IMG/VR virus record: IMGVR_UViG_3300047476_002078 | Location: 62,001-126,000 of that record | Reading direction: 5' to 3' (one strand) | Length of the DNA stretch: 64,000 nt | Shown: in pieces, positions 1 to 64,000 of the stretch | Layout: each line of letters begins with the position of its first letter | Position numbering within the stretch: the stretch's first letter is position 1 | Program-made: the position numbers and the translations under genes | Notes under the pieces: model-generated | What the model was told of the DNA's origin: nothing | What the model saw: the letters and a program-made list of their open reading frames with translations, nothing else | Databases searched by the model: none

Positions 1-360
1 TTAAAGCGTTATTTCCGAAGACCTTCTTCCGCAAAATTTTCCAGATATTCAGTGTACTTTAGAGATAAATGGACTTGTCAGTATTGCGGTGAAAAGAAAA
101 AACAGAAAGAGCTTACTTTTGACCATGTGATACCTCGAAGTTTAGGAGGTAAAACTAATTGGGAGAACATTGTTACAGCTTGTTTTAGATGTAACGGTAA
201 AAAAGCTGATTTATCACTTCAAGAATCTGGTATGAGTCTTTTAAATAAACCTAAAAAGCCTCATTGGACTCCTTGCATTATATTTAAAATAAAAAAACAT
301 CATCCTGAAGAGTGGAAGTATTACATTCATTGGTACGATCAGATCGAAGAAAATATTTAG
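1..360 (+). CDS. HNH endonuclease (5' end outside window)
   Basis: Frame is open from base 1. CQYCG...LTFDHVIPRSLGG...WENIVTACFRCNGKK is an HNH/McrA-type motif. Confidence 0.85.
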   Translation, partial: LKRYFRRPSSAKFSRYSVYFRDKWTCQYCGEKKKQKELTFDHVIPRSLGGKTNWENIVTACFRCNGKKADLSLQESGMSLLNKPKKPHWTPCIIFKIKKHHPEEWKYYIHWYDQIEENI

Positions 361-590
361 AAATTGAATCTATAATAAAGCTATGGATTGTAAACATGAT
401 TACAAAAATGCTTATACCCAAGTTCTTTATGAAGATAATAAAATTATCGAAACTGTAGAATTTTGCCCTAAATGTAAACAAGTTATCAGACATGAAATAA
501 TCTCAAAAGATCAAAAATCAGATACTTACGACATCAAATGCGAACATTAGTTAATAGTTTTGGTTATAGGAATCTTTAAAGGAGATACAG

Positions 591-701
591 ATGAAATGGA
601 TATTCTTATTATCAGTTATCTTGTCTTGTAGCCACGTTGAAGAAAAACCTTGTTCTGAAAACTGTAATCATCACAAACATGTTTATGAGAGGGCTAGATG
701 A
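591..701 (+). CDS. small putative lipoprotein (36 aa, not in ORF track)
   Basis: GGAG RBS. MKWIFLLSVILSC lipobox-like signal. Stop overlaps the next ATG (ATGA). Confidence 0.55.
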   Translation: MKWIFLLSVILSCSHVEEKPCSENCNHHKHVYERAR

Positions 702-913
702 AAACAAAATTAATCTTAGCCTTTCTGTTATTTTTTAGTAGTTGCGGAAAACCGATAGTTGATAAATCCGATGAAGTTCAAAGAGAAGTTTATTCTTCAG
801 AGTATGATTTAAAAAGAGAGGTTCTCAATTACAATTTTACAAGGTATTCTAACAAAGAAATAACATGCTATACCTTCAATGGTTTTGATTTGGATTGTAA
901 ATGGAAGTTTTAG
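698..913 (+). CDS. putative lipoprotein
   Basis: MKTKLILAFLLFFSSC lipobox-like N-terminus. Confidence 0.6.
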   Translation: MKTKLILAFLLFFSSCGKPIVDKSDEVQREVYSSEYDLKREVLNYNFTRYSNKEITCYTFNGFDLDCKWKF

Positions 914-1821
914 TTACAGGCGGAGCAGGATTTATCGGAAGTCATTTATGTGACCATTTAATCAGTAAAGGTTGCAATGTTACGGTAATTGATGACTTAT
1001 CAACAGGCAGAAATAAAAATTTATCCAAAAAAGTCGATTTTATTCAAGCAGATATTTCAAAGCAAGAGACGTGGAATAGTTTAAACAAAAATTTTAATGC
1101 TTTGTTTCATTTAGCCGCAAAAACTTCGGTAACAGAATCGGTAAAAATACCGTCATTCTATTTTCAGCAAAATGTTATTACGTCACAATACATTTATGAA
1201 TGGAGCATAAAAAACAACGTAAAGAATGTAATTTATGCAAATACCGCTGGAGCCTTGTACGGTGACGCTTTTGATAAAGGTCATAATGAAAGCTCCTTAC
1301 CTAAGCCTAAGTCTCCTTATGGTGCGACTAAATACGCCTGCGAGCTTTTTTTAATGTCTCTCCCAATAAATTTTACTTCCATAAGATTAGCCAACGTATA
1401 TGGGGAGAGACAAATAACCAAAGGTGAAGCAGGAGTAATCCCTATTTTTACGGAAAATATTCACGCTGGTAAAGATTGCATTATTTTCGGTAAAAATAAA
1501 ATGCGTGACTACATTCATGTAACAGATGTTTGTGAATATTTTGTTAGAGCCTTTGAAAAAATGCTCCCATCACAGGGATGGAAAGAGATTTTTAATGTAG
1601 GGACAGGCGTAAAAACTGAAGATGAGAAAGTTTTTAATACTATTTCTAGTGTAATTAAAAAGCCTGCTCAAATGTTATATGCTGATAAGAGAGATGGGGA
1701 AATAGATGTAACTTATTTAGACATCTCTAAAGCAAAAGAGATTTTAGAATATGAACCAAAAATAGAATTTGTTCAAGGTTGCTCGAATACTGTCAGATAT
1801 TATTTAGAAAATGAGTTTTGA
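901..1821 (+). CDS. NAD-dependent epimerase/dehydratase (GalE-like extended SDR)
   Basis: VTGGAGFIGSHL Rossmann motif, YGATK (YxxxK), RLANVYG, RDYIHVTD. Confidence 0.9.
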   Translation: MEVLVTGGAGFIGSHLCDHLISKGCNVTVIDDLSTGRNKNLSKKVDFIQADISKQETWNSLNKNFNALFHLAAKTSVTESVKIPSFYFQQNVITSQYIYEWSIKNNVKNVIYANTAGALYGDAFDKGHNESSLPKPKSPYGATKYACELFLMSLPINFTSIRLANVYGERQITKGEAGVIPIFTENIHAGKDCIIFGKNKMRDYIHVTDVCEYFVRAFEKMLPSQGWKEIFNVGTGVKTEDEKVFNTISSVIKKPAQMLYADKRDGEIDVTYLDISKAKEILEYEPKIEFVQGCSNTVRYYLENEF

Positions 1822-2538
1822 TGAGTGATAAAAATAGCTTTTTAGCAGACATCTATTATTTTCTGTTAAAAATGTTTAATAAGGTGTGCAAAAGAGACAC
1901 TTCTATCAAAAATTTTCCCTCCAAAAAGTTTCATAACTATAAAGCAGACAATCATATTGTTTGTAGTTTTTGTAATTTTCAATTTAGTTATGTTCGAGAT
2001 GAGCTAAGTCTCTACAAAGGAGATAGTCCGGAATTTATTCAATCTTCCCACATTACAGATGTTAATGCTCGGCAATGGTTTTATAAATTTTATCCTGCCC
2101 TTGAGTGCCCAAAATGCTTGAAGAAACTTGAGTCTTGCTACACAGTCAGAGTCAACAACAGTGTCGTTACTTTAATGTTTTAGTTGACTTGAAAGATAAG
2201 GTATAACTCATATTTGAATAATAAAAAATCTAACTAGATGTAGAAAAAATTTGACCCCTAATTCCCTAACAGCGAGGTTCAAATGAAAATAGATCAGTTA
2301 GCAAACGCTCTTACTTTGTCGTTCTTAGACAAAACCCACAAAATGATCGTAAAAATTGACCCTGTGAATAATAGAAAAAATTCAAGGGAAGCCTATTTTT
2401 GTTTGAGTGAAAACATATTTGATAAGAACAAGAACTTTTTTTACCAAGCTAATGAATCCTGCATAATGTTTGGAACAAATACAAACGATTATATGGAAGA
2501 TGAATTTTACGGGGATGAAGAAGAGTATATTGTCGATT

Positions 2539-2967
2539 CTAAGTAAGTTCATAAATACAGAAACTATTCTTTTTCTCATAAAATATAGGGAGATCAAGAA
2601 TAACATTTCTTTGGTAGGTATTTTTGCTAGTCAAACCTTCTTTGACTAAATCTCTTCTTACTGTAATGTAAGCTCTGCCTTTAACTTTAAGCAACATCTT
2701 AATATGTTTTAATATTTTTGATTCTTCTTCTAGGGGGAGAACATTTAAAACATATTGGCAGGTTACGGTATCGTAGCTATTTTCTTGAAGTTTTTTAGGA
2801 AAGTAAAAAGGGTCAAATTTATCCATTTTGTAAATTTCTGCATCTTTTCCCTTTCCACAACCGTAATCTAAAGTATTGCCAATCAACTTCCCACTTTCAA
2901 AAAGGATACGCATTGGTTTTGCAGGGGCACTACGAGTTATTGCGGTTTTTTCTGGTCTGTGATTCAT
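2539..2967 (-). CDS. class I SAM-dependent methyltransferase
   Basis: LDYGCGKG motif I, then YDTVTCQYVLNV. Confidence 0.8.
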   Translation of the reverse strand: MNHRPEKTAITRSAPAKPMRILFESGKLIGNTLDYGCGKGKDAEIYKMDKFDPFYFPKKLQENSYDTVTCQYVLNVLPLEEESKILKHIKMLLKVKGRAYITVRRDLVKEGLTSKNTYQRNVILDLPIFYEKKNSFCIYELT

Positions 2968-3038
2968 AAATTCTCCTAAAATTAATGTATAGAATCATAC
3001 AATTCTTTACAAATAAAATTGTTAATCTAGGGAGTTTT

Positions 3039-3266
3039 ATGAACATAAAGAAAGAAATTGAGTCATTAGAAAATCGAATAGCAAATTCAGAAGACAAAAA
3101 CGACATGGCAATCGGGTATGTTAGAGACATTATGGATATGGCTCAAATGCTTGAAAACATTATTCATAATGAACCTGATTTGGAAGACTGGGTTAATGCG
3201 AAAATAACACGAAGCAGAACAGACCTAGTTGACGTTACAAAATATCTACAAAATAGACCTAAATGA
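3039..3266 (+). CDS. hypothetical protein, leader-bearing family
   Basis: GGAG RBS before ATG 3039. N-terminus MNIKKEIESLENRIANS. Confidence 0.65.
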   Translation: MNIKKEIESLENRIANSEDKNDMAIGYVRDIMDMAQMLENIIHNEPDLEDWVNAKITRSRTDLVDVTKYLQNRPK

Positions 3267-3433
3267 ACATTGAGCAAGAAATTTTAAAATTAGAAAATAA
3301 TATCAAAGAAATGACTAGCTACTTATTAATGAAAGTAAACGTAGCTGATTGGCACGCTGTCGCTGACGCAGCAATGGATATTAGAGAGTTTCAAGCTAAA
3401 ATTGATGCTTTGAAACAAATTAAACAACCGTAG
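3263..3433 (+). CDS. small hypothetical protein with leader-like N-terminus (56 aa, not in ORF track)
   Basis: MNIEQEILKLENNIK...DWHAVADAAMDIRE. Overlaps the upstream stop. Confidence 0.6.
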   Translation: MNIEQEILKLENNIKEMTSYLLMKVNVADWHAVADAAMDIREFQAKIDALKQIKQP

Positions 3434-3896
3434 AACATACTACCCTTATCGGAGGAATTGTGAGAGAAAATATTATTGTTACGTCAGTAGAATTGATTGA
3501 AGGAGGAGTTTTTAAATTAGAACTTTTAAATAAAGATACTAATGAAAAACTTTACGTTAAATCTGAGAATCTTTTTTCTTTAGTTCAAAAAGCTTTGGAA
3601 AATAAAAACAAAGAATTTTTAGAATTCAATCAAGTTCTCGTGTGAGGAGTGTGTTTGGATAAAATTAGTAAAGAAAGAGTGATCGAACTCGTAAAAATGA
3701 TGAATTTTCTTTCAGAGACAAAAAAAGAAAAATACGCTTTGAAAGAAGAATATACCATGGAAGATATGATTTCGTTCCAATGGGTTGAAGAGGAAGATAA
3801 GATACTTTTTCCTATAATTTTGAACACTACTAAGGGTAGCTATGCGGTTGATGATATTAAAAAAATACCCTATAAAATGTCTTTGAATGGTTATCA

Positions 3897-4199
3897 ATGA
3901 CGAGATGCTATTTTAATGGAACAGTTAAAAGATGTGTTAATGGGTGCTTGAAACCATTGTCTGAGTTTTATCCTCATTCAGGAAAAACAAAAAAAGGTAA
4001 AATTAAAGATAAAAGTTTATCTTGCTACTACAGACCTTATTGTAAGACTTGCCACAATCAAATAAATATCCGTAAAGTTTTAGAGAAAAAAATTAAGACT
4101 TATCCTAATAGTTTTTGGGAATGTGACAACTGCGACCATATTGTGCCCGTTTCTAAAAAATTATGCTCTAAATGTAAAACAATAAGAATAAAAAGGTAA
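3897..4199 (+). CDS. Cys-rich zinc-finger-like hypothetical protein
   Basis: Several CxxC pairs (CVNGC, CKTC, CDNC, CSKC). Confidence 0.5.
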   Translation: MTRCYFNGTVKRCVNGCLKPLSEFYPHSGKTKKGKIKDKSLSCYYRPYCKTCHNQINIRKVLEKKIKTYPNSFWECDNCDHIVPVSKKLCSKCKTIRIKR

Positions 4200-4228
4200 T
4201 TTTTTGTTCATTAATATTAAGGAATTTT

Positions 4229-5299
4229 ATGGCACATAAGAATGTTAAATTAGACCCGTCATATTGGTTATATGAACCTTCTCAAGGCAGGCTAGAGAAT
4301 AGCGAAACTTTTTTGGAAGACCTTGTAACAGATGGGTATGTTTTTGAACCTACGAGCTTAAATGCTTTAGGTTTAACTAAAGATTCTTATCTAACTGCGG
4401 AACAATTTGCAAATTTTAGAAGTTCTTTTTCCACCCCTCACAATAAAGAAGGAAAAGAGGAAAAATATTTTCACCTAAATAATGCAGAAAGGTATCTGCT
4501 TTCTAATTGGACTTCTTTGGGTTGGGGAGCCAACAAAACAGAAGTGCTAGAAAATTATAATAATTTTATTCAGAAAAATTTGCTTGATAATGATAACAAT
4601 AATGTCAGAATGAGTATTAATAGAGGTAATCTTGATTTATCTAGCTTGATAGTGAACGGAGTAGTTTCAGGTTCAGAGCAGGAGTATTTTGTTCCTATTC
4701 TTTTATTCTCAGATCAAGCAGACGATCTTTTCTCTTTAAATACTGGATTAGAAAACTTCGTTTCAACTTCAAGTCTAAGTCTTCAAATTAATCAAAGCTT
4801 TGATGACTCATTCATTGAACTACCTGACTTGCCATTTGACTTTTATTTTTTAGGTACTAATTATAAAAATTCTATATTCCTCGGCTCCAATACTTATCTA
4901 ACTTTTGGGCAAGGTAGCTCAAATTATTCAGGACTAAGTGCAAGCAATCCATTTTTGCCTAAAATTCATTTAGGTTCGGCAGATCACAGTTATCAGCGTG
5001 TCTATTGGCAACAGGTTGTTATAAATGGGCAAGACGCTTTAGTTGTAAGATATGAAGGAACTAACTCTACAGGCGGAACGCCCGGAAGCCCCAACATTGT
5101 AATGCAAATAACTTTCTTCCCAAATCAACGTATGACTGTAACTTTTGGTTCTCATGCAGGAAGGTTTGGTCAAAGAGGTATAGCAAGTGCTTCATCTTAT
5201 GTTACTACCTTTACACTAGATCAGAACACTTCTTACGCATTTAGCTCTGACGCAACAGGTTATAATTGGGTTGTTGAAGCTGGGAAATACTGGTCGTAA
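4229..5299 (+). CDS. putative virion structural/decoration protein with beta-rich, nidogen(NIDO)-like C-terminal domain
   Basis: N-terminal ~165 aa is homologous to ORF 46723. C-terminus LPFDFYFLGTNY...IFLGSNTYLTF...QITFF is Ser/Thr/Gly-rich. Confidence 0.5.
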   Translation: MAHKNVKLDPSYWLYEPSQGRLENSETFLEDLVTDGYVFEPTSLNALGLTKDSYLTAEQFANFRSSFSTPHNKEGKEEKYFHLNNAERYLLSNWTSLGWGANKTEVLENYNNFIQKNLLDNDNNNVRMSINRGNLDLSSLIVNGVVSGSEQEYFVPILLFSDQADDLFSLNTGLENFVSTSSLSLQINQSFDDSFIELPDLPFDFYFLGTNYKNSIFLGSNTYLTFGQGSSNYSGLSASNPFLPKIHLGSADHSYQRVYWQQVVINGQDALVVRYEGTNSTGGTPGSPNIVMQITFFPNQRMTVTFGSHAGRFGQRGIASASSYVTTFTLDQNTSYAFSSDATGYNWVVEAGKYWS

Positions 5300-5345
5300 A
5301 ATTTAGAATTAGACATTTTAAATTTTACGGTAAATAATTCTCAGC

Positions 5346-5882
5346 ATGAATATTTTTTGTACTGACGAATGTCCAAGACTGTCTGCACAATCATTAGATA
5401 ACATTCGTGTTAATAAAATGATTACCGAATCTCTTCAAATGCTTGTAACTGCTATGCGGTTAAACGGAGCAAAAGAGGAAGAAATTCCTCAAAGAGTGGA
5501 TGGGATTCCTATGAAAATTTCCCATGTTAATCATCCATGTTCGATATGGGTTAGAGAATCAAGAGAAAATTATTTGTGGTTGTGGGAGCATTTAAAAGCC
5601 CTCACAGAAGAATTTGAATTTCGCCACGGCAAGAAACATCATGGAGCCTCACAACTTAAAAGGGCTTATAAAGGCTCTTTTCTAATATCAGATAAGCCTA
5701 GAACTTCTTTTCAAAATAGCAGTATTTTTAAAAATGAACCTACTTTGGAAGCTTACAAAGCTACAATGGTTAATAAATGGAAAAACGATGTTCGCACACC
5801 TTCATGGGGAAACAGAGAAAAGCCTAGTTGGTACGATCTTGGTGAAAATTTGATTAAAAAATTTACAATGGAAATACAATGA
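5346..5882 (+). CDS. pyrimidine-dimer DNA glycosylase/endonuclease V-like protein
   Basis: MNIF...KMITESLQML...HVNHPCSIW...EFEFRHGKKH pattern of the DenV-related family. Confidence 0.75.
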   Translation: MNIFCTDECPRLSAQSLDNIRVNKMITESLQMLVTAMRLNGAKEEEIPQRVDGIPMKISHVNHPCSIWVRESRENYLWLWEHLKALTEEFEFRHGKKHHGASQLKRAYKGSFLISDKPRTSFQNSSIFKNEPTLEAYKATMVNKWKNDVRTPSWGNREKPSWYDLGENLIKKFTMEIQ

Positions 5883-6997
5883 AAGATATTTATAATCCAA
5901 CGAGTGTTTTAGGATTAAAAATAGCTACAGAAAAAGCAAAAAAAGCTTTAGCTCAGTATTCAAAAAATTATTCATCGGCAGACATCCCAAAGTGGATATT
6001 GGATGAAAGTGTTGGTTACAACTACGAACAAGGTTTACAGCAAGATGAAATAATTGCTTTTTTGGCAGGCTTTCTGAACGGTTTTTCAGCTTTTGAAGAA
6101 AAAATAGTGAGCTTAGAAAATGAAATTAAAAAACTCAAGGAAGGTTCTAATGGGTAATAGAGCGTCTTTTTGGGATGAGCCAAAAAAAGATAATAATGAC
6201 AAAAATTTGATGATAGAAACTCGTGAGAAATTTAGATCAACAAAAAATAATTATTTAGTTGTTTATCAAGGAAAGAATGGCAAACATTATGTTGACGGAA
6301 CTCCAAATAAATTATTTTTAAGAGTAATCAGAGACAAAATAAATGAAATTTTAAAGGAAGCGAAATGAAAGCTACTTTAGAGATTTTCAAAGAAAGGTAT
6401 TTTAATTCTGATTTAACAGGAAATACTTTTGATATAGTTTTAGGAAAAACTTTTCATTTTGGTTTGGATTATTCAAATTCATCTAAACTTGTACATATAG
6501 TTTTTCAAACAAAAGAAAGAACTTATTTTTTAGGTATTTGGTTTAACAAAAGCTCTTTTGAAGAATACTTTCAGGGGTATAGATTGACTGAAACTTACAG
6601 AACAATTTTTCTATTCTAATATTTTTAATAGTTTTTTCTCTTCGTAATCTAAATTAGCTTCGTAATATTCACCAATGACAATACCAGAAACCCATTTCAC
6701 GTTATTTTGTGTATTAATATCCTGAGAAACAATTGATTTTAAAAATTTTTTAGCAGCTTCTTTTGATTTGAAACTCTTTACTTTTTGAGAGCAGTTTTCA
6801 ACGTATAAAATTTGATACTTCATTTTTCCCTCTTATACTGTATTTTCCAAAAACCAAAACGCAGTTCAAACGTATAAACTGAAACCAGTTTATCTGGGAA
6901 CCCTGCATAATCTTTGACGATCATATTTTTACAACTAGAGATACCTAATTCAAAAGCTCGATTTTCTAAAAATTTCCATTCGCCCATATTATTAATA

Positions 6998-7026
6998 TAG
7001 ACTTTTACGGTTACAAAAAGTAAAAT
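6998..7026 (+). promoter_or_regulatory. sigma70-like promoter with TTTACGGT in the spacer
   Basis: TAGACT-N17-TAAAAT upstream of ORF 7056. Confidence 0.45.
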
Positions 7027-7321
7027 TTTGTTCTTTATTTTACGGAGAATTTAAAATGCTGATCTACCAAATACTGTTTATGTGTTTTTTCCAAATTGAC
7101 CCACGTTTAGATAAAAACTATTGTGTAAAACAAATGATACAATGCACTAATAAAGGAGTAAATTTTGACAATTGTTCAGAATATTGGGAACCTTTATTTT
7201 ATGAAAATGAACTTTATAGTAGGGAAACTTTTAAAGATTTTATTCAATCGGTATGGGTTGAAAATAAAAAATTTAGAAGTGAAATTGAAAAAGCGGAAAT
7301 CTTAATTGAACGGGAGGATAT

Positions 7322-7897
7322 GTGGAAATAAGTTTAAAAAAAGCTAGGAAAATTGAAACAACTATTAATACATTTTTAGAAGAAAATGATTTTAAACTGG
7401 AAGCTACTGTTCGGGTCTTAGGAACTTTGGATGAAGCTAAAGATTCCGTAGCAAATACAAAATCAGAAATTTTTTCTAGTCTGAAGTTACGAGAAGAACT
7501 TTTAAAAATTAGATTTGATATGAGAAGGCAGATTGAAAAATCTAACGAAGAATCAGGTATCAATGCTTTAATAAATAAAAAAGTCTTGAACGAAAAAACT
7601 ATTTTGGAGTTAGACAAACTTATTAATCATAACAAGGTTTTTGACGAAAAAGAGTTAGATGATGTCTTAAAGTCTCAATCTAAAATTGATTATGATAAAT
7701 ACTCCTTCAGAGTAAAAACAACTTTCGAGTTTCCTGTTTTTCAAAAAGAGGATTTAGCCTCTTTCAAAGATAAAAAAATTTCTATCAAGAAAGACATTGA
7801 AAAAATTGAAGATGAATTGAGCTTCTTAAATTTGAATACCAAAATCATCCTTTCTGAGGATGTTACAAAACTTTTAGAATTTAACAAAATTCTTTAA
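7322..7897 (+). CDS. coiled-coil hypothetical protein
   Basis: 191-aa ORF with RBS, helical and Lys/Glu-rich. Confidence 0.6.
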   Translation: MEISLKKARKIETTINTFLEENDFKLEATVRVLGTLDEAKDSVANTKSEIFSSLKLREELLKIRFDMRRQIEKSNEESGINALINKKVLNEKTILELDKLINHNKVFDEKELDDVLKSQSKIDYDKYSFRVKTTFEFPVFQKEDLASFKDKKISIKKDIEKIEDELSFLNLNTKIILSEDVTKLLEFNKIL

Positions 7898-8671
7898 GTT
7901 TTGGAGCAAGGCTGAAAAGGATAAAAGTAAACTATAGCTGTAGGGTTACTATATGTAATCTTACAACAGAAGATTTGTTTTTGACTAAAAGAGTAAAGTT
8001 TGTCTTCTCTGTTGTCTCAAAAGTTTTCTTCTGCAATGTTTTTTGTTTTTTGAAATATTGATACTTGTTTCTCTTTTATCTTTAGTAAGTCTTGCTTTTT
8101 ATTTTAGGAGATAATTATGAAATGGTCATTTAATCGTATTCGAGCAGCTTTAATAAACATAGAAAATGAACAGTCATACTACGCAGGAGCAAGTTTATGT
8201 ATAGACTTTGCTGACCACCCTAATGTTGTTTTAAATTTAAACGGCAGAGGGTTTTTTTACGGATTTAAAAATAGCAACAAGCAAATGAAATTTGTAGTTC
8301 CTAATGATATTAAAGATAAGCTACTTGAAATATACAAAAAATATAAAAACATTCAAAATTGATTTGTAGCGTCATTTAATAAAAAATTAAGATTCAAATT
8401 TAAAATCTTTGTGTTAATCAAAAAACACAAGGAGAAATTATATGCAAAATAACCCATTCAAAGAATTTAATGAAACAGAAATTGGTAAATCAATGATGGT
8501 AGCTTGGAAAAAATTTGTCGAAGAAAATGAAGGTTGTTACGCAGAAGACTCGATTGAAACAGCCGATTTCTTTGCAGGATTTGTTGCAGCTTGGGAACAA
8601 CAATCTGTAAAAATAGAAGAATTAGAACAAAGAATTAAAATACTTGAAAAATAATATTTTGGTTAATTTTT

Positions 8672-8708
8672 AATAAAAAAGGGGAGTTTAATGCTCCCCT
8701 TTTTTATT
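8672..8708. terminator. bidirectional intrinsic terminator
   Basis: Perfect 15-bp inverted repeat AATAAAAAAGGGGAG / CTCCCCTTTTTTATT between convergent ORF 8442-8654 and the minus-strand tRNAs. Confidence 0.85.
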
Positions 8709-8795
8709 TGGTGGCTCTGACCAGACTCGAACTGGTACGCCCTTACGGACACTCGATTTTAAATCGAGGTTGTCTACCGATTCCAACACAGAGCC
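8709..8795 (-). tRNA. tRNA-Leu(UAA)
   Basis: GGCTCTG/CAGAGCC acceptor stem, anticodon loop TTTAAAA, long variable arm, GTTCGAG T-loop, encoded CCA. Confidence 0.93.
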
Positions 8796-8819
8796 AATTC
8801 ACGACTATAATAAATATGA

Positions 8820-8896
8820 TGGTGGGACTGGCAGGACTTGAACCTGCAACCCTCCGGTTATGAGCCGGACGCTCTGACCAATTGAACTACAATCCC
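8820..8896 (-). tRNA. tRNA with CAU anticodon (probably Ile2/lysidine type, elongator Met not excluded)
   Basis: GGGATTG/CAGTCCC acceptor stem, CCGG-CTCATAA-CCGG anticodon arm, GTTCAAG, encoded CCA. Confidence 0.9.
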
Positions 8897-8969
8897 ACAT
8901 GAGGGAAATTTACCTTAGTATGATTTTTTAATCAATATGGATTTAAAAGAAAGAACATTTTTATAGGAG

Positions 8970-9239
8970 ATGATATTGAAAACAATTATTATTTTGCTTC
9001 TTTTAAGTTCATGCTCTATGACAACGACTAGAAGATCAGATTTTATTGCAGGGTGTTATATTGGAGCATCTTCAGCGTTAGGTGATGTTGTAAACGATCA
9101 AAAAATTATAAATTTTTGTATCAGGTCTTATGACAAAAATCCCAAGATTAAAGATAAATTAGACGAACTTAATGATTTATCTAAATACTTAAAAGAGTCT
9201 GAAATAACTGAAGAAGAATCTACCTATATGTTCCTCTAA
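8970..9239 (+). CDS. putative lipoprotein
   Basis: MILKTIIILLLLSSC lipobox-like signal. Confidence 0.55.
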   Translation: MILKTIIILLLLSSCSMTTTRRSDFIAGCYIGASSALGDVVNDQKIINFCIRSYDKNPKIKDKLDELNDLSKYLKESEITEEESTYMFL

Positions 9240-9252
9240 TCAGGGGGGATAT

Positions 9253-9684
9253 ATGTGGATATTATTTTTATTTTTATCATTTTATAGTTTTGCTTTTCCA
9301 AAAATTCCAAATGCAGAAATTACCTATGGTGATTTATGTAATTTATCAAATACTGATTTTGTTGAGTACCGATACCCTGAAAAAATACCTTATTGTAAAA
9401 GAAACGTGAGCAGTTACAGAAAGTCTAAAATTTACGATCTTTATAAAATTCCAGTTAGTGAAAGAAAAAATTTTACTATAGATCATCTTATACCTTTGAG
9501 TATCGGAGGCTCGAATAAAGATTCAAATTTATGGGCTGAACACTTGAGCCTAAAAGAGCAGAGAGGTTCTCTTGAATTAGATTTATTTATTTTATTAAAA
9601 TCTGGTACTATAACGCAAAAACAAGCTATAAATAGAATACTTTGTTCTAAATTTAATAATTGTTATTTAGTGGAGGAATTATGA
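9253..9684 (+). CDS. HNH-family nuclease with N-terminal signal peptide
   Basis: Hydrophobic MWILFLFLSFYSFA signal, then FTIDHLIPLSIGGSNKDSNLW HNH motif. Confidence 0.7.
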   Translation: MWILFLFLSFYSFAFPKIPNAEITYGDLCNLSNTDFVEYRYPEKIPYCKRNVSSYRKSKIYDLYKIPVSERKNFTIDHLIPLSIGGSNKDSNLWAEHLSLKEQRGSLELDLFILLKSGTITQKQAINRILCSKFNNCYLVEEL

Positions 9685-9856
9685 GTTATGAAGAAGCTGT
9701 AGCCAAATTACAAGAAATTGTTGGAAATGATTTAGAATCGTTTGAATGTCATGGAATTAAAAATGCGTCAGAAAATTTTGAATTTTTTGTGACTAAAAAA
9801 GACCAATCAAAAGTTGTCATTCACATTGGAAATTCTATTATTGTTAAGGATTAATC

Positions 9857-9885
9857 TTGAAAAAATACTATGGAAATAGTATAAG
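9857..9885 (+). promoter_or_regulatory. sigma70-like promoter
   Basis: TTGAAA-N17-TATAAG upstream of ORF 9910. Confidence 0.5.
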
Positions 9886-10170
9886 ATCGTACTTTCAAAA
9901 GAGGGTACGATGGATTTAAGTTTAAAACATTACATGGTAAAAAATTTCACAGGATTGATAATGGAAGACATTAAATACTCCGCAGGAACAAGACTTTGTT
10001 TTTTAGACCCTCAAAGTGGTGAATCTTTTGAAGGAGTTGTTGTTGAAAATTATAAATTTGGTGGAGACATTTGTGTTAATTGGGACACAGGTCTTTCAAG
10101 TTCTTATGACAAAGATTGGCTAGATAAATTTACATCAATCGTTCGTGACAGAAATATAGATTACTTTTAA

Positions 10171-10245
10171 AGGGGTATCGACAAGTGGTAAGTCAGCAGA
10201 TTTTGATTCTGCCATACGCAGGTTCGACCCCTGCTACCCCTACCA
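10171..10245 (+). tRNA. tRNA-Gln(UUG)
   Basis: AGGGGTA/TACCCCT acceptor stem, GCAGA-TTTTGAT-TCTGC anticodon arm, GGTTCGA, encoded CCA. Confidence 0.92.
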
Positions 10246-10723
10246 AATATTTATGTTAAAACCTAAAAAAGATCAAATCTGGTACTACAACAAAACAGGT
10301 AACACTTATTTGATTAGGTCAAACACTTTAATGAAAATAAACGACTCTGAGTGGATAGACGGAGTGGTTTACAAGTGTTTGAGAGAGGGAAAAACATATA
10401 CTAGAGATTTAAAGACCTTCTTAGAAAAATTTAGAGCAACATTATTTGTTAAAAACGTCTATGTCAGAGAATACAACGACATTCAATTTAATTCCTATGA
10501 TTTAATTAAAATAATAAAACCTTTTGAAGAATTAGATGATGCTCTTTTGAAAGAGTATTTTAATTTAGATAGCTCTCACAGAGACTACAAATCCGTTAAA
10601 GGTACTAAATGCAAAGTTAATCGTTATATAGTGAGGAAACCAACAGGGTACGCAATTTATCCTGACGCTTTAGTTGCAAAAAATGGATGTTATTAGAAAA
10701 ATCTACTAATATAGAATTAAGAT

Positions 10724-10966
10724 ATGAAAACAGTAGATTTATTAGCAAAAATTTCCCAGCTAGAAAAAATTTCAAAAGGTAATAGAGCCGACCTTTATCT
10801 ACAAAACTCTCTTGACCATCTTAAAGATTTAAGAAAAGAAAAAGAAATTAAAACTTTAGAATTCAAAAAACTCAGAAAACTCGACAACGCCATAAGAGAA
10901 CTAATGGAGGCTATGAAAGTATTAGATGTGACTCCATTTAATCGCCCTTTTGATGTTATTTCTTGA
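10724..10966 (+). CDS. hypothetical protein, leader-bearing family
   Basis: N-terminus MKTVDLLAKISQLEKISKG. Confidence 0.6.
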   Translation: MKTVDLLAKISQLEKISKGNRADLYLQNSLDHLKDLRKEKEIKTLEFKKLRKLDNAIRELMEAMKVLDVTPFNRPFDVIS

Positions 10967-12116
10967 TTTATTACTTCTTTTCAACTAAAAGCTAGATGAA
11001 AGGAATAATTATATGATTCAATGCGAAAAAACAGTAGAATATACCATTAGTGTTATCCAAAGAGGAAGTCTCGTTCATATCGTAAGTCCTGAAATGCGAG
11101 GAAGAATTTCTCCACTAAGTTGGCAAAGATTTATCGGTTATCTTAGAAAATGTTTTCCTAACACCCTTAGTTGGGACGTATATGCTAACGTACCTGTTTA
11201 CGAGTATGCTTGTAGTGAAGATGAAATGAAACACGCAGTAAAATTTTTTGTTGAAGAAGAGTTAAAAGGAACAGTTTCTTTTACTTAATCTTTTATAGAA
11301 TATTTAGTTTTTAAAAACTCTGAATTTACTGTTGAATTAAATCCTATAAGATTGCACAATGCAAAAAACAGGTACATAAACTGTTTAATTTCTGAATCCG
11401 TAAGAACTGCCGTAAAAAGATTGAACCCCAATCCCAAAAAGAATATAGTTGAATAACTATTAAAGTAGAATCTATTAACTTTTGGATTAGTAGAAGGTTT
11501 TCTGGTCAACACAACCATAAAAACTATAATACTTACCCAGTAAGATAAAAATAATAGAACATAGAATACAGACATTAATTCTTTCATACCGTAATTTTAG
11601 TTAAAAAGGGGTTTTAAATGACAGAAAAAGAAGAATTATTATCATTTCTTGATAAAACAAAAACGCCCTATACTGTTTTTAATGAAGCTGAATTTATAGA
11701 TGACCTTTCAGTTAAAAAAGGAGCTATCGTTTCTATAAGTGTGCGAAACGCTGCTAATTTTAATTTTGATGCTTATGGGACTTTAATAGGGACTTCTACA
11801 GACTCAGCAAAAAGTCACATTTTGAGGAAAAAACAATGAAAGTAAATTTACAGTTAGAATTTGAAATGCCTGAAGATCAAGATGATTTTCATAAATACTC
11901 AAAAGCTTTAGATATTGCCGAAGCTTTGTATGAAACAAGACAACGGATTTTCAGACCTGCTAGAAAACACGGTTATCCAAGTAAAAAAATACAAGAATTG
12001 TTAGATTCGATGGGGGATAACGGATACGAATTAATAGAGCTTCTGGAAGACGAATTTAACTCAATTTGTCAAGAATACGGAGTATCGGAATTTTCTTAAA
12101 TTTACACCGTAAAAGT

Positions 12117-12145
12117 TTTACACCGTAAAATTTATAAGATAGCAT
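12117..12145 (+). promoter_or_regulatory. sigma70-like promoter within a TTTACACCGTAAAA direct repeat
   Basis: TTTACA-N17-TAGCAT. The 14-bp repeat occurs at 12101-12114 and 12117-12130. Confidence 0.45.
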
Positions 12146-12170
12146 TTTCTTAACTTTCACAGGAGGAAAA

Positions 12171-13469
12171 ATGCTTATCACTTTTACATCTTTAGGAATC
12201 CTATTATTCGTAGCCTTGATTATCACTTTCTTAGCTTTTGCTTGGAGACGTGTTGTTCCAACGAACGAAGTTCATATTGTTCAAAACAGAAAAGAAACTA
12301 TCTCTTACGGCAAAGATTCAGGTAACGGAAATACTTACTATGAAATCCCATCTTGGGTTCCAGTTTTGGGAGTTGATAAAATCATTTTACCTGTAAGTGT
12401 TTTCGATTTGGATTTATCTGGTTATGAAGCATACGATAAAGGAAGATTACCTTTTGTGGTTGATGTTAAAGCTTTTTTCAGAATCTCTCACAGTAACATT
12501 GCGGCTCAACGAGTAGCGTCTTTTCAAGAACTGTGTAATCAACTTGAAGCTGTTGTTCAAGGGGCTGTCCGTACAATTCTAGCCGCTTCAGATATTGAAG
12601 AAATCATGCAAGGTCGTTCAAAATTCGGTAATGAATTTACAGACGAAGTAAAAGAACAACTCACTAATTGGGGAGTTGAGACTGTAAAGAATATCGAACT
12701 TATGGATATTCGTGATGCTAAAGGTAGTGATGTTATTCAGAACATCATGGCAAAGAAAAAGTCTTTAATCGAAATGGAATCTCGTCAAGAAGTAGCTAAA
12801 AACAAAAAACAGGCTGAATTAGCTGAAATTGAAGCCAGTCAGGAAGTACAAATTAGACAACAAGAATCACAACGTCAGGTAGGTTTGAGAACCGTTGAAA
12901 CTCAAAAAGAGGTTGATTTAGCAAAACAAACAGCTTCTCAATCTATTAAAGAACAGGAAAAAACGACTGCCGAAAGACAAATGGAAGTAGAGCGTGTGAA
13001 GCAAATTAAAGCGGCTGAAATCACGAAAGACACAACTATTTTGAAAGCCGAACAAGAAAGACAGCAAGCCGTTATCTTGGCGGAAGGTAATCTTGAGGCT
13101 CAAAAACGTGAAGCTGAAGCTATTTTGGCTCAAGGTAAAGCGAAAGCTGAGTCTGAAAAAGCTATGCAACTTGCTCCAGTAGAGGCTCAGATTGTTCTAG
13201 CTAAAGAAATCGGTGAAAATGAAAGTTACCAAAACTATTTAATTACAATACGAAAAGTAGAAGCGGCTCAAGAAGTTGGGGCTGCTCAAGCTAAAGCACT
13301 TGAACACGCAGACATTAAAATCATTTCTAATGCAGGCGACCCTCAAGCAGGAATGACTAAAGTAATGGACTTGTTCAGTTCTAATGGAGGCACAGCGTTA
13401 GCCTCTATGTTAGAAGCTTTATCTCAAACTGACACAGGAAAAGCTGTTGTAAGTAAACTTACTAACTAA
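12171..13469 (+). CDS. flotillin/SPFH-domain membrane protein
   Basis: N-terminal TM helix, RRVVPTNEVHIV, SPFH core, then a long Ala/Glu/Gln coiled coil. Confidence 0.88.
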   Translation: MLITFTSLGILLFVALIITFLAFAWRRVVPTNEVHIVQNRKETISYGKDSGNGNTYYEIPSWVPVLGVDKIILPVSVFDLDLSGYEAYDKGRLPFVVDVKAFFRISHSNIAAQRVASFQELCNQLEAVVQGAVRTILAASDIEEIMQGRSKFGNEFTDEVKEQLTNWGVETVKNIELMDIRDAKGSDVIQNIMAKKKSLIEMESRQEVAKNKKQAELAEIEASQEVQIRQQESQRQVGLRTVETQKEVDLAKQTASQSIKEQEKTTAERQMEVERVKQIKAAEITKDTTILKAEQERQQAVILAEGNLEAQKREAEAILAQGKAKAESEKAMQLAPVEAQIVLAKEIGENESYQNYLITIRKVEAAQEVGAAQAKALEHADIKIISNAGDPQAGMTKVMDLFSSNGGTALASMLEALSQTDTGKAVVSKLTN

Positions 13470-13927
13470 AATAATAAGTAGTGGCTCTAATTTAGGGGAT
13501 TAAAATGATTTTAAAAGTTCATCATATTTTTGAAGATAATAAAACATCTATAATGATTGAAGAGATCATTCCAAATGCTCCTGAAGAAAGAGCCACATTT
13601 TATCGAGCCTATTTCAAAATAGCTAACGAACAAATGCAAATAGTAGAAATTAGCCCTGTAGTTGTTGAAGCACTTATAAATGTTAGTAATAAGATAAAAA
13701 GATTGGAAAATCGAAATTCTGAACTAAACATTTAAAGAGAGGTATCTATGTCACAAAATATGCAACAAATTAATTTAAACGTCGAAAAAATGGAAGAAAT
13801 TAAAAAAATTGTGGCTAAAATGAAACAAGAGGATTCCGAAGAAGGAAAAATTCAAGAGCAAACCTTGAGCCAACTGGTAGCTGTAATTAATTCTATCCCG
13901 ACGGAAGAATAAAATATTTAAGGAAAA

Positions 13928-14746
13928 ATGTGTATGAAAATTGTTTGGGGAATGTTGAAATCATTGGAAGAATATCAAAGACTCGCAAAAAGGTTTGATT
14001 CTAAAATCCAAGAATTAACAAATGGTGAGGTTGGGGTTGAGATCAAGTTGTTTGATAAAGACCCTAGCAACCCTTTAAAAGATATTGAAAAAGGGTCGCT
14101 AGATTTATACCAAGTTACGACTCCTCATTTAAGAATGTTATTAGAGGAGCATAGTTGGTTAAAATGTTGGGAAGTCCCATTTCTGTTTACAAGTGAAGAA
14201 CATTTGGAACGGTACATAGGTAGTGAATACACACAGCAAAAATTAAAATCTTTGGAAACAAATACAATACTCCCTCTTACTTATTCGTATGCAGGAGGTT
14301 TTTGTGGAATAGTTTCTAAGAGAAATGAAATAAATCAAAATTACGAGAATTTAAAAACTATTCCATTCACCAATTATGAATATGAAGACATGTCTGTTGA
14401 AGAGTTTATGGAAAACATCTATCAACAACTTCCTTCAAATATTTTAATGTATGAAATTCAAGAACTTTTAAAACTTAAACCTGAAAACAAATTTTTGTTA
14501 AACATTGATGTTACTAAACATATTGTTGTAGCCAGAATATCAATGATGTCAAAAAAAGCTCTTTCAAGAATTCCATCTCAATACAGAGAGATATTTCTAT
14601 CAACTTTAGTAGAATTTCTTAATGATGAGCGAAGAATAATTTACGAAAAAGCTAAGAAAAACGTCGAAGCTTTGAAAAAAGATGAGCATATTGGGTACAA
14701 TTTAGGATTAAATAAAGAAATTTTAGCTATTAAAGCCCATGAGTAA
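13928..14746 (+). CDS. TRAP-type substrate-binding protein (DctP-like), no signal peptide
   Basis: FDSKIQELTNGEVGVEI and WEVPFLFTSEEHLERYIGSEYTQQKLKSL...YAGGF resemble the DctP fold pattern. Confidence 0.55.
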   Translation: MCMKIVWGMLKSLEEYQRLAKRFDSKIQELTNGEVGVEIKLFDKDPSNPLKDIEKGSLDLYQVTTPHLRMLLEEHSWLKCWEVPFLFTSEEHLERYIGSEYTQQKLKSLETNTILPLTYSYAGGFCGIVSKRNEINQNYENLKTIPFTNYEYEDMSVEEFMENIYQQLPSNILMYEIQELLKLKPENKFLLNIDVTKHIVVARISMMSKKALSRIPSQYREIFLSTLVEFLNDERRIIYEKAKKNVEALKKDEHIGYNLGLNKEILAIKAHE

Positions 14747-15610
14747 TTAAAGATATAAATGTTCAAGACTTACCTCTTGAACCATTCCTTTAAAAAAGTG
14801 CTCGATAACTTTAACTGTCCAACCGTTACCAATCATTTTAAAACATTGAGTGTCTGAAACATTCATAACAATCTCTTCTGGGATTGTTTGAAGTTTCTTA
14901 CACTCACTAACCGTCAACTTTCTAATTTTCTTTCTAAGTTCCTTTAACGGTAAACTCTGAGCTTCTTCTTTAGTTCCTTTGAACACTGAAGGCAAAGAAC
15001 CTCCTCCACTATTTGCTCTCAAAGTAGGACTTTTTGTATCAAAAACTCTGCATTTATTTTCATTAAATCCGCCGTAGATATTATGAACGAGAATTTCGCC
15101 AGAGGGTAAAACGTCTTTAAGTGTAATATTTTCTGGTGTGATAAGTCCGAAAGGGATGTTTGTCCAATAAAGTCTATTTCTACTTTGAGCGGATAATACT
15201 TCCGAATTAATTTTAATAGGCTTAACTCCCATATATTGAGTGATAATATCTTCAAATTCTTTTTTCATGACCACATTTTCGAGAAGAAACCACTTAGGTT
15301 TAACAGCCTCTAATAAACGAACATAGTCAAAAAAGAGCTTACTTTGAGGGTCTTTAAAGTTTAATTGTTTACCTGCTAAAGAAAATCCAGTACAAGGTGA
15401 GCCTCCAATTAATAAATCAATTTTCGGTAACTTAGATGTATCAATTTTTGACACATCTCCTAAATGAATCATATTTGGAAAATTCTCGGAACTAACTTTT
15501 ATTGCGTGAGGGTCAATCTCAGAGGCGTAGTAGTTATCAACCTTTATATTCAAATTTTTTAGAGCGATCTGTCCACAACTCATTCCATCGAAAAGACTCA
15601 ACACGTTCAT
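14747..15610 (-). CDS. dcm: DNA (cytosine-5)-methyltransferase
   Basis: LSLFDGMSCG (motif I), GGSPC (IV), ENV (VI), QSRNRLYW (VIII), IGNGWTV (X). Confidence 0.93.
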   Translation of the reverse strand: MNVLSLFDGMSCGQIALKNLNIKVDNYYASEIDPHAIKVSSENFPNMIHLGDVSKIDTSKLPKIDLLIGGSPCTGFSLAGKQLNFKDPQSKLFFDYVRLLEAVKPKWFLLENVVMKKEFEDIITQYMGVKPIKINSEVLSAQSRNRLYWTNIPFGLITPENITLKDVLPSGEILVHNIYGGFNENKCRVFDTKSPTLRANSGGGSLPSVFKGTKEEAQSLPLKELRKKIRKLTVSECKKLQTIPEEIVMNVSDTQCFKMIGNGWTVKVIEHFFKGMVQEVSLEHLYL

Positions 15611-15689
15611 TAAAACCTCGTTGTTTAATGATATTTTTTACCGTAAAATATAAGCAGCTAATTACGGTAAAACAATAGGTAAAATTATA

Positions 15690-15706
15690 GTGGATTCGGT
15701 ATAGCC
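15690..15706 (+). promoter_or_regulatory. conserved 17-bp phage upstream element (copy 1)
   Basis: GTGGATTCGGTATAGCC, 18 nt before ATG 15725. Confidence 0.7.
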
Positions 15707-16482
15707 TTCAGACAGGAGGTAACTATGGAAGATTTCAAGCCTATTTTAGACAGTATTAAAATTATTTCTTCAATGAAACCAACATTTTGTGGAGAGATAA
15801 GCTCATTAGTTACTAAAATACTTAAAGACACTCGTTTTAGCATTAAAGAAAACCATTACACAGCATACGGTGTACGAATGGTTATCTCTGATACTGAAAA
15901 TGAACAAGATTACGAGATAACAATAAATACAATGAAAAAATAAATGGAAAGATTTAAACCCATCGGAAGGGGAAACTTTATTGACACTGTTACAGGTCGA
16001 GTCGGTGTACCTAACCAAATAAATGTAGGCAACGTAGCAAGCATAGACGACCCCTCCTTTTGGCTTCACATTGAAACAGGAGTAAAATCCCCAATCAAAG
16101 CTCTTTTAGACAAGGGCTTTAGACCTATTACCTCTTGTGAAGGTCATTGGGAAAATTCTAAGTCTCGAAGAAAATTAACAATTCTTTTCCCAACGATCAC
16201 TCAAATAGAAGAAGCTATAAAATTATTTAAACCTCATGTTTTTTCTGCAACAAACAATTATTCATTTTCCGCTAACCAAGTTAAAGAACAAAATCTAGCG
16301 GATAATATTTGGGGAAAGTGCGACAGGTGGTTTTTTATGTCTATTTATCTGAGTGATACCTATGACACAACAACTGATTTAAAAAATCATATCGAACAAA
16401 CAAATAAGAAGACAGAGCTTTTTACGGAATTTATAATCAACCTTAGTGATGAAATTTGTGAAAGTTTAAATAGGAGATAAAT

Positions 16483-16872
16483 ATGAAAAATGAAGAACTT
16501 GTTAAAACTGCATGTGAAAATCTTAATTTTATGTCAAAACAAGTACACCAAAATAATGTGGACGCTGGCTGGTGGACTGATCTAACTACAGGTGAAAAGA
16601 AAGATAGAAACGTAGGCGAGCTTTTATGCTTAGTACACTCTGAAATTTCAGAAGCTATGGAAGGTCACAGAAAAAATTTAGCGGATGACAAACTACCTCA
16701 CCGATCTATGTTTGAAGTGGAATTAGCAGATGCTATCATTCGCATTTTTGATATTGCAGGGGCACACAACTTGGACTTAGGTGGAGCTATTTTTGAAAAA
16801 ATGCAATACAATGCTAAGAGAGAAGACCATACTCTTGCACACAGAATGAGTGAGAATGGAAAAAAATACTAA
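16483..16872 (+). CDS. MazG-like NTP pyrophosphohydrolase
   Basis: ELLCLVHSEISEAMEG...EVELADAIIRIFD motif. Confidence 0.85.
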   Translation: MKNEELVKTACENLNFMSKQVHQNNVDAGWWTDLTTGEKKDRNVGELLCLVHSEISEAMEGHRKNLADDKLPHRSMFEVELADAIIRIFDIAGAHNLDLGGAIFEKMQYNAKREDHTLAHRMSENGKKY

Positions 16873-17441
16873 GCTCACAAATTTTTACAACGAGCTAGAA
16901 AAATTAAGAAAGCCTAAGAGTGACGACCCTTATGATGATAGAGTCACCCACTGTTTACTTATGCACGAATATCAAGGCAAAACACACCGCTTTGATGTTC
17001 GTGGGTGGAATAAAATAAAAAATGGAAAACTCTACATTTCAGTTGTCAATTGGACTATGTGTGCAGGTACAGCTTCGCTTGAATTAGATGAAGAAACCGT
17101 AGATAAATTTATCATTGAAGAGGATATTTTTAAGGCTTAAAAATGAACTTTGTTGAATATGGTCTTCGATACCTTGGAACTGAAGTAGAGGAAATAGTCG
17201 GAGCAAACCCGTGTGAAAATTCAGGTGCGGGATTTGAGAATGATGTTTTCTCATTGAGAGCTTTTTGTTGGTGTAGTGGAGACATAAAAGAGCATGAAGA
17301 AGGATGCCCTCCAAACTTCTTACACAAAAAAACTGGGTTCAGTGTCGAATGGTACAAATATCTTGGTAGATCAACGGAACACTCAGAAATATCACAGAAA
17401 GAATTTAGAAAAATAATTGCTGAGTGTTTAGAGTCCTTACA

Positions 17442-17901
17442 ATGAATGTGTCTCAGTTTGAAGTAAACGTATCAGAAGAAATAATTTTTTCTGTTATCTC
17501 TTTGTTCAATACAACCCCTTTAACTCAGATGTATTCTAATAAAGGTGGATGGTCGAGCCAGCGGTTTTATAAGCCAGAGGAAAACCACAAAGATTTATTG
17601 AATCAAGTATTTAATAAAATATCTGAATTTTACCCAAGACCAAAACTTAGCGACTATTGGTTTAACGTAAATCAGCCTAACTCATTTCACATCTGGCACA
17701 CTCACTACCAAGTCAAATATTCAGGAGTGGTCTATCTCCAAGCTCCTCCAAAGTCCGGAGCTATTCAATTCCGAGAAGATGCTGCAATGGTTTCGACTCT
17801 TCAAATTGAGCCTCGAAAAGGTCTTTGTGTTGTTTTTCCAGCAAATTTTACCTAATTTATCCAATGAATATAGGGTGAGTTTAGTGTTCAATTTTAACTA
17901 A
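17442..17901 (+). pseudogene. 2OG-Fe(II) oxygenase with a frameshifting deletion near the 3' end
   Basis: WFNVNQPNSFHIWHTH...SGVVYL...FPANF. The expected tail PNLSNEYRVSLVFNFN* continues in another frame from 17851, and the distal HxV is missing. Confidence 0.7.
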
Positions 17902-18121
17902 GAGGTAAATCGTGGATACTTATAGAGAAATGTGTGAAAAAATATATGTTGAATTAAATGAATCAAAGTCAGAATTAGATGAAGCAAAAATTCTCATAAA
18001 AGATTTGGTAGATACCTTACAAAGGATTGGATTGTATTCTGATCTGGGAGGTAAATACGCAGGAGAAGTTTTGGAAAAGCATAAAGATTTGATTTCAAAG
18101 CTTATTAAATGAGGTGAATGT

Positions 18122-18769
18122 ATGTACGTCGATAAATACGGTCTTTATAATGTTAAGCCTGTTGTGGATGGAAATCCTTCAGGTAACGATGGGTGGATTA
18201 TAACAGCTTATGCTATAAAAGTAGGATTACCTGTAGAAAGAGAAAAAATTTTACAAGCCTTTGACTTCCTTAAAAAAGATCAAAAAGGTATGCCTTTAGA
18301 GAGATTGCCAAATAAAGCGACTCCTTACCTATCTCGTGATGTAATTTTAGGATTAGTTTATCTTGGAATTTTAACAGTCAAAGATTTAGAAGATTGGGGA
18401 TATAGTTTTTCCCCTTTCCCTCTACCTAAGTTCAATTTCTTCCAAGCGATAAAACAATTTTGGGGATTAAGAGGAAAACACAGAAATCACTTTTGGCAAA
18501 ATCCGGGCTTTGAGCAAGTTTATAGATTCGCTTTTAGTGTTCCTATTGGTGATCGTTATGCCATGCAGAAAAAGTTTGGTAAACCTACGTTGTTTCAAAA
18601 ATTGTGGGGATTTTTTGATTTCATATTGAAACCGAGTGATGATTCCTCAAAACTAATACATTGGTTAAAGTACGAAGAAGTTCCTGATAGAGATGTTTTC
18701 ATTCGCTATTTCGGTGAACAACATCCAATCACATTAGCATTTTTAGATTCACCTCTTTATAATTATTAA
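18122..18769 (+). CDS. hypothetical protein
   Basis: 215-aa ORF with GAGG RBS. No recognised motif. Confidence 0.6.
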   Translation: MYVDKYGLYNVKPVVDGNPSGNDGWIITAYAIKVGLPVEREKILQAFDFLKKDQKGMPLERLPNKATPYLSRDVILGLVYLGILTVKDLEDWGYSFSPFPLPKFNFFQAIKQFWGLRGKHRNHFWQNPGFEQVYRFAFSVPIGDRYAMQKKFGKPTLFQKLWGFFDFILKPSDDSSKLIHWLKYEEVPDRDVFIRYFGEQHPITLAFLDSPLYNY

Positions 18770-18771
18770 TT

Positions 18772-18815
18772 TTGACAACCTCTACCGTAAATTACTAGAA
18801 TTTACGGTAGAGGTT
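18772..18815 (+). promoter_or_regulatory. sigma70-like promoter overlapped by a perfect 17-bp inverted repeat that includes the dcm RBS
   Basis: TTGACA-N18-TAGAAT. AACCTCTACCGTAAATT / AATTTACGGTAGAGGTT at 18777-18815. Confidence 0.65.
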
Positions 18816-18819
18816 ATAA

Positions 18820-19758
18820 ATGAACGTGCTGTCACTATTCGATGGAATATCCTGTGGGCAAATAGCTCTTAACAGAGCAAAAATTAAATATAAAAATTAT
18901 TTTGCTTCTGAAATTGATAAAAACGCTATTAATGTTACTCAGCACAACTACCCAGACACTATTCAGTTGGGGGATGTGACTAAAATTAATTTTAAATCTT
19001 TGCCAAAAATACATCTTTTGATAGGGGGTTCTCCATGTCAAGGATTCAGCATAAGTGGAAAACAACTCGCTTTCAATGACCCTCGAAGTAAACTATTTTT
19101 TGAATTTATAAAGGCTATAAAAGAACTACAGCCGAAATATTTTTTTCTTGAAAATGTTAAAATGAAAAAAGAATATGAAAATATCATAACAGAATTTTTA
19201 GGTGTAAATCCGATAGAAATAAATTCTGCCTTGGTTTCTGCTCAAAATAGAAAAAGACTTTATTGGACTAATATTCCAAACATAACTCAGCCACAAGACA
19301 AACACATTTTTCTTCGTGATATTTTAGAAAAAGATGTAACCGATAACCTATTCGCCATTCCTGATAAATATTGGAAAGGGACTAATATCGAAAATTATAT
19401 AGCTCAATCAGAAAAACCTGTAGCTTTAACTGAAAGAAGAACAGAAGAAGCAAAAAGAATTAGGAAAGAATATCAGAAAAAATATGGAAGAGACTTTTGC
19501 CCTCGAAGAGGAAAAGAATTAGTAGTCAGAAAAGACGGTAAAATGAATTGTTTGACTTCGACTTATTCAATAAAAGAACACACAGTCATTGATGAAAAAG
19601 GTTTTTACAGAAAACTTACTCCAATAGAATGTGAAAGACTACAAACAGTACCAGATAATTATACAAAAATTTTGTCTAATTCACAAAGATACAAAGCCCT
19701 TGGAAATGGTTGGACGGTAGATGTAATTGCTCACATTTTTAAAGGTATAGAAACATGA
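18820..19758 (+). CDS. dcm: DNA (cytosine-5)-methyltransferase
   Basis: LSLFDGISCG, GGSPCQGFS, ENV, QNRKRLYW, LGNGWTV. Confidence 0.93.
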   Translation: MNVLSLFDGISCGQIALNRAKIKYKNYFASEIDKNAINVTQHNYPDTIQLGDVTKINFKSLPKIHLLIGGSPCQGFSISGKQLAFNDPRSKLFFEFIKAIKELQPKYFFLENVKMKKEYENIITEFLGVNPIEINSALVSAQNRKRLYWTNIPNITQPQDKHIFLRDILEKDVTDNLFAIPDKYWKGTNIENYIAQSEKPVALTERRTEEAKRIRKEYQKKYGRDFCPRRGKELVVRKDGKMNCLTSTYSIKEHTVIDEKGFYRKLTPIECERLQTVPDNYTKILSNSQRYKALGNGWTVDVIAHIFKGIET

Positions 19759-20834
19759 ACATTCTTTCTTTATTTGATGGAATGTCTTGTGGGCAGATCG
19801 CTCTTAATAGATTGGGAATCAAATACGAAAACTATTTTGCTTCTGAAATTGATATTTACGCAATTAAAGTCACTCAACATAATTATCCAAAAACAATTCA
19901 GCTTGGCGACATCAATAATTGGAGAAATTGGAACATAGATTTTTCAACTATCGGATTAGTTACAGGTGGATTCCCCTGTCAAGCATGGTCTACGGCAGGA
20001 AAGCAATTAGGTGATAAAGACGAGAGAGGAAAACTATTTTGGGTGATGCTAGAAATTATCAAGCATATAAAAAGTTTGAATCCAAATGTCATTTTTCTAC
20101 TTGAAAATGTAAAGATGAAAAAAGACTTTGAAGAATACATAACATTTCATACAGAGCAAGCTCTCGGTAAAGTTGAAAAATATCTCATAAATTCTGCTCT
20201 GGTTTCAGCACAGACTCGTTGGAGATATTATTGGACAAACATTCCAAACGTGACTCAGCCGAAAGACAAGGGAATTACTTGGGGAGATGTTCGAGAACAT
20301 AATGTGGAAGCTGACAAATATTACTACACGGAAAAAGCATTACAGTGGTTAGCGAAAGAGTCACGCAAAAAAAATAAAACTCTCAAAGTTCACACAGATG
20401 ACGAAAAAATGCAAATGCTTGAGGCAAGCCATCACAAGAAATACTCAGCACAGCGTTTCTTTGGCATTGTAGAATCAGCGGAACAGGCTGTAGGAGCGAT
20501 TCGTGGGCGTTACCTAGTCAATGGTAAGAGACAAGATGGAGAACAGCTTACGGCAGGTTTAACGACGCAGTATATTGAGTTTCGATATGATGGTAAAACT
20601 AATACTCTATTTACGGTATCGAAAGACAATGTGGTAGTGCCGTTTACTTTGCCAGACCGAGTGCCTGCTTCGGAATTTTTGTTTCGCTACATTACTCCGG
20701 TTGAATGTGAAAGATTACAGACTGTGCCAGATCAATACTCTAGCGTTGTTAGTGATTCTCAGCGTTATAAGATGTTGGGTAATGGTTGGACTGTCGATGT
20801 GATATGCCATATTCTTAGTCATGCCAATTTCTAA
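19755..20834 (+). CDS. dcm: DNA (cytosine-5)-methyltransferase
   Basis: LSLFDGMSCG, GGFPCQAWS, ENV, QTRWRYYW, LGNGWTV. Confidence 0.92.
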   Translation: MNILSLFDGMSCGQIALNRLGIKYENYFASEIDIYAIKVTQHNYPKTIQLGDINNWRNWNIDFSTIGLVTGGFPCQAWSTAGKQLGDKDERGKLFWVMLEIIKHIKSLNPNVIFLLENVKMKKDFEEYITFHTEQALGKVEKYLINSALVSAQTRWRYYWTNIPNVTQPKDKGITWGDVREHNVEADKYYYTEKALQWLAKESRKKNKTLKVHTDDEKMQMLEASHHKKYSAQRFFGIVESAEQAVGAIRGRYLVNGKRQDGEQLTAGLTTQYIEFRYDGKTNTLFTVSKDNVVVPFTLPDRVPASEFLFRYITPVECERLQTVPDQYSSVVSDSQRYKMLGNGWTVDVICHILSHANF

Positions 20835-20898
20835 TTTCCTTGTGGCTCATTGTCATGGTTTTTCATTGCCTTATTCTATTGCCAATACATCCGTATGT

Positions 20899-21041
20899 TT
20901 TAGGGTATCTTGCGTTTTTTGATAATGCTATGTATTAATTCCTAGCGATAGCGTTTAGGGCATTTCACGATTTTTGATAACACGGTGCTTTATTTCGAGC
21001 GGTAGCGTTTAGGGTATTTAGCGATTTTTGATAATGCTATG
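20899..21041 (+). repeat. three imperfect ~33-39 bp direct repeats
   Basis: TTTAGGG(T/C)AT...TTTTTGATAA(TGCTATG) at 20899, about 20949 and about 21003, in non-coding DNA. Confidence 0.75.
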
Positions 21042-21086
21042 CTTCATATAAATATTACAAACCTGATTGAAATTTACACATAATCC

Positions 21087-21542
21087 TTGATAATTAATGG
21101 CATGGAAACAAACAATATCGACCCCTATAAAGTTGACCCTTATTCTTTTAAGTGGGAGCTAACAAAACCTTGCTCAGATTGCCCTTTTGTGAAGTCTTCT
21201 CCTTTGCATGATGGGATAGCCTCGGATTTGCCAAAACTCGCAGAACATATTGAAAGTGGAAACTTTGTACATAGTTGTCATAAAACACACCCCGGAGCCG
21301 ATGGGTGGAATCCTGATTACAAGGGAGCTATTCAAAACTGTGCAGGACTAACTATCATGCAGATAAAAAATGAGGAACTAACGATTCCCATAGTTCGAGC
21401 GAAACTTTCGGGAGAACTCGACGAGTCAAAATTAGATAAGACTGTAGAAACTTTTAAAGACATTAAAGACATGGCTGATTACTATGTGAAGAATCATGTA
21501 AAAATACGCTTTCTTCTTAGGAATAGACATGAACGCAATTAA
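21087..21542 (+). CDS. Cys/His-rich phage protein (DUF6283-like by recall)
   Basis: KPCSDCPF...SCHKT...QNCAG motif. The start codon is uncertain. Confidence 0.45.
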   Translation: MIINGMETNNIDPYKVDPYSFKWELTKPCSDCPFVKSSPLHDGIASDLPKLAEHIESGNFVHSCHKTHPGADGWNPDYKGAIQNCAGLTIMQIKNEELTIPIVRAKLSGELDESKLDKTVETFKDIKDMADYYVKNHVKIRFLLRNRHERN

Positions 21543-21851
21543 CAAACAAGATTTCATTGAAGCTCGATATGTGAACTTTAAAAGGAAACAAGAGTTCCTT
21601 GATAAATTTCTCGGAAGAGGTAACTACATTCTTACTGATCTCGATGCTTACAGCGAAGATTTCGAGTGCCTCATGTCTCATGTGGTGATCTGCGATAAGT
21701 GCAACGAAAACATCTCAGAAAATATCATCATCAAAGATTCTGATTTTATCTTTCATTCAAAATGCACGACAAATTTCAGTAATGTTGTTTCACTCAATTA
21801 ATAAGTGAAAATTCCCAGATGTTAGTATCGGGAACATAAGAAGGAGATTCT

Positions 21852-22241
21852 ATGGAAACAAGACTTATTCGTAAGGGTTCGCTAGGCATCGCAGGAACTT
21901 TAAAAAATGCCGAACATCATGCTCAACCTGCTATTCCTCTAGTTAAGGCTATGATTGATGAGATTCATGATCTCACAGATTTAATTAAAGTCTGGCATCA
22001 AGGTCACAACATTCATGTGATCGAATCTCATGATGGAAGAAAAATAGCTTTCAGACCATATCGAGATGTAGAAGGAGAATGGGGAATAGAAATTTTAATT
22101 AAGATGTCTCGGCAACTTGAATACCCTCTGTTTCAAATCAAATGCCTTCGAGATGTTTTCACGGCTTCAAGTATGATTCAAAATATTTTTAGCGTGAAAC
22201 AAAACAAATATCTCAGAATGGGTAACTCAGTAGAAGAATAA
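21852..22241 (+). CDS. hypothetical protein
   Basis: GGAG RBS, 129 aa. Confidence 0.6.
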   Translation: METRLIRKGSLGIAGTLKNAEHHAQPAIPLVKAMIDEIHDLTDLIKVWHQGHNIHVIESHDGRKIAFRPYRDVEGEWGIEILIKMSRQLEYPLFQIKCLRDVFTASSMIQNIFSVKQNKYLRMGNSVEE

Positions 22242-22248
22242 TTTTTAA

Positions 22249-22270
22249 GGCAGTAGGTGAGCCTACTGCC
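22249..22270. terminator. GC-rich hairpin, possible terminator
   Basis: GGCAGTAGG-TGAG-CCTACTGCC directly after ORF 21852. No clear U-tract. Confidence 0.45.
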
Positions 22271-22291
22271 AATAATTTAAAGTCTTCTCAA

Positions 22292-22367
22292 CTACCACAC
22301 AGATTCACACCTACCGCACAGATTCACACCTACCACACAGATTCACTTCTACCACACGGATTCACAT
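22292..22367 (+). repeat. four tandem 19-bp repeats
   Basis: CTACCACACAGATTCACAC / CTACCGCACAGATTCACAC / CTACCACACAGATTCACTT / CTACCACACGGATTCACAT. Confidence 0.9.
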
Positions 22368-22435
22368 GCCACTTGCCACACGCCCCATGCCACTTGCCCC
22401 CATTACCATCCCATACCCATGAAGATGCCCTTGCC
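22365..22435 (+). repeat. CATGCCACTTGCC repeats (two exact, one degenerate)
   Basis: Copies at 22365-22377 and 22386-22398, and ATGCCCTTGCC at 22425-22435. Confidence 0.75.
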
Positions 22436-23886
22436 AAGTGCAACGGAAGCCAAACGTACAGGTAAGCGTACAGGTCAAAATCAAGGGCAGGGAAACGGTT
22501 CAACTGGAAACTGTGAACCGTGCGGAAGTCCAAAAAGTCGGTTTTACCCTAAAGCCCTTAAACACGGTTAAACAGGCTTTACTCATCTTAAACAGATCAT
22601 GGCAAACATAAGCACCGAACACCGCACGAGATAACGTGGCACGACAACCGAAAAACGGCTTTTACCCTAAAAGCAACAGGAGGTAAGTGCGGTTTTACGG
22701 TGAAATGCCAAAGATATAATGACAAAGGCTTTACGGTTAAAAATTGCCGTGATAGCGTTTTCGATGAGTGTTAAACCTATGGAGGGGATGAAGAGTGTAC
22801 GAACTACAAAAATATAAGTGGTGGGAACTTTGGTTCTATAAATATAAGTTTGTCCGGAAATTGAGCGGTGCATTTTGGGTGCGACTTTTGGAAGATGGTT
22901 ATGATTGGGTGAAATTTGATAAAGAAAAATTTTATTCAATGAGTTTTAAGCCGACGACGAAGTTTGAGGTTGAGGACTGGACGGCGAAATGAATTGTGCT
23001 TCGTTTTACATTTGGAAAAGTAAAAGTGGGTACGCTCTGCAAACTTCGGGCGTGGTTGGGAGCGGAGTGTGGGAAAATTTTGCGATTTTGTTACGTACTG
23101 AAGATGGTGAGTACGAGCGAATTGAAGTGAGTGAGGCGGAAGATTTAGAAAGCGTTTGCAAAAAATGGAAGCGAGTGAGTGAGATAAAAATTCCGAAAAG
23201 GAAAGAAACTTTTGAGCGTGAGGTATTAGAGATATGAGCTATGAATTTGGAAATTATGTAGGCGGTTATTTTCATAACAAAATTTATTCAGCGAAAGAAG
23301 ATTTAGAGCAAGAGGCAAAGTTTGAGTTACACAAAAAGCTCATTCCTTTTTTTAATATGCTCTATGAGGTAAGTTTTGCGATCTCTGCGGTGGAGGCAGG
23401 GGATTCTGGAGAAGACAGGGCGGTTTTTGCCATGTTGGATAATGTTCCACTTATGATTCAAGAGCTAGAAAATTTAGATCAAGAGCTTCAAGTTTTTCGT
23501 GAGGTAGCTAAAGAAGCTGTGAGAAGACAGTTAGAGGTTTTTTAATATGGGAGAATTCGATAGCCTTGGTCCTACAGGTACGAGAGGTCCCGATGACAGT
23601 GGGTTAAGGGATACCTCTTCTTGTGAATCGAAAACCGAAATTTTATATTGCCCTATTAGTAATGAACTCTTTTTATTTTCTGGAGTGTATAAGCTCGACA
23701 CGAAAAAAATGGAGATGACTTTATATCTTTACTGTAGTCGTAATAAGGTAAAAAAGCGGAAGCAAAAAGTTATATCCTTAAAACATATAGGATGGCTATA
23801 AAATATTGATTTTATTGAATATATGTAGCTTACTGGTAAAATAGCATATACCCTTCCTGAATTTATTTGACATTCCATATCATTTT

Positions 23887-23938
23887 GGTGCATACTTCGG
23901 CTCATAGGTTTGAGAACCTGCGAGTCGCACCCTTTTTT
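23887..23938 (+). terminator. long hairpin with U-tract (terminator, attenuator or sRNA 3' end)
   Basis: Nested pairs GGTGC/GCACC, GGCTC/GAGTC, AGGTT/AACCT with a TGAG loop, followed by TTTTTT. Confidence 0.5.
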
Positions 23939-24053
23939 GGGTATCGTAAACTCTCCTCATCAAAAAAATAAAACCAAAACATTTTATTTTTTGAGAGCCT
24001 TGAAGCAAAGCGACTACTTCACCGAATGGGACAACTCTCAAGAAGGAAATGTT

Positions 24054-24620
24054 ATGGATTCTAAAGTTCTTGCTACAACCGCACACAAACTATTAAAGGA
24101 AATGGGTCACGAGCTACCGCTTGGTCATGTCTATGAACTCTTTTCTAAACTCTCAGGGCACAAGTCTTGGAATGTGGCAAAGACCAAAGACGGGTTTGAG
24201 CCAGTTCTTCGTCTGATTTCCCCTAAGTCTGTTGGTGAAGGTAACTATGAAGTTAAAGTTACTCTTGAAGAAGGTTCAATCGAGTTAAAAAAGTATTACA
24301 AGGTGCAGGCTCAGTCTGAAAAAGAAGCTGAAAGTATTGTTTCTAATTACATTAAGTACCGCATTTGTGACTTTAATAGTGAAGTTGAGATTGAGCAGTT
24401 CTTGTTTGAGAATGAAGGTGTGAGAATTCTTTCCGAATTAGAGAGTGAAGATGATTACCTTTATGAAAATTGGGAAGTCATTTGGAATGATTGTGTTCCT
24501 CAAGTTCAGGCAGGCTCAACTCTTTTTTTATTTTCAGAACATGATTTAGTCAAAAATCATCTCTTGGGAAAAATGTCGAAAGATGATTTTAAGAAGCAGT
24601 TGAAAGCAAAAATGCGTTAA
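24054..24620 (+). CDS. protein with a glyoxalase-superfamily-associated N-terminal domain
   Basis: AAGGA RBS before ATG 24054. AHKLLKEMGHELPLGHVYELFSKLSGHKSWN pattern. Confidence 0.5.
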   Translation: MDSKVLATTAHKLLKEMGHELPLGHVYELFSKLSGHKSWNVAKTKDGFEPVLRLISPKSVGEGNYEVKVTLEEGSIELKKYYKVQAQSEKEAESIVSNYIKYRICDFNSEVEIEQFLFENEGVRILSELESEDDYLYENWEVIWNDCVPQVQAGSTLFLFSEHDLVKNHLLGKMSKDDFKKQLKAKMR

Positions 24621-24902
24621 GATTTTAAATGGAGGGGGATTTATTCTCCCTCCTCATTTTGTGGGTTTTTATGCAATTACAAGCTACGGGTGCAATTTTA
24701 AGTTATTCCATTGGATTTGTTCTTATGTACACTTCTTATTTTGGAGAAATTAAAAAACTCTCCGTTAATGAAGGTTTTATCGCTTCTGGATTTTTTATTT
24801 ATCTTGGATGCTATTTATTTTTTTCTTTGAAAAAATCTTAAAGTCTCTCCTTTTCTTCATAACCTTGCTAATTTGCTTATAATAAGCAGAGTTGGGGTTA
24901 TA

Positions 24903-27050
24903 ATGAAAATCGACAAGAAAACACTCTCTGTTTTACAGAAACTAGCAATTACTTATCAAGAGTATAAGAAATTGCATCCTCGTACTAAGAAGACACCCGA
25001 TGACCCTCTTTTTACTTTGGCACAAGACCCAAACAAAAAAGAGTTCAAGGTTAAGCCTAAAGATATTAAAACAGTCATGCCTTCCAAGACACCTACCAAG
25101 AGTGTTCCGCAAAAGACAGACGACCCTGTTGAAAAGTTTCGCCCAAAGCTGGCTCCAAGTGCTTATCAAAAGCAGATGGATTCAAAAGAGCTTTTGAAAA
25201 ACGCTAAGAAAATGTCTTCTGACGATATGGCATGGCATCTTCTTAATTCTAAGATTGGTATGGGTTTTGAGAGTGGGGAACTTCGAGATCAAATGAAGAG
25301 TCATTTTGGTATTGCCAATATGTATGCCATGATGATTTTAAATCCAAATATATCAAAAGAAAGCCGAGACAATATTGCTTCATGGTTGCTCGATAAAGCC
25401 GGAGTATATTTTGTTTCCAGTAAATCTCTTAAAAGATTTCTCGAAGGTTGTGCGAATAAAGGCATTATCTCAAAAGAGATTTGGGAAGAAGAAGCCAATG
25501 GGGATAGTCAGCGTAAGGAAGAGGATGAGATTGCTCAAAATTACACCGCTGACCAACTTAAAAAACTTCCTGCTAAAAAGATTCAAGAGAATTGGAATGA
25601 GATTTGTCAAAACGAAAATCTTCCGACTTCCATGATTCAAAAGATGTTGGGTGATAAGGATGTGAAGAAAGCCCTTGAGTTCATGAAAAAGGGCTACATA
25701 GAAGATACAGGAGCCATGTCTGGTAAGATTGGTGAGCGTAAAAATAAAATTGGTAAAGCGTTAAAAATTCTTTCTCATAAAAATGTTCCTTTTGAAGCGT
25801 TACAAGAAGTGTTTGTACCTTCTCTTAAAAAACATCTTTCAACAAATAACTACAAGGCTTACGAAGTCGCTGAATACCTTGCGAGTCATCCTGACATAAA
25901 CAAGCCAGAGAACAGTGAGCTAAAAAAGTTAGTGCTTCAGGCTTATAAGACTCAGCTTAAATACTACAAAGACGACCCAGAATATGTGGAAGACCCTTAC
26001 AAGTCTCAACGTAACTTTGATGAGCTAAAGCACCCTTCCGCTCCCCCTGCTAACTTAAAGCTGTCGAAGGAAGAGTTCTTAGCAATTTGGAAGATTAGAG
26101 ATGAAGGTCCATATAAGTCTCAAAATGAAAGATGGTTTGAGCATCCTGATATGCCAGATGAGATTATCAAAGAGAGTTTGACTAAAAAAGATAATAAAGT
26201 AAAAGACCCTCTTGATAAATATCTTAGTGACTATTCGGAAGTTCGGAAACTCGCTTTTCATCAAGCTCGAAAAAGAAATCTCTTATCAGATGACGACTTA
26301 ATCAAAACTGTAAAAGCTAATTTGAATCTGCATGGCAATGACAATGAACTTATGAAAAAGTTCGCTGAACAAGCTTACACTTATGGAAAAAGCACTAATG
26401 ATATACCTCGTTATATTTCTAAGGGAAGTGATGAGGAACGCAAAGCTGTAGAAGAACAGATGAAAAAGTCAGCTTTCCATGAAGAGTTTGATTTTGAAGT
26501 CTCCGCAGTTTACAACATTGATAAAGAGCCACACAAAGATTTCGCAAAAACTTCTAAGAAACTTGGAAATGTAATGGAAGGTGTTTACCATGGTACAAGC
26601 TATGCAAACGCCGCTGGGATTCTTTCAGATGGGGTTAGAGTTGATACCGAAGAAAGAACAGGTTCTATGTTCGGTAGGGGTTTTTATCTAGCTTCTGCTT
26701 CTTCTAAAGCTGCCCAATATGCTGGAGAAAAATTTAGTCAGCATGATGGAGATGGGGTAGTCTTTATGCTGAATGTCGCTCTTGGTAAATCCAAAGAAAT
26801 GAAATATGGCAGACCCGAAGGAGATAATCTAAAATATCGTATGTTGAGTCCGGAAGAAAAACAAATGATTGAGGATTACAAAAAGAAAACAGGCAAAGAC
26901 CTTGATGATAAGTGGCACTACGACCATGACTCTGTAACTGCTAAGGCAGGGCAGGCTTTAGATTATGATGAGTTTGTGGTGAAAGACCCTTCTCAGCTTC
27001 AGATTAAAAAGATTGTTATTGTGAAGAAGACACCAAAGGCAAAAGTATGA
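24903..27050 (+). CDS. large protein with C-terminal PARP-type (H-Y-E) ADP-ribosyltransferase domain, leader-bearing
   Basis: YHGT...GSMFGRGFYLA...SKAAQY...VALGK...HDSV...YDEFVV parallels the PARP1 catalytic motifs. N-terminal leader plus YQEYKKLHP module. Confidence 0.85.
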   Translation: MKIDKKTLSVLQKLAITYQEYKKLHPRTKKTPDDPLFTLAQDPNKKEFKVKPKDIKTVMPSKTPTKSVPQKTDDPVEKFRPKLAPSAYQKQMDSKELLKNAKKMSSDDMAWHLLNSKIGMGFESGELRDQMKSHFGIANMYAMMILNPNISKESRDNIASWLLDKAGVYFVSSKSLKRFLEGCANKGIISKEIWEEEANGDSQRKEEDEIAQNYTADQLKKLPAKKIQENWNEICQNENLPTSMIQKMLGDKDVKKALEFMKKGYIEDTGAMSGKIGERKNKIGKALKILSHKNVPFEALQEVFVPSLKKHLSTNNYKAYEVAEYLASHPDINKPENSELKKLVLQAYKTQLKYYKDDPEYVEDPYKSQRNFDELKHPSAPPANLKLSKEEFLAIWKIRDEGPYKSQNERWFEHPDMPDEIIKESLTKKDNKVKDPLDKYLSDYSEVRKLAFHQARKRNLLSDDDLIKTVKANLNLHGNDNELMKKFAEQAYTYGKSTNDIPRYISKGSDEERKAVEEQMKKSAFHEEFDFEVSAVYNIDKEPHKDFAKTSKKLGNVMEGVYHGTSYANAAGILSDGVRVDTEERTGSMFGRGFYLASASSKAAQYAGEKFSQHDGDGVVFMLNVALGKSKEMKYGRPEGDNLKYRMLSPEEKQMIEDYKKKTGKDLDDKWHYDHDSVTAKAGQALDYDEFVVKDPSQLQIKKIVIVKKTPKAKV

Positions 27051-27268
27051 ACCAAGCCGAAATAGATCGCCAAACTATTGAATTTATTGTCAATCAGACA
27101 CCCTCTGAAGAAGAGGCGAGGCAACGTCTGGATAAGTTACAAGTTTCTTTGAAAAAAGATTATTACGAATTCTTAGTGGAAGAAGCGATTAAGAATAAAT
27201 TCCTTATAATTAATAAAACTAAGGAAATTCAAGCGAAGATATTAAATTTAGAATCAAAGTTAAAATAG
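27047..27268 (+). CDS. small hypothetical protein coupled to the PARP gene
   Basis: ATGA overlap with the PARP stop codon. Confidence 0.6.
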   Translation: MNQAEIDRQTIEFIVNQTPSEEEARQRLDKLQVSLKKDYYEFLVEEAIKNKFLIINKTKEIQAKILNLESKLK

Positions 27269-27275
27269 GGATTGT

Positions 27276-27905
27276 ATGAAAAAAATAGTTTCAAGCCTTC
27301 ATAAAATTGCGTCAGATTTAGAAAAAACTGCTTTAGATTACAATGAGTATAAAAAGCTACACCCGAACACAAAAAAGACACCTTCTGACCCGATGTTTAA
27401 AGAAAATAAACCTCAACAGGAGAGTCAGGCTCCCAAACAACAAGCTCCAAATCAACAACCAAAATCTGAGCCTAAACAAGAATCTGCTCCTAAAGTAAAG
27501 AAAACTGTTAGTGATTTTACGGATGCTGAATTAGATGAAATTGGTTTCATGCCGTCTTATAGAAAAAGTTTAAGTGATAAAGAAGTTTTGGAAGAATATA
27601 ACGCTAAAAATAAAGTTGATGAGCTTGTAAAATCTAAAAAATTGAACCTTTCTGATTATCCTGATACTGCCTTTACCTCTATTCTGCAAGATTACAAAGA
27701 AAAACAAAATAAAGGAAAATTAAGTGATGATGATTTTGAACCAGAAAACTTTTATACCGCAGTTAGAAAACATTTAAGCGATAAAGAAGTTACTCCTAAA
27801 ACTGTGAGGGAAGCGATTCGTGTTTATCACCCAGATGCAAAACTCACAAATGACCAAATAAGTTCTGTAATGAATATGTATGAAAAAAAACAAGGTTGGG
27901 GCTAA
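27276..27905 (+). CDS. hypothetical protein, leader plus YNEYKKLHP module, Gln/Pro/Lys linker
   Basis: MKKIVSSLHKIASDLEKTA-LDYNEYKKLHPNTKKTPSDPMF. Confidence 0.75.
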   Translation: MKKIVSSLHKIASDLEKTALDYNEYKKLHPNTKKTPSDPMFKENKPQQESQAPKQQAPNQQPKSEPKQESAPKVKKTVSDFTDAELDEIGFMPSYRKSLSDKEVLEEYNAKNKVDELVKSKKLNLSDYPDTAFTSILQDYKEKQNKGKLSDDDFEPENFYTAVRKHLSDKEVTPKTVREAIRVYHPDAKLTNDQISSVMNMYEKKQGWG

Positions 27906-27906
27906 T

Positions 27907-28299
27907 ATGAAATTAAAAGAACAGATACAAAATTTAGAGAAAAAAATCGCTTCTAAAGCGGATGCTGCTGATATTTTTGATGAGTTTGTTAAAAACATCA
28001 TGGAGCCTCATAGAAAGAAATTTATCGAAGATCAAAACTCACCTTGGAACAAAAGCAGAGAAACTGAAGCTTCTTTAAAAGAAAAAGCAAAGTTGATTGA
28101 AGAAAGAATGAAAGAAGGTAGAGGTTTCCGTGAGGTTTGTGATGATAAAGATATTTATTTAGGAAGCGTTGATTCTAACTTCATTTATGATAAATATGTT
28201 CTAAAATCTTGGAAAGGCTCTTTTGAAGATTGGAAAGATAAAGAGATGCGTTTAGACGCTAGAAGATTTTTTGTAGATTTAAAATTAATTAAGTGGTGA
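27907..28299 (+). CDS. hypothetical protein, leader-bearing family
   Basis: MKLKEQIQNLEKKIASKA. Confidence 0.65.
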   Translation: MKLKEQIQNLEKKIASKADAADIFDEFVKNIMEPHRKKFIEDQNSPWNKSRETEASLKEKAKLIEERMKEGRGFREVCDDKDIYLGSVDSNFIYDKYVLKSWKGSFEDWKDKEMRLDARRFFVDLKLIKW

Positions 28300-28304
28300 T
28301 AGAT

Positions 28305-29411
28305 ATGAAAGATTTAATTCCGGGCGGAAAGTCAGATAAAAAACCAGACTCAGCTTTTGATTCCAAGCAACTTCAAAAAGGTATCAAGGTTGAGCGAGAG
28401 CACACAAAAAACAAACAGCTTGCTAAAGAGATTGCAAAAGATCATTTATCTGAATTTTCTGATTACTATGATAGATTAGAAAAGATGGAAAAGTCAGCAC
28501 ATTCAAAAGTTCTCTTAAAAAAAATAAAAGAGCTTGCACACAAAATTTCTGCTTCTAACGAGCATCCTATAACTAAAGGCTTAGTGCTGTCCTTTTTTGC
28601 TACTAACATCGAGATTGGTGTTATTGACGAAGCTACGAAAAAACCTATCACTATTGCGAAAATTAATAAATCGTTTAAGAAAGATAGTCAAAGTGAAGTT
28701 ATCGAACTAGCTAAAGAGATATTTAATAATCTCGATGCTTCTGGTTACACTAAAGGCATGGACTTCAAGGCTCAACCTTACTACCGAGAATTAAATCAGG
28801 CTTATCTTAATTTCAAGAAAAGATTGTCGGAACTTTCAGAGAACCAATTAGAAAAGATGGGACTCGGTAAGCATCCATATAAATATTTGGGAGCTATGGA
28901 GTCACCTTCAAAAGAACTTCAAGAGCAAAATCCAGAAGCCTATAACAACGCACTAAGAAATTTCCCAAGATTTGATGCAGGTGGAATTGGAAGCTGTGCT
29001 AGATGTTACAACGCAATTACTATTCACCATATTATTAAATCTAGTGATGGAAAGGTATTTCCTTTAGGTAGTGAGTGCGTTTGGACATTGAATGATAATA
29101 AAATCGAGTCTGAAGTTAAAAAAGAAAAGACAAAGATTGAGAAAAGTAAAAGAGACGTAAGAAATAAGGCAAAATTATCTGATCTGGAAGACATTATAAA
29201 CAATCCTGAGTTAATCAAGAAAATGAAAAGTATGTCATACAAAATGCCAGCCGCTTTCAGTAAATGGGATGAGGGCAAAAGGCAATGGTACTTAAATACA
29301 ATTGTTGGAGATGGGACTTACTACGATTATGTTTTACACATGATTAAAATTTCTGGCACTTCAGGAAAACAAAGAATACTAAAAGAAGTTAAAAAAGATT
29401 TGGGGTTATAA
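28305..29411 (+). CDS. DUF5661-like N-terminal domain protein with an internal leader-like segment
   Basis: KGIKVEREHT...AKEIAKDHLSE...YYDRLEKME, then KKIKELAHKISAS, and a CARC...GSEC zinc motif. Confidence 0.6.
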   Translation: MKDLIPGGKSDKKPDSAFDSKQLQKGIKVEREHTKNKQLAKEIAKDHLSEFSDYYDRLEKMEKSAHSKVLLKKIKELAHKISASNEHPITKGLVLSFFATNIEIGVIDEATKKPITIAKINKSFKKDSQSEVIELAKEIFNNLDASGYTKGMDFKAQPYYRELNQAYLNFKKRLSELSENQLEKMGLGKHPYKYLGAMESPSKELQEQNPEAYNNALRNFPRFDAGGIGSCARCYNAITIHHIIKSSDGKVFPLGSECVWTLNDNKIESEVKKEKTKIEKSKRDVRNKAKLSDLEDIINNPELIKKMKSMSYKMPAAFSKWDEGKRQWYLNTIVGDGTYYDYVLHMIKISGTSGKQRILKEVKKDLGL

Positions 29412-29412
29412 T

Positions 29413-29715
29413 ATGAGCATTGTTAAAAAATTAAATAAAGTTGCAGAGTTTCTTGAAAAATCATCCGCAAGTGAGTTCGACAAATGGCTCGATACTTTCC
29501 TTGAAGAGAAAGGCATTGACCTTGAAGATGATTTCACAGTTCAAGGTGCTTTTTATGGTGATAACTACATGACTTATGAAGTTGTTGTAGAGCACATTAA
29601 AATCGCTCCGAAGCACGAACAAAAGAAAATTAAAGACATGCTCGTAAAAATTGATTTTAAGAATGGGGATGTGAAACATTTTCTCCGTCATTTAGGACAG
29701 GCTTTAGCAAAATGA
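29413..29715 (+). CDS. hypothetical protein, leader-bearing family
   Basis: MSIVKKLNKVAEFLEKSSA. Confidence 0.7.
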   Translation: MSIVKKLNKVAEFLEKSSASEFDKWLDTFLEEKGIDLEDDFTVQGAFYGDNYMTYEVVVEHIKIAPKHEQKKIKDMLVKIDFKNGDVKHFLRHLGQALAK

Positions 29716-29903
29716 AAAATATTCTTTCTAAACTTAATGAATTAGCTACAAAAATAGAGAAAACATCTTCAAAACGTATTCCTGTTTATCTGAGTCAAGA
29801 AGAGTTGAAACTTATTAAGCAAGGGCTTGATAAAGTTCAAGGGTCAGGAGTCTTAAAACTTATCGAAAGAGTCGAAGCAGAGTTAGACACTTTCGAGGAA
29901 TAG
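29712..29903 (+). CDS. hypothetical protein, leader-bearing family
   Basis: MKNILSKLNELATKIEKTSS. Confidence 0.65.
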   Translation: MKNILSKLNELATKIEKTSSKRIPVYLSQEELKLIKQGLDKVQGSGVLKLIERVEAELDTFEE

Positions 29904-29922
29904 CTCACCGCAAAAATTGATA

Positions 29923-29951
29923 TTGACTAAGTGTGTTCAATAGCATATTAT
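29923..29951 (+). promoter_or_regulatory. sigma70-like promoter
   Basis: TTGACT-N17-TATTAT upstream of ORF 29965. Confidence 0.6.
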
Positions 29952-31054
29952 CCGTAAAATTTTTATGGAGATTAGCTTGAGCAACTGTCCTTCCTGTAAA
30001 AAGCCCTACAATGGTTTTAAAGACGACGAGTCCATGGCTGAGTATAAACAGTCAGGTCTTTGTCAAAACTGCCAAGACGAGTTTTTTGGTGCTCCTACGC
30101 TACCAAAAGGAAATCCTACAGGTATATGCCGTGATTGCGGTAGGATGACATATCAAGAAGAAGAATTTTGTTCTCAGTCTTGCGAAACAGCTTACATGAA
30201 TTATTTAAACGAAGGTTTGAAATGAATTTACGAGAACTAGAAAGAAAACTTGGTCTTCCACTTCGTTACTTGGACAGCAAAGAAAATGTAGAACTTCCAG
30301 AAACTCAAGCATTATTAAAAATGATTGATGCTATGCCTTGGCTCATAGAGGTAGCAGAAAGTGGTTTTAATCCTGAAGTTTCCCAACTGATACTACAAAG
30401 AGAAGCAATCAACATAAAGATAGAGGAAGCTAGGAATGGCAAATAAAGCAGAATTTAGAGTGATGTATCAAAAATCCGTCGGCTTTTGCGGTGAGGCTAG
30501 AATGGAGTGTGTAAAAAGTTTCCTAACTTTTGAAGAAGCCTCTAAATTTGCCAAAGACTATGAGTTACCTAATCACATGGACGAAATATACATAATGCAA
30601 ATTTACACAAAGGATAAAAATAATGAGGACGATGGCAAATGTTCTACTGGAAAAGAGTCTTAACGCTCTTTTGAAAAAACTTACTCCTCAAGACTTAGCT
30701 AAATATGAGGCTTGGAAGTTAGACCAATCTCACGATCTTGAATTGGATGATAAAATGCTTGAGCTTGAAATAGATAACCATGTCGTAGCAATTGAAGAAG
30801 TTAAAGAAATGGAAAAAGATACAGACCAGTATTATCAACTTCAAGCACATATCAAAAAAATACAGAAATTAGCTAATCTTTGGGACACCTAATCAACAAG
30901 GCTCGGATGAGGAAAACCGAGCCTAAAAAACCTACTCCCATACCTATTCTTGGGAAACCGCTCATAACTGCTTGAATGTTTAATAAACTTAGGGAACAGC
31001 CTATTAAAGTAAAATGAATCTTTTTATCTAGTTTTGGGCACATAACTCATTATA

Positions 31055-31071
31055 GTGGAATCGGTATAGCC
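31055..31071 (+). promoter_or_regulatory. conserved 17-bp phage upstream element (copy 2)
   Basis: GTGGAATCGGTATAGCC upstream of ATG 31095. Confidence 0.75.
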
Positions 31072-31094
31072 TATGTAACAAATAGGAGGATTCC

Positions 31095-31541
31095 ATGAGC
31101 ATTAATATTGGCGACATTGTAGAACTCAACGGAAAAGAATATAAAATTGTCGGAACGATCAAGCGTTCCTACCTTCTTGAAAGGGAAGGTAAGCAATATA
31201 AAGCGACTGCCGATAAAATCAAAAAGATTCAACAAATCACAGGTCAAAGAGAAAGCACTCCCACGACTTCTTACCTAGAAAGAAGAGTGGCTTACTTGAA
31301 AATTTTCAAAATAGACGCAAAAATACCGACCAATGCAGAAGAGTGTATGCCTTTCTTTGAAAGATTAGTTGGTGAACTATCTCCAGAAAATCTATCTTGT
31401 GACGGAGAGGCTTCACGCTCACAAGTTCAGGCGAAGCTCAGAGAAATCAGAGGAACTTGGAAAGAACTTGAAACGATTGCAGGACGAAGATATTCAGAAC
31501 AAGAAATTGAAGAACGTATGATGGGAGGACTCAATGGATAA
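31095..31541 (+). CDS. hypothetical phage protein
   Basis: Strong GGAGG RBS. Contains LSPENLSCDGE. Confidence 0.65.
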   Translation: MSINIGDIVELNGKEYKIVGTIKRSYLLEREGKQYKATADKIKKIQQITGQRESTPTTSYLERRVAYLKIFKIDAKIPTNAEECMPFFERLVGELSPENLSCDGEASRSQVQAKLREIRGTWKELETIAGRRYSEQEIEERMMGGLNG

Positions 31542-31799
31542 TTTTGAATACAAAGGTTATACTTACTTAAAAGAACTTGATGTAGAACCTGATAACATCA
31601 AAATCTTTCACATGGCTGTAAAAGAAGGTAAAGAAGTACATATAGATTTCAGCCCATACACTGAAATGGATTTTGAAACCTTTCAAATGTTGGTTGATCT
31701 TAATTTTCCAGAAAGGATTGGAGTAAAAACTCCTCATGGGACTTTTTTCTCTCCTTGGAATAAAGATTCTTTGATGAAATTTTGGCTTGAGAGAAAAGT

Positions 31800-32201
31800 A
31801 TGAATATAACTCCAGAATTAGTAAAAACTCTTGAACCTAATCAGATATTTGTTTTTGGCTCAAACGAAGCTGGCAGGCATGGAGCAGGAGCCGCCAAAAA
31901 TGCGGTTAAGTGGGGAGCTATTTATGGGGTAGGTGAGGGATTAAAAGGTCAAACTTATGCTATACCGACAAAAGATAAAAACATTGAGACGCTAAATCTT
32001 GAAGATATAAATGATTACGTTCTTAATTTTTATAACTTTGCCAAGATAAACCCTGATCTTGATTTTTTAGTTACAGAAATAGGGTGCGGTTTAGCAGGTC
32101 TTACTCCAGAACAAATAGCACCTATGTTTAAAGACACTTCAAAACTGCCGAATGTTTACCTACCTTATAGGTTTTGGAATGTTTTGGTGGAAATGGTATA
32201 G
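31800..32201 (+). CDS. macrodomain-like phage protein (A1S_2505/DUF7831-like by recall)
   Basis: IFVFGSNEAGRHGAGAA...YAIPT...FLVTEIGCGLAG, a macro-fold-like Gly-rich loop pattern. Confidence 0.6.
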   Translation: MNITPELVKTLEPNQIFVFGSNEAGRHGAGAAKNAVKWGAIYGVGEGLKGQTYAIPTKDKNIETLNLEDINDYVLNFYNFAKINPDLDFLVTEIGCGLAGLTPEQIAPMFKDTSKLPNVYLPYRFWNVLVEMV

Positions 32202-32203
32202 CC
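32187..32203 (+). promoter_or_regulatory. conserved 17-bp element, variant (copy 3)
   Basis: GTGGAAATGGTATAGCC, which supplies the TAG stop of ORF 31800. Confidence 0.55.
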
Positions 32204-32255
32204 AGCCAAATCTTAATTTAAGATAAGATTTGGCTAAATATAAATGGAGGGATTT

Positions 32256-32618
32256 ATGAAAGCTATTCTGATTGATGTTGAAAAACGTGAAGTAAAAATA
32301 GTTGATGTGGAAAAAGGAATTGATGCGATTTATGCACAGATTAAATGCGACTGTTTCACAGTTGTAACATTAGAAAACGAAGATGCTATTTTTGTAGATG
32401 ATGAAGGTTTACTTAAATTGGATGAAAATTCAAAATTCTTTTTCATTGAAGGTTATCATCAACCTTTAGCAGGAAACGGTTTAATTCTCGGAACCGATGA
32501 AGAAGGTGAAAGCGTTGATGTGAAAAGTGATTTAGAGGATATAAAGAACAAGGTGCGTTTTCTTAACATTCAAGAAATTCACGCTACAAACCCAGAATGG
32601 CTATCTCAATTCTTATAA
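32256..32618 (+). CDS. DUF3846-like protein
   Basis: IFVDDEGLL...LAGNGLILG pattern. GGAGG RBS. Confidence 0.65.
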   Translation: MKAILIDVEKREVKIVDVEKGIDAIYAQIKCDCFTVVTLENEDAIFVDDEGLLKLDENSKFFFIEGYHQPLAGNGLILGTDEEGESVDVKSDLEDIKNKVRFLNIQEIHATNPEWLSQFL

Positions 32619-33299
32619 GAAGGTTTTATGAATAAAATTCAGAGTTACCATTTTGGTTATGTTTTAGAAAAAGTTAATTATGTTGAAGAAGTTTTAGAAA
32701 TTATTGAAACGCCTTATGCGGCTTTAAACATCTTCGGTCAGATTTTAAATCAAAAAAGAGTACACAGAGTAAACTTTTGCAGATTTACTCCGGGCGAGGC
32801 TATTTCAATGCCTTACAAAAATAAAAAGGATTGCGAAGATTTTCAAAAATTATATGAAAATTCGTGATAAAGTAGGTTATATGGAAAATAAATTCAGAAT
32901 GATTGTAATGTGTGATGGAGAAAACGGTTCAATTGTTCCGTGCGAAGATGCGAGCTTGTTTGAAACGCTTGAAGATGCTAAAGAGTGGGCTGAAGCGATT
33001 ATTCAATCAGGCAACGCTCATTACATAAACATATATCAAAACGATGAAATGGTTTGCAGGGTTTTATGAAGACTTTTGATTTCTCAGATTTAGAAAAAGC
33101 TGTATTAGCTGATATTAATCAGAATCATGAGCATATTCCAGATTACTATAGTCTGTGGGCAGATGAGTTTAAAGTTGATCGGAAACTTGTTAAAGAAATT
33201 GCTTGGTTACATTTTTATGACGTGACTAAAGGTGAAAATATAAACCAAATTAAAAACAGTATTCGTTCTACTCTTATACAACGAGGCTATAAAGTATAA

Positions 33300-33376
33300 T
33301 GGCGACCGAGGAGGGACTCGAACCCCCAACCGCTGCCTTAGAAAGACAATGCTCTATCCGGTTGAGCTACTCGGTC
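33300..33376 (-). tRNA. tRNA-Arg(UCU)
   Basis: GACCGAG/CTCGGTC acceptor stem, loop TTTCTAA, GGTTCGAG, encoded CCA. Confidence 0.9.
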
Positions 33377-33410
33377 AAATTCCAATTATTCTGTGTTAAA
33401 TTTTAAAAGT

Positions 33411-34232
33411 CTATTTAAAATTTAATTGAACCTGTGAATCTGTCCCATCTTCATGAGCAAAAGTAAAATAATGCTGTTGATGCCATTTTGATTTGATTGC
33501 ATTTGACAGTCTCATTTTAACTTTCCCTGCTTCATCAAAATCAGTAAAAATGTTTTTAAGATGGCTTCCTGCTACGTGCCCTGTGCCCTTCATCTCATCT
33601 CCTGCATATTGTTCCCAGAGAGGCTTTAAATGATTATGCCCTGCGGTAGAGTGGATAACGGAATGTTGTCCATATTTTTTACCAATTGCTTCCAAGTCTT
33701 TTGGAGAAACTTTATTTGTGTGGTGAACCATGAAAACATTTTCATCATTCCCCATGAAGTGCCCTGTACCTCTGTGAAAAACAACGCCCATTTTCTGAAG
33801 TTCTTGCATGAGTTGTTGTGTACGTTTTTTATTTTCTTCGGAATCTGTTTTTTGACCATGTGGGTTTTCTGCGGTTAGTACCGTAAATGAACCGTGGTTT
33901 AAATGATGCTTGAGAAATTTTTTATCTATTGGGGCTGCTCCGGAAATAAAAGGTCGTGCGTTTTCGGAAGTCTTTACTTGCGTTCTTGTTCTCAATTCTT
34001 TGAACTTATCAAAGTCTAATTTTGTATCGGGATGATTCTGCTTAAACATATCGTAAGCAGTATTAATGCTCTCGTCTGATTTAGTCTGTGGTTTATTTTG
34101 AGAAGGTTGAGCAAAAAGAGGGTCATTTGGTCTTTTTTTAGTCAAAGGGTGTAACTTCTTATAGTCTTCATAAGTTATTTTGGCTTTTTTAAGCTTATTT
34201 TCAAGTTCAGAGATTAAGTCAGATACTTTCAT
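33411..34232 (-). CDS. leader plus YEDYKKLHP module protein with a DUF3293-like C-terminal domain
   Basis: MKVSDLISELENKLKKAK-ITYEDYKKLHPLTKKRPNDPLF, and FTVLTAENP...EENKKRTQQL...GTGHF...ENVFMV. Confidence 0.65.
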   Translation of the reverse strand: MKVSDLISELENKLKKAKITYEDYKKLHPLTKKRPNDPLFAQPSQNKPQTKSDESINTAYDMFKQNHPDTKLDFDKFKELRTRTQVKTSENARPFISGAAPIDKKFLKHHLNHGSFTVLTAENPHGQKTDSEENKKRTQQLMQELQKMGVVFHRGTGHFMGNDENVFMVHHTNKVSPKDLEAIGKKYGQHSVIHSTAGHNHLKPLWEQYAGDEMKGTGHVAGSHLKNIFTDFDEAGKVKMRLSNAIKSKWHQQHYFTFAHEDGTDSQVQLNFK

Positions 34233-34734
34233 GGATACACCTTCAATAAATTAAACATTACTTTTTACGTTATTATTAAAACATAATACTTTTTGACTTT
34301 AAATAACAATCAGGCATTAATGTTTTTACATCATTATAGAAATACAAAGGCTCATTTATGATGATTTCAAAAAAAGTAAGTTTTTACAAAAATGACAAAG
34401 GTGAGAGCCTTTCTTGTATTGTTTACGACAAAGACAATTTTTTTGTAACTTTGAAAGAAAGCTCCGACGGTGATTTAGATATTGAATTTAAGACTGAAAA
34501 CTTAGGAGAGATCAAGATAGCTACTCAGTTAGGATACTCAGATTTAAGCGAATATGAAGTTTTAGATGATATTGCTGTAAACATCATAGAAACGCTCACA
34601 TTTTACGGTGAAGAGGTTCTTGGCGACTTGGTTGAATACTATAACAACATTGATATAAGTGAAGTTGTAGAAGCCACCACGCATTAAAATCCGACTAATT
34701 TAGTTTTAAGAATTTACTAATTCATTGCGTTATA

Positions 34735-35397
34735 ATGAATGGGATAGTTAAATTCTATTTAATTATTATCATGTGTCTTTTTTACCGTGATATTAATATC
34801 CGTTCAACTCTAATGGAAGAACATTCCGAAGATAATGTTTATGTTTATCCTAATGTAGAACAATCTTTCTCTGAAAAATTTTCCGTAAACATCATAGCTA
34901 AAAATTACAAAAAGCCTGAATTACAAAAACTAAACCAAGCTTCATTATTGCTCGAAGATGTTTTCAATAGCGAAGAATACAGAGAAGAAGTTTTAAATTT
35001 TACATCATTTAGAAGAAAAGCGTTTCAATATAATAGAGATCAAACTAACGAACAGATTTACTTAACGATCATTTGGGGAGCAGAGATTTTAGATTCAAGA
35101 TTCGACAGAGAAATGGATTTAATTGTTCAAATGTATCACGCACCTTTTTCAAAAACAGTAGGATATACTTACTGGAATGAGCCGACAGTTTACACAAATA
35201 AAAAATATCATAGAAGATTTACGCCTTGCGAAGTAGCTTCAAATTTGGTTCACGAGTGGATGCACAAGTTGGGATACTCACATTCCGTAAAATGGGAAGA
35301 AAAAAGGGATTTTACGGTTCCTTATGGGCACAATGAGATAATTAAAAAACTCTGCCCTCTTGCCGAACAAGGTAAATTGACTCCATTATATTGGTAA
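34735..35397 (+). CDS. zincin-type metalloprotease-like protein
   Basis: NLVHEWMHKLGYSH (HExxHxxGxxH). Confidence 0.7.
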   Translation: MNGIVKFYLIIIMCLFYRDINIRSTLMEEHSEDNVYVYPNVEQSFSEKFSVNIIAKNYKKPELQKLNQASLLLEDVFNSEEYREEVLNFTSFRRKAFQYNRDQTNEQIYLTIIWGAEILDSRFDREMDLIVQMYHAPFSKTVGYTYWNEPTVYTNKKYHRRFTPCEVASNLVHEWMHKLGYSHSVKWEEKRDFTVPYGHNEIIKKLCPLAEQGKLTPLYW

Positions 35398-35784
35398 GGT
35401 TTTACTTTTACGGAGTTTTTATGACTAAGAATCAAAAGAAGATAATGTTAGGAGTTGATGGAGTTAAATTTAATTTGAAAAATTTAGCAGACAGGCTAGA
35501 GATTGTTTCGAGAAGTTTAAAAAATATGCCTTTAGAAACAAAACATGAAGATAAGCTACCTGTTGGTCAAGCATCACCCTGTTATGCACTTAAAGAGTTA
35601 GGCGGAGAATTAAGCGTCATTAATTACAACATCAATTATCTGTCGGATATGCTAGAAGATTTTTACAAAGAATATAATAAAGAGGTTATGTAAAATGGAT
35701 TCAATAGGAAGCGTTTGTTGCAAAGACCAATGTAAGGGAACAGAGTACCAATGTGCCTGTCAAAAATGCGACAAAAAATAACGA

Positions 35785-36183
35785 ATGGGAAATTTGAAAA
35801 AATACATAAAAGAAATTTGCAAAATTTACGGTGTAAAGATCAGATTCAAAAATAACTTTTCAGGAGGCGTGTACTGGAAAGGTAAAATAGAAATGGGAAA
35901 ATGTTTGAACAAAAAAGATTACATCGACGTTTTCTGTCACGAATTAGCACATTTTTTAAATGACGTTGAAAGCAAATACCCAGTATATCATCAACAAGAC
36001 AGTTCAAAAGTTATAAAAAGAATGGGTTTAAAAAATTATTCTTTATATGCTTTGAAAGCTGAACTCTATACTGAAAAAAGAGGGAAAGAGATTGCAAAAA
36101 TCTGGTTTCCTCAACATAAATATGAAAGCTCATATTTTAACACCTCCTACTGGAAAGGTTTTTTCTATGGGTATTATCTTTAA
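35785..36183 (+). CDS. ImmA/IrrE-like HExxH metallopeptidase
   Basis: VFCHELAHF...AE motif. Confidence 0.55.
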   Translation: MGNLKKYIKEICKIYGVKIRFKNNFSGGVYWKGKIEMGKCLNKKDYIDVFCHELAHFLNDVESKYPVYHQQDSSKVIKRMGLKNYSLYALKAELYTEKRGKEIAKIWFPQHKYESSYFNTSYWKGFFYGYYL

Positions 36184-36568
36184 GGAGATCACATGGATGC
36201 TTTGAATTTTGTTTATTGGCTTCAAGGTTTTTTAGAATTATCAAACACACAAAATCTGAATGAAGAACAAGTTAAAATTTTAAAAGACCATATAAAACTT
36301 GTTTTAGAAAAGAAAACTCCAAATTATTCTCCTTTTACAACCTCTCCGCCTTACCATCAACCTTTTGTAATCAATACTCCGAATAATATACCTATGACTC
36401 CGATTTGCTCTACTAATGTTAAACTCGATAATCGCTCTTTCTGTAACTCAGGTTTGACTCTAAATGAAGGTGTCTCCCCATTAACTTTTAACGATGGAGT
36501 AGCCCCTTTAACTTTCGAGGACATACCGTCTTTTGAAGAATAAGTAATAACAGTTACTTAGCCTCCGA

Positions 36569-36585
36569 GTGGAATCGGTATAGCC
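36569..36585 (+). promoter_or_regulatory. conserved 17-bp phage upstream element (copy 4)
   Basis: GTGGAATCGGTATAGCC, 19 nt before ATG 36605 (GGAGG RBS). Confidence 0.75.
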
Positions 36586-37575
36586 GATGAAACTTGGAGG
36601 AACTATGAAAAGTACAACTGCATGGGAGCTAAAAAAAGATCAATTAATCCACCTCGATGGAAAATCTCACCGTATAGAATTTGTAAATAAAAACAAACAA
36701 GAATATTCAGTCACTATTAAAGTAAACGGACAATTTAAAGTCATGGGAGCGAGTCAACATTGCGTTGTTTCTAACGACTTGTTCGGAGCCATTATGAAGT
36801 TTGAAGAAGATGAATTGGATGAATCAAAAATAATTGAACTTATTGAAGAAGAAAATGAATCTAACGAAATTCAATACAGGAGGGCAGCATGATCGGTTAT
36901 TTAAAAGATGGCAGGCAGGTAGAATTTTCTGTTTTTGGAAGGTACGAAGATGATCTAACTATAGACGATATTTACTTCACAGAATCAGAAGATGAAGTGA
37001 GCCAAGAAGATATTGACTACATCGAGAAAACATACGCACAAGAAATTTACGAAAATTGGATAGAAGATCAAATCGCACGAGCAGAAGATTGGGCTGAAAG
37101 AAATATGGAAAGGTGAGGGTTAAACCCCACCTTCCACCTTTGCCAAAATCGAAAGTAATTCTTTTTCATATTTTGGATTAATCACATCATGTTCAAGTTC
37201 TACATCCAGAATAGCCTTCATTATTTCTTTTTCTCTTGTAGTAAATCTTTCCCCTGCTTGAGAATTGGCAAGAAGCTCATTAACATCCCAAGTTTGACGA
37301 GACATAAAGTATGATGCAGGCTGTTTAAGAAGTTCTTCCATGCCTCTTTGTAGCAATTTAAAGTAGTTTAAATCGGCTCCTGCCTGACCTCTCTGGGCTT
37401 TTAGGTTCCCTTTAGCATCTCGTCTAATAAAGCGGTAAAAAATGTCGCTTTGGCTATCAGGATAGTTGTACTGACAGTTTTGGAAACATAGTTTCTCTCC
37501 ATCTGGTAAATCTAAAGTAACCTCAAAACGAACATCAATTCTAGTAGTCATTTGTCCTCCATGTGTGGTTTAAAG

Positions 37576-37604
37576 TTGCATAAAGTAAGCACATGATGTA
37601 TTAT
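37576..37604 (+). promoter_or_regulatory. sigma70-like promoter
   Basis: TTGCAT-N17-TATTAT in a divergent intergenic region. Confidence 0.5.
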
Positions 37605-37642
37605 GAGTATCACATGTGTATCTTTTATGCAAGAGGTATCGA

Positions 37643-38077
37643 ATGAAGTTCGTTTATAACGATGGAGGGAGAAAGGACGCAGGATTTAAGGGGTCGGCTG
37701 GGGACTGCGTAGTGAGAGCTATAGCAATAGCAACAGGATTACCTTATAAGAGAGTCTATGACGATATTAACGAACTGTGTAAGCTTCATAATGATAAGAA
37801 GAAAGTTAAGAAAGGTACAAATTCTTCTTCACGGGAAGGAGTATCTCGACCTGTATATGACAAGTATCTGAAGGAACTAGGTTGGTTCTGGGTCCCGACC
37901 ATGAAGATAGGTCAAGGGTGTAAGGTTCATCTAAAAGAAGATGAACTACCGAAGGGAAAGCTAATAGTAAGCGTATCAAAACACATGGTAGCGGTTATAG
38001 ACGGGGTAATTCACGATACATATAAAGAAGATCGGGACGGAACGAGATGCGTTTATGGCTACTTCTATAAGCCTTGA
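37643..38077 (+). CDS. conserved phage hypothetical protein (GDCVVRAI motif)
   Basis: GAGG RBS. YNDGGR...GDCVVRAIAIATG...HMVAVIDG, a possible Cys-His pair. Confidence 0.65.
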   Translation: MKFVYNDGGRKDAGFKGSAGDCVVRAIAIATGLPYKRVYDDINELCKLHNDKKKVKKGTNSSSREGVSRPVYDKYLKELGWFWVPTMKIGQGCKVHLKEDELPKGKLIVSVSKHMVAVIDGVIHDTYKEDRDGTRCVYGYFYKP

Positions 38078-38277
38078 GTTATAAAAATTCGTTCCGAGTT
38101 GTTGGAAGTGCAAGGGCAGTATTTTTGGAAGATTTTTGAAAGTTTTTGGAAGTGTTTAGAGCACTCGGAACGTATTTAAAAACTTTACCGTAAATTGAAA
38201 TTAATTCAACATTGTTTTTCACGGTGCAAGAATTTTTAAGATTCACGCACAGCACAATTTACTAATTTAATCTTGTT

Positions 38278-38532
38278 TTGATGAGATTATTTTTTCTTGC
38301 TCTGTTTATATCTTTTAACAGTTTCGCTCTGGAAACAGTTATTTGCAACGGTGCGGAAGAATCATATAAGTGCTACACTTATTCTAAAGACGAACCTCAA
38401 TACTACGAAAATGTCATAAATGTTCATGAATCCGATGGATGGAAAGAAGAAAAAAGTGACTCAGATAGTCAGGATTCCGAATACTCCTATAAAGAAAAAT
38501 CAAGTTTACCGTATATTTTTCTTCGTAATTAA
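38278..38532 (+). CDS. secreted hypothetical protein
   Basis: MMRLFFLALFISFNSFA signal peptide. Confidence 0.55.
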   Translation: MMRLFFLALFISFNSFALETVICNGAEESYKCYTYSKDEPQYYENVINVHESDGWKEEKSDSDSQDSEYSYKEKSSLPYIFLRN

Positions 38533-38838
38533 CCTCATGCAGTTTATTGTTTTACTATCGAGGATAAAGCAATGAATTTGTATTACGTTGAAGTAGCTCT
38601 AAGTTATAAAACTTCCGATGTTTATTATGTATGGGATTACGGCTTGCACACGATTGAGGAATACGTAGGTAGAAATGAAAACGGTGAGTTGAAGTTAAGG
38701 GATTCAAGTCCGGAAGCTCATCTTAGTTTTAAAGATTTTTTGGATACTACAGAGTACCCCAATTATCGAGGCAGATTCACTAAATTTATAAAATGCTTTT
38801 GAACTAATTTTCTATAATATCACTATATTCGGAGAGAA

Positions 38839-39393
38839 ATGATGAACTGTGAACCACAACTAAATGTAGAAGCTAAAGAAATTAGTGTTTATAGAAACGT
38901 ATTACCTGAAAATCTTTGCAAACACTTGATTGAAAAATTGGAAGGAACTGAGTTTTTTCTGCCGACAAATAAAGCAAAATTAAAAGCCGTAAATTTAGAA
39001 GACTTTCCTGACGATATGTTTGTAGTTAAAAATTTTGTTGAAATTTGTGCTAATAAATATTTGCAGCAATTCGATAAAAAATTATCAAGCGAGCATCTTG
39101 TATTTGATTCGATGTTTGTGGCTCGTTACAACACTGGAGATGCTTTTCCTGTTCACCACGACTTTCTTAGCGGTAATATCTTTACAGTTATGGTTGTACT
39201 TAATGATGATTATGAAGGCGGAGATTTAATATTTCCGAAACAGCATGTTTCGATAAAAGGTGGAACGGGGGATATAATTATTTTCCCTACTCTTTTTATT
39301 TATCCTCACGAAGTTACTACGATCACCAAAGGTTGTAGAAATGCAATATTTATACGACTTGGTTACGATACTCAAAAGATGAAATATGGTTAA
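38839..39393 (+). CDS. 2OG-Fe(II) oxygenase (prolyl-4-hydroxylase-like)
   Basis: YNTGDAFPVHHD...LNDDYEGGDL.F...YPHEV...GCR. Confidence 0.88.
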   Translation: MMNCEPQLNVEAKEISVYRNVLPENLCKHLIEKLEGTEFFLPTNKAKLKAVNLEDFPDDMFVVKNFVEICANKYLQQFDKKLSSEHLVFDSMFVARYNTGDAFPVHHDFLSGNIFTVMVVLNDDYEGGDLIFPKQHVSIKGGTGDIIIFPTLFIYPHEVTTITKGCRNAIFIRLGYDTQKMKYG

Positions 39394-39486
39394 TAAAATA
39401 TGATTTTAAACATATTATCCTAATTTCTCCTCTCAAAAAATTATCGTTTTATACTTTTTAAAGTTTGTTAAAACTTTTTAAAAGGT

Positions 39487-39930
39487 ATGAAGATGGAAAA
39501 ATTGTTTCACCAGCATTTACTACTAAGAGCCTATGTTAAAAACCCTCCAAAACAAGAAGAGGTTTTGAATCAATGGATGCTAGAATTGATTCAAGACATT
39601 AAAATGGAAATCGCTGTTCCCCCTAGATCATGCTATGTAGATAAAGCAGGAAACGAAGGTTTGACAGGTTCTATAGCTTTCACTGGGGTTGCAAATATCC
39701 AAACGAGCCACTTTGCCATTCATATCTGGGATGGTTTAGAACTACCGAAAATTGAGATGGATTTGTATAGTTGTTCATGCTTTTCTGAAATGACTATTCT
39801 AAAAAAGTTGTCAGAGTGGGATTTAGTCAAATATTATTTTATAATGGTAGATAGAAATCAAATTCCATTTACCATAGTAAACCAAACGCAAGATGAAGTT
39901 TTATGGGATTCTCAAAAATTGCTAGACTAG
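39487..39930 (+). CDS. speD: S-adenosylmethionine decarboxylase proenzyme-like
   Basis: HQHLLL...GLTG...QTSHFAIHIW...DLYSCS pattern, with the putative pyruvoyl Ser in TSH. Confidence 0.7.
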   Translation: MKMEKLFHQHLLLRAYVKNPPKQEEVLNQWMLELIQDIKMEIAVPPRSCYVDKAGNEGLTGSIAFTGVANIQTSHFAIHIWDGLELPKIEMDLYSCSCFSEMTILKKLSEWDLVKYYFIMVDRNQIPFTIVNQTQDEVLWDSQKLLD

Positions 39931-40706
39931 CTAGAGACAAAGAGTTTATTGGTAAAACATTTAATTCAATTAAACTAATTAAAAGAGCTAAGGGTGATTC
40001 CAGAGCTACTTGGAAAGCGGAGTGCCTAGAGTGCGGTAAAAAATTTTATGTTTTAGAAAAGGTAGTTTTAAGCGGAAATAAAAAAAGCTGCGGATGTAAA
40101 AAGTTAAAATACTTATCTTTAGGCACAAAAATATCAGCTTATAAAAAGATAAAATCTCGTGGTGATAGGCTTATAGGGAAAAGGTTCGGCAAGTTAGAAA
40201 TATTAAAAATTTATGAAATACAAGATAACTTTAAAAATAGAATTTACTGCGATGTAAAATGTGATTGCGGTAAAATAAAAAAAGTTAGATATGACTCCGT
40301 AAAAAACTCTAAATCTTGCGGTTGTTCAGTAATTCAGAAAAATAAGGAAAGGTCTAAAAAATTTTCTGCCGAAAACCACCTGTTTAAGCATACAAAAGCA
40401 ACTGCTAAAAAGAGAAATTTATCATTTACTTTAGATTTTATGACTTTTATATCTATTATAGAGAAAAATTGTTACTATTGCGGTCAGGAACCGACTTTAT
40501 TTTATCTCAATGATAGTTCAAGATGTTTTCGTAACGGTATAGATAGAATGGATAATTCTAAAGGCTACGAAGAATCAAACTGTGTCCCTTGTTGCTACGT
40601 ATGTAATAGGGGAAAAAGTAATATGCTTATGAAGGATTGGTTGGATTATATCAATCGAATAGTAAATTTCTATAAATCAAGCGAATACAAAATAGACTTT
40701 CCGTAA
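39903..40706 (+). mobile_element. free-standing HNH homing endonuclease
   Basis: Two GKxF...CxCG...KSCGC repeats, then CYYCG...NGIDRMDNSKGY...CVPCCYVCNRGK. Overlaps the speD 3' end. Confidence 0.8.
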
Positions 40707-40751
40707 ATTCATGCGGTACGATTTCCATATAGGGAGAAATACCGCATGAAT
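40707..40751 (+). promoter_or_regulatory. hairpin sequestering the RBS and ATG of ORF 40746
   Basis: 12-bp perfect inverted repeat ATTCATGCGGTA / TACCGCATGAAT enclosing GGGAG. Confidence 0.6.
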
Positions 40752-42202
40752 GATAAAGAAGATTTGATCGCTCTATTAAATGAAATTTTGTGTGAAGCTT
40801 ATCAAGATCACGAAGCTGAAGCTAAATTGTCTCTATCTATAATTAGAGAAAAACTTCAGCCTTTTTCGACTAAAGAATTTCCGTATTCTGTTCAAAGAAA
40901 ACTTCAAAAAGAGATTGATAAATTGACTAATATTTACAATTTTTATCAGTCTTTTCCGAACATTCCAGAACACATTCAAAATGAAGCTAGAGAGATGTTT
41001 TTAAAAAAATGAAGTTTTTAATTCATTCAATCCTAGAGAAATTTTTTCAAAAACTTTCAGTTTGGAATCATTTTCTTTTTTACGAAGAAAATAAACATTT
41101 ACCTACGACCAAATACAGACCTAGCAAAAAAGTTTCTCAGATATGTTCTTATTGCGGTAATCACTTTAAGGTAGGTTCAAATTTTGGTAAAACAGAAGTC
41201 AGAAAATTAACACCACTGTATTTCAAAGTGCGGAATGATAAAATCAGTATTTATCCTCAAGCTCACGAAGTTAAAGGATACATAAAATCTCAAACTTCTG
41301 ATTCAGATTTAACATGCCCTTTCTGTTTTAAAAAATTTTCTACGGCAGTATCATTTAAAACTCTCGATGTTATAGTTGTTCTTTTTTATTAGCTATATGC
41401 TTGTCTAAACAATAGTCCCCAATTACGCACATAGCTAAGAACATTATAAATTCAGATACGGCTGACATTTCTATTTTTAATACCTGACCTGCTAAGATAA
41501 AAAACATACTGCCTATAAATCTCATAAAAAAGCCTTTTTACCGTAAAATATATTTGCTATTCTTTCACGGGAGGAATTTATGGTCAATGACATTCAAAAA
41601 ATAGTTGAAACTTCTCACGCTCTTGTTAATCTTGTACATGCTTTTATTAACCACACTAGCGAACTTGAAGCAAAAAATAAAAAATTGAGAGAGTGTCTGG
41701 AATTTTATTCAAAAAAAGAAAATTACCACGATCTTTTAGATTATAAAAATCTCCACTCCTTTACTAGAATAGGTTATCAAACTTCTTTAGGTGCAGATGA
41801 TGGTGAATTTGCTCGTAAAACTTTAAAGGAACTAAATGAGTAATGAAGACACTATACTTTTAGTTCTCGTAATAACTTATTGCTTAGTCAAAATTATAAA
41901 GGCTTTAAAAGAATGAAAATTACACAAGAAAAAATAGATGAATTTAGGAGAAACTCTGAGGAGCTTTTGATTGCCAAAAGGCAGCTTAAAGAACTTCAAG
42001 AAAGAATACTGCGTATTGAAGAACATCATTTTAATATTGTTGATTCGCTTCTAAACACGATTGAGCAACTACAAAAAGAAAACATAAGGTTGCAAGGAAA
42101 CTAAATTGAAAAACATTTCAAAATGGATGTTTACTATATACTACGTTTTTATGGCTTTGTTTGGTATAAAAATTTTATCTGACATCATACGAGAAAAAAT
42201 GT

Positions 42203-42787
42203 TCAGATAAATCCTGCTCTACACATGAGGGTAAACCTACCCTCTTCTGTTGACCTAACTCTGTGGCAAAAAGTAGGATTAGAAGATAACAATACAGCGA
42301 TTTTTCCCATTTTAGGTTCTATTGTTTTATGGGTTTTGGCGGTTGATTCTATACCTTCTCCATTTTCATCTAAATCCCATGTTCCGATCTCTAATTCACC
42401 TTCTTGATTCCATTCCGATAAATATAAACATAGATTTATATGAAAATTTCCAAAGTAGTCGTTGTGCCAATTTAACTCATTTCCTTTTTTATACTTAGCT
42501 ATGGAAATTTCAAAAAAATTAAATTCTCCAAAATTTTTGTGATAAAAACTAAAATCTGGTCTTTTTAAAATTTTTTTCCAAAATGATAAAAGATAAAGAT
42601 ACTCAGGGGATTCATCTCCTGCCCAACTTCTACCCATATAAGGTTTGTATTTCTCATCACAAATGTAACCGTTTGTGCCAGAGTAAAATAATTCTACAGT
42701 TGAACAAAATGAGGATATAGAAAATAATAAATTTTCATCTAGTTGTATTTCTTCAAAACCTTGTGAAAATAACTGAGTTAGGTTCAT
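42203..42787 (-). CDS. 2OG-Fe(II) oxygenase
   Basis: YKKGNELNWHND...LYL...GELE...HRV...R. Confidence 0.8.
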   Translation of the reverse strand: MNLTQLFSQGFEEIQLDENLLFSISSFCSTVELFYSGTNGYICDEKYKPYMGRSWAGDESPEYLYLLSFWKKILKRPDFSFYHKNFGEFNFFEISIAKYKKGNELNWHNDYFGNFHINLCLYLSEWNQEGELEIGTWDLDENGEGIESTAKTHKTIEPKMGKIAVLLSSNPTFCHRVRSTEEGRFTLMCRAGFI

Positions 42788-43142
42788 TGATTTATTTTAG
42801 CAAATCAAATTTTAAAAAGAAATCATCCATTCACGTTTATAAAATGAAATAACGAGATATTTGCCAAGATTACCTGTGCAAAAAACGATTCCAAATTTGA
42901 CTGATTTTGTTTTAATTTTTAAAACTTCCATAAATAATGGACAATAATAATAAAATAATACTATGCGTTATAGTATGGAAAAAGCATTAATTTTACAACG
43001 TATTGAAAAAGCTAGAGCCTCTCTAAAAAACAGCTTTATGAAGTATGAGCATAGCTTTGCAAGTTTGGCGATTATGCTTGAAGAAGAACATTACTTTCCA
43101 GAAAAAATAATAAAAGACTTAGAAGAAATAGAAAATTTTATT

Positions 43143-43484
43143 CTATTTATGAATAAGCTCGAACAATCTTGATAAAACATCATCTGAAGTGTGCCCATCC
43201 CAAACATGATTAGGGCTGTGTGTAAAATTCTTCTCCGCTAATTCTAAATAAATATTTGGCACATGGTAGCTAATCTGACCTTCTTCTAATTCCAAGTATA
43301 TACAAAAAAAGTTTTCATAATCTTTTTTGTAGTAAACTTTATCTTTCCATTGCATACAGAGGGCTAGAAAAAGAAAATATCGGTGCTTATAAAGTTCTGT
43401 AAAAGTGTGGTATCCGTCAGAAATGTCATCGTTTACAATTTGAAAAGTCTTTCCCATAATATGATTAGAACTCAACTTTATCAC
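43143..43484 (-). CDS. conserved phage protein (WDGH motif)
   Basis: SDGYHTFTELYKHR...QISYH...WDGHT. Confidence 0.65.
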   Translation of the reverse strand: MIKLSSNHIMGKTFQIVNDDISDGYHTFTELYKHRYFLFLALCMQWKDKVYYKKDYENFFCIYLELEEGQISYHVPNIYLELAEKNFTHSPNHVWDGHTSDDVLSRLFELIHK

Positions 43485-43499
43485 TTTGGAAATTAATTT

Positions 43500-43832
43500 A
43501 TGAAAATAATTGTAACAGGCGGAAGATTTTTTAACGATTACAGTAAAGTTGAAAAAGCTCTTAAAGAATTAAATCCTACTTTTATTATACAAGGCGGAGC
43601 GAGCGGAGCCGATAGACTTGCTATCCGATTCGCTTTAGAAAATAAAATCAAGTATCAAACATATCAGGCAGATTGGAACACTCACAAAAAAGCTGCTGGT
43701 CCCATTAGGAACAGGCTTATGCTATCTAATAATCAGGATGCTCTTGTGGTAGCTTTTGAAGGCGGAAAAGGTACTAAGAATTGTGTTGATACTGCCATAT
43801 CTCTTGGTATGAAAGTGGTGGAGATAAATTAA
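43500..43832 (+). CDS. SLOG-family (DUF2493/YspA-like) protein
   Basis: IIVTGGR...QGGASGAD...AGPIRN...GGKGT. Confidence 0.85.
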   Translation: MKIIVTGGRFFNDYSKVEKALKELNPTFIIQGGASGADRLAIRFALENKIKYQTYQADWNTHKKAAGPIRNRLMLSNNQDALVVAFEGGKGTKNCVDTAISLGMKVVEIN

Positions 43833-44234
43833 AATGGAAATCAAAACACAAAACTCTTGGCAAAGAATCGCTATCAGCACGGATAACTTTGATGACGGTA
43901 GAGGTGAATTAGCAGTTATTTTATATGTTCCGCATAAAGACTACCCTGAGCATGAACACATAGTTTTTGATAAAGAATCTGCGAAACAGCTTAGAGATTG
44001 GTTGGATGATTATTTAAAAAATCATTAATAATATCAATTCTGTTTTTTATGAACCAATCTATTTCATCCCATTCTCTTTCGTTAAAATTTTCGTAGTTCA
44101 CGCACCCACAATGGCTTTGAAAAAGAAGATTACCTTTGTGAGATAAGTAGTGAAGAGAAACTCCGCAAAGAGAACACTCTCTAACTCTCATCCAGTGACC
44201 TTGATTTAATTTTTCTTTAACTTGTTCAAGCATA

Positions 44235-45266
44235 TTACAATCCGTGTGGTTGAGATTCAATTAAACCTAAATTAGTCATTTCCATGAAAGTGGCGTTTGA
44301 ATATATTTCTTGAATTGATTTAGCATTTAGATAAGTCATTCCTGATCTGATTCCACCGCATAATTGAGAGATAACTTTTTCTACAGAACCTTTTGAATTA
44401 ACAAAACAAGATTCACCTTCGGCGGAAATATTTTCAGCTATTGAACCTTTCCATGATACTTGAGCTTCTGTTGATGCCATTCCACGGTATCTTTTTTTGC
44501 CGTTTAGTATTTCGCCCGGTGTTTCATCACACCCTGAGAATAAAGAACCTGCCATAACAGTTTCCGCTCCGACTGCGAAGGCTTTAACAATATCTCCAGA
44601 GTTTTTTATCCCCCCATCTGCGATAACAGGGATGTCGTTTTTTTGAGCTTCTTGCACACACATCGCTAACGCTGTTAATTGAGGAACTCCACAACCTGTC
44701 ACTATTCTTGTGGTACACATTGAGCCGGGTCCGATACCGACTTTAATTGCATCCGCTCCATGTTCAATCAGTCTGCGAACTCCATCGAAAGTAGCAACAT
44801 TTCCTGCAATAACGTCTATTTTTGGATATTTCTTTTTTACGTAATCAAGAACTTCTAACATCATAACAGAATTTCCGTGAGCAATATCAATAGTTAAAAT
44901 ATCAACTCCAAAATCTGCTAAAAAGTCTGCACGTCTCATACCTTCGTCTTTGACTCCAATACTGGCGGCTTTTAAACCTTTTATTTGTTTAAGTTGATTG
45001 ATCTGTTCCTCAATGGTCATAAACCTATGTAAAATTCCCAATCCGCCTAATTCGTGCATTTTATTTGCCATTTGGTACTCGGTTACGGTGTCCATGTTGG
45101 CAGATATGATAGGAGTATCTAAATGGTAATTTTTTGTAACTCTGCTTTTAAGTGAGGGTGTTAAACGAGAATCAATCTCACTGTATCTAGGCATCAACAA
45201 AACATCATTAAATGTTAATCCTTTGTTTCTTTCTAAAACTTGACTAGGATAAAAAATTAAACTCAT
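44235..45266 (-). CDS. guaB: IMP dehydrogenase/GMP reductase family enzyme lacking CBS domains
   Basis: [35 protein letters not shown] (catalytic Cys), ADGGI, YRGMAS. Confidence 0.9.
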
Positions 45267-46225
45267 GTCACCTCTTTAATTTTGTCGTAATTACGGACGT
45301 GAGGCTTGATATAAATATGCTTTACTAAGCTTCTTGCAGGTCCGTGTGGTTGCCATCTAAAATGCCCTGTTACACCAACTACACCACAAGAAAATTCTTT
45401 CGGAAACACAAAATTTTGACCAACGAGAGAAAATTCTTTTTTAGTATATACTTTCTCCTGCCCTTCTCTTTTACTTTTTTTATCAGCAAAAACATTTGTT
45501 GTTTTGACACAAGACTCAACTGAGTTATGAATAAAAAGAATGATATTAAAAATAACTTGAATGTGCTTATGAAATGAAGCTTCTGTGACTTTTTCCACAG
45601 CTTTTAAATTTGGTACTTCTTCACCATTTTTAATTTTTTGATAATCTTCATCTGCTAAAATACGGTAGATTTCTTTTTGTTTTAGAATAATATCTTCAAT
45701 GGTCGATTCAGTATCTTCGAGAGGAATATTCAAATGGGAAATCGTGTAAGAATTTAATTCTGTATTAAACGCTAACATTCCCATAGTGAAGCAGTATTTT
45801 TCTTGTATCGTTCGGATGTCAACAAAGACTCCTTGTATAAGTTCCCCATCTTGATCTTTTAGACCTTTTAAATCTAAAAAAGCTTTAAAATCTTTTGGCA
45901 AATATTTAACTTTAATATCAAGGCTTGTATGGAACATAGCCTCAATTAAATTTTTGCCGACAATATAATTGTTAGGAGATTCAAGATAGCCTTTGTAAGC
46001 TCTTAAAAAAACTTTTAGACTCTCGTCACTGTTGATGAACTCAACTAGAGAACTTACAGGAATTCCGTTAAGATAATCAGTAGGTTCGTAATTAATTTTG
46101 ATTAGAACGTCATCAACTAATTCCATGTAGTCAGTAATCATGCAAAATTTAGAGAGTAAATTTAAGTTTTCATTTTTGGAAACTTTAGAGCCATCTAAAT
46201 AATCAGGAAGAATAAATGTTTGCAT
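45263..46225 (-). CDS. conserved phage hypothetical protein
   Basis: C-terminal VTGHFRWQPHGP...IYIKPH motif. Confidence 0.65.
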   Translation of the reverse strand: MQTFILPDYLDGSKVSKNENLNLLSKFCMITDYMELVDDVLIKINYEPTDYLNGIPVSSLVEFINSDESLKVFLRAYKGYLESPNNYIVGKNLIEAMFHTSLDIKVKYLPKDFKAFLDLKGLKDQDGELIQGVFVDIRTIQEKYCFTMGMLAFNTELNSYTISHLNIPLEDTESTIEDIILKQKEIYRILADEDYQKIKNGEEVPNLKAVEKVTEASFHKHIQVIFNIILFIHNSVESCVKTTNVFADKKSKREGQEKVYTKKEFSLVGQNFVFPKEFSCGVVGVTGHFRWQPHGPARSLVKHIYIKPHVRNYDKIKEVT

Positions 46226-46722
46226 AACTACTCCGTATTTTGGAGATTAATACTATGCACAATATAAAAATACAAGTTTTAAAATTACAAACATGATTAG
46301 GAAATCTAAAATACTTTTATGAATGTATTTACGGCTAAAGTTAAAGACCTTGATAAAATTAATTTACTCAGACTGATCTTATATTACCCTAAAGGAAATA
46401 CTATATTTGAAGTCCAATTTTGCGGTCTTGTCGATAAAAGTGATGTGGGATTTTTTTACACATCGGATGAAAAAGATTACATGGTAGCTGTAAATGAAAA
46501 TTGGTTTCTTAATGAGGTTGTGGAATCTGTAAAATCGGGTCGTTATGCCATTTTAGAGGGTGATTTAGAGCAGATTGAACATCAAGTAAGGCTTAAATCT
46601 ATTCTCAAGGATTACTATGAAGAACAGATTGGAACAAGTCCTAGAAAAGTTCTTGGAAGAAAAAATAAGACTGCCTAATTGTTAATTAATACCCTTCAAT
46701 AGTTATAGTAAAGGGATGAAAA

Positions 46723-47763
46723 ATGGCACATACAAATTACACAATACCTACGAGTGTTTGGAGCATTAGTTCTGGAAATTTAGTGAACTCTACTTTATTT
46801 TCTTTTAACACTCCATGTTATATAATTAATCCTACTACATTGAACAATTTAGGACTTACATACAACTCAAGTTTATCGGAAGCTCAATTTCAAAATTTGA
46901 AATCAACTTTGTCTTCACCTGTAAGTTTTGAGGCATCTGACTACTTAATTTCAAACTGGATAAGTTGTGGTTGGGGTTCAAACGCTAGTGAAGTTTTAGC
47001 TAATTATAACTCTTTCGTTAATAACCATTTAGAGCTTGGTGGAAGTTTAAGAGAGCAATTAAATAAAGCCTCTATACCTTTGACAAGTGTTGTAACTTTA
47101 GGCGAGCTTTCTAGCTCAAATTATTTCCTACCTATTTTAGTTTTTTCAAACCAAACAGACGCAGACCCTTTGGCAGGAAATTCTGAGCAAAATGAAAACG
47201 GTTCTATGGTAGCCGTTCAAAGCATTAACATATCTACTCCATTTGAAAGCAATATTATGTTTTCACATGATAACCCTGTGGAAAATGCAGGCTCATACAA
47301 GTATGAAGTTTATAGATCACTTTTAGGGAACCATTCATTAGAAAGAAGCTTTACAGTGAGCGGTTATTTTGATGAACCTATTTCAAACACTGTAAATGTT
47401 TATGGAGGAGGGGATTACTTTATTAAAGTTTATCCACTAACTCTGCCCGACACTTTAGGACCATCAACAACTTCTAATACAGTCTATGTAGATTCAAGTC
47501 TTCCTCAAAAACCTACAATATTTTCTGCGATTTGGGAGGGAACAGGCATTTCTTTGAACTGGTCTTCAGCTTTTTATCCAGACATAACAGCTTTTAACAT
47601 ATACAGAGACAATGTTTTAATCGCTACAATTAATGAGCCTGCCTTTGACACAACATATTTGGATACTACTGCCGAGGAATTTGGTTCTTATTATTATGAA
47701 GTAGAGGCTTCTGTAAATTTTGCCGTAGAAAAGAGTGATCTTTTCTATTATCCAACATTATGA
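46723..47763 (+). CDS. putative virion structural protein with fibronectin-III-like C-terminal domains
   Basis: N-terminus homologous to ORF 4229. C-terminus ISLNWS...AFNIYRDNVLIA...TYLDTT...YYYEVEA is FN3-like. Confidence 0.6.
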   Translation: MAHTNYTIPTSVWSISSGNLVNSTLFSFNTPCYIINPTTLNNLGLTYNSSLSEAQFQNLKSTLSSPVSFEASDYLISNWISCGWGSNASEVLANYNSFVNNHLELGGSLREQLNKASIPLTSVVTLGELSSSNYFLPILVFSNQTDADPLAGNSEQNENGSMVAVQSINISTPFESNIMFSHDNPVENAGSYKYEVYRSLLGNHSLERSFTVSGYFDEPISNTVNVYGGGDYFIKVYPLTLPDTLGPSTTSNTVYVDSSLPQKPTIFSAIWEGTGISLNWSSAFYPDITAFNIYRDNVLIATINEPAFDTTYLDTTAEEFGSYYYEVEASVNFAVEKSDLFYYPTL

Positions 47764-48185
47764 AAATAACAAATAAACTAATTAAAATTTCAAACTACTT
47801 AGATAAAATTGCCAAGTCAGGTTCAGTTTCACTGAATTATGAGTTTGATTACGATGATTTCAACTTAGATAAACTTGAAGAACTTCTTAAAAAATCTGGA
47901 ATTAGATTATCAGAAATAGCTGAATTGGATAGCGAAGGGAACATTGAGGAACTAAAGAAAATTTTTTGGGATGCTTTGGATTCTTTTGAAATTGAAGCGG
48001 AATGTTCTTTTTATAAATCTAGTGATTCTGAAGGTTATCCAGAACCAAACGAAACAGAGATTGAAACTACTTATCCAAAGCTAAAAATTTTAGGAAAATC
48101 AATTGATATTGAGTCTGTCATAATTAAAAGAACCAAAGAAAAAATTGAAGATAAGCTTTTTGAAAAGTTTATGGATGAATACTAA
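47760..48185 (+). CDS. acidic hypothetical protein, leader-bearing family
   Basis: MKITNKLIKISNYLDKIAKS. Confidence 0.7.
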   Translation: MKITNKLIKISNYLDKIAKSGSVSLNYEFDYDDFNLDKLEELLKKSGIRLSEIAELDSEGNIEELKKIFWDALDSFEIEAECSFYKSSDSEGYPEPNETEIETTYPKLKILGKSIDIESVIIKRTKEKIEDKLFEKFMDEY

Positions 48186-48755
48186 AATTTTTTATTAGGA
48201 GCTTTCCAGCTCAAATCGTTTTCTTTTCCGCTAAATTGCACTTCTTCCCAAATATCAGCAAATTTTTCTACAGTAGGATTTATCGAGCCAGAAAAATTAA
48301 TATCTCTGTTTCTTATATTCTGAACTAATGAATGGTAACTTTCACTCTTTTCTAATCTTTCAAACTGAGAAAAAAGATTAATAACTAAAGAGCAATATTG
48401 AAATTTTCTAGCTTTTCTTGAAGCATTAGAATGAAGACCTACTATGAACAATTGCTCGTTTTTGTACTTTACTGGCATCTCCTGACAAAAAGAATTAATT
48501 TCAGCCCATAACCTTTCTTCAAATTCTTCTTCAGAGTATTCCCCTATTTCCCAAGACAGCCATAAAGAAAGAAAAGGTTCTTTTTGTGCCTCATATCTTG
48601 CAATAAGCTCATCTAAATATTGCGATATGTTTTCTTCTGCTTTTCCAAATTCCGAATTGAAATACTTAGTAATTATGCTCCCATTTTTCAAAGCAAAGAT
48701 GGCAGGAATACAAGGATAATCAATTGTTATAAATTTCTCTATTTTGTCTAAAAGA

Positions 48756-48884
48756 CTATCTGTTTGGGCGAGGCTCATAAAACTGATCTCTTTGGTCTTC
48801 TTTCAAATCAAATCTATAATCTGAAGTTGTTGAACAAGAAATAGTGGTGAAAAGAAGCAGAAAAAGAGAAATCAAACGCAACAT
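48756..48884 (-). CDS. small putative lipoprotein (42 aa, not in ORF track)
   Basis: AGGAGG RBS. MLRLISLFLLLFTTISC. Confidence 0.55.
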   Translation of the reverse strand: MLRLISLFLLLFTTISCSTTSDYRFDLKEDQRDQFYEPRPNR

Positions 48885-49060
48885 AAAACCTCCTATGTGC
48901 TTTTTGATTAGTCTCGCCTTCTATGTTTTTAACCGGACTTTTGGTCGTGTTGACGATTAAAAAAATCTTTTTAAAGACAGGCTACTCCCCAATACTTATC
49001 TAAAGAAATAAATTAAATCATTAATCTTTTGCCTAAAATATACCTATATTTAGGAGATTT

Positions 49061-49432
49061 ATGAAAAAGATAGCATCAAAACTAATTGAAATCGCAGACC
49101 GGTTAAAGTTTGCGTATGAATCCAAAAAAGATCAAGAGAATTATTTAAAGCCCGACGAAGCTAAAAAACTCGAAGACTTCTTCAAGTCAGAACAACATAA
49201 AGTTGAAAACTTAGTTACTCCAGATGTAGGAACTTCAGTTCTAGGTAACGGTATTTCTGTTTATGTAATCCCATCACCTCGTCATAAAAAACCTGAAAAA
49301 AGATATGTTTTCAGAAATCCTTGGACTCAAGCGGAACAGCCAAGAGCTATCGAAGAAATGATTAGCAGGGCGGAGAGAAAATTTCCAGAATTTAAAGGTC
49401 GTATTCAGTATGAATGGGGAAGGATGGATTAA
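49061..49432 (+). CDS. hypothetical protein, leader-bearing family
   Basis: MKKIASKLIEIADRLKFA. Confidence 0.7.
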   Translation: MKKIASKLIEIADRLKFAYESKKDQENYLKPDEAKKLEDFFKSEQHKVENLVTPDVGTSVLGNGISVYVIPSPRHKKPEKRYVFRNPWTQAEQPRAIEEMISRAERKFPEFKGRIQYEWGRMD

Positions 49433-49433
49433 T

Positions 49434-49931
49434 ATGAGTACCGTTAAAAATCTTTTGAAAGTTGCTTCTTTTTTAGAAAAAATCGCAGAAAAAAAGAATA
49501 TATACTTAGTTTCTTCAGAAGGTAATTTTTCTTATGAAAGAGTTGTAGGTATTTCAACTCCAGACATGGAAAAAACTGATAGCGTTGATGGAGATGTTAG
49601 ATATGAGCTTGAAAAAGCTATTCAAGACGATTTGAGAGGTTTTCCTCTTCACAAGTACGTGGCGAATGATACAAATCTACCTATTACTAAAATTCAATTA
49701 AAAGAAGTGAATAACGATGGAGTTGCTGTATATGAACTTCATTGTGAAAAAGACTTGTCTAAAGAAGAAATGGAAAAATTAAAAAGTGCTTTTTCTGGAC
49801 AACTATCGGATGGTTGGGGAGAAGGGTTCGAGCAGAATGAATTCTATGTTAAAGATACTGCCAGAAGCACGACTACTTACTACTATAGCCCGTGGACTCG
49901 AAACGGAAAAATAACAATTAAAAAAGCTTAA
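49434..49931 (+). CDS. hypothetical protein, leader-bearing family
   Basis: MSTVKNLLKVASFLEKIA. C-terminal GQLSDGWGEGFEQ motif. Confidence 0.7.
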   Translation: MSTVKNLLKVASFLEKIAEKKNIYLVSSEGNFSYERVVGISTPDMEKTDSVDGDVRYELEKAIQDDLRGFPLHKYVANDTNLPITKIQLKEVNNDGVAVYELHCEKDLSKEEMEKLKSAFSGQLSDGWGEGFEQNEFYVKDTARSTTTYYYSPWTRNGKITIKKA

Positions 49932-49935
49932 TCTT

Positions 49936-50388
49936 ATGAAAAAAGTATTATCAGAAATTGCTAATTTAGAATCTAAACTATCCTCTGAAAAAAAAGCCAA
50001 ATATAATCCAGACGGTGCTTGGTATTATTATGGTTTCGGTGGAGGTGGTCTTGAGCATCCCATTTATCATGATGAGGGTCGGTACATAGATGTTCACAAA
50101 TACATCAATACTCCATCTACAACAAAAGGGTTGGTTGAGATCAGTCAATTTGAGCAAGCTATTAAAAAACTTTTAAGTAATATCAATTCAGCTTCTTCTA
50201 AAAATGCAAATTATGTAAACCTTGGATGGAGAGTCGATAAAGAAGTCCTTGATGCTTTACTTAATCCTGTTTTTTTAGACACTAATGACCAATTCAAAGA
50301 CTATGAGCGTTGGGAGAAAAAGTGGAAAGAAGAGAACAATACTACTAGCAATCCTACACAAGAACAAATAATTAAAAACTACAGGTAA
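49936..50388 (+). CDS. hypothetical protein, leader-bearing family
   Basis: MKKVLSEIANLESKLSSEKKA. Confidence 0.7.
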   Translation: MKKVLSEIANLESKLSSEKKAKYNPDGAWYYYGFGGGGLEHPIYHDEGRYIDVHKYINTPSTTKGLVEISQFEQAIKKLLSNINSASSKNANYVNLGWRVDKEVLDALLNPVFLDTNDQFKDYERWEKKWKEENNTTSNPTQEQIIKNYR

Positions 50389-50394
50389 AAAATT

Positions 50395-50691
50395 ATGAAC
50401 ATCAAAGAAGAAATTAAAAAACTTGAAGACAAAATAAGCTCAGAAAAGAAAGCCTCAGACTCTACTCTTCAACAAGTAGCGGAGGCAGTTAAAGGTCACA
50501 ATTTAATGTCTATGAGAAAACCTTTAGAAACCATATTCAAGAAAAAAGACATTGATTTTTCGTTTGAGCCGATTCCAGCTTTCCATATCAAACATAAAGG
50601 AAAAACAATTCTCATTGTAAATAAAAATAATGTTGAAGAAGTAGATTCTTCGGATGTGGTCGTAGGAAATGTTGTAATTGGCTATCTTTAA
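50395..50691 (+). CDS. hypothetical protein, leader-bearing family
   Basis: MNIKEEIKKLEDKISSEKKA. Confidence 0.7.
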   Translation: MNIKEEIKKLEDKISSEKKASDSTLQQVAEAVKGHNLMSMRKPLETIFKKKDIDFSFEPIPAFHIKHKGKTILIVNKNNVEEVDSSDVVVGNVVIGYL

Positions 50692-50745
50692 TACACAGCA
50701 TAATAAAATCATCCTTTCTTTTTTACATTTTAAAAATTCATTGAT

Positions 50746-50785
50746 ACCGTAACTAAAAGCTAACACCTTTAGTTACGGTTTTTTA
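50746..50785 (+). terminator. probable intrinsic terminator closing the leader-gene block
   Basis: 14-bp stem ACCGTAACTAAAAG / CTTTTAGTTACGGT followed by TTTTT. Confidence 0.6.
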
Positions 50786-50803
50786 AATTTTAAAGGAAGG
50801 GTT

Positions 50804-51274
50804 ATGGATATTCAACTAGGTCAAAAAGTAGTAGATAAAGTTACTGGGTTTAAAGGGGTTGTAGAACATATTTATTATCCTCTTCATGACAGTATTAAAG
50901 TCGGTATTCAAGCTCCTATTGGTAAAGATGGAAAAATGGGGGAGTGCTATACTGTGGACGTAGTAGGTGTTCAAATTTTAGATAAAAAACCAATAGTAAA
51001 AGCAGTCAAGTCACAACCAAAATATAAACTAGGTTCAAAAGCAAAATGCACAATTACTGGAGTAGAAGGAACAATTGTAGCCTACATACTTTATTTGAAT
51101 GGGTGTGTTCATTACAGAGTTCAACCAAAAGTTCCAAAAGGTGAAAAGCCTGAAGACTACACAGTACAAAAATTTCCCGAAGGCTCATTAAAAGTTGAGG
51201 AGCCGAAAACAGTACATGCTCCAACTAGCACAGGCGGACCAAAAGAAAAAATAACCAAACAACGTCTGGGGTAA
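50804..51274 (+). CDS. hypothetical protein with a tandemly duplicated small domain
   Basis: LGQKVVDKVTGFKGVV and LGSKAKCTITGVEGTI. Confidence 0.65.
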   Translation: MDIQLGQKVVDKVTGFKGVVEHIYYPLHDSIKVGIQAPIGKDGKMGECYTVDVVGVQILDKKPIVKAVKSQPKYKLGSKAKCTITGVEGTIVAYILYLNGCVHYRVQPKVPKGEKPEDYTVQKFPEGSLKVEEPKTVHAPTSTGGPKEKITKQRLG

Positions 51275-53474
51275 TTTATGTACGGGAATCTCGGTGATGC
51301 GATAAAAAATTTAGTGGTATTTTTAGTAGTGTCTTTAGTTATAACATTTCCACTGGCTCTTTGGAAATTATACGACATCTTTATCTGGTTTAAGAATCAT
51401 ATTCATTTTGGAGTTTATCCATGATTGAAATGAGCAAGGAAGATTTGGTTAGTGAATTAATCAAACAAAAAAATTTAATAGAAAGGATGAAGAAAGATTA
51501 TCACGAAGACATGGAGAGAAAAAATAAAGAAATAAACTTTTTAAAATCTGAATGTAAAAGAGTTTATGACCCAATCAGGGAATTTTGGAACATGGAAAAA
51601 AATGAAGAAGCCGAACAAATGAAGAAAAAATTAACTGCTATTGAAAGTGAACTTCGCCACATATATGACTACTCAGTAGGAGAATCCGAAGTTCAAGCAG
51701 GTATTAGTAATATCCTATCAGATCACTTTAAAAAGGCGTGAAATATGACAGCAAATGAATTTAAAGAACTATCTAATTGGCAAAAAATTAGAACCTTGTC
51801 TGGAGTTGTACCTCAGACAGGTAGCTTAGAAACAGATGTTAAAATATTAACTGACCGTTTAGCAATATGTTGTCTTATTTCAAGAGTTGAAGAAGGTGAT
51901 GCAACAGAAGAATTTTTAAACGAAATCATAGATAAAGCCTTTGGAGTATAATGTGAAAATTGCAGAAGCTATGACTTCTAACAAACCTTTTAAAAGACCA
52001 GAAAGTGATGAAATAGTTCAATGGTTTTTAGGAGGAACAGGACCTTTTTCAGACTTAGTACAGTGTGATTATTTTACCGTAAATGGAGAATTTACAACTG
52101 ACTTATCGTTATATGCTTCAGATATTTTAGCAACAGATTGGCAAATAATAGGCACGACCGAAGCGAACGAGGCTGAAGAAGAGTAGCTAGGTGGAAGCGA
52201 GATGACTGTGTTGACCCGAACGGTATGCGAGCCTTGAAATAATCGGGTCCCGCCTCTTCAAAGGAAAAATTATGAGTGAAGAAAAGTTTAGAAGGTATTT
52301 AGAACTCAATTACAATATTGAAAAAATTAAACACGAAAATACTTTTGAATGGGCTGTAAATGCTTTGGAAGATATGGACATACAATTAGGTATGGAATCT
52401 CATAGAATAAGCAGACTTGAAGAGTTTTGTAAGGAGTTTGTTTACGGTGAAGAAAATCCCCAATATTACAAAACAATGACAGAAAAAGTTGAAAGCTTAG
52501 AACATAAATTGAAAAAGGCACTCGAAGTTATTAAATTTTATGCAGAACATCATAACTGGGATTTTAGCTGTACTATTTGGGATGGTGATTGGGAGCCATT
52601 AAATTCTAATGCTCTTACAAAAAATCTTCTCGTAGGGGGCAAAAAAGCTAGAGACTTTTTAAAAGAAGAAAACAAATGAGTATCGCTTTATTAATTGTGT
52701 TTCTATTCGGTATGTTAATTTACTGTTTCTCTGTGGCTTCAAAAATAGAAGAGGATTATGTGCCATTTAAAGAGTCTTACACTCTAGGAGAATTTTTAAT
52801 ATCAATTTTAACTTTTCCTTATTACATATTTCATAAAATTTCTTTTATATCGCTTAAATCAGTTTTTTCATTTTTAGAATTTATATTCAACTTAGAAATA
52901 AGAAAAAGAAAATGATCGAAAATAATAATCAACTACAGGTAGCCTATAATAAAATAAAGTCATTGGAGAAATCTCTTGATGAGATGAAGGTTGAATCAGT
53001 GTTTGATAAAACTTCTCAAATGCAAATAAAATCTCTGATTGATGAAATAAAATCAGAAATTAAAGAGTATTTAAAAAAAGGATAAAATGATTTATTTTTT
53101 TATTTGGATGTTTGTAGGCTCTTTTGCCATGAACTTAGCATGGATAGAAGAACATCAAAAAACTCTCAATGATTTTGATTACTGGAAAGAATCAAAATAT
53201 CGAAAACATGAGTATGTGAAAAGTTTAATACTTGGATTAATTTTAGGACCCCTTATGTTAAAAGGTCTTTTCAGTGAAAAAAAGTGAAGCTGTCATAGCA
53301 TTAAGCGAAAAATTACAAAAAAGTAAAAATTTATTCGACGGTTATAAAAAAGGAAGTATTACTTTAAAATGCCTCTGTGACAATTTAGCTGATAGAGCTT
53401 TGAATTTTTCAACTGATAAAATTTACAAGGTTCCTCCCGATGGAAAATGGGAAGATGAATATCTCGAAGAATAA

Positions 53475-53502
53475 TTGACTTTAAATACTCTTAATTTATA
53501 CT
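53475..53502 (+). promoter_or_regulatory. sigma70-like promoter
   Basis: TTGACT-N16-TATACT. TTGACTTTAAATA also occurs at 34293. Confidence 0.55.
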
Positions 53503-54530
53503 TGTTATTGAAATGAATGATATACAAAACATCATAGATACATTTTTGTTAAAAAATCCGAGGAAAAGGTTTCCAGACAAGAGTTGGAAAATGTGTAATC
53601 CTGAAAAGTTTAAAGCTTCTGTTGAACTTTATAAAATGGGATATTGTATCGCAGACATAGCCAAACATGTTGGATGTACCTATGATACTTTAAGAAAAAC
53701 TTTCGCAAGAGAAAAAATTTATAAACCTTCGCAATATAGACAAAAACACAGAATTTTAAAATGAACGAAAATACAGAAATAGATGAAGAACAGTGTTTAT
53801 CTGATTGGAAAAGCCATAACTTATCCTGTGACGAATCTATTAGAATCCACGACTACTGCGAAAGAGCTTTTCGACACGCTTGGAAATTAAAACAAGGTGA
53901 GGTGGATTTGTATAAAAACAAATTAAAAAATACCCAATCATATTCATGCCAATTAAACAACATAGCTCAAGATTTGTTGTTGGAAATATCAAAACAACTA
54001 ATAGAGTTTAGCCACATTGGAAAAATTGAATACATAAGAAAAGAGATTAAGAGAGCGTTAGAGGAGTTGGAGAATGAGTATGATTATGAACAACAATTCT
54101 ATGACAGCACAAAAAAAGTCGGTTGGTAAAGCAGACAACATTTTAGTTACAAAAGAGTTTTTAGATAAAAGAGCTTCATACTCCATCAATAAGGGATACG
54201 GTAAACAAAAGTGGATAATTTTTTGTGAGGCTTTACTTCTTGAAGGTTATTCAATAAGGCTTTATGAAGCCAAAAATACTTTTTCTAAATACGTTACGGT
54301 TATTAAAGATAAAAAACAGTTCAAAGTAAGATTTAGTAACCATAAACCGATATATCAAAGAGAAATAAAAAAAGACTGCGACTTTTTTGTAGGGGTAACT
54401 CATACAGGAGTTAGAACGACAGAAGATGCTTTAATTAAAATCAAAAATTATTTCAAAGGGTTACATTAATTATAAATAAATTTTATTTTCGTAATTAACG
54501 TACACTAAATATTTCATGTACATAAAACAA

Positions 54531-54547
54531 GTGGATTCGGTAAAGCC
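54531..54547 (+). promoter_or_regulatory. conserved 17-bp element, variant (copy 5)
   Basis: GTGGATTCGGTAAAGCC, 16 nt before ATG 54564 (GGAG RBS). Confidence 0.6.
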
Positions 54548-56649
54548 TATACAGGAGAATTTTATGAATTTCATTTGGGTACAATATGGAAGCGAACAGT
54601 GGAAAAGAATGACAAATGTTGTTTATTTAGACTACATGGGGAATAAGGTTCCTTATGGTTGGATTACGTGGGAAACGGAAGTAATGCAAGACGGAACTAA
54701 GATGGCAAAAATGGTTTGGACTCGGTTTTAATTTTGCCAAACACTATTCCGAAATGTAGCATTTATTCATGGAAAAACTAAGACTATTTGCTAAAAAAGA
54801 TATTAAGGTCGTTGAAAGTTTCATCAAAGCAGGACAAGAAGTAAGGATAGGAAAAATATCCCAATCGCAATCAAAGTTCATGCTCATTTGTGCAGAAGAT
54901 AATTTGCATAAATGGTGTGAAATGTCTGAGTATGAAGAATTAGTGGAGGATAGAATTATTTATGACGAACACAAATATTGATACTTTTCAGTCAACGAGA
55001 GTTTTTCTCACTCCTAGCGGTGAGTATGTTTTGGCTTTACCTATTTTTGCCGATGAGAAAGGCTCTATATTTAATAAATCAGACATGGAGAAAATGACTG
55101 GTGTTTCTGTTTCAGTCGGGTTTTATGACCATATAGGATACATCATTTATCACCCAGAATTCGGAGAGCATTTAATGAACAGAGAAGTGACAGATTCGTT
55201 CTTTGAAGACTTAGGTTCATTAAATGAATAAGGTTTTAGATATTCTAAAAGGTTTTTCATTTTGGCAAAAAACTAACATTAAAGAAAGTCGAGTCCTTAT
55301 TGCTTTCCACCATCCAAGAAGCATTACTTGGCTTTTTACAGTTTGGGTCGGCAGAGAAAGATTTGGTTCAAAATTTAAGTTAGCCTGCCATAATGGGAAT
55401 TTTTTAATTGTGTTGTTTGGATATTATTTATCTTTGGACACTCAAAAACAAATGTGGAGAGAATATGAATAACCTTCGGTATATCATTAGAAATGGAGAA
55501 AAAGTTCTTCAATTTTCTGAAACAGTTCCGGAGTATGGCAGAACTGAAGATAACCAATTAGTAGTCATAGGCATGAATACTAATTGGCAGGATGTCCCTC
55601 TATGCGAAGATGAAAACCAAATTTTCAATACTAAAATAAGTGTGGATGCTAAATACAAAGAAGCTTTATCCATTTTAAAAGACATGGTTGATGATGAATG
55701 GGGAACTGACTATTGTGACGGCTTTACAATGAGAGCTAAAGAGTTTTTAGAAAAATTTGAAGAGGGGTAAAGACCTCTCTTTTTATTTTAAAAGAGTCAT
55801 AAAATCCATATTATCCATTAGAGTAGCGTATGGGCTAAAATTATCAAAAACTGCTCCCATATAACTTGTCATTCCATAACCATTTTTATGACATTTATAA
55901 ACACTTCCGCTGTAACCATGAAAAAGATAATACTCGCCTTCTTCTTCCACTTTAGTCACACCGCTATTTAATTTCCACGATTGACCTCCGAGATAACTCC
56001 CTGCCCAACCAGCAAAAACTTTATAAACTTCTTCTTTATCATTTTTTAGTTTTAACATTACCCAACGATCAGGAATATAAGTGCTCATAAAAACCTCTTT
56101 TAACATTATAGACTGTTTGCCATAATGAATATTTTATTTTACGGTAAAATAAAGTAAGAGGTCAAATGAAATACGCTAAAGATTATGCAGAAGATTGTTA
56201 TGAGCATATTAAAAATTTTGATTTGCAGTCGAAGGAAATAATAGTTAGTGCTATAGAATTAGCTATTTTGAGAAGACTAGAAGATTACAAGAATAAAGTT
56301 TATTTTCCTCTGTTGGAAGAAAACAAGCTTTTAAAAAATTTAGTACATATTGCAGGAGAAGATTTAAAAGCTGGGGAAATTGTTACACTATCAGACAATA
56401 AAGTTTATAAAGGAATAAAATGAAAGATTTGCTTTTACAAGCACCAGATTCTCAAATTGACGCTCAATTAAAAAATCTAATAGGTAAATGGAGTGAACCT
56501 CCTAAGTCTATCGAAGTTTTAGAGTCTCTCGATCATTGTGTTAGGTACTCTTCAGGTAGTGATTTTGTTGTTTCTGTTTTGAGAGCAATTCTTGAACAAT
56601 CTATGAAAGTAGAAAATACAGATTATGATACAGTAGTGTCACAAGCCAC

Positions 56650-56973
56650 TTGGAGAAATATTTAATGGAATGGATAATGCTTGCACATTTTATAGGAGAT
56701 TTTGTCGCACAAACTGACTGGCAGGCAAAGAATAAAAGCAAAAGCAACAAAGCTCTTTTGTCACACACTTCAATATACACTTTGTTTTTAATTCCCTTCG
56801 GTTTAAAATACGCCATAGTAAATGGTTTAGCCCATACAGTAATTGATTTTTTTACTTCCAGAGAATCCTCAAAAAGATGGTCTAATGGAGAAGTACACAA
56901 TTTCTTTGTTGTGATAGGTTTTGACCAATATCTTCATTTTCTAACTTTATATTTAACTTGGAAACAGTTTTAA
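56650..56973 (+). CDS. DUF3307-like membrane protein
   Basis: LAHFIGDF..QTDWQA..K...L..H...GFDQYLH. Confidence 0.8.
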   Translation: MEKYLMEWIMLAHFIGDFVAQTDWQAKNKSKSNKALLSHTSIYTLFLIPFGLKYAIVNGLAHTVIDFFTSRESSKRWSNGEVHNFFVVIGFDQYLHFLTLYLTWKQF

Positions 56974-57303
56974 GGAGGTTGTAATGAAACTATCGGAAGT
57001 AATTAAAAAAGCCAGAGTTGGTGGATATTTCAGAAGACCTTGTTGGTCTGGAGAAAGCTGGCTAGTAGTTAAAGAAGATAATTCTATTAAATTTAGGTCA
57101 ACTGGAAATAAATGGACACCTAAGTTGGAAGACTTGGATGCAGATGACTATCAGTATCAAGTTCAAAATGAAATGTGGGAAATTTGGTGTGAAAATGAAA
57201 ATGGTGAAATTTGTATTCATCCAAAACTCATTACTGAAAATCAAAAAAGTGAATTTAATAACATTGTAATCAGTAAAAAGCATATCATCACAAGAGGCTT
57301 AAA

Positions 57304-57522
57304 TTGAGTCAAAATTTCGTGATACCCTTTGGTAAATATAAAAATTACGATTTACTTCATGTGGCTGAAAGTGAACCAAAATATTTAATTTGGCTTGATT
57401 CAGTAGCGGAAGGTAATTTGAAAGTTGCTTTAGAATCATTTTTAAATTCTAAGTATTTTAAAGACTGCTTGATTGAACATGAGTACGAAGATAACGAAGA
57501 AGATATGTGGGATTGGAATTAA
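57304..57522 (+). CDS. small DUF3820-like protein
   Basis: IPFGKYKN...P.YL.W motif. Confidence 0.5.
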   Translation: MSQNFVIPFGKYKNYDLLHVAESEPKYLIWLDSVAEGNLKVALESFLNSKYFKDCLIEHEYEDNEEDMWDWN

Positions 57523-57707
57523 TGGAAATTAAAAAATGCCCTGAATGTGGAAATGATTCTGGAGACGTAGAATTTGAGGATAGAATAAGCCATTTTGCTT
57601 TTGTTGAATGTTTGACTTGCAGACACAGATCAGACTCTATTGAAGGTCGAACAAAAGAGGAAGCGATAGAAAAAGCTATAGACCTTTGGAATAAAGAGAG
57701 GAAATAA
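57507..57707 (+). CDS. Lar-like restriction-alleviation zinc-finger protein
   Basis: KKCPECG...FVECLTC...EEAIEKAIDLWN. Confidence 0.6.
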   Translation: MGLELMEIKKCPECGNDSGDVEFEDRISHFAFVECLTCRHRSDSIEGRTKEEAIEKAIDLWNKERK

Positions 57708-58679
57708 TGAAACCTTTTGAAATAAAAGTTGTAACAGACGGTGGTCTTTGGGTTGAACATAATTACCCTTGCCCTATTTATTCAAATTTAAACAGTGTTT
57801 ATGATATGGATAAAGGCATTTTTAAGCCATCTTGGGTTGCTCAAAAAAGAGGCTGGAATATCGTGTGTGCTGACACTTGGTTTAAGAGAATGATTTTGAG
57901 ATACTTATTTAAAACAGATAATGTTCCAAGTTCACTCTATAAAGAGCAACTTAAAAAGTTAAAAGATTGAAATTATTTAATTTTTCACGAATTTTTGAAT
58001 TTTTCATTCCAATGAAAAATGAAAACAAGTGCAAAATACACAAATGGAATTTTGAAACAGTATCTTGTGGGTATTGTTTGTTAGAAAAATTATTCGGAGA
58101 TGTAAAAATGCAAGATCAAGTCACAGGAACATTTTATCTTGTAAAAAATAAAAATATTGTTGGTGAAGCCGTTGTAATGAGTTTAACCAATGTTGTTTTT
58201 CATCTTTATTCAGATATAAGAAACACACAAAATACGACTTACGAACAAATAACTAAAAAGTATAAACTTGAAAGAGTCATTGGGAATTCTTTCTTAAAAG
58301 GAAAACAGTGATTCAATATTTTAAAGAAGGTTCAAAAGTATATTTCAAAGAAGGGCAGTATCAAGGACTCATAGGTGAAGTCTTAGGAGATGATTGTGTT
58401 TTGCTTACAGTAAAAGTAAAACTGACAGATGATAAAATTGTAGAGGTTCAAAATTTAGTTCTTCAAAAAGCTCCTGAAATAAAGAAAGAATATTTATGAA
58501 AATAAAGCAATCCGAAGTTATACAAAAACTTGCTAAACTATTCGATTCTATACCAGAAGAAGCGAGCAGTTATCATGTATGTGACATGCTTATGTATAAA
58601 GCAGAAAAAATGGGACTACTTATTAAAGAGGAACATGATGAGGAGTATTATTACATATTACAAACTGTAATAAAAACAG

Positions 58680-59297
58680 ATGAAAAAAATATTTAAAGCA
58701 ATATCAAAATTAGAGAAGAAAATTTCTGGTCTTTCTTATCAAGAGTATAAGAAAAAATATCCAAAGACTAAGAAACAGCAAAATGACCTTCTATTTACTG
58801 AACCTTCTAAACTTGTTCGTAATCCAAACACTGACGGTTTAAAAGAATTGATTACTCAAGACTACGCAGACAGATTGGATAAAAAACCTATTAAGGAAAA
58901 AATACAACCCACAATAAATCCAATTTTTAAAAATGTTGATGTGGAAGAAGAACACGATGAAATTTACCGTGCTGCCAGTGAACTTGGGGTTAATGGAGAA
59001 GAATTAAAAAGCAAAATTAAGTCTGCAAAACCTCAACGCCTATCTAATGAAATTTGGAGTCAATTACAGAACACAGATAGTTGGGAAATTTCAAGTAAAG
59101 AAGACGTTGATAAACTTTCCAAAAAATATAACAGAGACGCTGATAGTATTAGAGACGCTTTTAAAAATGGTAAAGCCTTGCCTACTCCCATGATTGCTAA
59201 AAAAGGCAATGAATATGTTTTAATCGGTGGGAACACTCGATTAATGGTATCTAAAGAAATGGGAATAAAGCCTTTTGTTGTAATAGCCGAAGTCTAA
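58680..59297 (+). CDS. leader plus YQEYKKKYP module protein with a ParB/Srx-like C-terminal domain
   Basis: MKKIFKAISKLEKKISG-LSYQEYKKKYPKTKKQQNDLLF, and PTPMI...YVLIGGNTRL. Confidence 0.7.
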   Translation: MKKIFKAISKLEKKISGLSYQEYKKKYPKTKKQQNDLLFTEPSKLVRNPNTDGLKELITQDYADRLDKKPIKEKIQPTINPIFKNVDVEEEHDEIYRAASELGVNGEELKSKIKSAKPQRLSNEIWSQLQNTDSWEISSKEDVDKLSKKYNRDADSIRDAFKNGKALPTPMIAKKGNEYVLIGGNTRLMVSKEMGIKPFVVIAEV

Positions 59298-59316
59298 TTA
59301 TCCTTTATTTAATGCG

Positions 59317-59333
59317 GTGGAATCGGTATAGCC
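59317..59333 (+). promoter_or_regulatory. conserved 17-bp element (copy 6)
   Basis: GTGGAATCGGTATAGCC upstream of ATG 59359. Confidence 0.75.
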
Positions 59334-59358
59334 TCTGAACTTACAAAGGGAGGGCTTT

Positions 59359-59556
59359 ATGATGCCTGATTTTACAAGACTTATGGCTTTTGAAAACGGT
59401 GAGTTAAATAATGAAGAAACTGTTGAATTATTCTCAGAGCTAGTTAAATCTGGCATGGCATGGCAATTACAAGGGTTCTATGGAAGAACTGCAAAAAGTA
59501 TGATCGAACAAGGGTATTTAGACGGGGAAGGTAACATCCTCAGTTATGGAGAATAG
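59359..59556 (+). CDS. small phage protein (DUF7417-like by recall)
   Basis: FENGEL...LFSELVKSGMAWQLQGFYGRTA. Confidence 0.6.
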   Translation: MMPDFTRLMAFENGELNNEETVELFSELVKSGMAWQLQGFYGRTAKSMIEQGYLDGEGNILSYGE

Positions 59557-59572
59557 TGGAATCGGTATAGCC
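59556..59572 (+). promoter_or_regulatory. conserved 17-bp element (copy 7)
   Basis: GTGGAATCGGTATAGCC upstream of ATG 59593. Confidence 0.75.
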
Positions 59573-59592
59573 TTTGAAAACAAGGGGAATCT

Positions 59593-60405
59593 ATGAAACT
59601 TTCTCAAAAATATATCGAAACCATTAAAGCCGAAATGAAAGGCAAACGCTTAGAGAAATTTTTAGCGTCTGTCCAAAGCATAAATGACTCACTGGATGCA
59701 GGAGGATGGCTTCCAAAAACCTCCAGATCAGCCGATTCAGGCTTCTACCAAGGTAGCGGTATTGATGCCAGACATATCGAAAGAGAACACCGAGAATTCT
59801 TTCCACTCTATATGACACTAGCTTACGGCGGAGCGTTTGAGAAAAGGAAAGAGGGTAAATCCTTAGAAGATTTGCTTCCACTACTCGATAAGAAAACTCT
59901 CAAAAAACACTCAATACAATTTGTTAAATCATGGGTAGCTCTTTGTGGAGAAAAGGATAAAGCTGTAGCCTACCTCAATAGCCTACGCCCTTTACCAGTT
60001 AAAACAGAAATTGGTCTATCGCCAAAAGTGACTACAACCCTCAAAGAAATGAATCTCGACATTGATCTTCCATCCATTAAGATGGCAAAAATCAACTACT
60101 TCTTTATTCCAAAAAGAAACCTCAAAACAGGTGAACAAATATACGGTCAAAACGGTGAATGTCTCCTTGACCACGAATACTACGTAGAATGGTCAGAAGG
60201 TATCGTACACAACCAATCAAGGTTCAATCGCTTTGGATACTGTCAAGCTTGCGGTAAAAACATCCCTTCTGGAAGGTTCGTGCCAATCGAAGCCAAAGAT
60301 AAAAAATCGAACAATCTAGTATCTTTCTGGGTCGGGTGCGACTGTGCCAAAAACATCTTCGGTATCAAAGACGAAGGTATCAAACAGGGAGTGGAATCGG
60401 TATAG
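59593..60405 (+). CDS. hypothetical protein with a C-terminal zinc finger
   Basis: CQACGKNI...VGCDCAKN. Confidence 0.65.
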   Translation: MKLSQKYIETIKAEMKGKRLEKFLASVQSINDSLDAGGWLPKTSRSADSGFYQGSGIDARHIEREHREFFPLYMTLAYGGAFEKRKEGKSLEDLLPLLDKKTLKKHSIQFVKSWVALCGEKDKAVAYLNSLRPLPVKTEIGLSPKVTTTLKEMNLDIDLPSIKMAKINYFFIPKRNLKTGEQIYGQNGECLLDHEYYVEWSEGIVHNQSRFNRFGYCQACGKNIPSGRFVPIEAKDKKSNNLVSFWVGCDCAKNIFGIKDEGIKQGVESV

Positions 60406-60407
60406 CA
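60391..60407 (+). promoter_or_regulatory. conserved 17-bp element (copy 8)
   Basis: GTGGAATCGGTATAGCA. Encodes the last codons (VESV*) of ORF 59593. Confidence 0.75.
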
Positions 60408-61671
60408 TTTGAAACAAAAAGGGAGAGGTTATGAAAGAGCTTGTTGAAATAAAATCGGAAGAATTATTTTTAATCAATTATAAGAGCAAATGGAGCGAGT
60501 ACCAAGAAATAGTAGCTCAATCCACTTTGGATTATTACAAACAATGGCATAAAGAAGCAGAAGTAAAAATTTTAGAAAATTTAGGTAAATCTGTTCCAGA
60601 AGTAGAAGTTTATAAAACAGATTATAAAACATCAAGATGCTATGTAAGGATTGAATATGAAGTTCATAGCAAATCTGAATTGAGCGAAAAAGACTTTGAA
60701 GTTTTACGTGCTCTTAAAACTTTTATGTCTGGTCAAAGAACAGGACATGTTAATCGAACAGAAAATGTTAATGGCACATATATTTACCACTTAATCTCAG
60801 AGTGTGATAGCGGTGACTAAAATAGGAGGAATTTATGAACTACAGATCAAACCATAATGTAGCTACAGATAACTTTAAAGACCATTACGTAAGCTTTAAC
60901 TGGAGAGATACTGATATTTATGGTCAAGAAACTACTGCTATTGTTATTGGACAGATGCAACGATTTTATATCTTGAACGGTAATCATTTTGAAAATTTAA
61001 AAGAATTAAACACTCAAGAAGCTTTTGATTATTTTTTGAATAATCAAAAACATGTTAATGCAAAATCAAATAAGTTTGACCTTGATGACGCTTTAAAAGT
61101 AATTACAGAATATCGAGAATTTAAAAAACTTCATGGGTACGATGTATGAATGACAAGGAATTAGTAGCGAAGTACATTAGAGATGCTTTATCTGAATTAT
61201 ATTGGGTAACTTCATCTCTTGATGAAAATTGTGAATTTGTTGAAAAAGAAGAGATAGAAAAAATTGAAGAACTACAGAATTTACTAAAATCTATTTATCT
61301 TCGCATAAACAAATAAATTTTACGGTATTTACATAACAATAAACTCCTTGGTAAATTGAACTATCAAGGGGTGAATCATGTCTGTTTCATTAAAAGGATA
61401 CCAGTCAACAATAACCAAACAAGAAAGAATTCTTGAAGAGTTATCAAAAGTTAAGAAAGCTTCAGCTAATCAAATAATTGACGCTTTGTACAAATATGAT
61501 TTGGAAAACCTGACCCCAAAAGAAAGGTTAGAAAGAGGTTGGAGATACTACGTTCACTTAAATAAACAATTTTCTCCGCTCGAAAAACAAAACAAAATAT
61601 TTTTCACAGGTGAGACTACATTAGGTGATTTAGGCAGAGACGAAAAATTATGGGCTATCCGAGATTAAAGT

Positions 61672-62292
61672 ATGGAATTAGACATTGAATCAATAAATGC
61701 TAATTGCCCTGAATTACCGAAAATTTTAAATTTCGATGATATAGTTAATCCTTTGACGGACAAGTTTATCGTTATTCAATTCTTTGAAGACGAAATAACA
61801 CATATTAGAAATTTTGCTAAAAATATTCCGCAACAAAAACTAAAAGAAAAGCACTATCGAATAGATGATGATTCACTAGAAAAAAGATTCTTTACAGGTT
61901 TTCTAGGAGAGTTAGCTGTAAATCTCTTATTGGGAAATCTATCTCTTGATTTAACTATAGGTGACTCAAAAGATTTTAATGTTCCGGACCTTCCAAAATT
62001 AAACATCGGTATAAAAACTGTTGAGTGGGGTAAATTTCCAATAGTTTCAAAAAACCCAAGAAATTCGGAAATAATAAACATAGTTAAAGGTAACACTGTT
62101 TTTGTATGCGGAATAGCTACCATTGATAATTTGAAGAAAAATTCCTCAGATGATTTGGTTTTGTCTCGTAAGCTTGTTCAAAGAAATGTTAAGACAGGTT
62201 TCTATGGATTTAACGAACTTAAATTTTTCACTAAAGAAAAATTTGAAAAAGTTATTAGTCAAAACCTTGTTCGGAAACATCTGAACAAGTAA
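61672..62292 (+). CDS. hypothetical protein, possible PD-(D/E)xK nuclease
   Basis: GFLGELAV...PDL...IGIKTV spacing is compatible with a restriction-like fold. Confidence 0.4.
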   Translation: MELDIESINANCPELPKILNFDDIVNPLTDKFIVIQFFEDEITHIRNFAKNIPQQKLKEKHYRIDDDSLEKRFFTGFLGELAVNLLLGNLSLDLTIGDSKDFNVPDLPKLNIGIKTVEWGKFPIVSKNPRNSEIINIVKGNTVFVCGIATIDNLKKNSSDDLVLSRKLVQRNVKTGFYGFNELKFFTKEKFEKVISQNLVRKHLNK

Positions 62293-64000
62293 AAACGTCT
62301 CTTGAATACAGCATGTTCGGAAATAACCGAACAGCGAGTGTAATATGAACAACAGGGAGCATTAGGAAATGAAAACCTCAAACTTTCAGGTTATAGAAAA
62401 TTGGATAGTGAATTGTCCTGAGTGTGATATGACAATGACTGCTCCGTTTAACGAAGATAACCCTATGCAGCCCATGAAAGTCTGTTGTGAATATTGTGCG
62501 GAATATTTTATTGTTACCTACGAAAGGGAATAGTTATGAAAAATTTAATACAGTCTTTTGAAGAATACAGAAAATCAAAGCCTGAATACTATGTAGGTTT
62601 AGACAAATATAGCATAGAACATGACTTACATGTGTGGTTAGACGCTATAAAGTGGCAAACTGGAGAAAATTACGATTCTCTCGAAGACAAGATAAGTCAC
62701 TTAAACGATCTTACTTATGAGTTAGAGCAAAACTATTTAGTGGAAAAAGAAAAGAATTTAAAATTAATTTCGGCTGTAAAATACGCTCTAGGCGTTTTAA
62801 ATTCAGGGCTTCCTATAAGTCCCAACAAAGACACTCACGATATATTAAAAAAGGCTATTGAATAAATGAAACAGGCTGAATGGAAGGATGCTATTGAATA
62901 TGCCATAAAAAGAGTAGAAGATATGCGAGAACTAGGCTCTATAAATGAAACTCAAGCATTACAAATTATCCACGCCATAAAAAATCCTACTTTTATTCCC
63001 TACATAGAAAATAAACAAAATAATGTTAAAATTACAAGTTCTGGAATTTCTGTAGAATCTTACAACAAAGAACTTATAAAACAAGAGTTGCTAAAAATAT
63101 CTAAAGCATAGCGTTATTGGAAACTATACAAACCGTAAATCATGCGGTAGATATTTTGCATGATATTCAAAACATTAGAAATAGACAATATTTACCGTAC
63201 AATCAAACGTGCCTCTAAGTGGCAACATAACTCTTATCATTGGAATGAAGAGTGGGATTGGATTGAGAAAGAACTTCAAAAAGCAGAAGACTTAATACTC
63301 AAGCAACAAGAAAAAATTCAAGACCTTGAAATGCAAAACATAGAATATCAAGAACGGTTTGATGACCTATTCAATTCTTTACCGAGGATAGATTAATGAG
63401 TGAATTCATAAACTACGTTATAAAAGATTATACCGAACATGATTTTTCTTCGACTTGGAAAACCAATAAAATCGTTCATGAAGATAATTTAGAATATCAC
63501 GCACAAGACATTGCAGAAGAACATTTTCAAGATGACCCTTGTAATCCAGAAGACTTTGAATGTGTTGTAGGCGTTCAATGGAATGGATACACAAAATGGT
63601 TCCAAGTTACTGCACAAATAGATGTTGATTTCTTTAGTGATGAAATTGAGTGCCCTTTGATAGATAAGGAAAATATATGAAAAAGATGATTATTGAAGTT
63701 AAAATTAATGAAGCTGATTTTGAGCATATTATGAAAGAAGATAATTTAACTCTCGAAGAAGCGATTCATCAAGAAATAGAAGATGGTAACTTAGACTTTA
63801 ATGAGTTGTGTTTCTATGACATTAAAATCGAAGACTTTGTAGCTCAATGAAATATCGAATAACTTATTACGAACCTTTAAGATGGGTTGATGAATACTAC
63901 ACAATATATGCCGAAACTGAAGAGGAAGCCAGAGAACACCTTAAAGTTTTATTGGCTACATATCCTCCGAAATATCACTCAAGTTATGTGAAAATAGAAA

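Follow-up and report, generated by a model that had tools for sequence, protein, structure and literature searches.

The N-terminal leaders shared by about 20 proteins of an uncultured 356-kb jumbo phage, a phage-G-like myovirus, are a genuine amphipathic and modular tag at the peptide level. Most likely it serves as an address label, as a different label does in phage T4, by which effector enzymes enter the capsid to be injected. The window analysed is the 64,000-nucleotide stretch covering bases 62001-126000 of this genome. A preliminary description of the window had quoted 16 leader peptides, sorted into types A and B; all 16 are found in the sequence at the claimed starts, and 15 of them are N-terminal.

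The bipartite module and its carriers

The leader helix spans about two heptads (approximately residues 2-17) with the conserved pattern h-x-x-L-E-x-K-h-A/S, and an L-E pair (or I-E, L-D) is present in 13 of the 15 leaders and in most helices from outside the window. In a bipartite module of about 40 residues this helix forms the first half, and the second half, missed in the preliminary description, is basic and proline-rich (Y-x-E-Y-K-K-x-H-P-x-T-K-K-x-P-x-D-P-L/M-F). The order in full-module proteins is helix, second motif, disordered linker and cargo. Because both helix types precede the same second motif, types A and B do not represent two systems. Four proteins of the window have the whole module and about 11 have the helix alone. 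Ranks in the following list refer to a helix HMM trained only on family members from outside the window, in which leader-only proteins of the window take ranks 1 to 3.

24903..27050, plus strand: 715 aa; full module at residues 1-37 (shortened helix, Y-x-E-Y-K-K-L-H-P), a long linker or extra region, and a PARP catalytic domain at 512-707
27276..27905, plus strand: 209 aa; full module at 1-41 with type-A helix, Pro/Lys/Gln-rich linker, helical body
33411..34232, minus strand: 273 aa; full module at 1-40 with type-B helix, linker, DUF3293 at 119-192
58680..59297, plus strand: 205 aa; full, slightly degenerate module at 1-39
29413..29715, plus strand: 100 aa; helix-only type-A leader at residues 1-19/20, phrog_6004 body
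29712..29903, plus strand: 63 aa; helix-only, type A, by pairwise and nearest-neighbour scores
27907..28299, plus strand: 130 aa; helix-only, type B, second of 172 window genes
47760..48185, plus strand: 141 aa; helix-only, type A, marginal by leave-one-out HMM, clear by pairwise score
49061..49432, plus strand: 123 aa; helix-only, type A, with Lys at the position of the conserved Glu
49434..49931, plus strand: 165 aa; helix-only, type A, start 24 nt inside the longest ORF (49410)
49936..50388, plus strand: 150 aa; helix-only, type B, third
50395..50691, plus strand: 98 aa; helix-only, type B, by pairwise score and HMM scans
3039..3266, plus strand: 75 aa; helix-only, type B, first (10.2 bits, against a maximum of 5.9 in 20 shuffled proteomes)
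3263..3433, plus strand: 56 aa; helix-only, type B, by nearest-neighbour score
10724..10966, plus strand: 80 aa; helix-only, intermediate type, fifth
53274..53474, plus strand: 66 aa; candidate extra member, previously unlisted and a weak case; degenerate helix, weak Y-K-K remnant, fourth, BLAST E = 0.007 to the 33411 protein
28305..29411, plus strand: 368-aa DUF5661 protein within the leader-gene cluster; non-member with a leader-like internal helix at about residues 70-86

The last of these had been listed, as an internal copy, with the type-A leaders; its helix lies at about residue 70, behind the N-terminal DUF5661 domain, rather than at the N-terminus.

A profile search with the module finds 69 protein clusters among 1.84 billion representatives. 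Nearly all matches lie at residues 1-45 of proteins ranging from 48 to 706 aa, and contigs bearing module members are 127, 312, 345 and 356 kb long. The Pfam domains behind the module are PARP (four times), LPD1 (three times), GNAT (twice), topoisomerase IB, DUF3293 and ADPrib_exo_Tox. PARP and DUF3293 occur in the window, and LPD1, GNAT, topoisomerase IB and the ADP-ribosyl exotoxin-like domain occur in relatives. The proposal that the cargo consists of effectors is supported by the PARP and DUF3293 proteins of the window, whereas the "ParB-like" assignment of the 58680 protein was not confirmed by Pfam. Each tagged protein has at most one distinct effector domain type by Pfam; where two hits occur, they cover the same stretch (DUF3293 with S-AdoMet_lyase, or related GNAT models).

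The leaders as a peptide-level tag

The mean helical hydrophobic moment over residues 2-17 is 0.52 in the leaders and 0.25 in 119 other N-termini of the window (Mann-Whitney p = 2e-8), and only 2.5% of these others reach the median of the claimed leaders. The mean net charge of the leaders over the same residues is +1.7. As had been stated, the leaders have no hydrophobic core: within the first 25 residues, none of the 15 has a hydrophobic run longer than 3. A Sec, Tat or lipoprotein signal, which needs a core of about 7 or more hydrophobic residues after a basic N-region, was rejected for this reason. True lipoprotein-like starts are present elsewhere in the window and look unlike the leaders.

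Similarity among the leaders is much higher than among shuffled or internal segments. An all-versus-all comparison of 12-residue BLOSUM windows within the first 22 residues, made without the list of claimed leaders, gives 34 pairs of window N-termini scoring at least 28 (mean 9.6, maximum 22 in 200 composition-preserving shuffles) and 19 pairs scoring at least 30 (mean 4.0, maximum 10). Claimed pairs of both types stand at the top of the pair list, and the largest component of the score-28 graph consists of claimed type-B proteins only. By nearest-neighbour score with self left out, each of the 21 leaders (6 of them from outside the window) ranks above all 119 unclaimed N-termini of the window. 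For patterns derived post hoc, matches at N-termini are 6-40 times more frequent than at internal positions. However, the leader motif is loose. A single mixed leader HMM, as the preliminary description had suggested building, separates 7 of the 15 members from all non-members in leave-one-out scans, but the remaining members overlap with them, and 47760, 49061, 49936 and 24903 are marginal.

Comparison of homologues shows that the tag is an add-on to independent bodies. Residues 20-100 of the 29413 protein align to positions 2-85 of the 88-position phrog_6004 profile, and its residue 22 aligns to residue 3 of mycobacteriophage Thonko gp97. Among 60 homologues of this body, 41 have no extension (0-4 residues), while P0074, P0092 and P0076 have the same body behind other helix-type leaders. 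P0003 is a natural in-frame leader swap, in which the 27276 leader is joined to the 27907 body. The bodies had been called unrelated, which is true in part, but four proteins have 40-150 residues in common; similarity past the leader is weak among 3039, 50395 and 27907 and between 47760 and 49434 (E 1e-4 to 0.02).

Identical leader residues are often encoded by different codons, so that selection is on the peptide and not on the DNA. A dispersed DNA repeat or mobile element was rejected because nucleotide conservation does not exceed protein conservation and upstream DNA is unrelated. A search for dispersed k-mer families found none except in a collagen-like gene.

Proposed capsid targeting and its alternatives

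We infer capsid targeting, injection and cleavage of the tagged proteins. Capsid targeting best explains the shared tag, and we give it about an even chance of being correct. The helix would dock on a component of the prohead core, such as scaffold or portal-proximal proteins, and the tagged protein would then be enclosed in the capsid and delivered with the DNA into the next host, as T4's internal proteins and its Alt are. The head maturation protease may afterwards trim the tag.

The phage encodes candidate parts for such a pathway. The major capsid protein matches PDB 6wkk at 4e-64, and baseplate genes are present on the contig. Two further genes belong to the head module:

L021:16201-17832, minus strand: head maturation protease (phrog_18299, 2e-12; no significant Pfam family match)
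L021:14371-15678, minus strand: acidic scaffold-like protein of 435 aa, with no family match

The contig has at least 7 full-module genes and at least 15 helix-only genes, grouped in arrays, and one module gene directly follows baseplate/virion genes; both findings count for capsid targeting. The earlier reading of the leader as a targeting pro-peptide is partly supported by the N-terminal tag, the effector cargo, the protease, the scaffold-like protein and the tags of two relatives, but the leader HMMs have no significant match among the head-module proteins, which counts against it. The nearest-neighbour signal in the head module is modest, 2 of 12 genes scoring at least 25; 10 of 129 unselected genes reach this score against the leader set, including a 91-aa head-module protein and the capsid protein. 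After the protease gene lies an uncalled ORF for a very basic 76-aa protein with a type-B-like helix at its start. A consistent protease motif was sought in the leaders and none was found, the residue two before Glu being D, F, K, N, S, E, Q or A.

Other findings also count against capsid targeting. The module is internal or duplicated in a few proteins from the databases, P0013, P0017, P0053, P0055-57 and P0060. Most tagged genes have small, early-looking genes as neighbours and not structural operons. The module is absent entirely from LR745208.1, whose capsid protein is 74.6% identical to that of this phage, so the module is no fixed part of this head type.

In LR745208.1, 8-11 otherwise unrelated proteins share a 30-aa leader of that phage's own; one of their genes sits between those for the scaffold-like and capsid proteins, and another is syntenic with a module gene of the present phage. 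In phage G, an M-K-R-L-I-K-K-type start is found in 9 of 167 genes examined (0.06 expected), 7 of them in the first 50 kb, where the head module sits. They include gp13 and gp17, which flank the portal gene, and gp53, which is weakly PARP-like. The tags differ among the three phages, a pattern to be expected of capsid-targeting signals that are specific to each phage. Because they differ even among these phages, homology to the capsid-targeting sequence (CTS) of T4 is not expected.

A possible alternative, which we consider clearly less probable than capsid targeting, is an intracellular docking or oligomerisation handle that dimerises proteins or recruits them to one hub, without packaging. 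Candidates for this hub are a host complex, the nucleoid and a phage factory. The clean a/d heptad pattern with E/K flanks and the internal position of the module in some proteins fit such a handle, as does the placement of tagged genes mostly among early-type small genes. The second motif, basic, S/T-P-K-K-like and ending in D-P-(L/M)-F, also fits, and may faintly resemble DNA-binding or clamp-binding peptides. In addition, an AlphaFold2 model of the 27276 protein with the family alignment predicts a compact, confident element over residues 1-40 (pLDDT 81-95), with helices at 2-17 and 22-28 and an extended stretch at 29-41, ahead of a disordered linker. The module could therefore be a small functional domain and not a disposable propeptide. 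However, a handle of this kind leaves unexplained the unrelated tags of the relatives on equally diverse proteins, in and beside head modules among other places, and the long disordered linkers that precede enzymes such as PARP. Moreover, the cargo recalls T4 Alt and overlaps the repertoire of virion-delivered polyvalent proteins, which favours capsid targeting over docking.

It is improbable that the leader is an in-plane amphipathic helix placing proteins on the inner membrane, as its high moment and positive mean charge might suggest. Glu (in a few cases Asp or Gln) occupies the same helix position in nearly all leaders, several of those of type B have no net charge or a negative one (3039, 0; 3263, -2; 50395, -1), the hydrophobic face is narrow and coiled-coil-like, and the second conserved motif would be unaccounted for. 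Slightly less probable still is a common N-terminal degron or regulatory tag controlling when a set of phage proteins is removed or translated. The tag is restricted to the N-terminus, M-K-K starts are common, and the relative phage G encodes ClpXP (PMC12484599). However, the approximately 170 kb of this contig examined showed no ClpXP or adaptor gene, the peptide is conserved over 16-40 residues with helical periodicity, beyond known N-degron needs, and the DNA and upstream regions are not conserved.

An eye-picked family of Lys-rich helical N-termini, common in an AT-rich phage (GC content 32%), is hardly credible: coiled-coil-like internal matches occur and the mixed HMM fails about half of the members, but the unbiased pair counts, the N-terminal enrichment, the ranking by the externally trained HMM and the helix conserved ahead of an unrelated strong motif in the 69 external clusters largely refute it for the core set, while it could apply to the single marginal members 47760, 49061 and 53274.

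Comparison with known packaging signals

The T4 CTS, which IPI-III, Alt and gp24 bear (Mullaney and Black 1996, via PMC5694885), is likewise a short (10-20 aa) N-terminal peptide common to otherwise unrelated proteins of one phage. Both cargoes include an ADP-ribosylating enzyme, both phages encode a prohead protease together with a scaffold-like core protein, and both tags have a conserved Glu near the end. However, no sequence resemblance to the CTS is apparent, as judged by eye only. The helix here often precedes a second conserved motif of 20 residues and a long disordered linker, the residue two before Glu is variable in place of the L/I-x-E consensus, and the head is phage-G-like with a small HK97-type capsid protein. 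Packaging and cleavage of the tagged proteins are predicted here.

In P1, the first 30 residues of DarB suffice as a packaging signal (PMC9024508), so that an N-terminal signal of at most 30 residues sends an anti-defence/effector protein into the capsid. The P1 signal was mapped on DarB alone, by truncation and fusion experiments, whereas here one tag family is found on about 20 genes per genome and in the 69 database clusters. The head-protein propeptides of phiKZ, SPN3US and 201phi2-1, removed at S/A/G-x-E (PMC5694885), also belong to jumbo phages in which many ejection proteins have N-terminal propeptides and paralogues keep identical N-termini despite diverging bodies. Most of these propeptides exceed 100 residues, and they were defined by mass spectrometry; they have another motif and another protease family and share no bipartite module.

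Polyvalent proteins of phages and conjugative elements, predicted to be delivered with the DNA (Iyer et al. 2017, PMC5512222), have overlapping cargo, including LPD1, ADP-ribosyltransferase-type and other effector enzymes. The module-bearing proteins have the LPD-type and host-modifying enzyme domains of that class by Pfam. They were rejected as polyvalent proteins themselves on domain number. Polyvalent proteins string 2-15 effector domains along one polypeptide, whereas the effectors here are separate proteins, each of which has a copy of one common tag.

Leaders at the N-termini of window proteins

The leader peptides quoted in the preliminary description, short Lys-rich amphipathic helices of types A and B on otherwise unrelated proteins, are all found at their positions in the window. 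Fifteen of the 16 quoted peptides are N-terminal; the sixteenth, in protein 28305 (window proteins are named by gene coordinate), belongs to a helix within the protein, preceded by a DUF5661 domain. Over residues 2–17, the 15 leaders have a mean helical hydrophobic moment of 0.52; in 119 other N-termini of the window the mean is 0.25 (p = 2e-8). Because their hydrophobic runs never exceed three residues, the leaders are not export signals, in agreement with the claimed lack of a hydrophobic core.

All gene products were compared with each other over their first 22 residues, without use of the list of claimed leaders, and with 200 composition-preserving shuffles. Scores of at least 28 were obtained in 34 pairs (shuffle mean 9.6, maximum 22) and scores of at least 30 in 19 pairs (shuffle mean 4.0, maximum 10), so that the leaders do better than shuffled N-termini. 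Claimed pairs of both types stand at the top of the pair list, and the largest component listed at a score of 28 consists exclusively of claimed type-B proteins. In a leave-self-out nearest-neighbour comparison, all 21 leaders, six of them from outside the window, outscore all 119 unclaimed window N-termini. The leader HMM that had been proposed gives a much weaker separation: with a single mixed model and leave-one-out scoring, 7 of 15 leaders beat all non-members, and 47760, 49061, 49936 and 24903 are marginal. The leader motif is loose. Several regular-expression counts of N-terminal patterns were post hoc and are illustrative only.

A helix HMM built exclusively from family members outside the window was scanned over 172 window genes. 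It ranks 3039, 27907 and 49936 first to third, 10724 fifth and 50395 seventh, and its best two scores exceed the maximum of 20 shuffled proteomes. This model catches type B but not the type-A helix-only leaders, which are supported by pairwise similarity to 27276 and among themselves. The same leader residues often have different codons, and the DNA upstream is unrelated between leader genes, which argues for selection on the peptide rather than a DNA repeat. A search upstream of tagged and head genes for a common promoter or ribosome-binding site gave nothing convincing, and no dispersed DNA repeats were found in the sequence searched.

The window is bases 62001–126000 of a 355,874-bp contig (JGI metagenome 3300047476, Ga0485304_000001, the same as the IMG/VR record), and gene counts for this contig cover about 170 kb. 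Gene starts come from a simple custom caller and were compared with the calls of the depositor for 79–100 kb and 295–327 kb only. The GC content is about 32%, and no near-identical DNA is present among 50,697 deposited phage genomes. An Rfam scan of the window and of its ORF-poor stretch gave nothing but tRNAs. Other features of the window and contig are as follows (L-numbered loci lie outside the window and have local coordinates).

Other features of the window and contig
14747-15610 (-), 18820-19758, 19755-20834: three paralogous genes for cytosine-5 DNA methyltransferases whose N-termini are almost identical; 18820-19758 and 19755-20834 have a recorded PF00145 assignment
4229-5299, 46723-47763 and L019:10598-11620: paralogous proteins of about 350 aa with an M-A-H start and a similar N-terminal region, which may be structural; the L019 homologue has an fn3 match and adjoins a 1343-aa protein
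8709-8896 (-), 10171-10245 (+), 33300-33376 (-): four tRNA genes (Leu-taa, Met-cat, Gln-ttg, Arg-tct); nearly all protein genes lie on one strand, and three of the tRNA genes on the other
22241-22795: about 550 nt in which the source record calls no gene; local GC is 38% against 31%, and relaxing the Rfam threshold still gave no match
591-701, 698-913, 8976-9239, 38281-38532: lipoprotein- or signal-peptide-like small ORFs with Cys after Ser-Ser or a similar lipobox, unlike the leaders; a hint of envelope-directed phage proteins
L010:14500-20078 (+): very long collagen-like Gly-X-Y repeat run downstream of glycosyltransferase genes

A bipartite module on diverse bodies

In four window proteins, namely 24903 (PARP), 27276, 33411(-) (DUF3293) and 58680, similarity extends beyond the helix. 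A second motif, Y-x-E-Y-K-K-L-H-P-x-T-K-K-x-P-x-D-P-L/M-F, directly follows the helix and is in turn followed by a low-complexity linker. Three further genes on the same contig carry this module.

Module genes outside the window
L007:9992-10375
L008:10016-12007, 663 aa
L010:9962-10348

A module profile of about 45 residues finds 69 clusters with E below 0.001 among 1.84 billion representative proteins. The match lies at residues 1–45 in nearly all of them, in proteins of 48 to 706 residues, and is internal in a few. The family consensus opens with a type-B helix, M-K-x-h-L-A-E-I-x-x-L-E-x-K-L-A, and a few members (27276 and the database homologues P0008 and P0032) have a type-A helix instead. 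Because both types precede the second motif, they are variants of one element, the first half of the module, and not two systems. Several module members are held by contigs of 127, 312 and 345 kb; a metagenome scan with the module gave matches only on contigs of 1–3 kb, and tblastn against INPHARED found no cultured carrier. The module, about 40 residues long, has no Pfam or PHROG assignment; it is a well-defined unannotated family that could be curated. The AlphaFold2 model of 27276, made with the family alignment, has a pLDDT of 81–95 over residues 1–40, with a helix at 2–17, a short helix at 22–28, an extended Pro-rich stretch to 41 and then a disordered linker; Foldseek found no match to this model in the PDB.

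Pfam domains on module proteins comprise PARP (four), LPD1 (three), GNAT (two), topoisomerase IB, DUF3293 and an ADP-ribosyl exotoxin-type domain. On the tagged bodies of the window, Pfam and PHROGs matches are limited to PARP, DUF3293, DUF5661 and phrog_6004. The PARP and DUF3293-like bodies proposed earlier are thereby borne out in 24903 and 33411(-), whereas the ParB-like assignment of 58680 finds no Pfam support even at E = 1. This cargo overlaps with that of the virion-delivered polyvalent proteins (PMC5512222), which fits capsid targeting.

Sequence comparison indicates that the tag is an add-on to independent bodies. The body of 29413 matches phrog_6004 from residue 20, which corresponds to profile position 2, and the third residue of mycobacteriophage Thonko gp97 (83 aa) aligns with residue 22. 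Among 60 database homologues of this body, 41 have at most four residues before it, three (P0074, P0092 and P0076) have different amphipathic-helix leaders and three have Arg-rich extensions. The natural variant P0003, a 146-aa protein found in another sample on a contig of 1.5 kb, is an in-frame chimera in which the 27276 leader and the start of its second motif precede the body of 27907. It looks as though recombination between the two leaders had removed the 27276 body.

Small leader genes also form arrays outside the window (L007:8208-8501, 8512-9213, 9230-9493, 9992-10375; L020:13572-13838(-), 13840-14073(-)). One of these arrays consists of two tandem paralogues that share a body but differ in their leaders. 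A 73-aa ORF lies directly 3' of the PARP gene (window 27047-27268), and on an unrelated contig (L019) a module PARP is followed by a 76-aa ORF whose start looks alike by eye, which suggests a possible cognate partner or antidote.

The head module and the tags of related phages

The head module lies at 296–303 kb of the contig and the baseplate genes at 333–342 kb; a 348-aa actin-like protein (Pfam Volactin in the precomputed annotation; L020:6708-7754(-)) is encoded between the two regions. The major capsid protein (289 aa) matches phrog_2522 (1e-50) and PDB 6wkk capsid protein gp27 (4e-64), the major capsid protein of phage G, and is 74.6% identical to that of LR745208.1, 52% to that of Tunturiibacter phage Tunturi_5 and 38% to that of phage G. 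The head module also encodes a protease, an acidic scaffold-like protein of 435 aa and two small proteins rich in Gly and Ala.

Protease region of the head module
L021:16201-17832 (-): head maturation protease, 543 aa, phrog_18299 (2e-12)
L021 about 15999-16229 (contig 299642-299872) (-): uncalled 76-aa ORF with a GTG start, overlapping the protease stop codon

No Pfam family matches the protease significantly, and its matches to PDB sequences are of low complexity only; about 20 tandem P-E-Q-A-Q repeats separate its protease domain (residues ~70–270) from a C-terminal helical region. With this protease and the scaffold-like protein, the phage encodes what T4-style targeting and trimming would require. 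The leader HMMs match none of the head-module proteins, and the likeness of scaffold helices to leaders, seen by eye, is not significant. Ten of 129 unselected genes outside the window have a nearest-neighbour score of at least 25. These include a 91-aa protein adjoining the scaffold gene (26.7) and the N-terminus of the capsid protein (25.3); seven of the other eight are module or leader-like genes. The 76-aa ORF is extremely Arg/Lys-rich and opens with a type-B-like helix of weak leader similarity (nearest-neighbour score 24, HMM score 2.5 bits); its product might bind DNA inside the head. The leader-like signals in the 91-aa protein, the capsid protein and this ORF are suggestive only.

LR745208.1, an uncultured huge phage (485 kb, GC 55%), has no copy of the module over the 485 kb searched. 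Unbiased N-terminal clustering found a strongly conserved leader of its own of about 30 residues, M-T-T-L-R-S-K-L-I-R-L-A-H-E-N-P-A-L-R..., on eight proteins, in which similarity ends after 25–50 residues. By tblastn, this leader has 11 copies in LR745208.1 and none in other deposited phages.

Leader genes of LR745208.1
20283-20732 (-)
30891-31433 (-)
274678-275832 (-)
351543-351824
351838-352536
398171-398575 (-)
431790-433268, with an internal leader copy
433231-433653

One of these genes sits between the scaffold-like and capsid genes. In the product of 431790-433268, the internal copy precedes a conserved C-terminal domain (residues 337–492) that is 47% identical (8e-41) to the 146-aa product of L010:9518-9958. 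Because the homologous gene is followed by a module gene in one phage and by a leader gene in the other, two different tags occupy the same syntenic slot; the shared domain could be a partner or a cargo.

Over the first 99 kb of phage G (JN638751.1), 9 of 167 genes have an M-K-R-L-I-K-K-type start against 0.06 expected from internal positions, a post hoc and illustrative count. They are gp5, gp9, gp13, gp17, gp38, gp53, gp57, gp126 and gp141. Seven of the nine lie in the first 50 kb, where the capsid, portal and terminase genes are also found; gp13 and gp17 stand on either side of the portal gene, and gp53 has a sub-threshold PARP match from residue 8, right after the tag.

Proposed capsid targeting and a possible intracellular role

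Capsid targeting, put forward in the preliminary description and refined here, is the best-supported reading: the chances appear about even that the tag is a lineage-specific N-terminal address label that loads diverse effectors into the prohead. Removal of the tag by the head protease is less likely than targeting and seems rather doubtful. Within the leaders, a conserved L-E pair is the one candidate for a cleavage site. The residue two positions before its Glu varies, so that readings of the leader end as a T4 (L/I-x-E) or a phiKZ (S/A/G-x-E) site are inconsistent and were set aside. The second motif may be retained on the mature protein with a separate function, for example DNA association in the head.

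Alternatively, the tag may have an intracellular docking or oligomerisation role. This alternative is viable because the module is modelled with confidence, is internal in a few proteins and is absent from the close relative LR745208.1, and because most tagged genes have early-gene-like surroundings, all of which count against capsid targeting.

If capsid targeting applies more widely, phage-G-like megaphages might, more tentatively, each use a lineage-specific interchangeable N-terminal tag to bring single-domain effectors into the capsid, as an arsenal that is large and turns over fast. The tag would be the helix with Y-K-K-x-H-P-x-T-K-K here, the T-L-R-S-K-L-I-R-L-A-H type in LR745208.1 and M-K-R-L-I-K-K in phage G. 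Tags would then be swapped between lineages and cargo shuffled, and the injected proteome of uncultured huge phages would be readable from sequence alone. Were the tag a packaging signal, candidates for first-wave effectors or anti-defence proteins would be about 20 genes here and the 69 clusters of the database search, most of them without known function. The idea is open to experiment, since phage G can be grown in culture and seems to carry a tag of its own. Precedents are the capsid-targeting sequence that T4 has on Alt and its internal proteins (PMC5694885) and the first 30 residues of P1 DarB (PMC9024508); a packaging role of the tag would extend this principle to the phage-G clade.

What the first reader, a model, noticed from the sequence alone, without database searches (positions are those of the whole stretch)
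15690..60407. 17-bp GTGGAATCGGTATAGCC element before eight genes: candidate phage-specific promoter class
Seen: copies at 15690, 31055, 32187, 36569, 54531, 59317, 59556 and 60391, all on the + strand with 0-2 mismatches. Seven lie 16-25 nt upstream of an ATG with a strong RBS; the 32187 variant lies about 50 nt upstream. TATAGC sits where a -10 would be, but there is no consistent TTGACA at -35, unlike the separate sigma70-like promoters here. None of the downstream genes carries the leader. Inference: a promoter read by a phage RNAP or sigma factor, or an activator box analogous to the T4 MotA box. Its core GGAATCGGTA is also in the D-arm of the phage tRNA-Leu, possibly by chance.
Basis: partly seen in the sequence, partly recalled or inferred. 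Interest (0 to 1): 0.7.

Follow-up and report, generated by a model that had tools for sequence, protein, structure and literature searches.

The report
Phage-specific promoter motif in a jumbo phage
A 17-25 base sequence found 35 times in an uncultured 356-kb freshwater phage, almost always just before a gene, is most likely that phage lineage's own promoter, but no sequencing run gave transcript 5' ends to confirm it and the protein that reads it was not identified.

Summary
All 8 copies are at the stated coordinates (0.03 expected by chance). The window belongs to a 355,874-bp phage genome with terminal repeats that carries 35 copies. Each of 34 copies points at a gene start on the same strand; the 35th is followed only by a terminator.

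The conserved block is R-GTGGAATCGGTATAGC-M-NN-Y-GAR. Nothing upstream of it is conserved.

The promoter reading rests on comparative evidence:
- The motif is kept in front of orthologous genes in four related phage lineages, including one with 48-51% GC instead of 34%.
- Against a relative about 92% identical in DNA, it changes at 1.7% of positions while its flanks change at 19-27%.
- It occurs as back-to-back divergent pairs and directly after terminators.
- In the GC-rich relative, 5 of 8 copies place the ATG at motif position 19-22 with no ribosome-binding site. This is the known signature of leaderless transcripts. It puts the start 5-7 bp after the motif and excludes a sigma-54 layout.

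No phage RNA polymerase and no sigma region-2 protein was found. The only sigma-related gene is a 209-aa protein with two sigma region-4 domains, next to a NusG-like gene. The best reading is host RNA polymerase redirected by an unidentified phage factor. No usable transcript 5'-end data exist.

The parts
15690..15706 (+). Motif copy GTGGATTCGGTATAGCC (1 mismatch), followed by ttcaGAC and a Shine-Dalgarno site. The gene starts at 15725 (72 aa). Predicted transcription start about 15710-15712.
31055..31071 (+). Exact motif copy. The gene starts at 31095 (148 aa).
32187..32203 (+). Variant copy GTGGAAATGGTATAGCC. The upstream ORF 31800-32201 ends at the TAG inside the motif. A perfect 12-bp hairpin (32204-32235) follows. 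The DUF3846 gene starts at 32256, 52 nt after the motif.
36569..36585 (+). Exact motif copy. The gene start with a Shine-Dalgarno site is at 36605 (95 aa).
54531..54547 (+). Variant copy GTGGATTCGGTAAAGCC (2 mismatches). The gene starts at 54564 (55 aa).
59317..59333 (+). Exact motif copy. The gene starts at 59359 (65 aa).
59556..59572 (+). Exact motif copy. Its first G is the last base of the upstream gene's TAG stop codon. The gene starts at 59593 (270 aa).
60391..60407 (+). Copy GTGGAATCGGTATAGCA. The upstream gene 59593-60405 reads through it (GTG GAA TCG GTA TAG = VESV-stop). The gene starts at 60431 (129 aa).

Best explanation
The element is the promoter of one transcription class of this jumbo phage lineage.

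It is a single contiguous block of about 22-25 bp: R-GTGGAATCGGTATAGC-M-NN-Y-GAR. In the numbering used here, the first G of GTGG is position 0. There is no separate -35 element.

Its 3' part (GGTA...C, positions 8-15) behaves like a -10 element. Transcription is predicted to start at positions 20-22 (the conserved G-A-R), 5-7 bp after C15. In this phage that gives short leaders of about 10-25 nt containing the ribosome-binding site. In a GC-rich relative it gives leaderless mRNAs.

The motif drives about 34 mostly small genes plus some DNA-metabolism genes: an SNF2 helicase, an ATP-dependent DNA ligase, an AAA+ ATPase and an amidoligase. These look like an early or middle class rather than structural genes.

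The enzyme is most likely the host multisubunit RNA polymerase given new specificity by a phage-encoded factor. That factor is not identified. The only sigma-related ORF is the leading but unproven candidate: a 209-aa protein with two sigma region-4 type helix-turn-helix domains at genome 188549-189178.

Shown here: existence, non-randomness, position and orientation, purifying selection, conservation at orthologous genes, and the fixed distance to SD-less start codons in the relative.

Inferred: promoter function, the start position, and use of the host polymerase.

Speculative: the identity of the factor.
For: (1) Copy number. There are 35 copies where about 0 are expected. The motif's 8-mers are by far the most enriched words upstream of genes, at 8-10 fold genome-wide and 12-23 fold in the left half.

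(2) Position. 34 of 35 copies are followed by a same-strand ORF start within 131 nt, and 28 of 35 within 14-28 nt. All 5 minus-strand copies face minus-strand units. By contrast, 14 stray copies of the 3' half GGTATAGC without GTGGAA have no gene start within 45 nt.

(3) Divergent pairs. Two back-to-back pairs (148122-/148157+ and 206232-/206263+) lie 14-18 bp apart between divergent genes. That leaves no room for any other promoter.

(4) Terminators. The copy at 139981 follows a strong bidirectional terminator by 12 nt. The same arrangement occurs in relative L043 at 9416.

(5) Purifying selection. In 15 orthologous pairs against the relative L196, which is about 92% identical in DNA, the mismatch rates are:
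- 23% at -25 to -1
- 1.7% at positions 0-15
- 27% at positions 17-19
- 0% at positions 20-22
- about 19% beyond that

(6) Orthologous conservation. The motif is kept before the same genes in diverged relatives:
- SNF2 helicase in L068 (91% protein identity), L070 (72%) and L071 (68%; GC 48%)
- AAA+ ATPase, its divergent neighbour, a lipoprotein, a 176-aa gene and an amidoligase in L043 (AAA+ 76% identity; GC 51%)
- L043 has 8 matches to the relaxed consensus where 0.05 are expected

(7) Leaderless geometry. In L043, 5 sites place the A of the ATG at motif position 19, 20, 20, 22 and 22, with no Shine-Dalgarno site. Their N-termini align from residue 1-2 with this phage's orthologues. From established knowledge, a conserved -10-like block 6-8 nt before SD-less start codons is the accepted signature of leaderless transcription.

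(8) Pattern of constraint. In the GC-rich relative only GTGGAA, GGTA and C15 stay fixed. This is a T-A-n-n-n-C pattern like the -12, -11 and -7 positions of sigma-70-family -10 elements.

(9) A parallel case. A more distant jumbo phage, L072 (SNF2 50% identity), has its own single-block element TYCGTATTA (5 exact copies where 0.46 are expected). The ATG lies 6-8 nt downstream at 4 sites, and the shared core is TCnGTAT.

(10) Host polymerase. No phage RNA polymerase was found. The phage does encode proteins that act on multisubunit polymerase: a NusG-like protein and the tandem sigma-4 protein. It also uses hairpin plus U-tract terminators.
Against: - There is no direct transcript 5'-end evidence. 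The only RNA-labelled runs holding this phage are kept as assembled contigs and were flagged 'probably DNA'.
- No factor is linked to the motif. The protein-DNA complex job was not folded.
- The tandem sigma-4 gene sits in a conserved beta-clamp / clamp-loader / NusG-like module. This recalls T4 late transcription, so it may serve a different gene class.
- An invariant C where sigma-70 needs T at -7, and a conserved GTGGAA only 2-4 bp upstream of the -10-like part, match no characterised sigma factor.
- The tight coupling to start codons would also fit an RNA-level element.
- Gene calls come from my own simple ORF and Shine-Dalgarno script, not from a trained gene finder.
Confidence: 0.72

Rival explanations
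1. It is a promoter for an unrecognised phage-encoded RNA polymerase, with a T7-like layout: GTGGAATCGGTATA is the binding and melting region and transcription starts at the G of TATAG (position 14).
For: - A long, nearly invariant single block without a -35 element is typical of single-subunit phage polymerase promoters.
- TATA followed by G matches the -4 to +1 region of T7, SP6 and K11 promoters (from my own knowledge).
- A promoter before almost every small gene in the 133-155 kb cluster suits a dedicated polymerase.
- Many large ORFs have no detectable family.
Against: - No T7-type polymerase was found: PF00940 gave nothing, and PolA-type motifs occur only in the DNA polymerase.
- No beta/beta' genes and no DxDGD motif were found.
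- The largest unknown proteins look structural or are glycosyltransferases.
- In the GC-rich relative, positions 12-14 are not conserved, so TATA-G is not the constrained part.
- A start at position 14 would give 5-8 nt leaders without a ribosome-binding site, which translate poorly.
Confidence: 0.12
2. It is a promoter read by a host alternative sigma factor without any phage factor. One version is a sigma-54 type -24/-12 promoter, since TGG and GC are spaced exactly as in TGGCAC-N5-TTGC. Another is a group-3 (sigma-B/F-like) factor, whose -10 element GGGTAT resembles cGGTAT.
For: - In this phage, GG (positions 2-3) and GC (positions 14-15) have the sigma-54 spacing, as seen directly in the sequence.
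- The GGTA core resembles the sigma-B-type -10 element (from my own knowledge).
- No phage sigma region-2 protein was found.
Against: - Sigma-54 layout fails. The start would be about position 27, but in L043 five start codons lie at positions 19-22. The G of the GC is not conserved in that relative. No sigma-54 DNA-binding domain is encoded by the phage.
- A host promoter would not normally be invariant over 17 bp, or stay fixed in relatives whose GC content (34% versus 51%) implies different hosts.
- The exact 16-mer occurs only as scattered single hits in species genomes.
Confidence: 0.07
3. It is an RNA-level element in the 5' leader rather than a promoter. Possibilities are a sequence-specific processing site, a translational operator or enhancer, or an ops-like loading site for the phage NusG paralogue. 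RfaH-type factors load at GGCGGTAG-type sites and can replace a Shine-Dalgarno site.
For: - The motif always lies within about 30 nt of the start codon, on the sense strand.
- In L043 it sits next to start codons without a Shine-Dalgarno site.
- The phage encodes a NusG-like protein.
- The motif shares CGGTA with the ops core, and two L043 copies read GCGGTAG / TCGGTAG.
Against: - Copies directly after terminators and back-to-back divergent pairs leave no upstream promoter to produce such RNA.
- The motif has no conserved secondary structure (for the leaders; the sequence itself is not self-complementary).
- 35 copies, one per small gene, is unlike ops or nut-type sites, which occur once per operon.
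- Conservation stops at position 22 instead of extending to the ribosome-binding site.
Confidence: 0.06
4. It is a recombination or mobility repeat that bounds gene cassettes and has no regulatory role.
For: - Homology with the relative L196 breaks exactly at the motif start at two sites.
- L196 carries an extra motif-plus-gene cassette (L196 474-775) flanked by motif copies.
Against: - The strict orientation and distance to the downstream start codon, the asymmetric sequence and the extra conserved GAR at positions 20-22 have no reason under this model.
- No transposase or homing-endonuclease gene was seen in the motif-driven genes that were scanned.
- Shuffling at repeated promoters is a known by-product, as with the T4 promoter-early stem-loop cassettes (from my own knowledge).
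Confidence: 0.03

Closest known systems
phiEco32 gp36-dependent middle/late promoters (single element tAATGTAtA)
   Same: - One conserved block with no -35 element, lying next to the start site.
- Transcription starts 6-8 bp downstream (PMC8948821). Here the start is inferred 5-7 bp after C15.
- A shared GTAT(A) core.
- Read by host polymerase with a phage-supplied specificity subunit, which is the mechanism favoured here.
   Different: - The block here is about twice as long (17-25 bp versus 9) and far more invariant.
- The last conserved -10-like base is C.
- No sigma protein with a region 2 was found in this genome. The only sigma-related ORF has two region-4 domains.
- The phages are unrelated (a podovirus of about 78 kb versus a 356-kb jumbo phage).
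T4 late promoters (TATAAATA; gp55, gp33, gp45 clamp)
   Same: - A single -10-region element on host polymerase.
- This phage has a beta-clamp, a clamp loader and a region-4-like protein clustered together. This recalls gp45, gp44/62 and gp33.
   Different: - The genes driven here are small early/middle-type and DNA-metabolism genes, not structural genes.
- The motif is longer and unrelated in sequence.
- No gp55-like protein was recognised.
T4 middle promoters (MotA box plus sigma-70 -10; sigma appropriation by AsiA/MotA)
   Same: - A phage DNA-binding activator replaces -35 recognition.
- The class drives delayed-early and DNA-metabolism genes.
   Different: - The MotA box is centred near -30 and is separated from a normal TAnnnT -10 element.
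- Here the upstream half (GTGGAA) lies at about -22 to -17, contiguous with the -10-like half, and -7 is C.
T7/SP6-class single-subunit polymerase promoters
   Same: - Length, near invariance and number of copies.
- The TATA-G string.
   Different: - No such polymerase gene was found.
- TATA-G is not the conserved part in the GC-rich relative.
- The inferred start is 6 nt further downstream.
T4-type promoter-early stem-loop (PeSL) cassettes
   Same: Repeated promoters flank small hypervariable genes and coincide with the boundaries of gene gain and loss between strains.
   Different: - There is no associated stem-loop here.
- The promoter is not a sigma-70 type.

Membership tests
Housekeeping sigma-70 promoter | -35 TTGACA-like hexamer 16-18 bp upstream of the -10 element | tested here: not met
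   Information content is about 0 at every position from -25 to -2 relative to the motif.
Housekeeping sigma-70 promoter | -10 TAnnnT with T at -7 | tested here: not met
   T10 and A11 are conserved, but position 15 is C in 33 of 35 copies and in 7 of 8 copies in the GC-rich relative.
Sigma-54 (-24/-12) promoter | GG and GC dinucleotides 10 bp apart, both conserved | tested here: not met
   The spacing is present in this phage (positions 2-3 and 14-15). The G of the GC varies in L043 and L071.
Sigma-54 (-24/-12) promoter | Transcription start about 12 bp downstream of the GC | tested here: not met
   That start would be at about position 27. Five orthologue-verified start codons in L043 lie at positions 19-22.
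T7-like single-subunit RNAP promoter | The phage encodes a T7-family RNA polymerase | tested here: not met
   PF00940 gave no match (the control genomes cannot validate this search). PolA motifs B and C occur only in the DNA polymerase ORF.
T7-like single-subunit RNAP promoter | Conserved melting region immediately before a +1 G | tested here: inconclusive
   TATA-G is invariant in this phage, but positions 12-14 vary in the GC-rich relative.
phiKZ/AR9-type multisubunit phage RNAP promoters | The phage encodes split beta/beta' subunits with a DFDGD catalytic motif | tested here: not met
   PF00562 and PF00623 gave no match. No DxDGD motif, and no D[FYW..]DxD motif in an RNA-polymerase-like context, was found in any long ORF.
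phiEco32-type single-element sigma-dependent promoter | One conserved block, no -35 element, start 6-8 bp downstream | tested here: inconclusive
   The single block is shown. The start position is inferred only from leaderless start codons and the conserved GAR at positions 20-22. There is no 5'-end data.
phiEco32-type single-element sigma-dependent promoter | Phage-encoded sigma-70-family protein with region 2 | tested here: not met
   PF04542, TIGR02937 and phrog_351/1740/1190/3512 detect only region-4-like segments of one ORF. A very divergent sigma could have been missed.
T4 MotA-box middle promoter | Activator box centred near -30 plus a sigma-70 -10 element | tested here: not met
   The upstream half lies at about -22 to -17 and is contiguous with the -10-like half. 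MotA and AsiA homologues were not searched for.
RfaH/NusG-paralogue ops site | GGCGGTAGnnTG-type element, once per long operon, in the transcribed leader | tested here: not met
   Only CGGTA is shared. There are 35 copies, mostly one per small gene, including copies after terminators and in divergent pairs.

The most novel reading that the evidence does not exclude
A group of uncultured jumbo phages may transcribe one gene class from single-block promoters of the form (specific upstream half)-TCnGTAT-N6-8-start. This group includes the present lineage with GTGGAA..GGTA..C and the L072 lineage with TYCGTATTA. In some members the system produces leaderless mRNAs.
Probability: 0.25. Interest if true: 0.7.

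Novelty: new member of a known kind. Interest (0 to 1): 0.45.

Why it matters
- **Use now.** The motif maps about 35 transcription units in a phage whose genes are almost all unannotated. It marks a co-regulated gene set that is probably involved in host takeover and DNA metabolism.
- **A tool for this lineage.** It gives a sequence tag for finding and phasing relatives. It also gives a defined 25-bp DNA probe for fishing out the unknown specificity factor.
- **If the novel reading holds.**
- **Genome evolution.** Motif copies coincide with the boundaries of gene-cassette gain and loss between strains, so the promoters may also shape how this genome evolves.

Tried and rejected
- **RNA evidence.** Two RNA-labelled wastewater runs (X23, X20) hold parts of the phage. 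They are stored as assembled contigs and were flagged 'probably DNA'. Contig ends at motif copies look like repeat-induced assembly breaks. No transcription-start information was obtained.
- **Protein-DNA complex.** The job pairing the tandem sigma-4 protein with the motif was not folded. It is no evidence either way.
- **Close relatives in public collections.**
  - The GenBank phage collection has none, and the DNA polymerase is only about 23% identical to any isolate's.
  - Scans of viral contigs with the SNF2 N-terminus and with the DNA polymerase found nothing close.
  - The metagenome scan with the AAA+ alignment found only near-identical strains or relatives at 53% identity or less.
- **Exact 16-mer searches.** IMG/VR and species genomes gave only scattered single hits, at chance level.
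- **Relatives at 46-50% identity.** L044, L047 and L048 lack the motif. L044 has ordinary TTGACA/TATAAT promoters.
- **RNA polymerase candidates.**
  - The 783-aa ORF with a DFDID motif is a glycosyltransferase.
  - The 663-aa ORF that matched a PHROG 'polymerase' family is a PARP-type ADP-ribosyltransferase.
  - Of the 1168- and 1153-aa ORFs, the first has no hits and the second gives a DUF4815 (virion-like) lead.
- **Other checks.**
  - Rfam finds only the four tRNAs.
  - The two roughly 85-nt spacers between tandem motif copies do not fold better than shuffled sequences.
  - Consensus sigma-70 sites are not enriched.
  - No second strong upstream motif was found for the structural half of the genome.
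- **Host identity** was not determined.

Full report
**Observation.** All are on the + strand with 0-2 mismatches, against 0.03 expected from shuffles.

The window is bases 62001-126000 of a 355,874-bp virus record with direct terminal repeats and 34% GC. DNA runs from freshwater, lake, wastewater and subsurface samples hold it.

Genome-wide there are 35 copies with at most 2 mismatches, 30 on + and 5 on -. A reversed-pattern control gives none. Twenty-four copies lie in one dense cluster at 133.7-155.3 kb.

Aligning all copies extends the conserved block to R-GTGGAATCGGTATAGC-M-NN-Y-G-A-R. I number the first G of GTGG as position 0. There is no information at any of the 24 positions upstream of -1, so there is no -35 element.

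**Position relative to genes.**
- With a simple ORF plus Shine-Dalgarno rule, 28 of 35 copies end 14-28 nt before an ATG that has a strong ribosome-binding site.
- 34 of 35 have a same-strand ORF start within 131 nt.
- The exception, at 138831 on the - strand, is followed only by a small hairpin and a strong terminator.
- The five minus-strand copies all face minus-strand units.
- The motif is squeezed against the upstream gene. Six upstream ORFs read through it and stop at its internal TAG (GTG GAA TCG GTA TAG = VESV-stop). Others use a TAG whose G is motif position 0.
- Fourteen stray copies of the 3' half (GGTATAGC) that lack GTGGAA have no gene start within 45 nt. The whole block is therefore what associates with genes.
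- The motif's 8-mers are the most enriched upstream words in the genome.

**Why a promoter and not an RNA element or a plain repeat.**
- Two divergent gene pairs have back-to-back copies 14-18 bp apart (148122-/148157+ and 206232-/206263+). Nothing else conserved lies between them, so each transcript must originate there.
- The copy at 139981 lies 12 nt after a strong bidirectional terminator. The GC-rich relative shows the same terminator-then-motif arrangement before the orthologous 176-aa gene.
- Selection was measured against L196, a relative about 92% identical in DNA that carries 17 copies in 17 kb. Fifteen orthologous pairs differ as follows:
  - 23% of positions from -25 to -1
  - 1.7% at positions 0-15
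  - 27% at positions 17-19
  - 0% at positions 20-22
  - about 19% further downstream

**Relatives.** No isolate in GenBank is close. Protein look-ups gave a graded series of metagenomic relatives.
- The SNF2 helicase gene (motif at genome 19005) has the motif at the same place in L068/L069 (91% protein identity), L070 (72%; GTGGAATCTGTATAACA) and L071 (68%; GC 48%; GTGGAACTGGTATAACC).
- L043 comes from the same sample as L071. Its GC is 51% and its AAA+ ATPase is 76% identical. It keeps the motif before the orthologues of the AAA+ gene, its divergent neighbour, a lipoprotein, the 176-aa gene and an amidoligase. The amidoligase lies elsewhere in this phage's genome, so the motif travels with the gene.
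- L043 has 8 matches to GTGGAA-NN-GGTA-NNN-CM where 0.05 are expected.
- In this GC-rich lineage only GTGGAA, GGTA and C15 are constrained.
- Relatives at 46-50% identity (L044, L047, L048) lack the motif. L044 shows ordinary TTGACA/TATAAT promoters.
- The exact 16-mer occurs elsewhere only as single, scattered, chance-level hits.

**Where transcription starts.** In L043, five copies are followed by an ATG only 2-5 nt after the 17-mer, with no Shine-Dalgarno site. The A of the ATG is at motif position 19, 20, 20, 22 and 22. The encoded N-termini align from residue 1-2 with this phage's orthologues, and four of the five have no alternative upstream start.

From established knowledge, a conserved -10-like block at a fixed 6-8 nt before SD-less start codons is the accepted computational signature of leaderless transcripts. 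The start must therefore be at or before position 19-22. This has three consequences:
- It fits the invariant G-A-R at positions 20-22 in this phage.
- It excludes a sigma-54 layout, whose start would be near position 27, even though the GG and GC here have the sigma-54 spacing.
- It makes a T7-like start at the G of TATAG (position 14) unlikely. That start would give 5-8 nt leaders without a ribosome-binding site, and positions 12-14 are not conserved in the relative.

The constrained T10, A11 and C15 mirror the -12, -11 and -7 positions of sigma-70-family -10 elements, but with C instead of T at the last one.

A more distant jumbo phage, L072 (SNF2 50% identity, GC 39%), has its own single-block element TYCGTATTA. 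It has 5 exact copies where 0.46 are expected, and 8 with variants, all before genes. The ATG lies 6-8 nt downstream at four of them, and the shared core is TCnGTAT. The geometry resembles the phiEco32 gp36 promoters: a single element tAATGTAtA with the start 6-8 bp downstream (PMC8948821).

**What reads it.** No phage RNA polymerase could be found.
- The T7 family gave no match.
- The beta and beta' core domains gave no match.
- No DxDGD motif is present.
- PolA-type motifs occur only in the DNA polymerase.
- Large unknown ORFs that looked suspicious turned out to be a glycosyltransferase, a PARP-type ADP-ribosyltransferase and a DUF4815-like virion protein.

No protein with sigma region 2 was detected by six different models.

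The only sigma-related ORF is a 209-aa protein at genome 188549-189178.
- It has two sigma region-4 type helix-turn-helix domains.
- It belongs to a family of about 240 representatives.
- It folds confidently (pLDDT 86.5).
- Its best structural and sequence matches are region 4 of SigF, FliA and ECF sigma factors.
- It sits next to a NusG-like antiterminator and the clamp loader. A relative at 56% identity keeps the same order, preceded by a beta-clamp gene.

These genes, together with hairpin plus U-tract terminators, indicate that the host multisubunit polymerase transcribes at least part of the genome. A protein with two such domains could in principle read an asymmetric two-part site such as GTGGAA and GGTA, about one helical turn apart. 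Nothing links it to the motif, however, and its neighbourhood recalls T4 late transcription, so it may serve another gene class. The attempted protein-DNA complex was not folded.

**Genes driven.** The set comprises an SNF2 helicase, an ATP-dependent DNA ligase, an AAA+ ATPase, an amidoligase, DUF3846 and SprT-like proteins, a lipoprotein, and many small ORFs of unknown function. None of the structural or replication-core genes in the right half of the genome carries the motif. An early or middle (host-takeover and DNA-metabolism) class is the natural reading, but the timing is not shown.

**Verdict.** The promoter interpretation is well supported by independent comparative lines, though not by transcript data. 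I put promoter function at about 0.8-0.9 in total. This splits as roughly 0.7 for host polymerase with a phage factor, 0.1 for an unseen phage polymerase and under 0.1 for a host sigma factor alone.

It is a new sequence class of a known kind of element. What keeps it interesting is the unidentified reader and the parallel element in a distant jumbo phage.

Noticed in passing
window 15637-15647, 15661-15671, 18781-18811; genome-wide (G000): A second repeat, TTTACCGTAAA, has 84 copies with at most 1 mismatch. It often occurs as inverted or tandem pairs. Several pairs overlap sigma-70-like promoters, for example TTGACA-N18-TAGAAT at genome 80772 (window 18772) and genome 51635. It looks like the operator of a dimeric regulator. 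No fixed-distance -10 element follows it.
   Followed up: partly
L012 13981-14100 and 14667-14774 (genome 139981-140100, 140667-140774): There are two tandem promoter arrangements. In each, a motif copy is followed by a non-coding spacer of about 75-85 nt, a second motif copy and then a gene. The two spacers are related and share CTACCATGGTAGGGGGAGG. They do not fold better than shuffled sequences and have no Rfam match.
   Followed up: partly
L012 12775-12847, - strand (genome about 138775-138847): A motif variant (GTGGAATCGGTATAGAA) forms the last codons of a gene. It is followed only by a stretch of about 50 nt with a small hairpin and a strong terminator (z = -2.9). This could be a very short RNA or a dead copy.
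   Followed up: partly
L196 474-775 and 1519-2052 versus genome 141183 and 141939: Gene-cassette gain and loss between strains is bounded by motif copies, and homology starts exactly at motif position 0. The repeated promoters may act as recombination points, as with the T4 PeSL cassettes.
   Followed up: partly
L072 (Logan contig of 145,773 bp), e.g. 8676, 13773(-), 20605, 21705: A distant jumbo phage has its own promoter-like block TYCGTATTA, 6-8 nt before start codons that lack a Shine-Dalgarno site.
   Followed up: partly
window 24873-27050; genome 39196-41187 (L040 1196-3187): There are two large proteins with PARP-type ADP-ribosyltransferase domains. By analogy with T4 Alt and Mod they might modify host proteins such as RNA polymerase. 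This was not tested.
   Followed up: no
genome 185369-189178 (L015 475-3178 and upstream): A conserved module comprises a 365-aa ORF (beta-clamp in the L197 relative), a clamp loader, a NusG-like protein (223 aa) and the tandem sigma region-4 protein (209 aa).
   Followed up: partly
window 32204-32235: A perfect 12-bp hairpin (AGCCAAATCTTA...TAAGATTTGGCT) lies directly after the variant motif at 32187, in a 52-nt leader before the DUF3846 gene.
   Followed up: no
window 8775-8785 (- strand), in tRNA-Leu 8709-8795: An 11-nt identity (TGGAATCGGTA) exists between the motif and the tRNA-Leu D-arm. One more stray copy lies at genome 158570. It is probably chance, because this is the usual tRNA-Leu D-arm sequence.
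   Followed up: yes
genome 148680-150400 and 206306-207244; L043, L044, L047, L048: An AAA+ ATPase, an amidoligase and a class-II glutamine amidotransferase (GATase_6) form a gene set that recurs in many large phage contigs.
   Followed up: no
genome 192265-194982 and 306688-307419: A 905-aa ORF carries Hint and LAGLIDADG domains, so it probably contains an intein. There is also a free-standing LAGLIDADG endonuclease gene.
   Followed up: no

Follow-up and report, generated by a model that had tools for sequence, protein, structure and literature searches.

A PARP-clade ADP-ribosyltransferase of a large contractile-tailed phage carries an N-terminal leader shared with unrelated proteins of the same genome

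What would a bacteriophage do with an enzyme of the PARP, or poly(ADP-ribose) polymerase, class, and what is the short peptide at its N-terminus for? The question is raised by a 64,000-nucleotide stretch of viral DNA (here called the window), part of a 355,874-bp myovirus-type IMG/VR contig. The original prediction for this locus was a phage-encoded, 'PARP1-like' ADP-ribosyltransferase (ART) carrying a leader, with comparison to PF00644 and a Foldseek comparison to PARP1 as ways of checking it. The gene is a phage gene: its contig encodes Baseplate_J and collagen-repeat tail-fibre proteins, and orthologues of the enzyme sit on contigs of 182-345 kb. Contamination or a eukaryotic origin, which we considered, is ruled out by the contig and its phage genes. 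The reading frame is open from 24873 to 27050 on the plus strand, and the PARP gene within it (24903..27050, +), supported by Pfam, PDB matches and orthologues, encodes 715 amino acids plus a stop, with no internal stops. We place the true start at the ATG at 24903 because the orthologues P0001 and P0002 begin MKIDKK; orthologues P0001-P0005 match the protein over its full length at 95-46% identity.

The C-terminus of the protein is a PARP-clade H-Y-E ART domain (aa 512-707; 26436..27023, +), a conclusion on which Pfam, PDB matches, an alignment of 33 homologues, a structural model and Foldseek agree. PF00644 matches with an E-value of 4.3e-23 and 82.3 bits, exceeding the gathering cut-off of 26.7 over the whole domain (profile positions 3-197 of 199), and a PARP paralogue in locus L007 scores 84.8 bits. 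The only ARTs that phmmer matched in the PDB at E<=1e-3 were PARP1 (8e-15), PARP2 (5e-12) and PARP3 (4e-8). Judged from the sequence, the likeness to PARP is far beyond chance. The motifs on which the original prediction relied (FEVSAVYNID, YHGT, GSMFGRGFYLA, SKAAQY, VALGK, HDSV and YDEFVV) are all present in the translation, and its codons for the triad are correct. Catalytic His563, in the HGT motif (26589..26591, +), aligns with the histidine of PARP1 HGS; Tyr595, in GFYLA (26685..26687, +), aligns with PARP1 GIYFA; and catalytic Glu690, in YDEFVV (26970..26972, +), lies inside the Pfam match. All three, together with Lys602 and Tyr606 (the tyrosine of SKAAQY), are invariant in the 33 homologues, whose identity falls as low as 23%. 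Because the last 54 residues found no match when searched alone against the PDB, the alignment of Glu690 is based on the Pfam profile, the family alignment and the range of the PARP2 alignments (phmmer, PDB), which reach query residue 705.

The structural model supports the same assignment. An AlphaFold model built from 33 sequences (pLDDT 85.7, pTM 0.78) replaced an earlier run on 6 sequences, in which the ART domain was weak (pLDDT 70). Its best Foldseek matches are all PARP1 or PARP2 (E 1e-10, probability 1.00), and the predicted ART fold superposes on the PARP1 ART domain at the level of the fold. ART-only PARP1 targets give TM 0.59-0.62 and rmsd 4.7-5.2 (8fz1_A, TM 0.62, rmsd 4.7), and PARP2 6tx3_B gives TM 0.59 and rmsd 4.4. 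Against a PARP1 target that includes the HD, TM is 0.45 on 350 aa versus 0.6 on 240 aa, the aligned portion hardly growing. Unlike in PARP1, PARP2 and PARP3, VALGK is followed by a family-specific, partly helical insert of about 40 residues (aa ~633-672; 26799..26918, +), with a helix at 650-663 in the model; alignment A4 shows the insert to be missing in a canonical short PARP, P0125. The loop before the catalytic glutamate is presumably much shorter than that of PARP1.

How far does the resemblance to PARP1 extend? The phage domain shares with eukaryotic PARP1, PARP2 and PARP3 its Pfam family, fold, H-Y-E triad, SKxxxY motif and second tyrosine, and these three are its best and only solved-structure matches, at about 20-24% structural-alignment identity. 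The label 'PARP1-like' is too strong for the protein, since our search detected neither of two modules, WGR and PARP_reg, that PARP1-3 and bacterial PARPs possess: neither PF05406 (WGR) nor PF02877 (PARP_reg) matches even at E<=1. Zinc fingers, BRCT and the HD were likewise undetected, and the phage protein has a leader and a solenoid where PARP1/2/3 have DNA-sensing modules. It falls outside the DNA-dependent PARP subgroup, in which WGR and a helical PARP_reg/HD precede the ART domain. Nor does it match ADPrib_exo_Tox or show the R-S-E signature of Alt and VIP2, and we detected one catalytic domain only, with no second effector domain.

Whether such an enzyme would build polymer or transfer single ADP-ribose units is a separate matter. 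The H-Y-E triad is necessary but not sufficient, so it does not prove polymer formation; PARP3 and PARP4 have H-Y-E, yet attach only mono-ADP-ribose. Bacterial PARPs of Herpetosiphon aurantiacus (HaPARP) and Clostridioides difficile CD160 (CdPARP) carry out PARylation in vitro (PMC8120803, PMC5966428), and non-eukaryotic H-Y-E PARPs can therefore make polymer. Both belong to PF00644, as does the phage enzyme, but both combine the PARP domain with WGR, with or without PARP_reg, and HaPARP requires DNA. We regard polymer synthesis by the phage PARP as plausible, if a little short of probable.

N-terminal to the ART domain lie, in order, the 37-residue leader, a disordered linker and a solenoid of about 420 residues. 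The linker (aa 38-72; 25014..25118, +) is rich in Pro, Lys and Thr and has a pLDDT below 50. The region that follows (aa ~75-500; 25125..26402, +) was originally predicted to be helical, and the AlphaFold model agrees: it forms an alpha-helical, LRV/HEAT-like solenoid with repeated N-x-N/P motifs, modelled at pLDDT 80-97 and conserved across homologues, with many near-invariant residues among the 33. In the Atlas it resembles LRV/HEAT repeat proteins in structure, at TM 0.3-0.4, which we take as no more than a lead. The solenoid may bind targets or regulators. A sister PARP subfamily has the same chassis except for an N-domain of about 200 residues in the leader's place; this may be a second ART-like domain, on an Atlas lead only (0.88), and as an active ART-PolyVal domain it was rejected, alignment A9 containing no conserved H/Y/E.

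Since the DNA-break-sensing WGR and regulatory modules are missing, control of the enzyme must come from elsewhere. One candidate is the solenoid and another is a small, translationally coupled ORF of 73 aa (27047..27268, +), whose start overlaps the PARP stop codon (ATGA). This overlapping ORF is conserved in 7 loci, with homologues directly downstream of PARP in L001, L002, L005, L012, L018 and L017, and it is also present in the leaderless PARP subfamily. By its conserved position it looks like a partner of the PARP. The other neighbours of the PARP gene are accessory genes, with no structural gene adjoining. Among the 64 window ORFs scanned, with about a third of the genome visible, there was no Macro, PARG, NADAR or Nudix partner.

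We turn to the leader (aa 1-37; 24903..25013, +), which leader searches and the family alignment define as a first helix followed by (A/L)I(T/S)YxEYKKxHPxTKKxPxDP(L/M)F. In the AlphaFold model it forms helices at 5-14 and 18-24, with a pLDDT of about 60. The leader noticed in the original prediction is real, for four ORFs of the window carry it. The second encodes 209 aa without a Pfam family (27276..27905, +); the third, of 273 aa, combines the leader with DUF3293 (33411..34232, -; E 3e-12) and has an S-AdoMet lyase match under the cut-off; the fourth, of 205 aa, is more divergent (58680..59297, +; leader HMM 31-65 bits). Across the genome at least seven proteins, including two PARP paralogues, share this N-terminal peptide and have unrelated C-terminal parts, their genes being scattered at about 39, 87, 89, 96, 121, 168 and 343 kb. 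One phage thus has the same short peptide at the start of several unrelated proteins.

The leader extends well beyond this genome. About 90 metagenomic protein clusters carry it, 95 representative proteins match at E<=1e-3, and its core motif falls within the first 45 residues in 82 of the 98 proteins collected. Proline is enriched 2.3-fold in the linkers that follow it across the family. At identical leader residues, 49% of codon pairs differ in codon, and selection is therefore on the peptide and not on the DNA. The leader corresponds to no named family in Pfam, PHROGs or NCBIfam; PHROGs returned nothing for the PARP protein, and NCBIfam nothing for it, four other leader proteins of the genome, P0025 or the small ORF. 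A tblastn search of 50,697 isolate phage genomes gave no match at E<=1, to which the low-complexity filter may contribute, and a pattern scan of 185,579 bacterial and archaeal species genomes gave 46 pattern matches, of which 0 were confirmed. The leader is, then, a short portable peptide present only in viral sequences among those searched.

The proteins behind the leader are mixed and enzyme-rich, including topoisomerase IB, LPD1 with an HExxH motif, DUF3293 and a VIP2-like ART, and many are small; LPD1 is present on three of the leader proteins. Two further candidates were set aside: a 'SidE_PDE' protein (P0093), in which the leader match was weak and to an internal repeat (ISHQDYPKLYE), and a 'DnaJ' protein (P0035), in which the leader follows the DnaJ domain, so that two genes have probably been merged.

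PARP enzymes in phages are already on record from in silico work, and what is new here is the leader together with the architecture. A catalogue of phage PART/PARP enzymes by Iyer, Burroughs, Anantharaman and Aravind exists (PMC7824862, PMC9503650); examples are the 'PARP polymerase' of Bacillus phage YungSlug and the PARP proteins of Pseudomonas phage pf16 and of Aeromonas phage phiAS5. Like our protein, these have H-Y-E, are biased towards myoviruses and have host macromolecules as their predicted substrates, to which polymer might be added; some are encoded in head-morphogenesis settings. The isolate-phage PARPs differ in that they are only 34-36% identical to the window PARP, in a match that covers just the ART domain's N-terminal half, and have other architectures of 870-1370 aa, none with the leader. 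The literature we searched contained no experimental study of any phage PARP-clade enzyme. The PARP family is tractable, since its active site is invariant, its domain structure is defined and its partner ORF is conserved. Of the two findings the leader may be worth more: about 90 protein families that otherwise have no annotation are grouped by it into one functional set. Should it act as a signal for packaging or localisation, many huge-phage proteins now called 'hypothetical' would gain a role together, and it could be put to use for loading phage particles with foreign cargo.

Where would the leader send its cargo? A leader common to so many phage enzymes suggests that all are probably sent to the same place, and that place is possibly the virion. 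The explanation we lean towards, on balance, is that the PARP is an effector and the leader a common targeting module, most likely to the virion. The predicted active ART of this ~356-kb contractile-tailed phage would use NAD+ to ADP-ribosylate host macromolecules in host takeover or counter-defence. As a modular docking element joined to its cargo by a flexible tether, the leader would direct two PARPs, topoisomerase IB, LPD1/HExxH, DUF3293, the VIP2-like ART and many small proteins to one destination. Were that the assembling virion, the cargo would enter the next host with the DNA.

T4 offers a precedent: its Alt and internal proteins have a short N-terminal signal in common, and both are packed into the head and injected. 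In both phages an ART and other proteins of one genome have a common N-terminal peptide. The T4 signal, about 10-20 aa long, is removed when the prohead protease cuts at a defined motif, whereas the leader is about 37 aa, unrelated in sequence and followed by a long linker, with no conserved protease cleavage motif seen after it in the family sequences; Alt, moreover, is a mono-ART with R-S-E and belongs to a different clade. The concept of a packaged, injected ART also appears in PMC9503650 and PMC8120803. A second parallel is with polyvalent proteins, which phages and conjugative elements encode: giant polypeptides of many effector domains predicted to act at the earliest stage of infection (Iyer et al. 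2017; PMC5512222). Their ARTs, LPD1 and HExxH metallopeptidase-like domains recur among the leader's cargo, and the polyvalent effectors predicted to be injected from the virion typically include LPD1 and ARTs (PMC5512222, PMC9503650). Where a polyvalent protein joins at least two disparate effector domains in one polypeptide, the phage PARP has one, and the leader would mark separate effectors with the same tag, a 'distributed' version.

Virion delivery thus draws on the leader, analogy and indirect context. For packaging we count the LPD1 and ART cargo, the leader gene p128, which is the last gene of a baseplate operon, and distant PARP proteins of Herelleviridae, whose genes lie directly upstream of those for portal, protease and major capsid protein. 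Against it we count the absence of a cleavage motif and the position of the PARP and most leader genes among accessory, nucleotide-metabolism or replication genes and not structural ones. That the phage PARP is itself packaged seems to us a near-even matter, tilted slightly towards no. A bolder version, which we consider doubtful, makes the leader the address label of an unrecognised cargo-loading system of a ~350-kb phage clade and the PARP the first virion-delivered poly(ADP-ribose) polymerase. A peptide of about 37 aa on a tether would then bring a suite of separate DNA- and protein-modifying enzymes inside the capsid or to the ejection apparatus, and the suite would pass into the cell along with the genome. 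It would include two PARPs, a eukaryote-type topoisomerase IB, HExxH/LPD1 and a VIP2-like ART, as well as dozens of small proteins. As the DNA enters, the PARP would act on such targets as host defence proteins or DNA ends, and the overlapping small ORF would be its inhibitor in the producing cell or its loading chaperone.

The strongest competitor to virion targeting, less than probable but a real contender, is that the phage makes the PARP de novo once infection has begun, as T4 does ModA/ModB, and leaves it unpackaged. The leader would dock its cargo on an intracellular hub, be it a host machine (chaperone, protease, clamp, RNA polymerase or ribosome), the DNA of the phage or a compartment that the phage builds, or else would be a tag for timed degradation. 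A Lys-rich peptide on a flexible tether is what a linear binding motif would look like, and topoisomerase IB and PARP, being cargo that acts on DNA, could function where replication takes place. The dispersal of leader genes, mostly among non-structural genes, fits as well, but the T4 alt and internal-protein genes are equally dispersed. A sigma-70-like match at 24856-24883 might give the PARP gene its own promoter and would suit early rather than late expression; the promoter and terminator scan around the gene, however, gave 34 matches against 37.6 expected in shuffled sequence, so the timing of expression cannot be read from it. The leader gene within the baseplate operon also tells against this alternative, as do the LPD1 and ART cargo, which fit the predicted injected repertoire (PMC5512222).

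A second alternative, which we judge unlikely, concerns the substrate, which would be nucleic acid: DNA ends or bases would be modified to cap or mark the incoming phage genome against nucleases, or to damage host DNA. The closest relatives of the enzyme are the DNA-dependent PARP1/2/3 clade, topoisomerase IB is among the co-tagged cargo, and DNA modification is heavy, with C5 methyltransferases (three in the window) and, in a relative, TAGT and glycosyltransferases. ADP-ribosylation of DNA is performed by PARP1-3 at termini and by DarT on bases. No DNA-binding module (WGR, zinc finger) was detected in the phage protein, however, and its N-domain resembles a protein-interaction solenoid. A nucleic-acid substrate fits either delivery route and is compatible with an effector PARP targeted to the virion.

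Very improbable, finally, is a degenerate or repurposed fold acting as an NAD+ glycohydrolase or a non-catalytic binder of NAD+ or ADP-ribose: the 40-residue insert, the lack of a canonical regulatory domain and the prediction of some phage ARTs as NADases (PMC9503650) would fit it, but all NAD+-site residues examined (H563, G564, Y595, S601, K602, Y606 and E690) are invariant or nearly so across the 33 sequences, the pattern of an active transferase.

The PARP gene lies in an ORF that runs uninterrupted on the plus strand from a TTG at 24873 to 27050. Its metagenomic orthologues begin with MKIDKK, so we place the start at the ATG at 24903, as originally predicted, giving a product of 715 residues. 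The PARP motifs on which that prediction drew all occur in the translation, and the catalytic residues it named fall where it put them: His563 (codon at 26589), Tyr595 (26685) and Glu690 (26970). Residues 512-707 match PF00644 over profile positions 3-197 of 199 (82.3 bits, E 4.3e-23; Pfam gathering score 26.7), and H563, G564, T565, Y595, K602, Y606 and E690 are invariant in a 33-sequence alignment. A search of all PDB chains returned sequence similarity only to PARP1 (8e-15), PARP2 (5e-12) and PARP3 (4e-8). This likeness to PARP is not due to chance, and the profile match, the invariant triad and the phage genes on the contig confirm that a phage encodes a PARP-clade ADP-ribosyltransferase (ART) of the His-Tyr-Glu type.

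The AlphaFold2 model built from the same alignment is a confident prediction (mean pLDDT 85.7, pTM 0.78). It has two short helices at residues 5-24 (pLDDT about 60); residues 38-72 are disordered, residues 75-500 are all-helical (pLDDT mostly 85-97), and residues 500-715 form an alpha/beta domain. The 50 PDB matches listed by Foldseek were all PARP1 or PARP2 chains. ART-only PARP constructs matched the model with TM-scores of 0.59-0.62 and rmsd of 4.4-5.2 Å, and the superposition gained almost nothing when the PARP1 helical domain was included in the target. Among predicted viral structures the best matches were PARP-domain proteins of Pseudomonas phage pf16, Aeromonas phage phiAS5, Bodo saltans virus and other giant viruses. 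The helical region resembled LRV/HEAT repeat solenoids at TM 0.3-0.4, values that serve as leads only; this reading agrees with the repeated motifs LNPNISKE, QNENLPTS, HKNVPFE, DINKPEN and HPDMPDE. Near-invariant residues of the region across the 33 sequences include D107, D108, A110, W111, N147, K152, G167, V168, F170, V171, N294, P296 and D331. Neither WGR nor PARP_reg was detected by Pfam in the protein, even at E<=1, and the description 'PARP1-like' thus holds for the catalytic domain only.

The ART domain bears a partly helical insert of about 40 residues (about 633-672) that is missing in a short canonical homologue, P0125, and the stretch from HDSV to the catalytic Glu appears short. 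The corresponding segment is short in tankyrases too, which still make polymer, so its length does not settle activity; we treat polymerase activity as a candidate function, not a proven one. Phage PARP/PART-family ARTs, including those of 'a few jumbo phages', are known from comparative genomics, with polymer formation suggested, and in those surveys PART ranks with the commonest ART families of viruses (PMC7824862, PMC9503650). The enzyme is therefore already known in kind and is not itself the novelty. In vitro PARylation has been shown for bacterial PARPs with WGR, with or without PARP_reg (PMC8120803, PMC5966428), whereas the phage PARP has neither domain detected; the literature searched yielded no experimental work on any phage PARP. 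Measured against the libraries and papers searched, three features are new: an architecture in which a solenoid N-domain precedes an ART domain with an insert, WGR and regulatory domains are lacking and a small ORF is coupled to the gene; a pair of PARP paralogues within one genome; and, above all, a common leader tying PARP to about 90 otherwise unannotated protein families. The significance lies mainly in this leader system, together with a candidate first phage PARP for biochemistry.

In the window the shared N-terminal peptide opens ORFs at 24903, 27276, 34232 (minus strand) and 58680, the last more divergent, and three further leader genes lie at about 39 kb, 168 kb and 343 kb of the source contig. 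Searched with a profile built from nine leaders, 1.84 billion representative proteins yielded 95 matches at E<=1e-3, of which 22 reach E<=1e-10. The core motif HPx(T/S)xK...D..F occurs in 94 of the 98 leader proteins collected (median length 176 aa) and begins within the first 45 residues in 82 of the 98. Pfam, PHROGs and NCBIfam hold no model for the leader, and it was found neither in 50,697 isolate phage genomes nor in 185,579 bacterial and archaeal species represented by one genome each. Among the source genome's seven leaders, 49% of same-residue codon pairs use different codons, so the leader is selected as a peptide rather than as a DNA or RNA element. Over the 30 residues that follow it, Pro is up 2.3-fold, Lys, Gln and Thr are also enriched and hydrophobic residues are depleted, so leader proteins in general consist of a tag, a flexible tether and a cargo.

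Five kinds of cargo belong to a Pfam family. They are PARP (P0011, the paralogue cluster P0014 and the five clusters of full-length orthologues, P0001-P0005), LPD1, which is known from phage 'polyvalent' proteins and here comes with an HEWGH motif (three proteins, one also matching CLCA_X), eukaryote-type topoisomerase IB (two proteins), DUF3293 (one) and an ADPrib_exo_Tox ART of the Alt/VIP2 type (one). A topoisomerase protein (P0024) and a PARP orthologue (P0102) share one 345-kb relative genome, which has at least two more leader genes. Two other apparent cargoes were rejected, SidE_PDE as a false match to a repeat and DnaJ as probably two merged genes. Downstream of the linker, many short leader proteins (P0028, P0042, P0057, P0087 and others) have a His-rich segment in common, such as W.P.DH...A..H..LA.HH; this looks like a distinct unannotated cargo family. 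Without YxEYKKxHP, the leader's first helix, (I/L)xxLExKLA, also stands at the N-terminus of a 197-aa protein (L010:9368-9961) whose gene precedes the leader gene p128, and C-terminally in the product of the small ORF at 27047-27268; the leader may be bipartite.

Homologues of the PARP numbered 32, some on contigs of 127, 182 and 345 kb. There were no close isolate relatives; only four Herelleviridae phages matched, in alignments that cover the first half of the ART domain with 34-36% identity. Leader-bearing PARPs are 685-742 aa long and sister PARPs without the leader 765-825 aa. In the sisters an N-terminal domain of about 200 residues takes the place of leader and linker on an unchanged solenoid and ART chassis. 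An ESM Atlas lead (score 0.88) suggests that this domain may resemble ART-PolyVal/AcrIF11-type ARTs; its alignment shows no conserved catalytic pattern. Such exchange of N-terminal modules on a constant effector chassis is as expected for a trafficking or assembly signal. The second leader-bearing PARP paralogue (660-663 aa; PF00644 7e-24) lies at about 39 kb on the source contig (L007:9992-11983). A 66-aa metagenomic protein, P0007, joins the PARP leader and first linker residues directly to the last ~15 PARP residues (…KIKKIVIVKKTPKAKV), which points either to a natural deletion, in frame, that removed the entire enzyme or to an artefact of assembly.

The start codon of a 73-aa ORF (27047-27268, plus strand) overlaps the PARP stop (ATGA). 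Homologues with 23-34% identity and the motif I.(F/Y/L)IVN....EEAR hold the equivalent position in six other loci (L001:8579-8809, L002:11010-11219, L005:12058-12273, L012:12121-12348, L018:11319-11543 and L017:11454-11849); across the seven loci these ORFs, directly 3' of the PARP gene, encode 69-131 aa and in most overlap its stop. None follows the paralogue at 39 kb. Homologues also accompany the leaderless PARP subfamily, so the pairing predates the leader, and in P0039 one forms a fusion with a complete leader plus 270 more residues. The tight coupling suggests that the small ORF may encode a regulator, an inhibitor or immunity factor, or a chaperone of the PARP.

Where the leader takes its cargo is a matter of two readings. 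We consider it possible, just short of probable, that the destination is the virion, making tagged proteins candidates for packaging. T4 Alt and internal proteins are a precedent for packaging (PMC9503650). LPD1 and ART domains typify the 'polyvalent' proteins, for which packaging and injection have been predicted (PMC5512222). The leader gene p128 begins 3 nt past the preceding gene and is the last of a co-directional run encoding a Baseplate_J-like protein, a 1011-aa protein, a wedge-network-like protein, a 197-aa protein and p128 itself. The distant Herelleviridae PARP-domain proteins, such as those of YungSlug (QKE56383.1, annotated 'PARP polymerase') and LysYB1 (WAB25175.1), are encoded immediately upstream of portal, procapsid protease and major capsid genes, a kind of context in which a 2022 survey sees evidence that proteins are packaged in the head (PMC9503650). 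Against the virion, the PARP gene sits among accessory or replication genes, as do most leader genes, and no conserved cleavage motif follows the tag. That the leader instead docks cargo on another intracellular hub seems to us somewhat less likely than the virion. On virion packaging a promoter scan was uninformative.

The window spans positions 62001-126000 of the source contig, IMG/VR IMGVR_UViG_3300047476_002078, which measures 355,874 bp and has the PARP gene starting at position 86903 (100% identical). Other stretches of this contig, reached through the leader, encode a Baseplate_J wedge protein, a baseplate-wedge tail-fibre-network-like protein, an SNF2 helicase, glycosyltransferases and a collagen-repeat protein (tail fibre) longer than 1860 aa; the Baseplate_J, wedge and tail-fibre genes identify the source as a huge contractile-tailed phage. 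The window has 33% G+C and dense small genes, mostly on the plus strand. They include three C5-cytosine DNA methyltransferases within 6 kb (14747-15610, minus; 18820-19758 and 19755-20834, plus), an IMPDH/GMP-reductase, a sugar epimerase, an SPFH protein, 2OG-Fe(II) oxygenases and a pyrimidine-dimer glycosylase. A relative genome (L005) carries TAGT-like and other glycosyltransferases, which with the three methyltransferases points to a heavy investment in DNA modification. The window also encodes a YqcI/YcgG protein and, as one of 44 ORFs scanned, a SLOG-family (YAcAr/DprA-like) protein. Since SLOG domains have been proposed to sense NAD+/ADP-ribose-derived ligands (PMC9503650), this protein may be functionally linked to the PARP.

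Four tRNA genes (Leu-TAA, Met-CAT, Gln-TTG, Arg-TCT) fall at 8709-8896 (minus), 10171-10245 (plus) and 33300-33376 (minus), the Arg tRNA just past the 3' end of the leader/DUF3293 gene. A 372-aa protein with an N-terminal DUF5661 domain (E 3e-11) is encoded at 28293-29411 (plus), two genes downstream of the PARP and in one gene run with leader protein p209. The window's PARP gene has no start-codon hairpin, only a non-significant palindrome, GCTTATAATAAGC, at 24874-24886. Three PARP orthologues carry a stable hairpin with the start codon in its 3' arm (L002:8910-8941, L005:9979-10010 and L012:9981-10007; -12.8 to -17.3 kcal/mol, z -2.9 to -5.3), with a compensatory change in L012 relative to L002 and L005, which suggests translational control of these orthologues.

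Follow-up and report, generated by a model that had tools for sequence, protein, structure and literature searches.

A conserved N-terminal module shared by unrelated proteins of uncultivated huge phages, a candidate tag for loading enzymes into the virus particle

Four proteins encoded in a 64,000-nt stretch (the window) of a 355,874-bp phage contig, at bases 62001–126000, have nothing in common beyond an amphipathic leader and the 22-residue module behind it, which raises the question of what one short peptide does on such different polypeptides. A preliminary description of the window took the module for a portable tag fused to unrelated cargo, and the translations and coordinates given there for the four copies are exact, each copy starting at residue 16–20 of its open reading frame. 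The parts that follow the module show no mutual BLASTP similarity (all E > 0.3), as expected of modular fusion but not of full-length paralogs. Eleven columns are invariant among the four copies. In a six-frame scan with a profile built from 96 relatives outside the window, the copies scored 36–50 bits and the next-best stretch 6.4 bits (E ~1), so the window contains only these four, and chance or a low-complexity artefact is ruled out.

The first copy (positions 24948–25013, plus strand; residues 16–37; 47.4 bits against the module profile) belongs to a gene for a 715-residue PARP-type ADP-ribosyltransferase (24903–27050, plus strand), whose ATG at 24903 lies 3' of a GGGG Shine-Dalgarno-like run and whose ortholog P0010 starts at the same methionine. 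Its amphipathic leader (residues 1–15; 24903–24947, plus strand; 14.7 bits against the leader profile) is predicted by AF2 to be helical at residues 5–14. The module is followed by a Lys/Pro-rich linker (25014–25163, plus strand) and, as cargo, by the catalytic domain (26436–27023, plus strand; Pfam PF00644, residues 512–707, E = 4e-23), to which all matches of this protein in cultured phages are confined. The second copy (27333–27398, plus strand; residues 20–41; 50.2 bits) is found in a 209-residue protein (27276–27905, plus strand), between a leader (27276–27332) and a Gln/Pro/Lys linker (27399–27503). With a 70-sequence alignment, AF2 models this N-terminus as a helix at residues 2–18, a second helix at residues 22–28 and a return loop (pLDDT 82). 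The cargo of this protein has no assigned function, and searches for its family (Pfam and NCBIfam included) and for structural relatives found none.

The third copy (34113–34178, minus strand; residues 19–40; 45.1 bits) lies in a 273-residue protein (33411–34232, minus strand, start at 34232), behind a leader (34232–34179) and ahead of a DUF3293 domain (33878–33657; Pfam, residues 119–192, E = 3e-12). This protein has an additional weak Pfam match to S-AdoMet lyase, and its ortholog P0001, the only tagged protein found by a word-indexed search, retains the tag. A possible second, degenerate copy at residues 59–80 was rejected as not significant (E ~2). The fourth and most divergent copy (58731–58796, plus strand; residues 18–39; 36.3 bits) follows a leader (58680–58730, plus strand) in a 205-residue protein (58680–59297, plus strand), the C-terminal domain of which (58929–59294, plus strand; residues 84–205) is, judging by its predicted structure, possibly ParB/Srx-like. 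The earlier label "ParB-like" for this protein is thereby faintly suggested: the predicted structure reaches a TM of 0.46–0.48 to ParB_N clusters (0.75–0.77 to untyped phage clusters), but no ParB family was detected in Pfam at E <= 0.1. That different domains follow the module was borne out by Pfam for the PARP and DUF3293 proteins. A Lys/Pro/Gln linker, said to follow every copy, is clear in the PARP and 209-residue proteins but short in the DUF3293 protein and barely of low complexity in the 205-residue one.

A profile search of 1.84 billion proteins yielded relatives of the module in 96 clusters, with tagged proteins of 48–706 residues and the consensus A-[IV]-[TD]-[YF]-x-E-Y-K-K-x-H-P-x-T-K-K-T-P-S-D-P-M-F, in which Tyr4, His8, Pro9, Lys13, Asp17 and Phe20 are invariant or nearly so. 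Its N-terminal position is near-universal (the first Tyr/Phe is at residue 15–27 in 76 of the 96 clusters), and the 40 residues that follow form a Lys/Pro/Ala-rich linker (16% Lys, 8% Pro). The conservation is at the protein level, since 209 of the 406 conserved codons, about half, differ synonymously, with no conservation of the DNA upstream. A DNA repeat, gene conversion or a shared promoter cassette was accordingly rejected, with nucleotide identity at 68%, synonymous variants at 51% of conserved codons and unrelated DNA upstream. The module is a real, selected peptide. At least seven tagged genes are present on the whole contig, namely the four of the window and at least three more (with ~86 kb of the 356-kb contig covered); the later parts of these seven proteins are unrelated, except in two PARP paralogs that are 36% identical overall and 82% identical in the module. 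As only these two genes are paralogs, full-length paralogy was rejected as the explanation. The carriers are a clade of uncultivated freshwater huge phages with contigs of 345–484 kb, and the tag is conserved in relatives spanning 33% to 49% G+C, the window itself being at 33%. A eukaryotic giant virus with a nuclear localisation signal was rejected in view of the Shine-Dalgarno-like runs before start codons and the phage-type tail and baseplate genes.

The module is not a named domain, as had been suspected: neither Pfam, NCBIfam, PHROGs nor PDB sequences gave a match, Foldseek against the PDB gave nothing below chance level, and a known domain was rejected as its explanation. A resemblance to the "HPD" of J-domains was considered and also rejected. 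Representative genomes of 185,579 cellular species yielded no copy of the tag. Among 50,697 phage records, tblastn with the tag returned a single match, to Citrobacter phage phiNP (E = 0.4); tblastn with two of the tagged relatives (P0009 and P0049) gave no informative match, megablast of the region against cultured phages gave none, and the motif strings of the module were not encountered in the literature searched.

The anatomy of a tagged protein, as shown or predicted, comprises an amphipathic leader, the module of 22–23 residues, a disordered linker rich in Lys, Pro, Ala and Gln, and a variable cargo. In the four window proteins the leader has 15–19 residues; its consensus, approximately M-K-K-I-L-A-E-I-x-x-L-E-K-K-L-A, is coiled-coil-like. 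About nine further open reading frames of the window bear the leader without the module, in keeping with the proposal that the module marks a subclass, and the leader-bearing genes are grouped together on the DNA. The module is predicted to fold as a short helix (Y-x-E-Y-K-K-x-H) that runs into a return loop punctuated by prolines, the final Phe bridging back in the model to the [IV] two residues before the first Tyr/Phe. Its invariant Tyr, His, Pro, Asp and Phe are more suggestive of a protein-docking knob than of a DNA-binding motif made up of basic residues only.

According to the preliminary description, cleavage of the leader turns the module into the new N-terminus. Some relatives have almost no leader and others a different, strand-like one, and still others carry internal or tandem copies, among them the leaderless modules of P0009 and P0073, which suggests that the module works on its own. 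The conserved block, moreover, begins three residues before the module, at an Ala in 60 of the 96 clusters. Together with the docking-knob-like invariant residues, these leader variants, internal copies and upstream Ala are some evidence against an obligatory scheme in which cleavage exposes the module. A leader end of the double-glycine (bacteriocin) type, G-G, G-A or G-S, is not a feature of the 96 clusters and was rejected: the Ala at –3 is followed by [IV]-[TDS], Gly being present in a minority only, and some tagged cargo reaches ~700 residues.

The recognisable cargo includes PARP and other ADP-ribosyltransferases, GNAT, LPD1, topoisomerase IB, DnaJ and DUF3293, and many cargo domains belong to no known family. 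Of the 96 clusters, Pfam detected PARP in four, LPD1 in three, GNAT in two and ADPrib_exo_Tox in one, and there is another LPD1 in L009. Tagged proteins examined individually never had more than one recognisable cargo domain, the Pfam scan of the 96 clusters giving totals per family only. Untagged homologs of the cargo exist: topoisomerase IB of cultured phages aligns only from residue 85–118 onward, and the PARP protein is matched there in its catalytic domain only. DUF3293 is also found inside a 3,694-residue "structural protein" of Flavobacterium phage elemoA.

The tag is most likely an address label by which enzymes enter the virus particle, to be delivered along with its DNA. That the module itself is a capsid-targeting or docking tag, by analogy with the capsid targeting sequence (CTS) of T4, has in our estimate about an even chance of being right. 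On this inferred reading the tagged proteins would be packaged, possibly cleaved, and ejected. During particle assembly, the leader and module would bind a conserved phage-encoded partner, which may be the portal, the scaffold or core, or the inside of the shell. By this binding the cargo enzymes would come to lie within the prohead, where the prohead protease may trim them, and would later exit with the DNA as the first to act in the new host, with ADP-ribosylation, acetylation, anti-restriction and DNA topology as the activities suggested by their domains. Since only some of the leader-bearing proteins have the module, it is probably not the sole signal but supplies a second contact, for instance one of distinct position or stoichiometry. 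A phage-encoded partner is probable, because the tag is kept across relatives of such different G+C content and is missing from the cellular genomes searched.

Packaging is favoured by the resemblance of the cargo (ADP-ribosyltransferase, GNAT, LPD1, DUF3293) to known packaged or injected proteins, by the clustering of leader-bearing genes, and by one tagged gene that lies, together with one leader-only gene, directly 3' of a homolog of phage G gp190 on the same strand; in phage G, the gp190 gene comes after a gene annotated as baseplate wedge subunit. It is weakened by the position of most tagged genes of the window among accessory rather than structural genes, no shared promoter having been seen upstream of them, by a likeness to the T4 CTS that is limited to a five-residue run, and by the empty tblastn result in cultured phages. 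The PHROG annotation of the large neighbouring genes was not informative.

The same gene neighbourhood, with most tagged genes amid non-structural ones, would suit an intracellular recruitment tag unrelated to the virion, by which the module docks enzymes on a phage-encoded hub such as a replication factory, a sliding clamp, or a nucleus-like compartment or its importer. Topoisomerase IB, the possible ParB-like domain and DnaJ are cargo types that act on DNA or chaperones, and the first and third would suit recruitment to a replication site equally well; we know of no precedent for either as phage head cargo. Conservation across differing G+C fits any phage-encoded partner, and the module end D-P-[ML]-F loosely resembles hydrophobic clamp-binding peptides, but the glutamine-led clamp motif is absent. 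A near-universal N-terminal place behind an amphipathic leader is, however, typical of packaging propeptides and not needed by hub-binding motifs, ADP-ribosyltransferase, GNAT and LPD1 belong to the domain pool of injected proteins (Iyer et al.), and DUF3293 occurs within a cultured-phage "structural protein"; we therefore consider recruitment unlikely.

If the module were instead the recognition and cleavage region of the prohead protease, it would be removed with the leader, never form the mature N-terminus and have no role after assembly. This is how the conserved N-terminal parts of T4, phiKZ and SPN3US internal proteins are treated, which are cleaved after Glu and expelled, and the module does have Glu at position 3 in 53 of the 96 clusters, with a frequent L-E pair in the leader eight and seven residues upstream. 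At no position, however, is an [LI]-x-E or [SAG]-x-E cleavage motif invariant; the module has its invariant residues downstream, within H-P-x-T-K-K and D-P-M-F, and the leaderless modules of P0009 and P0073 stand internally and in tandem, which makes a discarded propeptide quite improbable. Still harder to sustain is a DNA anchor, an alternative raised in the preliminary description, in which the basic K-K...T-K-K-T-P stretch would tether the cargo to the genome by binding packaged, AT-rich DNA as SPKK or AT-hook motifs do. Five Lys and the T-K-K-T-P turn of the module, the Lys-rich linkers and the low G+C of the window all agree with it, but the consensus has a net charge of only about +2, its invariant residues are aromatic, Pro, Asp and His rather than basic, an AT-hook or SPKK core is absent, and the tag is equally conserved in relatives with 45–49% G+C. 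Least credible is a motif that binds a host hub (a chaperone, protease adaptor or membrane) and localises or regulates effectors once made or injected: short linear motifs on disordered linkers commonly hijack host hubs and the leader is an amphipathic helix, but the tag is highly conserved across phages whose differing G+C suggests different hosts, and its absence from the cellular genomes searched gives no sign of host-motif mimicry.

Packaging may extend to a two-level sorting code of this huge-phage clade, in which dozens of proteins reach the prohead through the leader alone and the knob sorts an enzyme subset to a second site (the portal, the ejection channel or the leading end of the DNA), from where it would enter the host first. 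We regard this as a speculative and rather improbable extension; if true, sequence alone would suffice to list all the effectors that these uncultured phages inject, and foreign proteins could be loaded into such particles by means of the tag. Huge phages have hundreds of genes without an assigned role, and a tag marking the proteins that accompany the DNA would allow candidate first-strike effectors and anti-defence enzymes to be listed from metagenomic contigs, here ADP-ribosyltransferases, acetyltransferases, the possibly SAM-lyase-like DUF3293 protein, topoisomerase IB, a J-domain protein and domains of no known family. The capsid-targeting principle, established by experiment for T4 and P1 and by inference for SPN3US, would then also apply to a lineage of uncultured freshwater phages, and the signal of this lineage, longer than these precedents, in two parts and much more conserved, would give a new handle for cargo loading. 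Even if the partner is not the capsid, a nearly unchanged 23-residue peptide on 96 unrelated clusters would point to a central and so far unrecognised phage hub.

Bacterial microcompartments and encapsulins load diverse enzymes into their protein shells by way of a short amphipathic helix or peptide that sits on a poorly conserved linker; encapsulin peptides are usually C-terminal, and neither system is related in sequence to the tag, so that the likeness is one of analogy. Closer parallels come from phages. T-even internal proteins are diverse defence proteins with only the capsid targeting sequence in common (PMC3012670). As in T4, a short conserved N-terminal peptide is found here on otherwise unrelated, fast-evolving proteins that include an ADP-ribosyltransferase, those of T4 type being packed into the prohead and passed to the host along with the DNA (PMC3012670, PMC8442874, PMC5694885), and seven tagged proteins of one contig share that peptide. 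The T4 sequence M-K-T-Y-Q-E-F-I-A-E (PMC8442874) and the tag have no homology beyond T-Y-Q-E-[YF] (T-Y-Q-E-F in T4, T-Y-Q-E-Y here). Whereas the T4 CTS has 10–20 residues, the tag has ~40 in two parts, a coiled-coil leader and a 23-residue knob; it also lacks the invariant [LI]-x-E cleavage site, has some internal or tandem copies, and is a putative packaging signal. In P1 DarB the first 30 residues suffice for packaging, and the N-terminal signal, longer than 9 and no longer than 30 residues, is enough to direct either a large anti-restriction enzyme or a reporter to the head (PMC9024508). The present tag is common to 96 clusters, and P1 had no match in the tblastn search of cultured phages.

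Ejection-protein paralogs of SPN3US have identical N-termini and diverged remainders, gp53 and gp54 being identical in their first 15 residues and 34% identical overall (PMC5694885), a pattern of the head proteins of the giant phages phiKZ and SPN3US that is repeated in our PARP paralogs (82% in the module against 36% overall). The propeptides of these phages are mostly longer than 100 residues, specific to a paralog family and cleaved at [SAG]-x-E, whereas here one short tag of ~40 residues, leader and module together, in which that motif is not conserved, is placed on unrelated families. The text of Iyer, Burroughs, Anand, de Souza and Aravind (2017; PMC5512222) does not list the tag among its domains. 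It takes T4 Alt as the prototype of proteins that are injected together with phage DNA, and describes ADP-ribosyltransferase, GNAT, metallopeptidase, ParB-like and LPD domains as their pool. The ADP-ribosyltransferase, GNAT and LPD1 cargo, and weakly the ParB-like domain, come from that same pool of polyvalent proteins, and delivery with the invading DNA is predicted for both. Polyvalent proteins chain 2–15 domains in one polypeptide, whereas the phages studied here would use a distributed version, mostly of single cargo domains, each with its own tag.

The four copies of the conserved peptide module occur exactly as written in the preliminary description, each running from residue 16–20 onward of an open reading frame, directly behind an amphipathic N-terminal leader. 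They belong to a 715-aa protein (ATG at 24903) in which Pfam places a PARP catalytic domain at residues 512–707 (E = 4e-23), a 209-aa protein without a recognisable family (27276–27905), a 273-aa protein encoded on the minus strand (34232–33411) with a DUF3293 match (E = 3e-12) and a sub-threshold match to S-AdoMet lyase, and a 205-aa protein (58680–59297). All four agree in eleven columns of the alignment. Exactly these copies were returned both by a regular-expression search and by a six-frame profile scan, for which the profile came from relatives outside the window; in the profile scan they scored 36–50 bits, as against 6.4 bits for the next best stretch. The four proteins had been called unrelated and, past the module, BLASTP indeed detects no relationship among them. 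The designation of the 205-aa protein as ParB-like survives as a lead only: no Pfam ParB family was matched at E ≤ 0.1, and predicted-structure matches gave TM 0.46–0.48 with ParB_N clusters and 0.75–0.77 with untyped phage clusters. BrxL, a BREX protein, has an N-terminal domain to which residues 49–134 of this protein bear a weak likeness, far below threshold (E = 0.048 in Pfam; E = 8.6e-4 and 18 bits in NCBIfam, where the cut-off is 329). Residues 59–80 of the DUF3293 protein (34068–33990, minus strand), which read Y-D-M-F-K-Q-N-H-P-D-T-K-L... and are retained in the ortholog P0001, were rejected as a degenerate second module (profile E about 2, not significant). In another assembly the PARP gene (24903–27050) occurs naturally with an in-frame deletion that removes the entire enzyme: in the 66-aa product, P0005, the leader, the module and about 17 linker residues run straight into the C-terminal 14 residues.

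With the first 45 residues as query, a word-indexed search recovered one ortholog only; when an eight-sequence profile was run exhaustively with HMMER against 1.84 billion cluster representatives, 96 clusters were obtained at E ≤ 1e-3, including 22 at E ≤ 1e-10. The consensus is A-[IV]-[TD]-[YF]-x-E-Y-K-K-x-H-P-x-T-K-K-T-P-S-D-P-M-F, with Pro9, Thr/Ser11 and Lys13 kept in all 96 clusters, Tyr4 in 95, Asp17 in 94, His8 in 93 and Phe20 in 91. In 76 clusters the first aromatic residue of the module lies at residue 15–27, behind a leader that reads roughly M-K-K-I-L-A-E-I-x-x-L-E-K-K-L-A. The 40 residues after the module contain 16% Lys, 8% Pro and 8% Ala and very few hydrophobic residues, so that this linker is probably disordered. 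Eight module copies share 68% nucleotide and 66% amino-acid identity, different codons are used in 209 of the 406 codon pairs coding for the same residue, and the 80-base stretches preceding the start codons are unrelated. Identity between the two PARP paralogs is 36% over the whole proteins and rises to 82% within the module. The peptide, not the DNA, is the target of selection.

Nothing in Pfam, NCBIfam, PHROGs or the PDB matches the tag, in agreement with its earlier description as not a named domain. Searches of genomes representing 185,579 species of bacteria and archaea, of 50,697 phage records, of the literature covered and of the other IMG/VR contigs found no copy of it, the only exception being a 56-kb twin of the source contig in IMG/VR. 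The module is a real peptide family, confined to one lineage of uncultured huge phages.

A back-translated pattern search matched the window (G+C 33%) to bases 62001–126000 of the 355,874-bp viral contig IMGVR_UViG_3300047476_002078. At least three further tagged genes lie outside the window on this contig, encoding a 663-aa PARP paralog, a 127-aa protein (2956–3339 of locus L003) and a 128-aa protein. Tagged proteins are also encoded by contigs of 345,241 and 483,791 bp, and the related loci have a G+C content of 45–49%. No close relative was found among cultured phages, Bacillus phage G being the best relative found for structural genes. Metagenomes from freshwater, lakes, wastewater and the subsurface contain near-identical DNA. 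Lake metatranscriptome assemblies contain short pieces of it, among them the tag region of the 209-aa gene; this indicates presence in RNA libraries and is not proof of transcription. Within 24600–28400, the PARP and 209-aa genes are matched at 95–100% identity by short contigs from four lake/freshwater metatranscriptome libraries; the matches cover the tag region 27264–27621, and the sole difference within the module, C>T at 27362, leaves the amino acid unchanged.

The AlphaFold2 model of the first 45 residues, obtained with a 70-sequence alignment (mean pLDDT 82), comprises a leader helix (2–18), a short helix (22–28, Y-x-E-Y-K-K-x) and an extended, proline-punctuated loop, with the final Phe of the module forming a bridge to the [IV] that stands two positions ahead of the first Tyr/Phe; a run with eight sequences gave a similar model. 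The leader and module are thus predicted to form a stalk that carries a small, closed knob. Among PDB sequences, the leader resembles designed coiled-coil peptides. The tag profile also matched residues 499–523 of the T4 tape measure gp29 (PDB 9mkb chain ja; ...A-T-Y-Q-E-L-K-K-N-Q-P-N-A-K) at chance level (E = 1.3–3.8), and the 127-aa tagged protein matched Pfam T4_Tape_measure at E = 0.043; these resemblances are probably coincidental.

Among the representatives of the 96 clusters, the leader is almost absent from P0023, P0061, P0062 and P0084, and six (P0031, P0040, P0056, P0059, P0063 and P0076) carry before the same module another kind of leader, M-x-L-K-D-L-K-I-G-Q-S-x-V-V, with the look of a strand and not of a helix. 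P0009 has two modules, the second without a leader, P0073 has an internal leaderless module, and in P0049 and P0090 leader and module occur together at internal positions. The module is thus autonomous, and the N-terminal position is for it a strong preference and not a rule. Cleavage exactly before the module, proposed to make it the new N-terminus, is unsupported and is weakened by the leaderless and internal copies.

About nine open reading frames of the window, all on the plus strand, have the leader (M-K-x-I-x-x-x-I-x-x-L-E-x-K-I-A/S at the start) without the 22-aa module (3039–3266, 10724–10966, 27907–28299, 29712–29903, 47760–48185, 49061–49432, 49434–49931, 49936–50388 and 50395–50691), and the module accordingly marks a subclass, as had been suggested. 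Leader-only genes also occur at related loci (L003 at 2457, L005 at 2368, L008 at 1262, L021 at 9576, 18904, 19266 and 19722, and L023), so the leader family is much larger than the tagged subclass. A 372-aa protein (28293–29411, plus strand) has an N-terminal DUF5661 domain (E = 3e-11) followed by a leader-like internal stretch at about residues 65–90; the protein may contain a leader-bearing unit by fusion, or translation may begin instead at 28485.

The tagged 128-aa gene and a leader-only gene are preceded on the same strand by genes for proteins of 851 and 192 aa. The 192-aa protein shares 42% identity with gp190 of phage G, whose gene lies just downstream of one annotated as baseplate wedge subunit. 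Tagged genes can be adjacent, as are the PARP and 209-aa genes in the window and the topoisomerase IB and 445-aa genes in relatives, and the 484-kb relative has at least nine leader-bearing genes within about 11 kb. Window neighbours of tagged genes are mostly accessory genes, and no shared promoter is evident upstream of the tagged genes. Three paralogous genes (14747–15610, minus; 18820–19758 and 19755–20834, plus) share the N-terminus M-N-[VI]-L-S-L-F-D-G and, judged by eye from it, look like cytosine-5 DNA methyltransferases. Two paralogs of about 350 aa (4229–5299 and 46723–47763, plus) resemble at their N-termini an L021 protein (15054–16226) that matches Pfam Collar and PHROG tail fibre families; they are probably tail fibre components, with no PHROG match for the window copies themselves.

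Pfam scans of the 96 representatives assigned PARP to four, LPD1 to three, topoisomerase IB and GNAT to two each, and DUF3293, DnaJ, ADPrib_exo_Tox and DUF6441 to one each; most have no Pfam family, and one weakly matches the PHROG 'minor head protein'. A distant relative, L009, combines LPD1 with an H-E-x-x-H motif. Iyer et al. (PMC5512222) give ART, GNAT, metallopeptidase, ParB-like and LPD domains as the repertoire of proteins injected with phage or plasmid DNA, the prototype being T4 Alt. Cargo homologs also occur untagged: in cultured jumbo phages topoisomerase IB is alignable from residue 85–118 onward only, and cultured phages match the PARP protein only in its catalytic domain. DUF3293 is also found within a 3,694-aa protein of Flavobacterium phage elemoA annotated as structural. 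A His-rich unit, G-K-T-x-S-G-K-P-I-Y...H-P-x-H...D-H-x-D-A...H, recurs, often after the tag or a bare leader and sometimes in tandem, in the 127-aa tagged protein, P0009, P0068, P0083, P0090, P0092 and P0094, and at 9025 and 11396 of L023; this unit may constitute a small cargo that binds metal. The Pfam and PHROG scans give totals per family only, and these six representatives may be behind some of the unnamed matches.

Given the precedents of T4, P1 DarB and SPN3US, we rate capsid loading or docking as the likeliest function of the tag, at about even confidence. Conservation of the tag across differing G+C, together with the failure to find it in cellular genomes, argues for a phage-encoded partner. 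The main rival, that the tag recruits proteins to an intracellular phage hub, seems to us unlikely, and a discarded propeptide slightly more so. A purely DNA-binding module, the other role originally proposed, fits poorly with invariant residues that are Tyr, His, Pro, Asp and Phe. For the capsid-loading reading, N-terminal packaging tags are a known idea, and the tag peptide itself is new to the searched databases and papers. In function, the T4 capsid targeting peptide, M-K-T-Y-Q-E-F-I-A-E, comes closest; it is cut off after loading (PMC8442874), and the T-Y-Q-E-[YF] run that it has in common with the tag is a lead only. In phage P1, the first 30 residues of DarB are used in the same way (PMC9024508), and the ejection-protein paralogs of SPN3US have identical N-termini and diverged remainders (PMC5694885).
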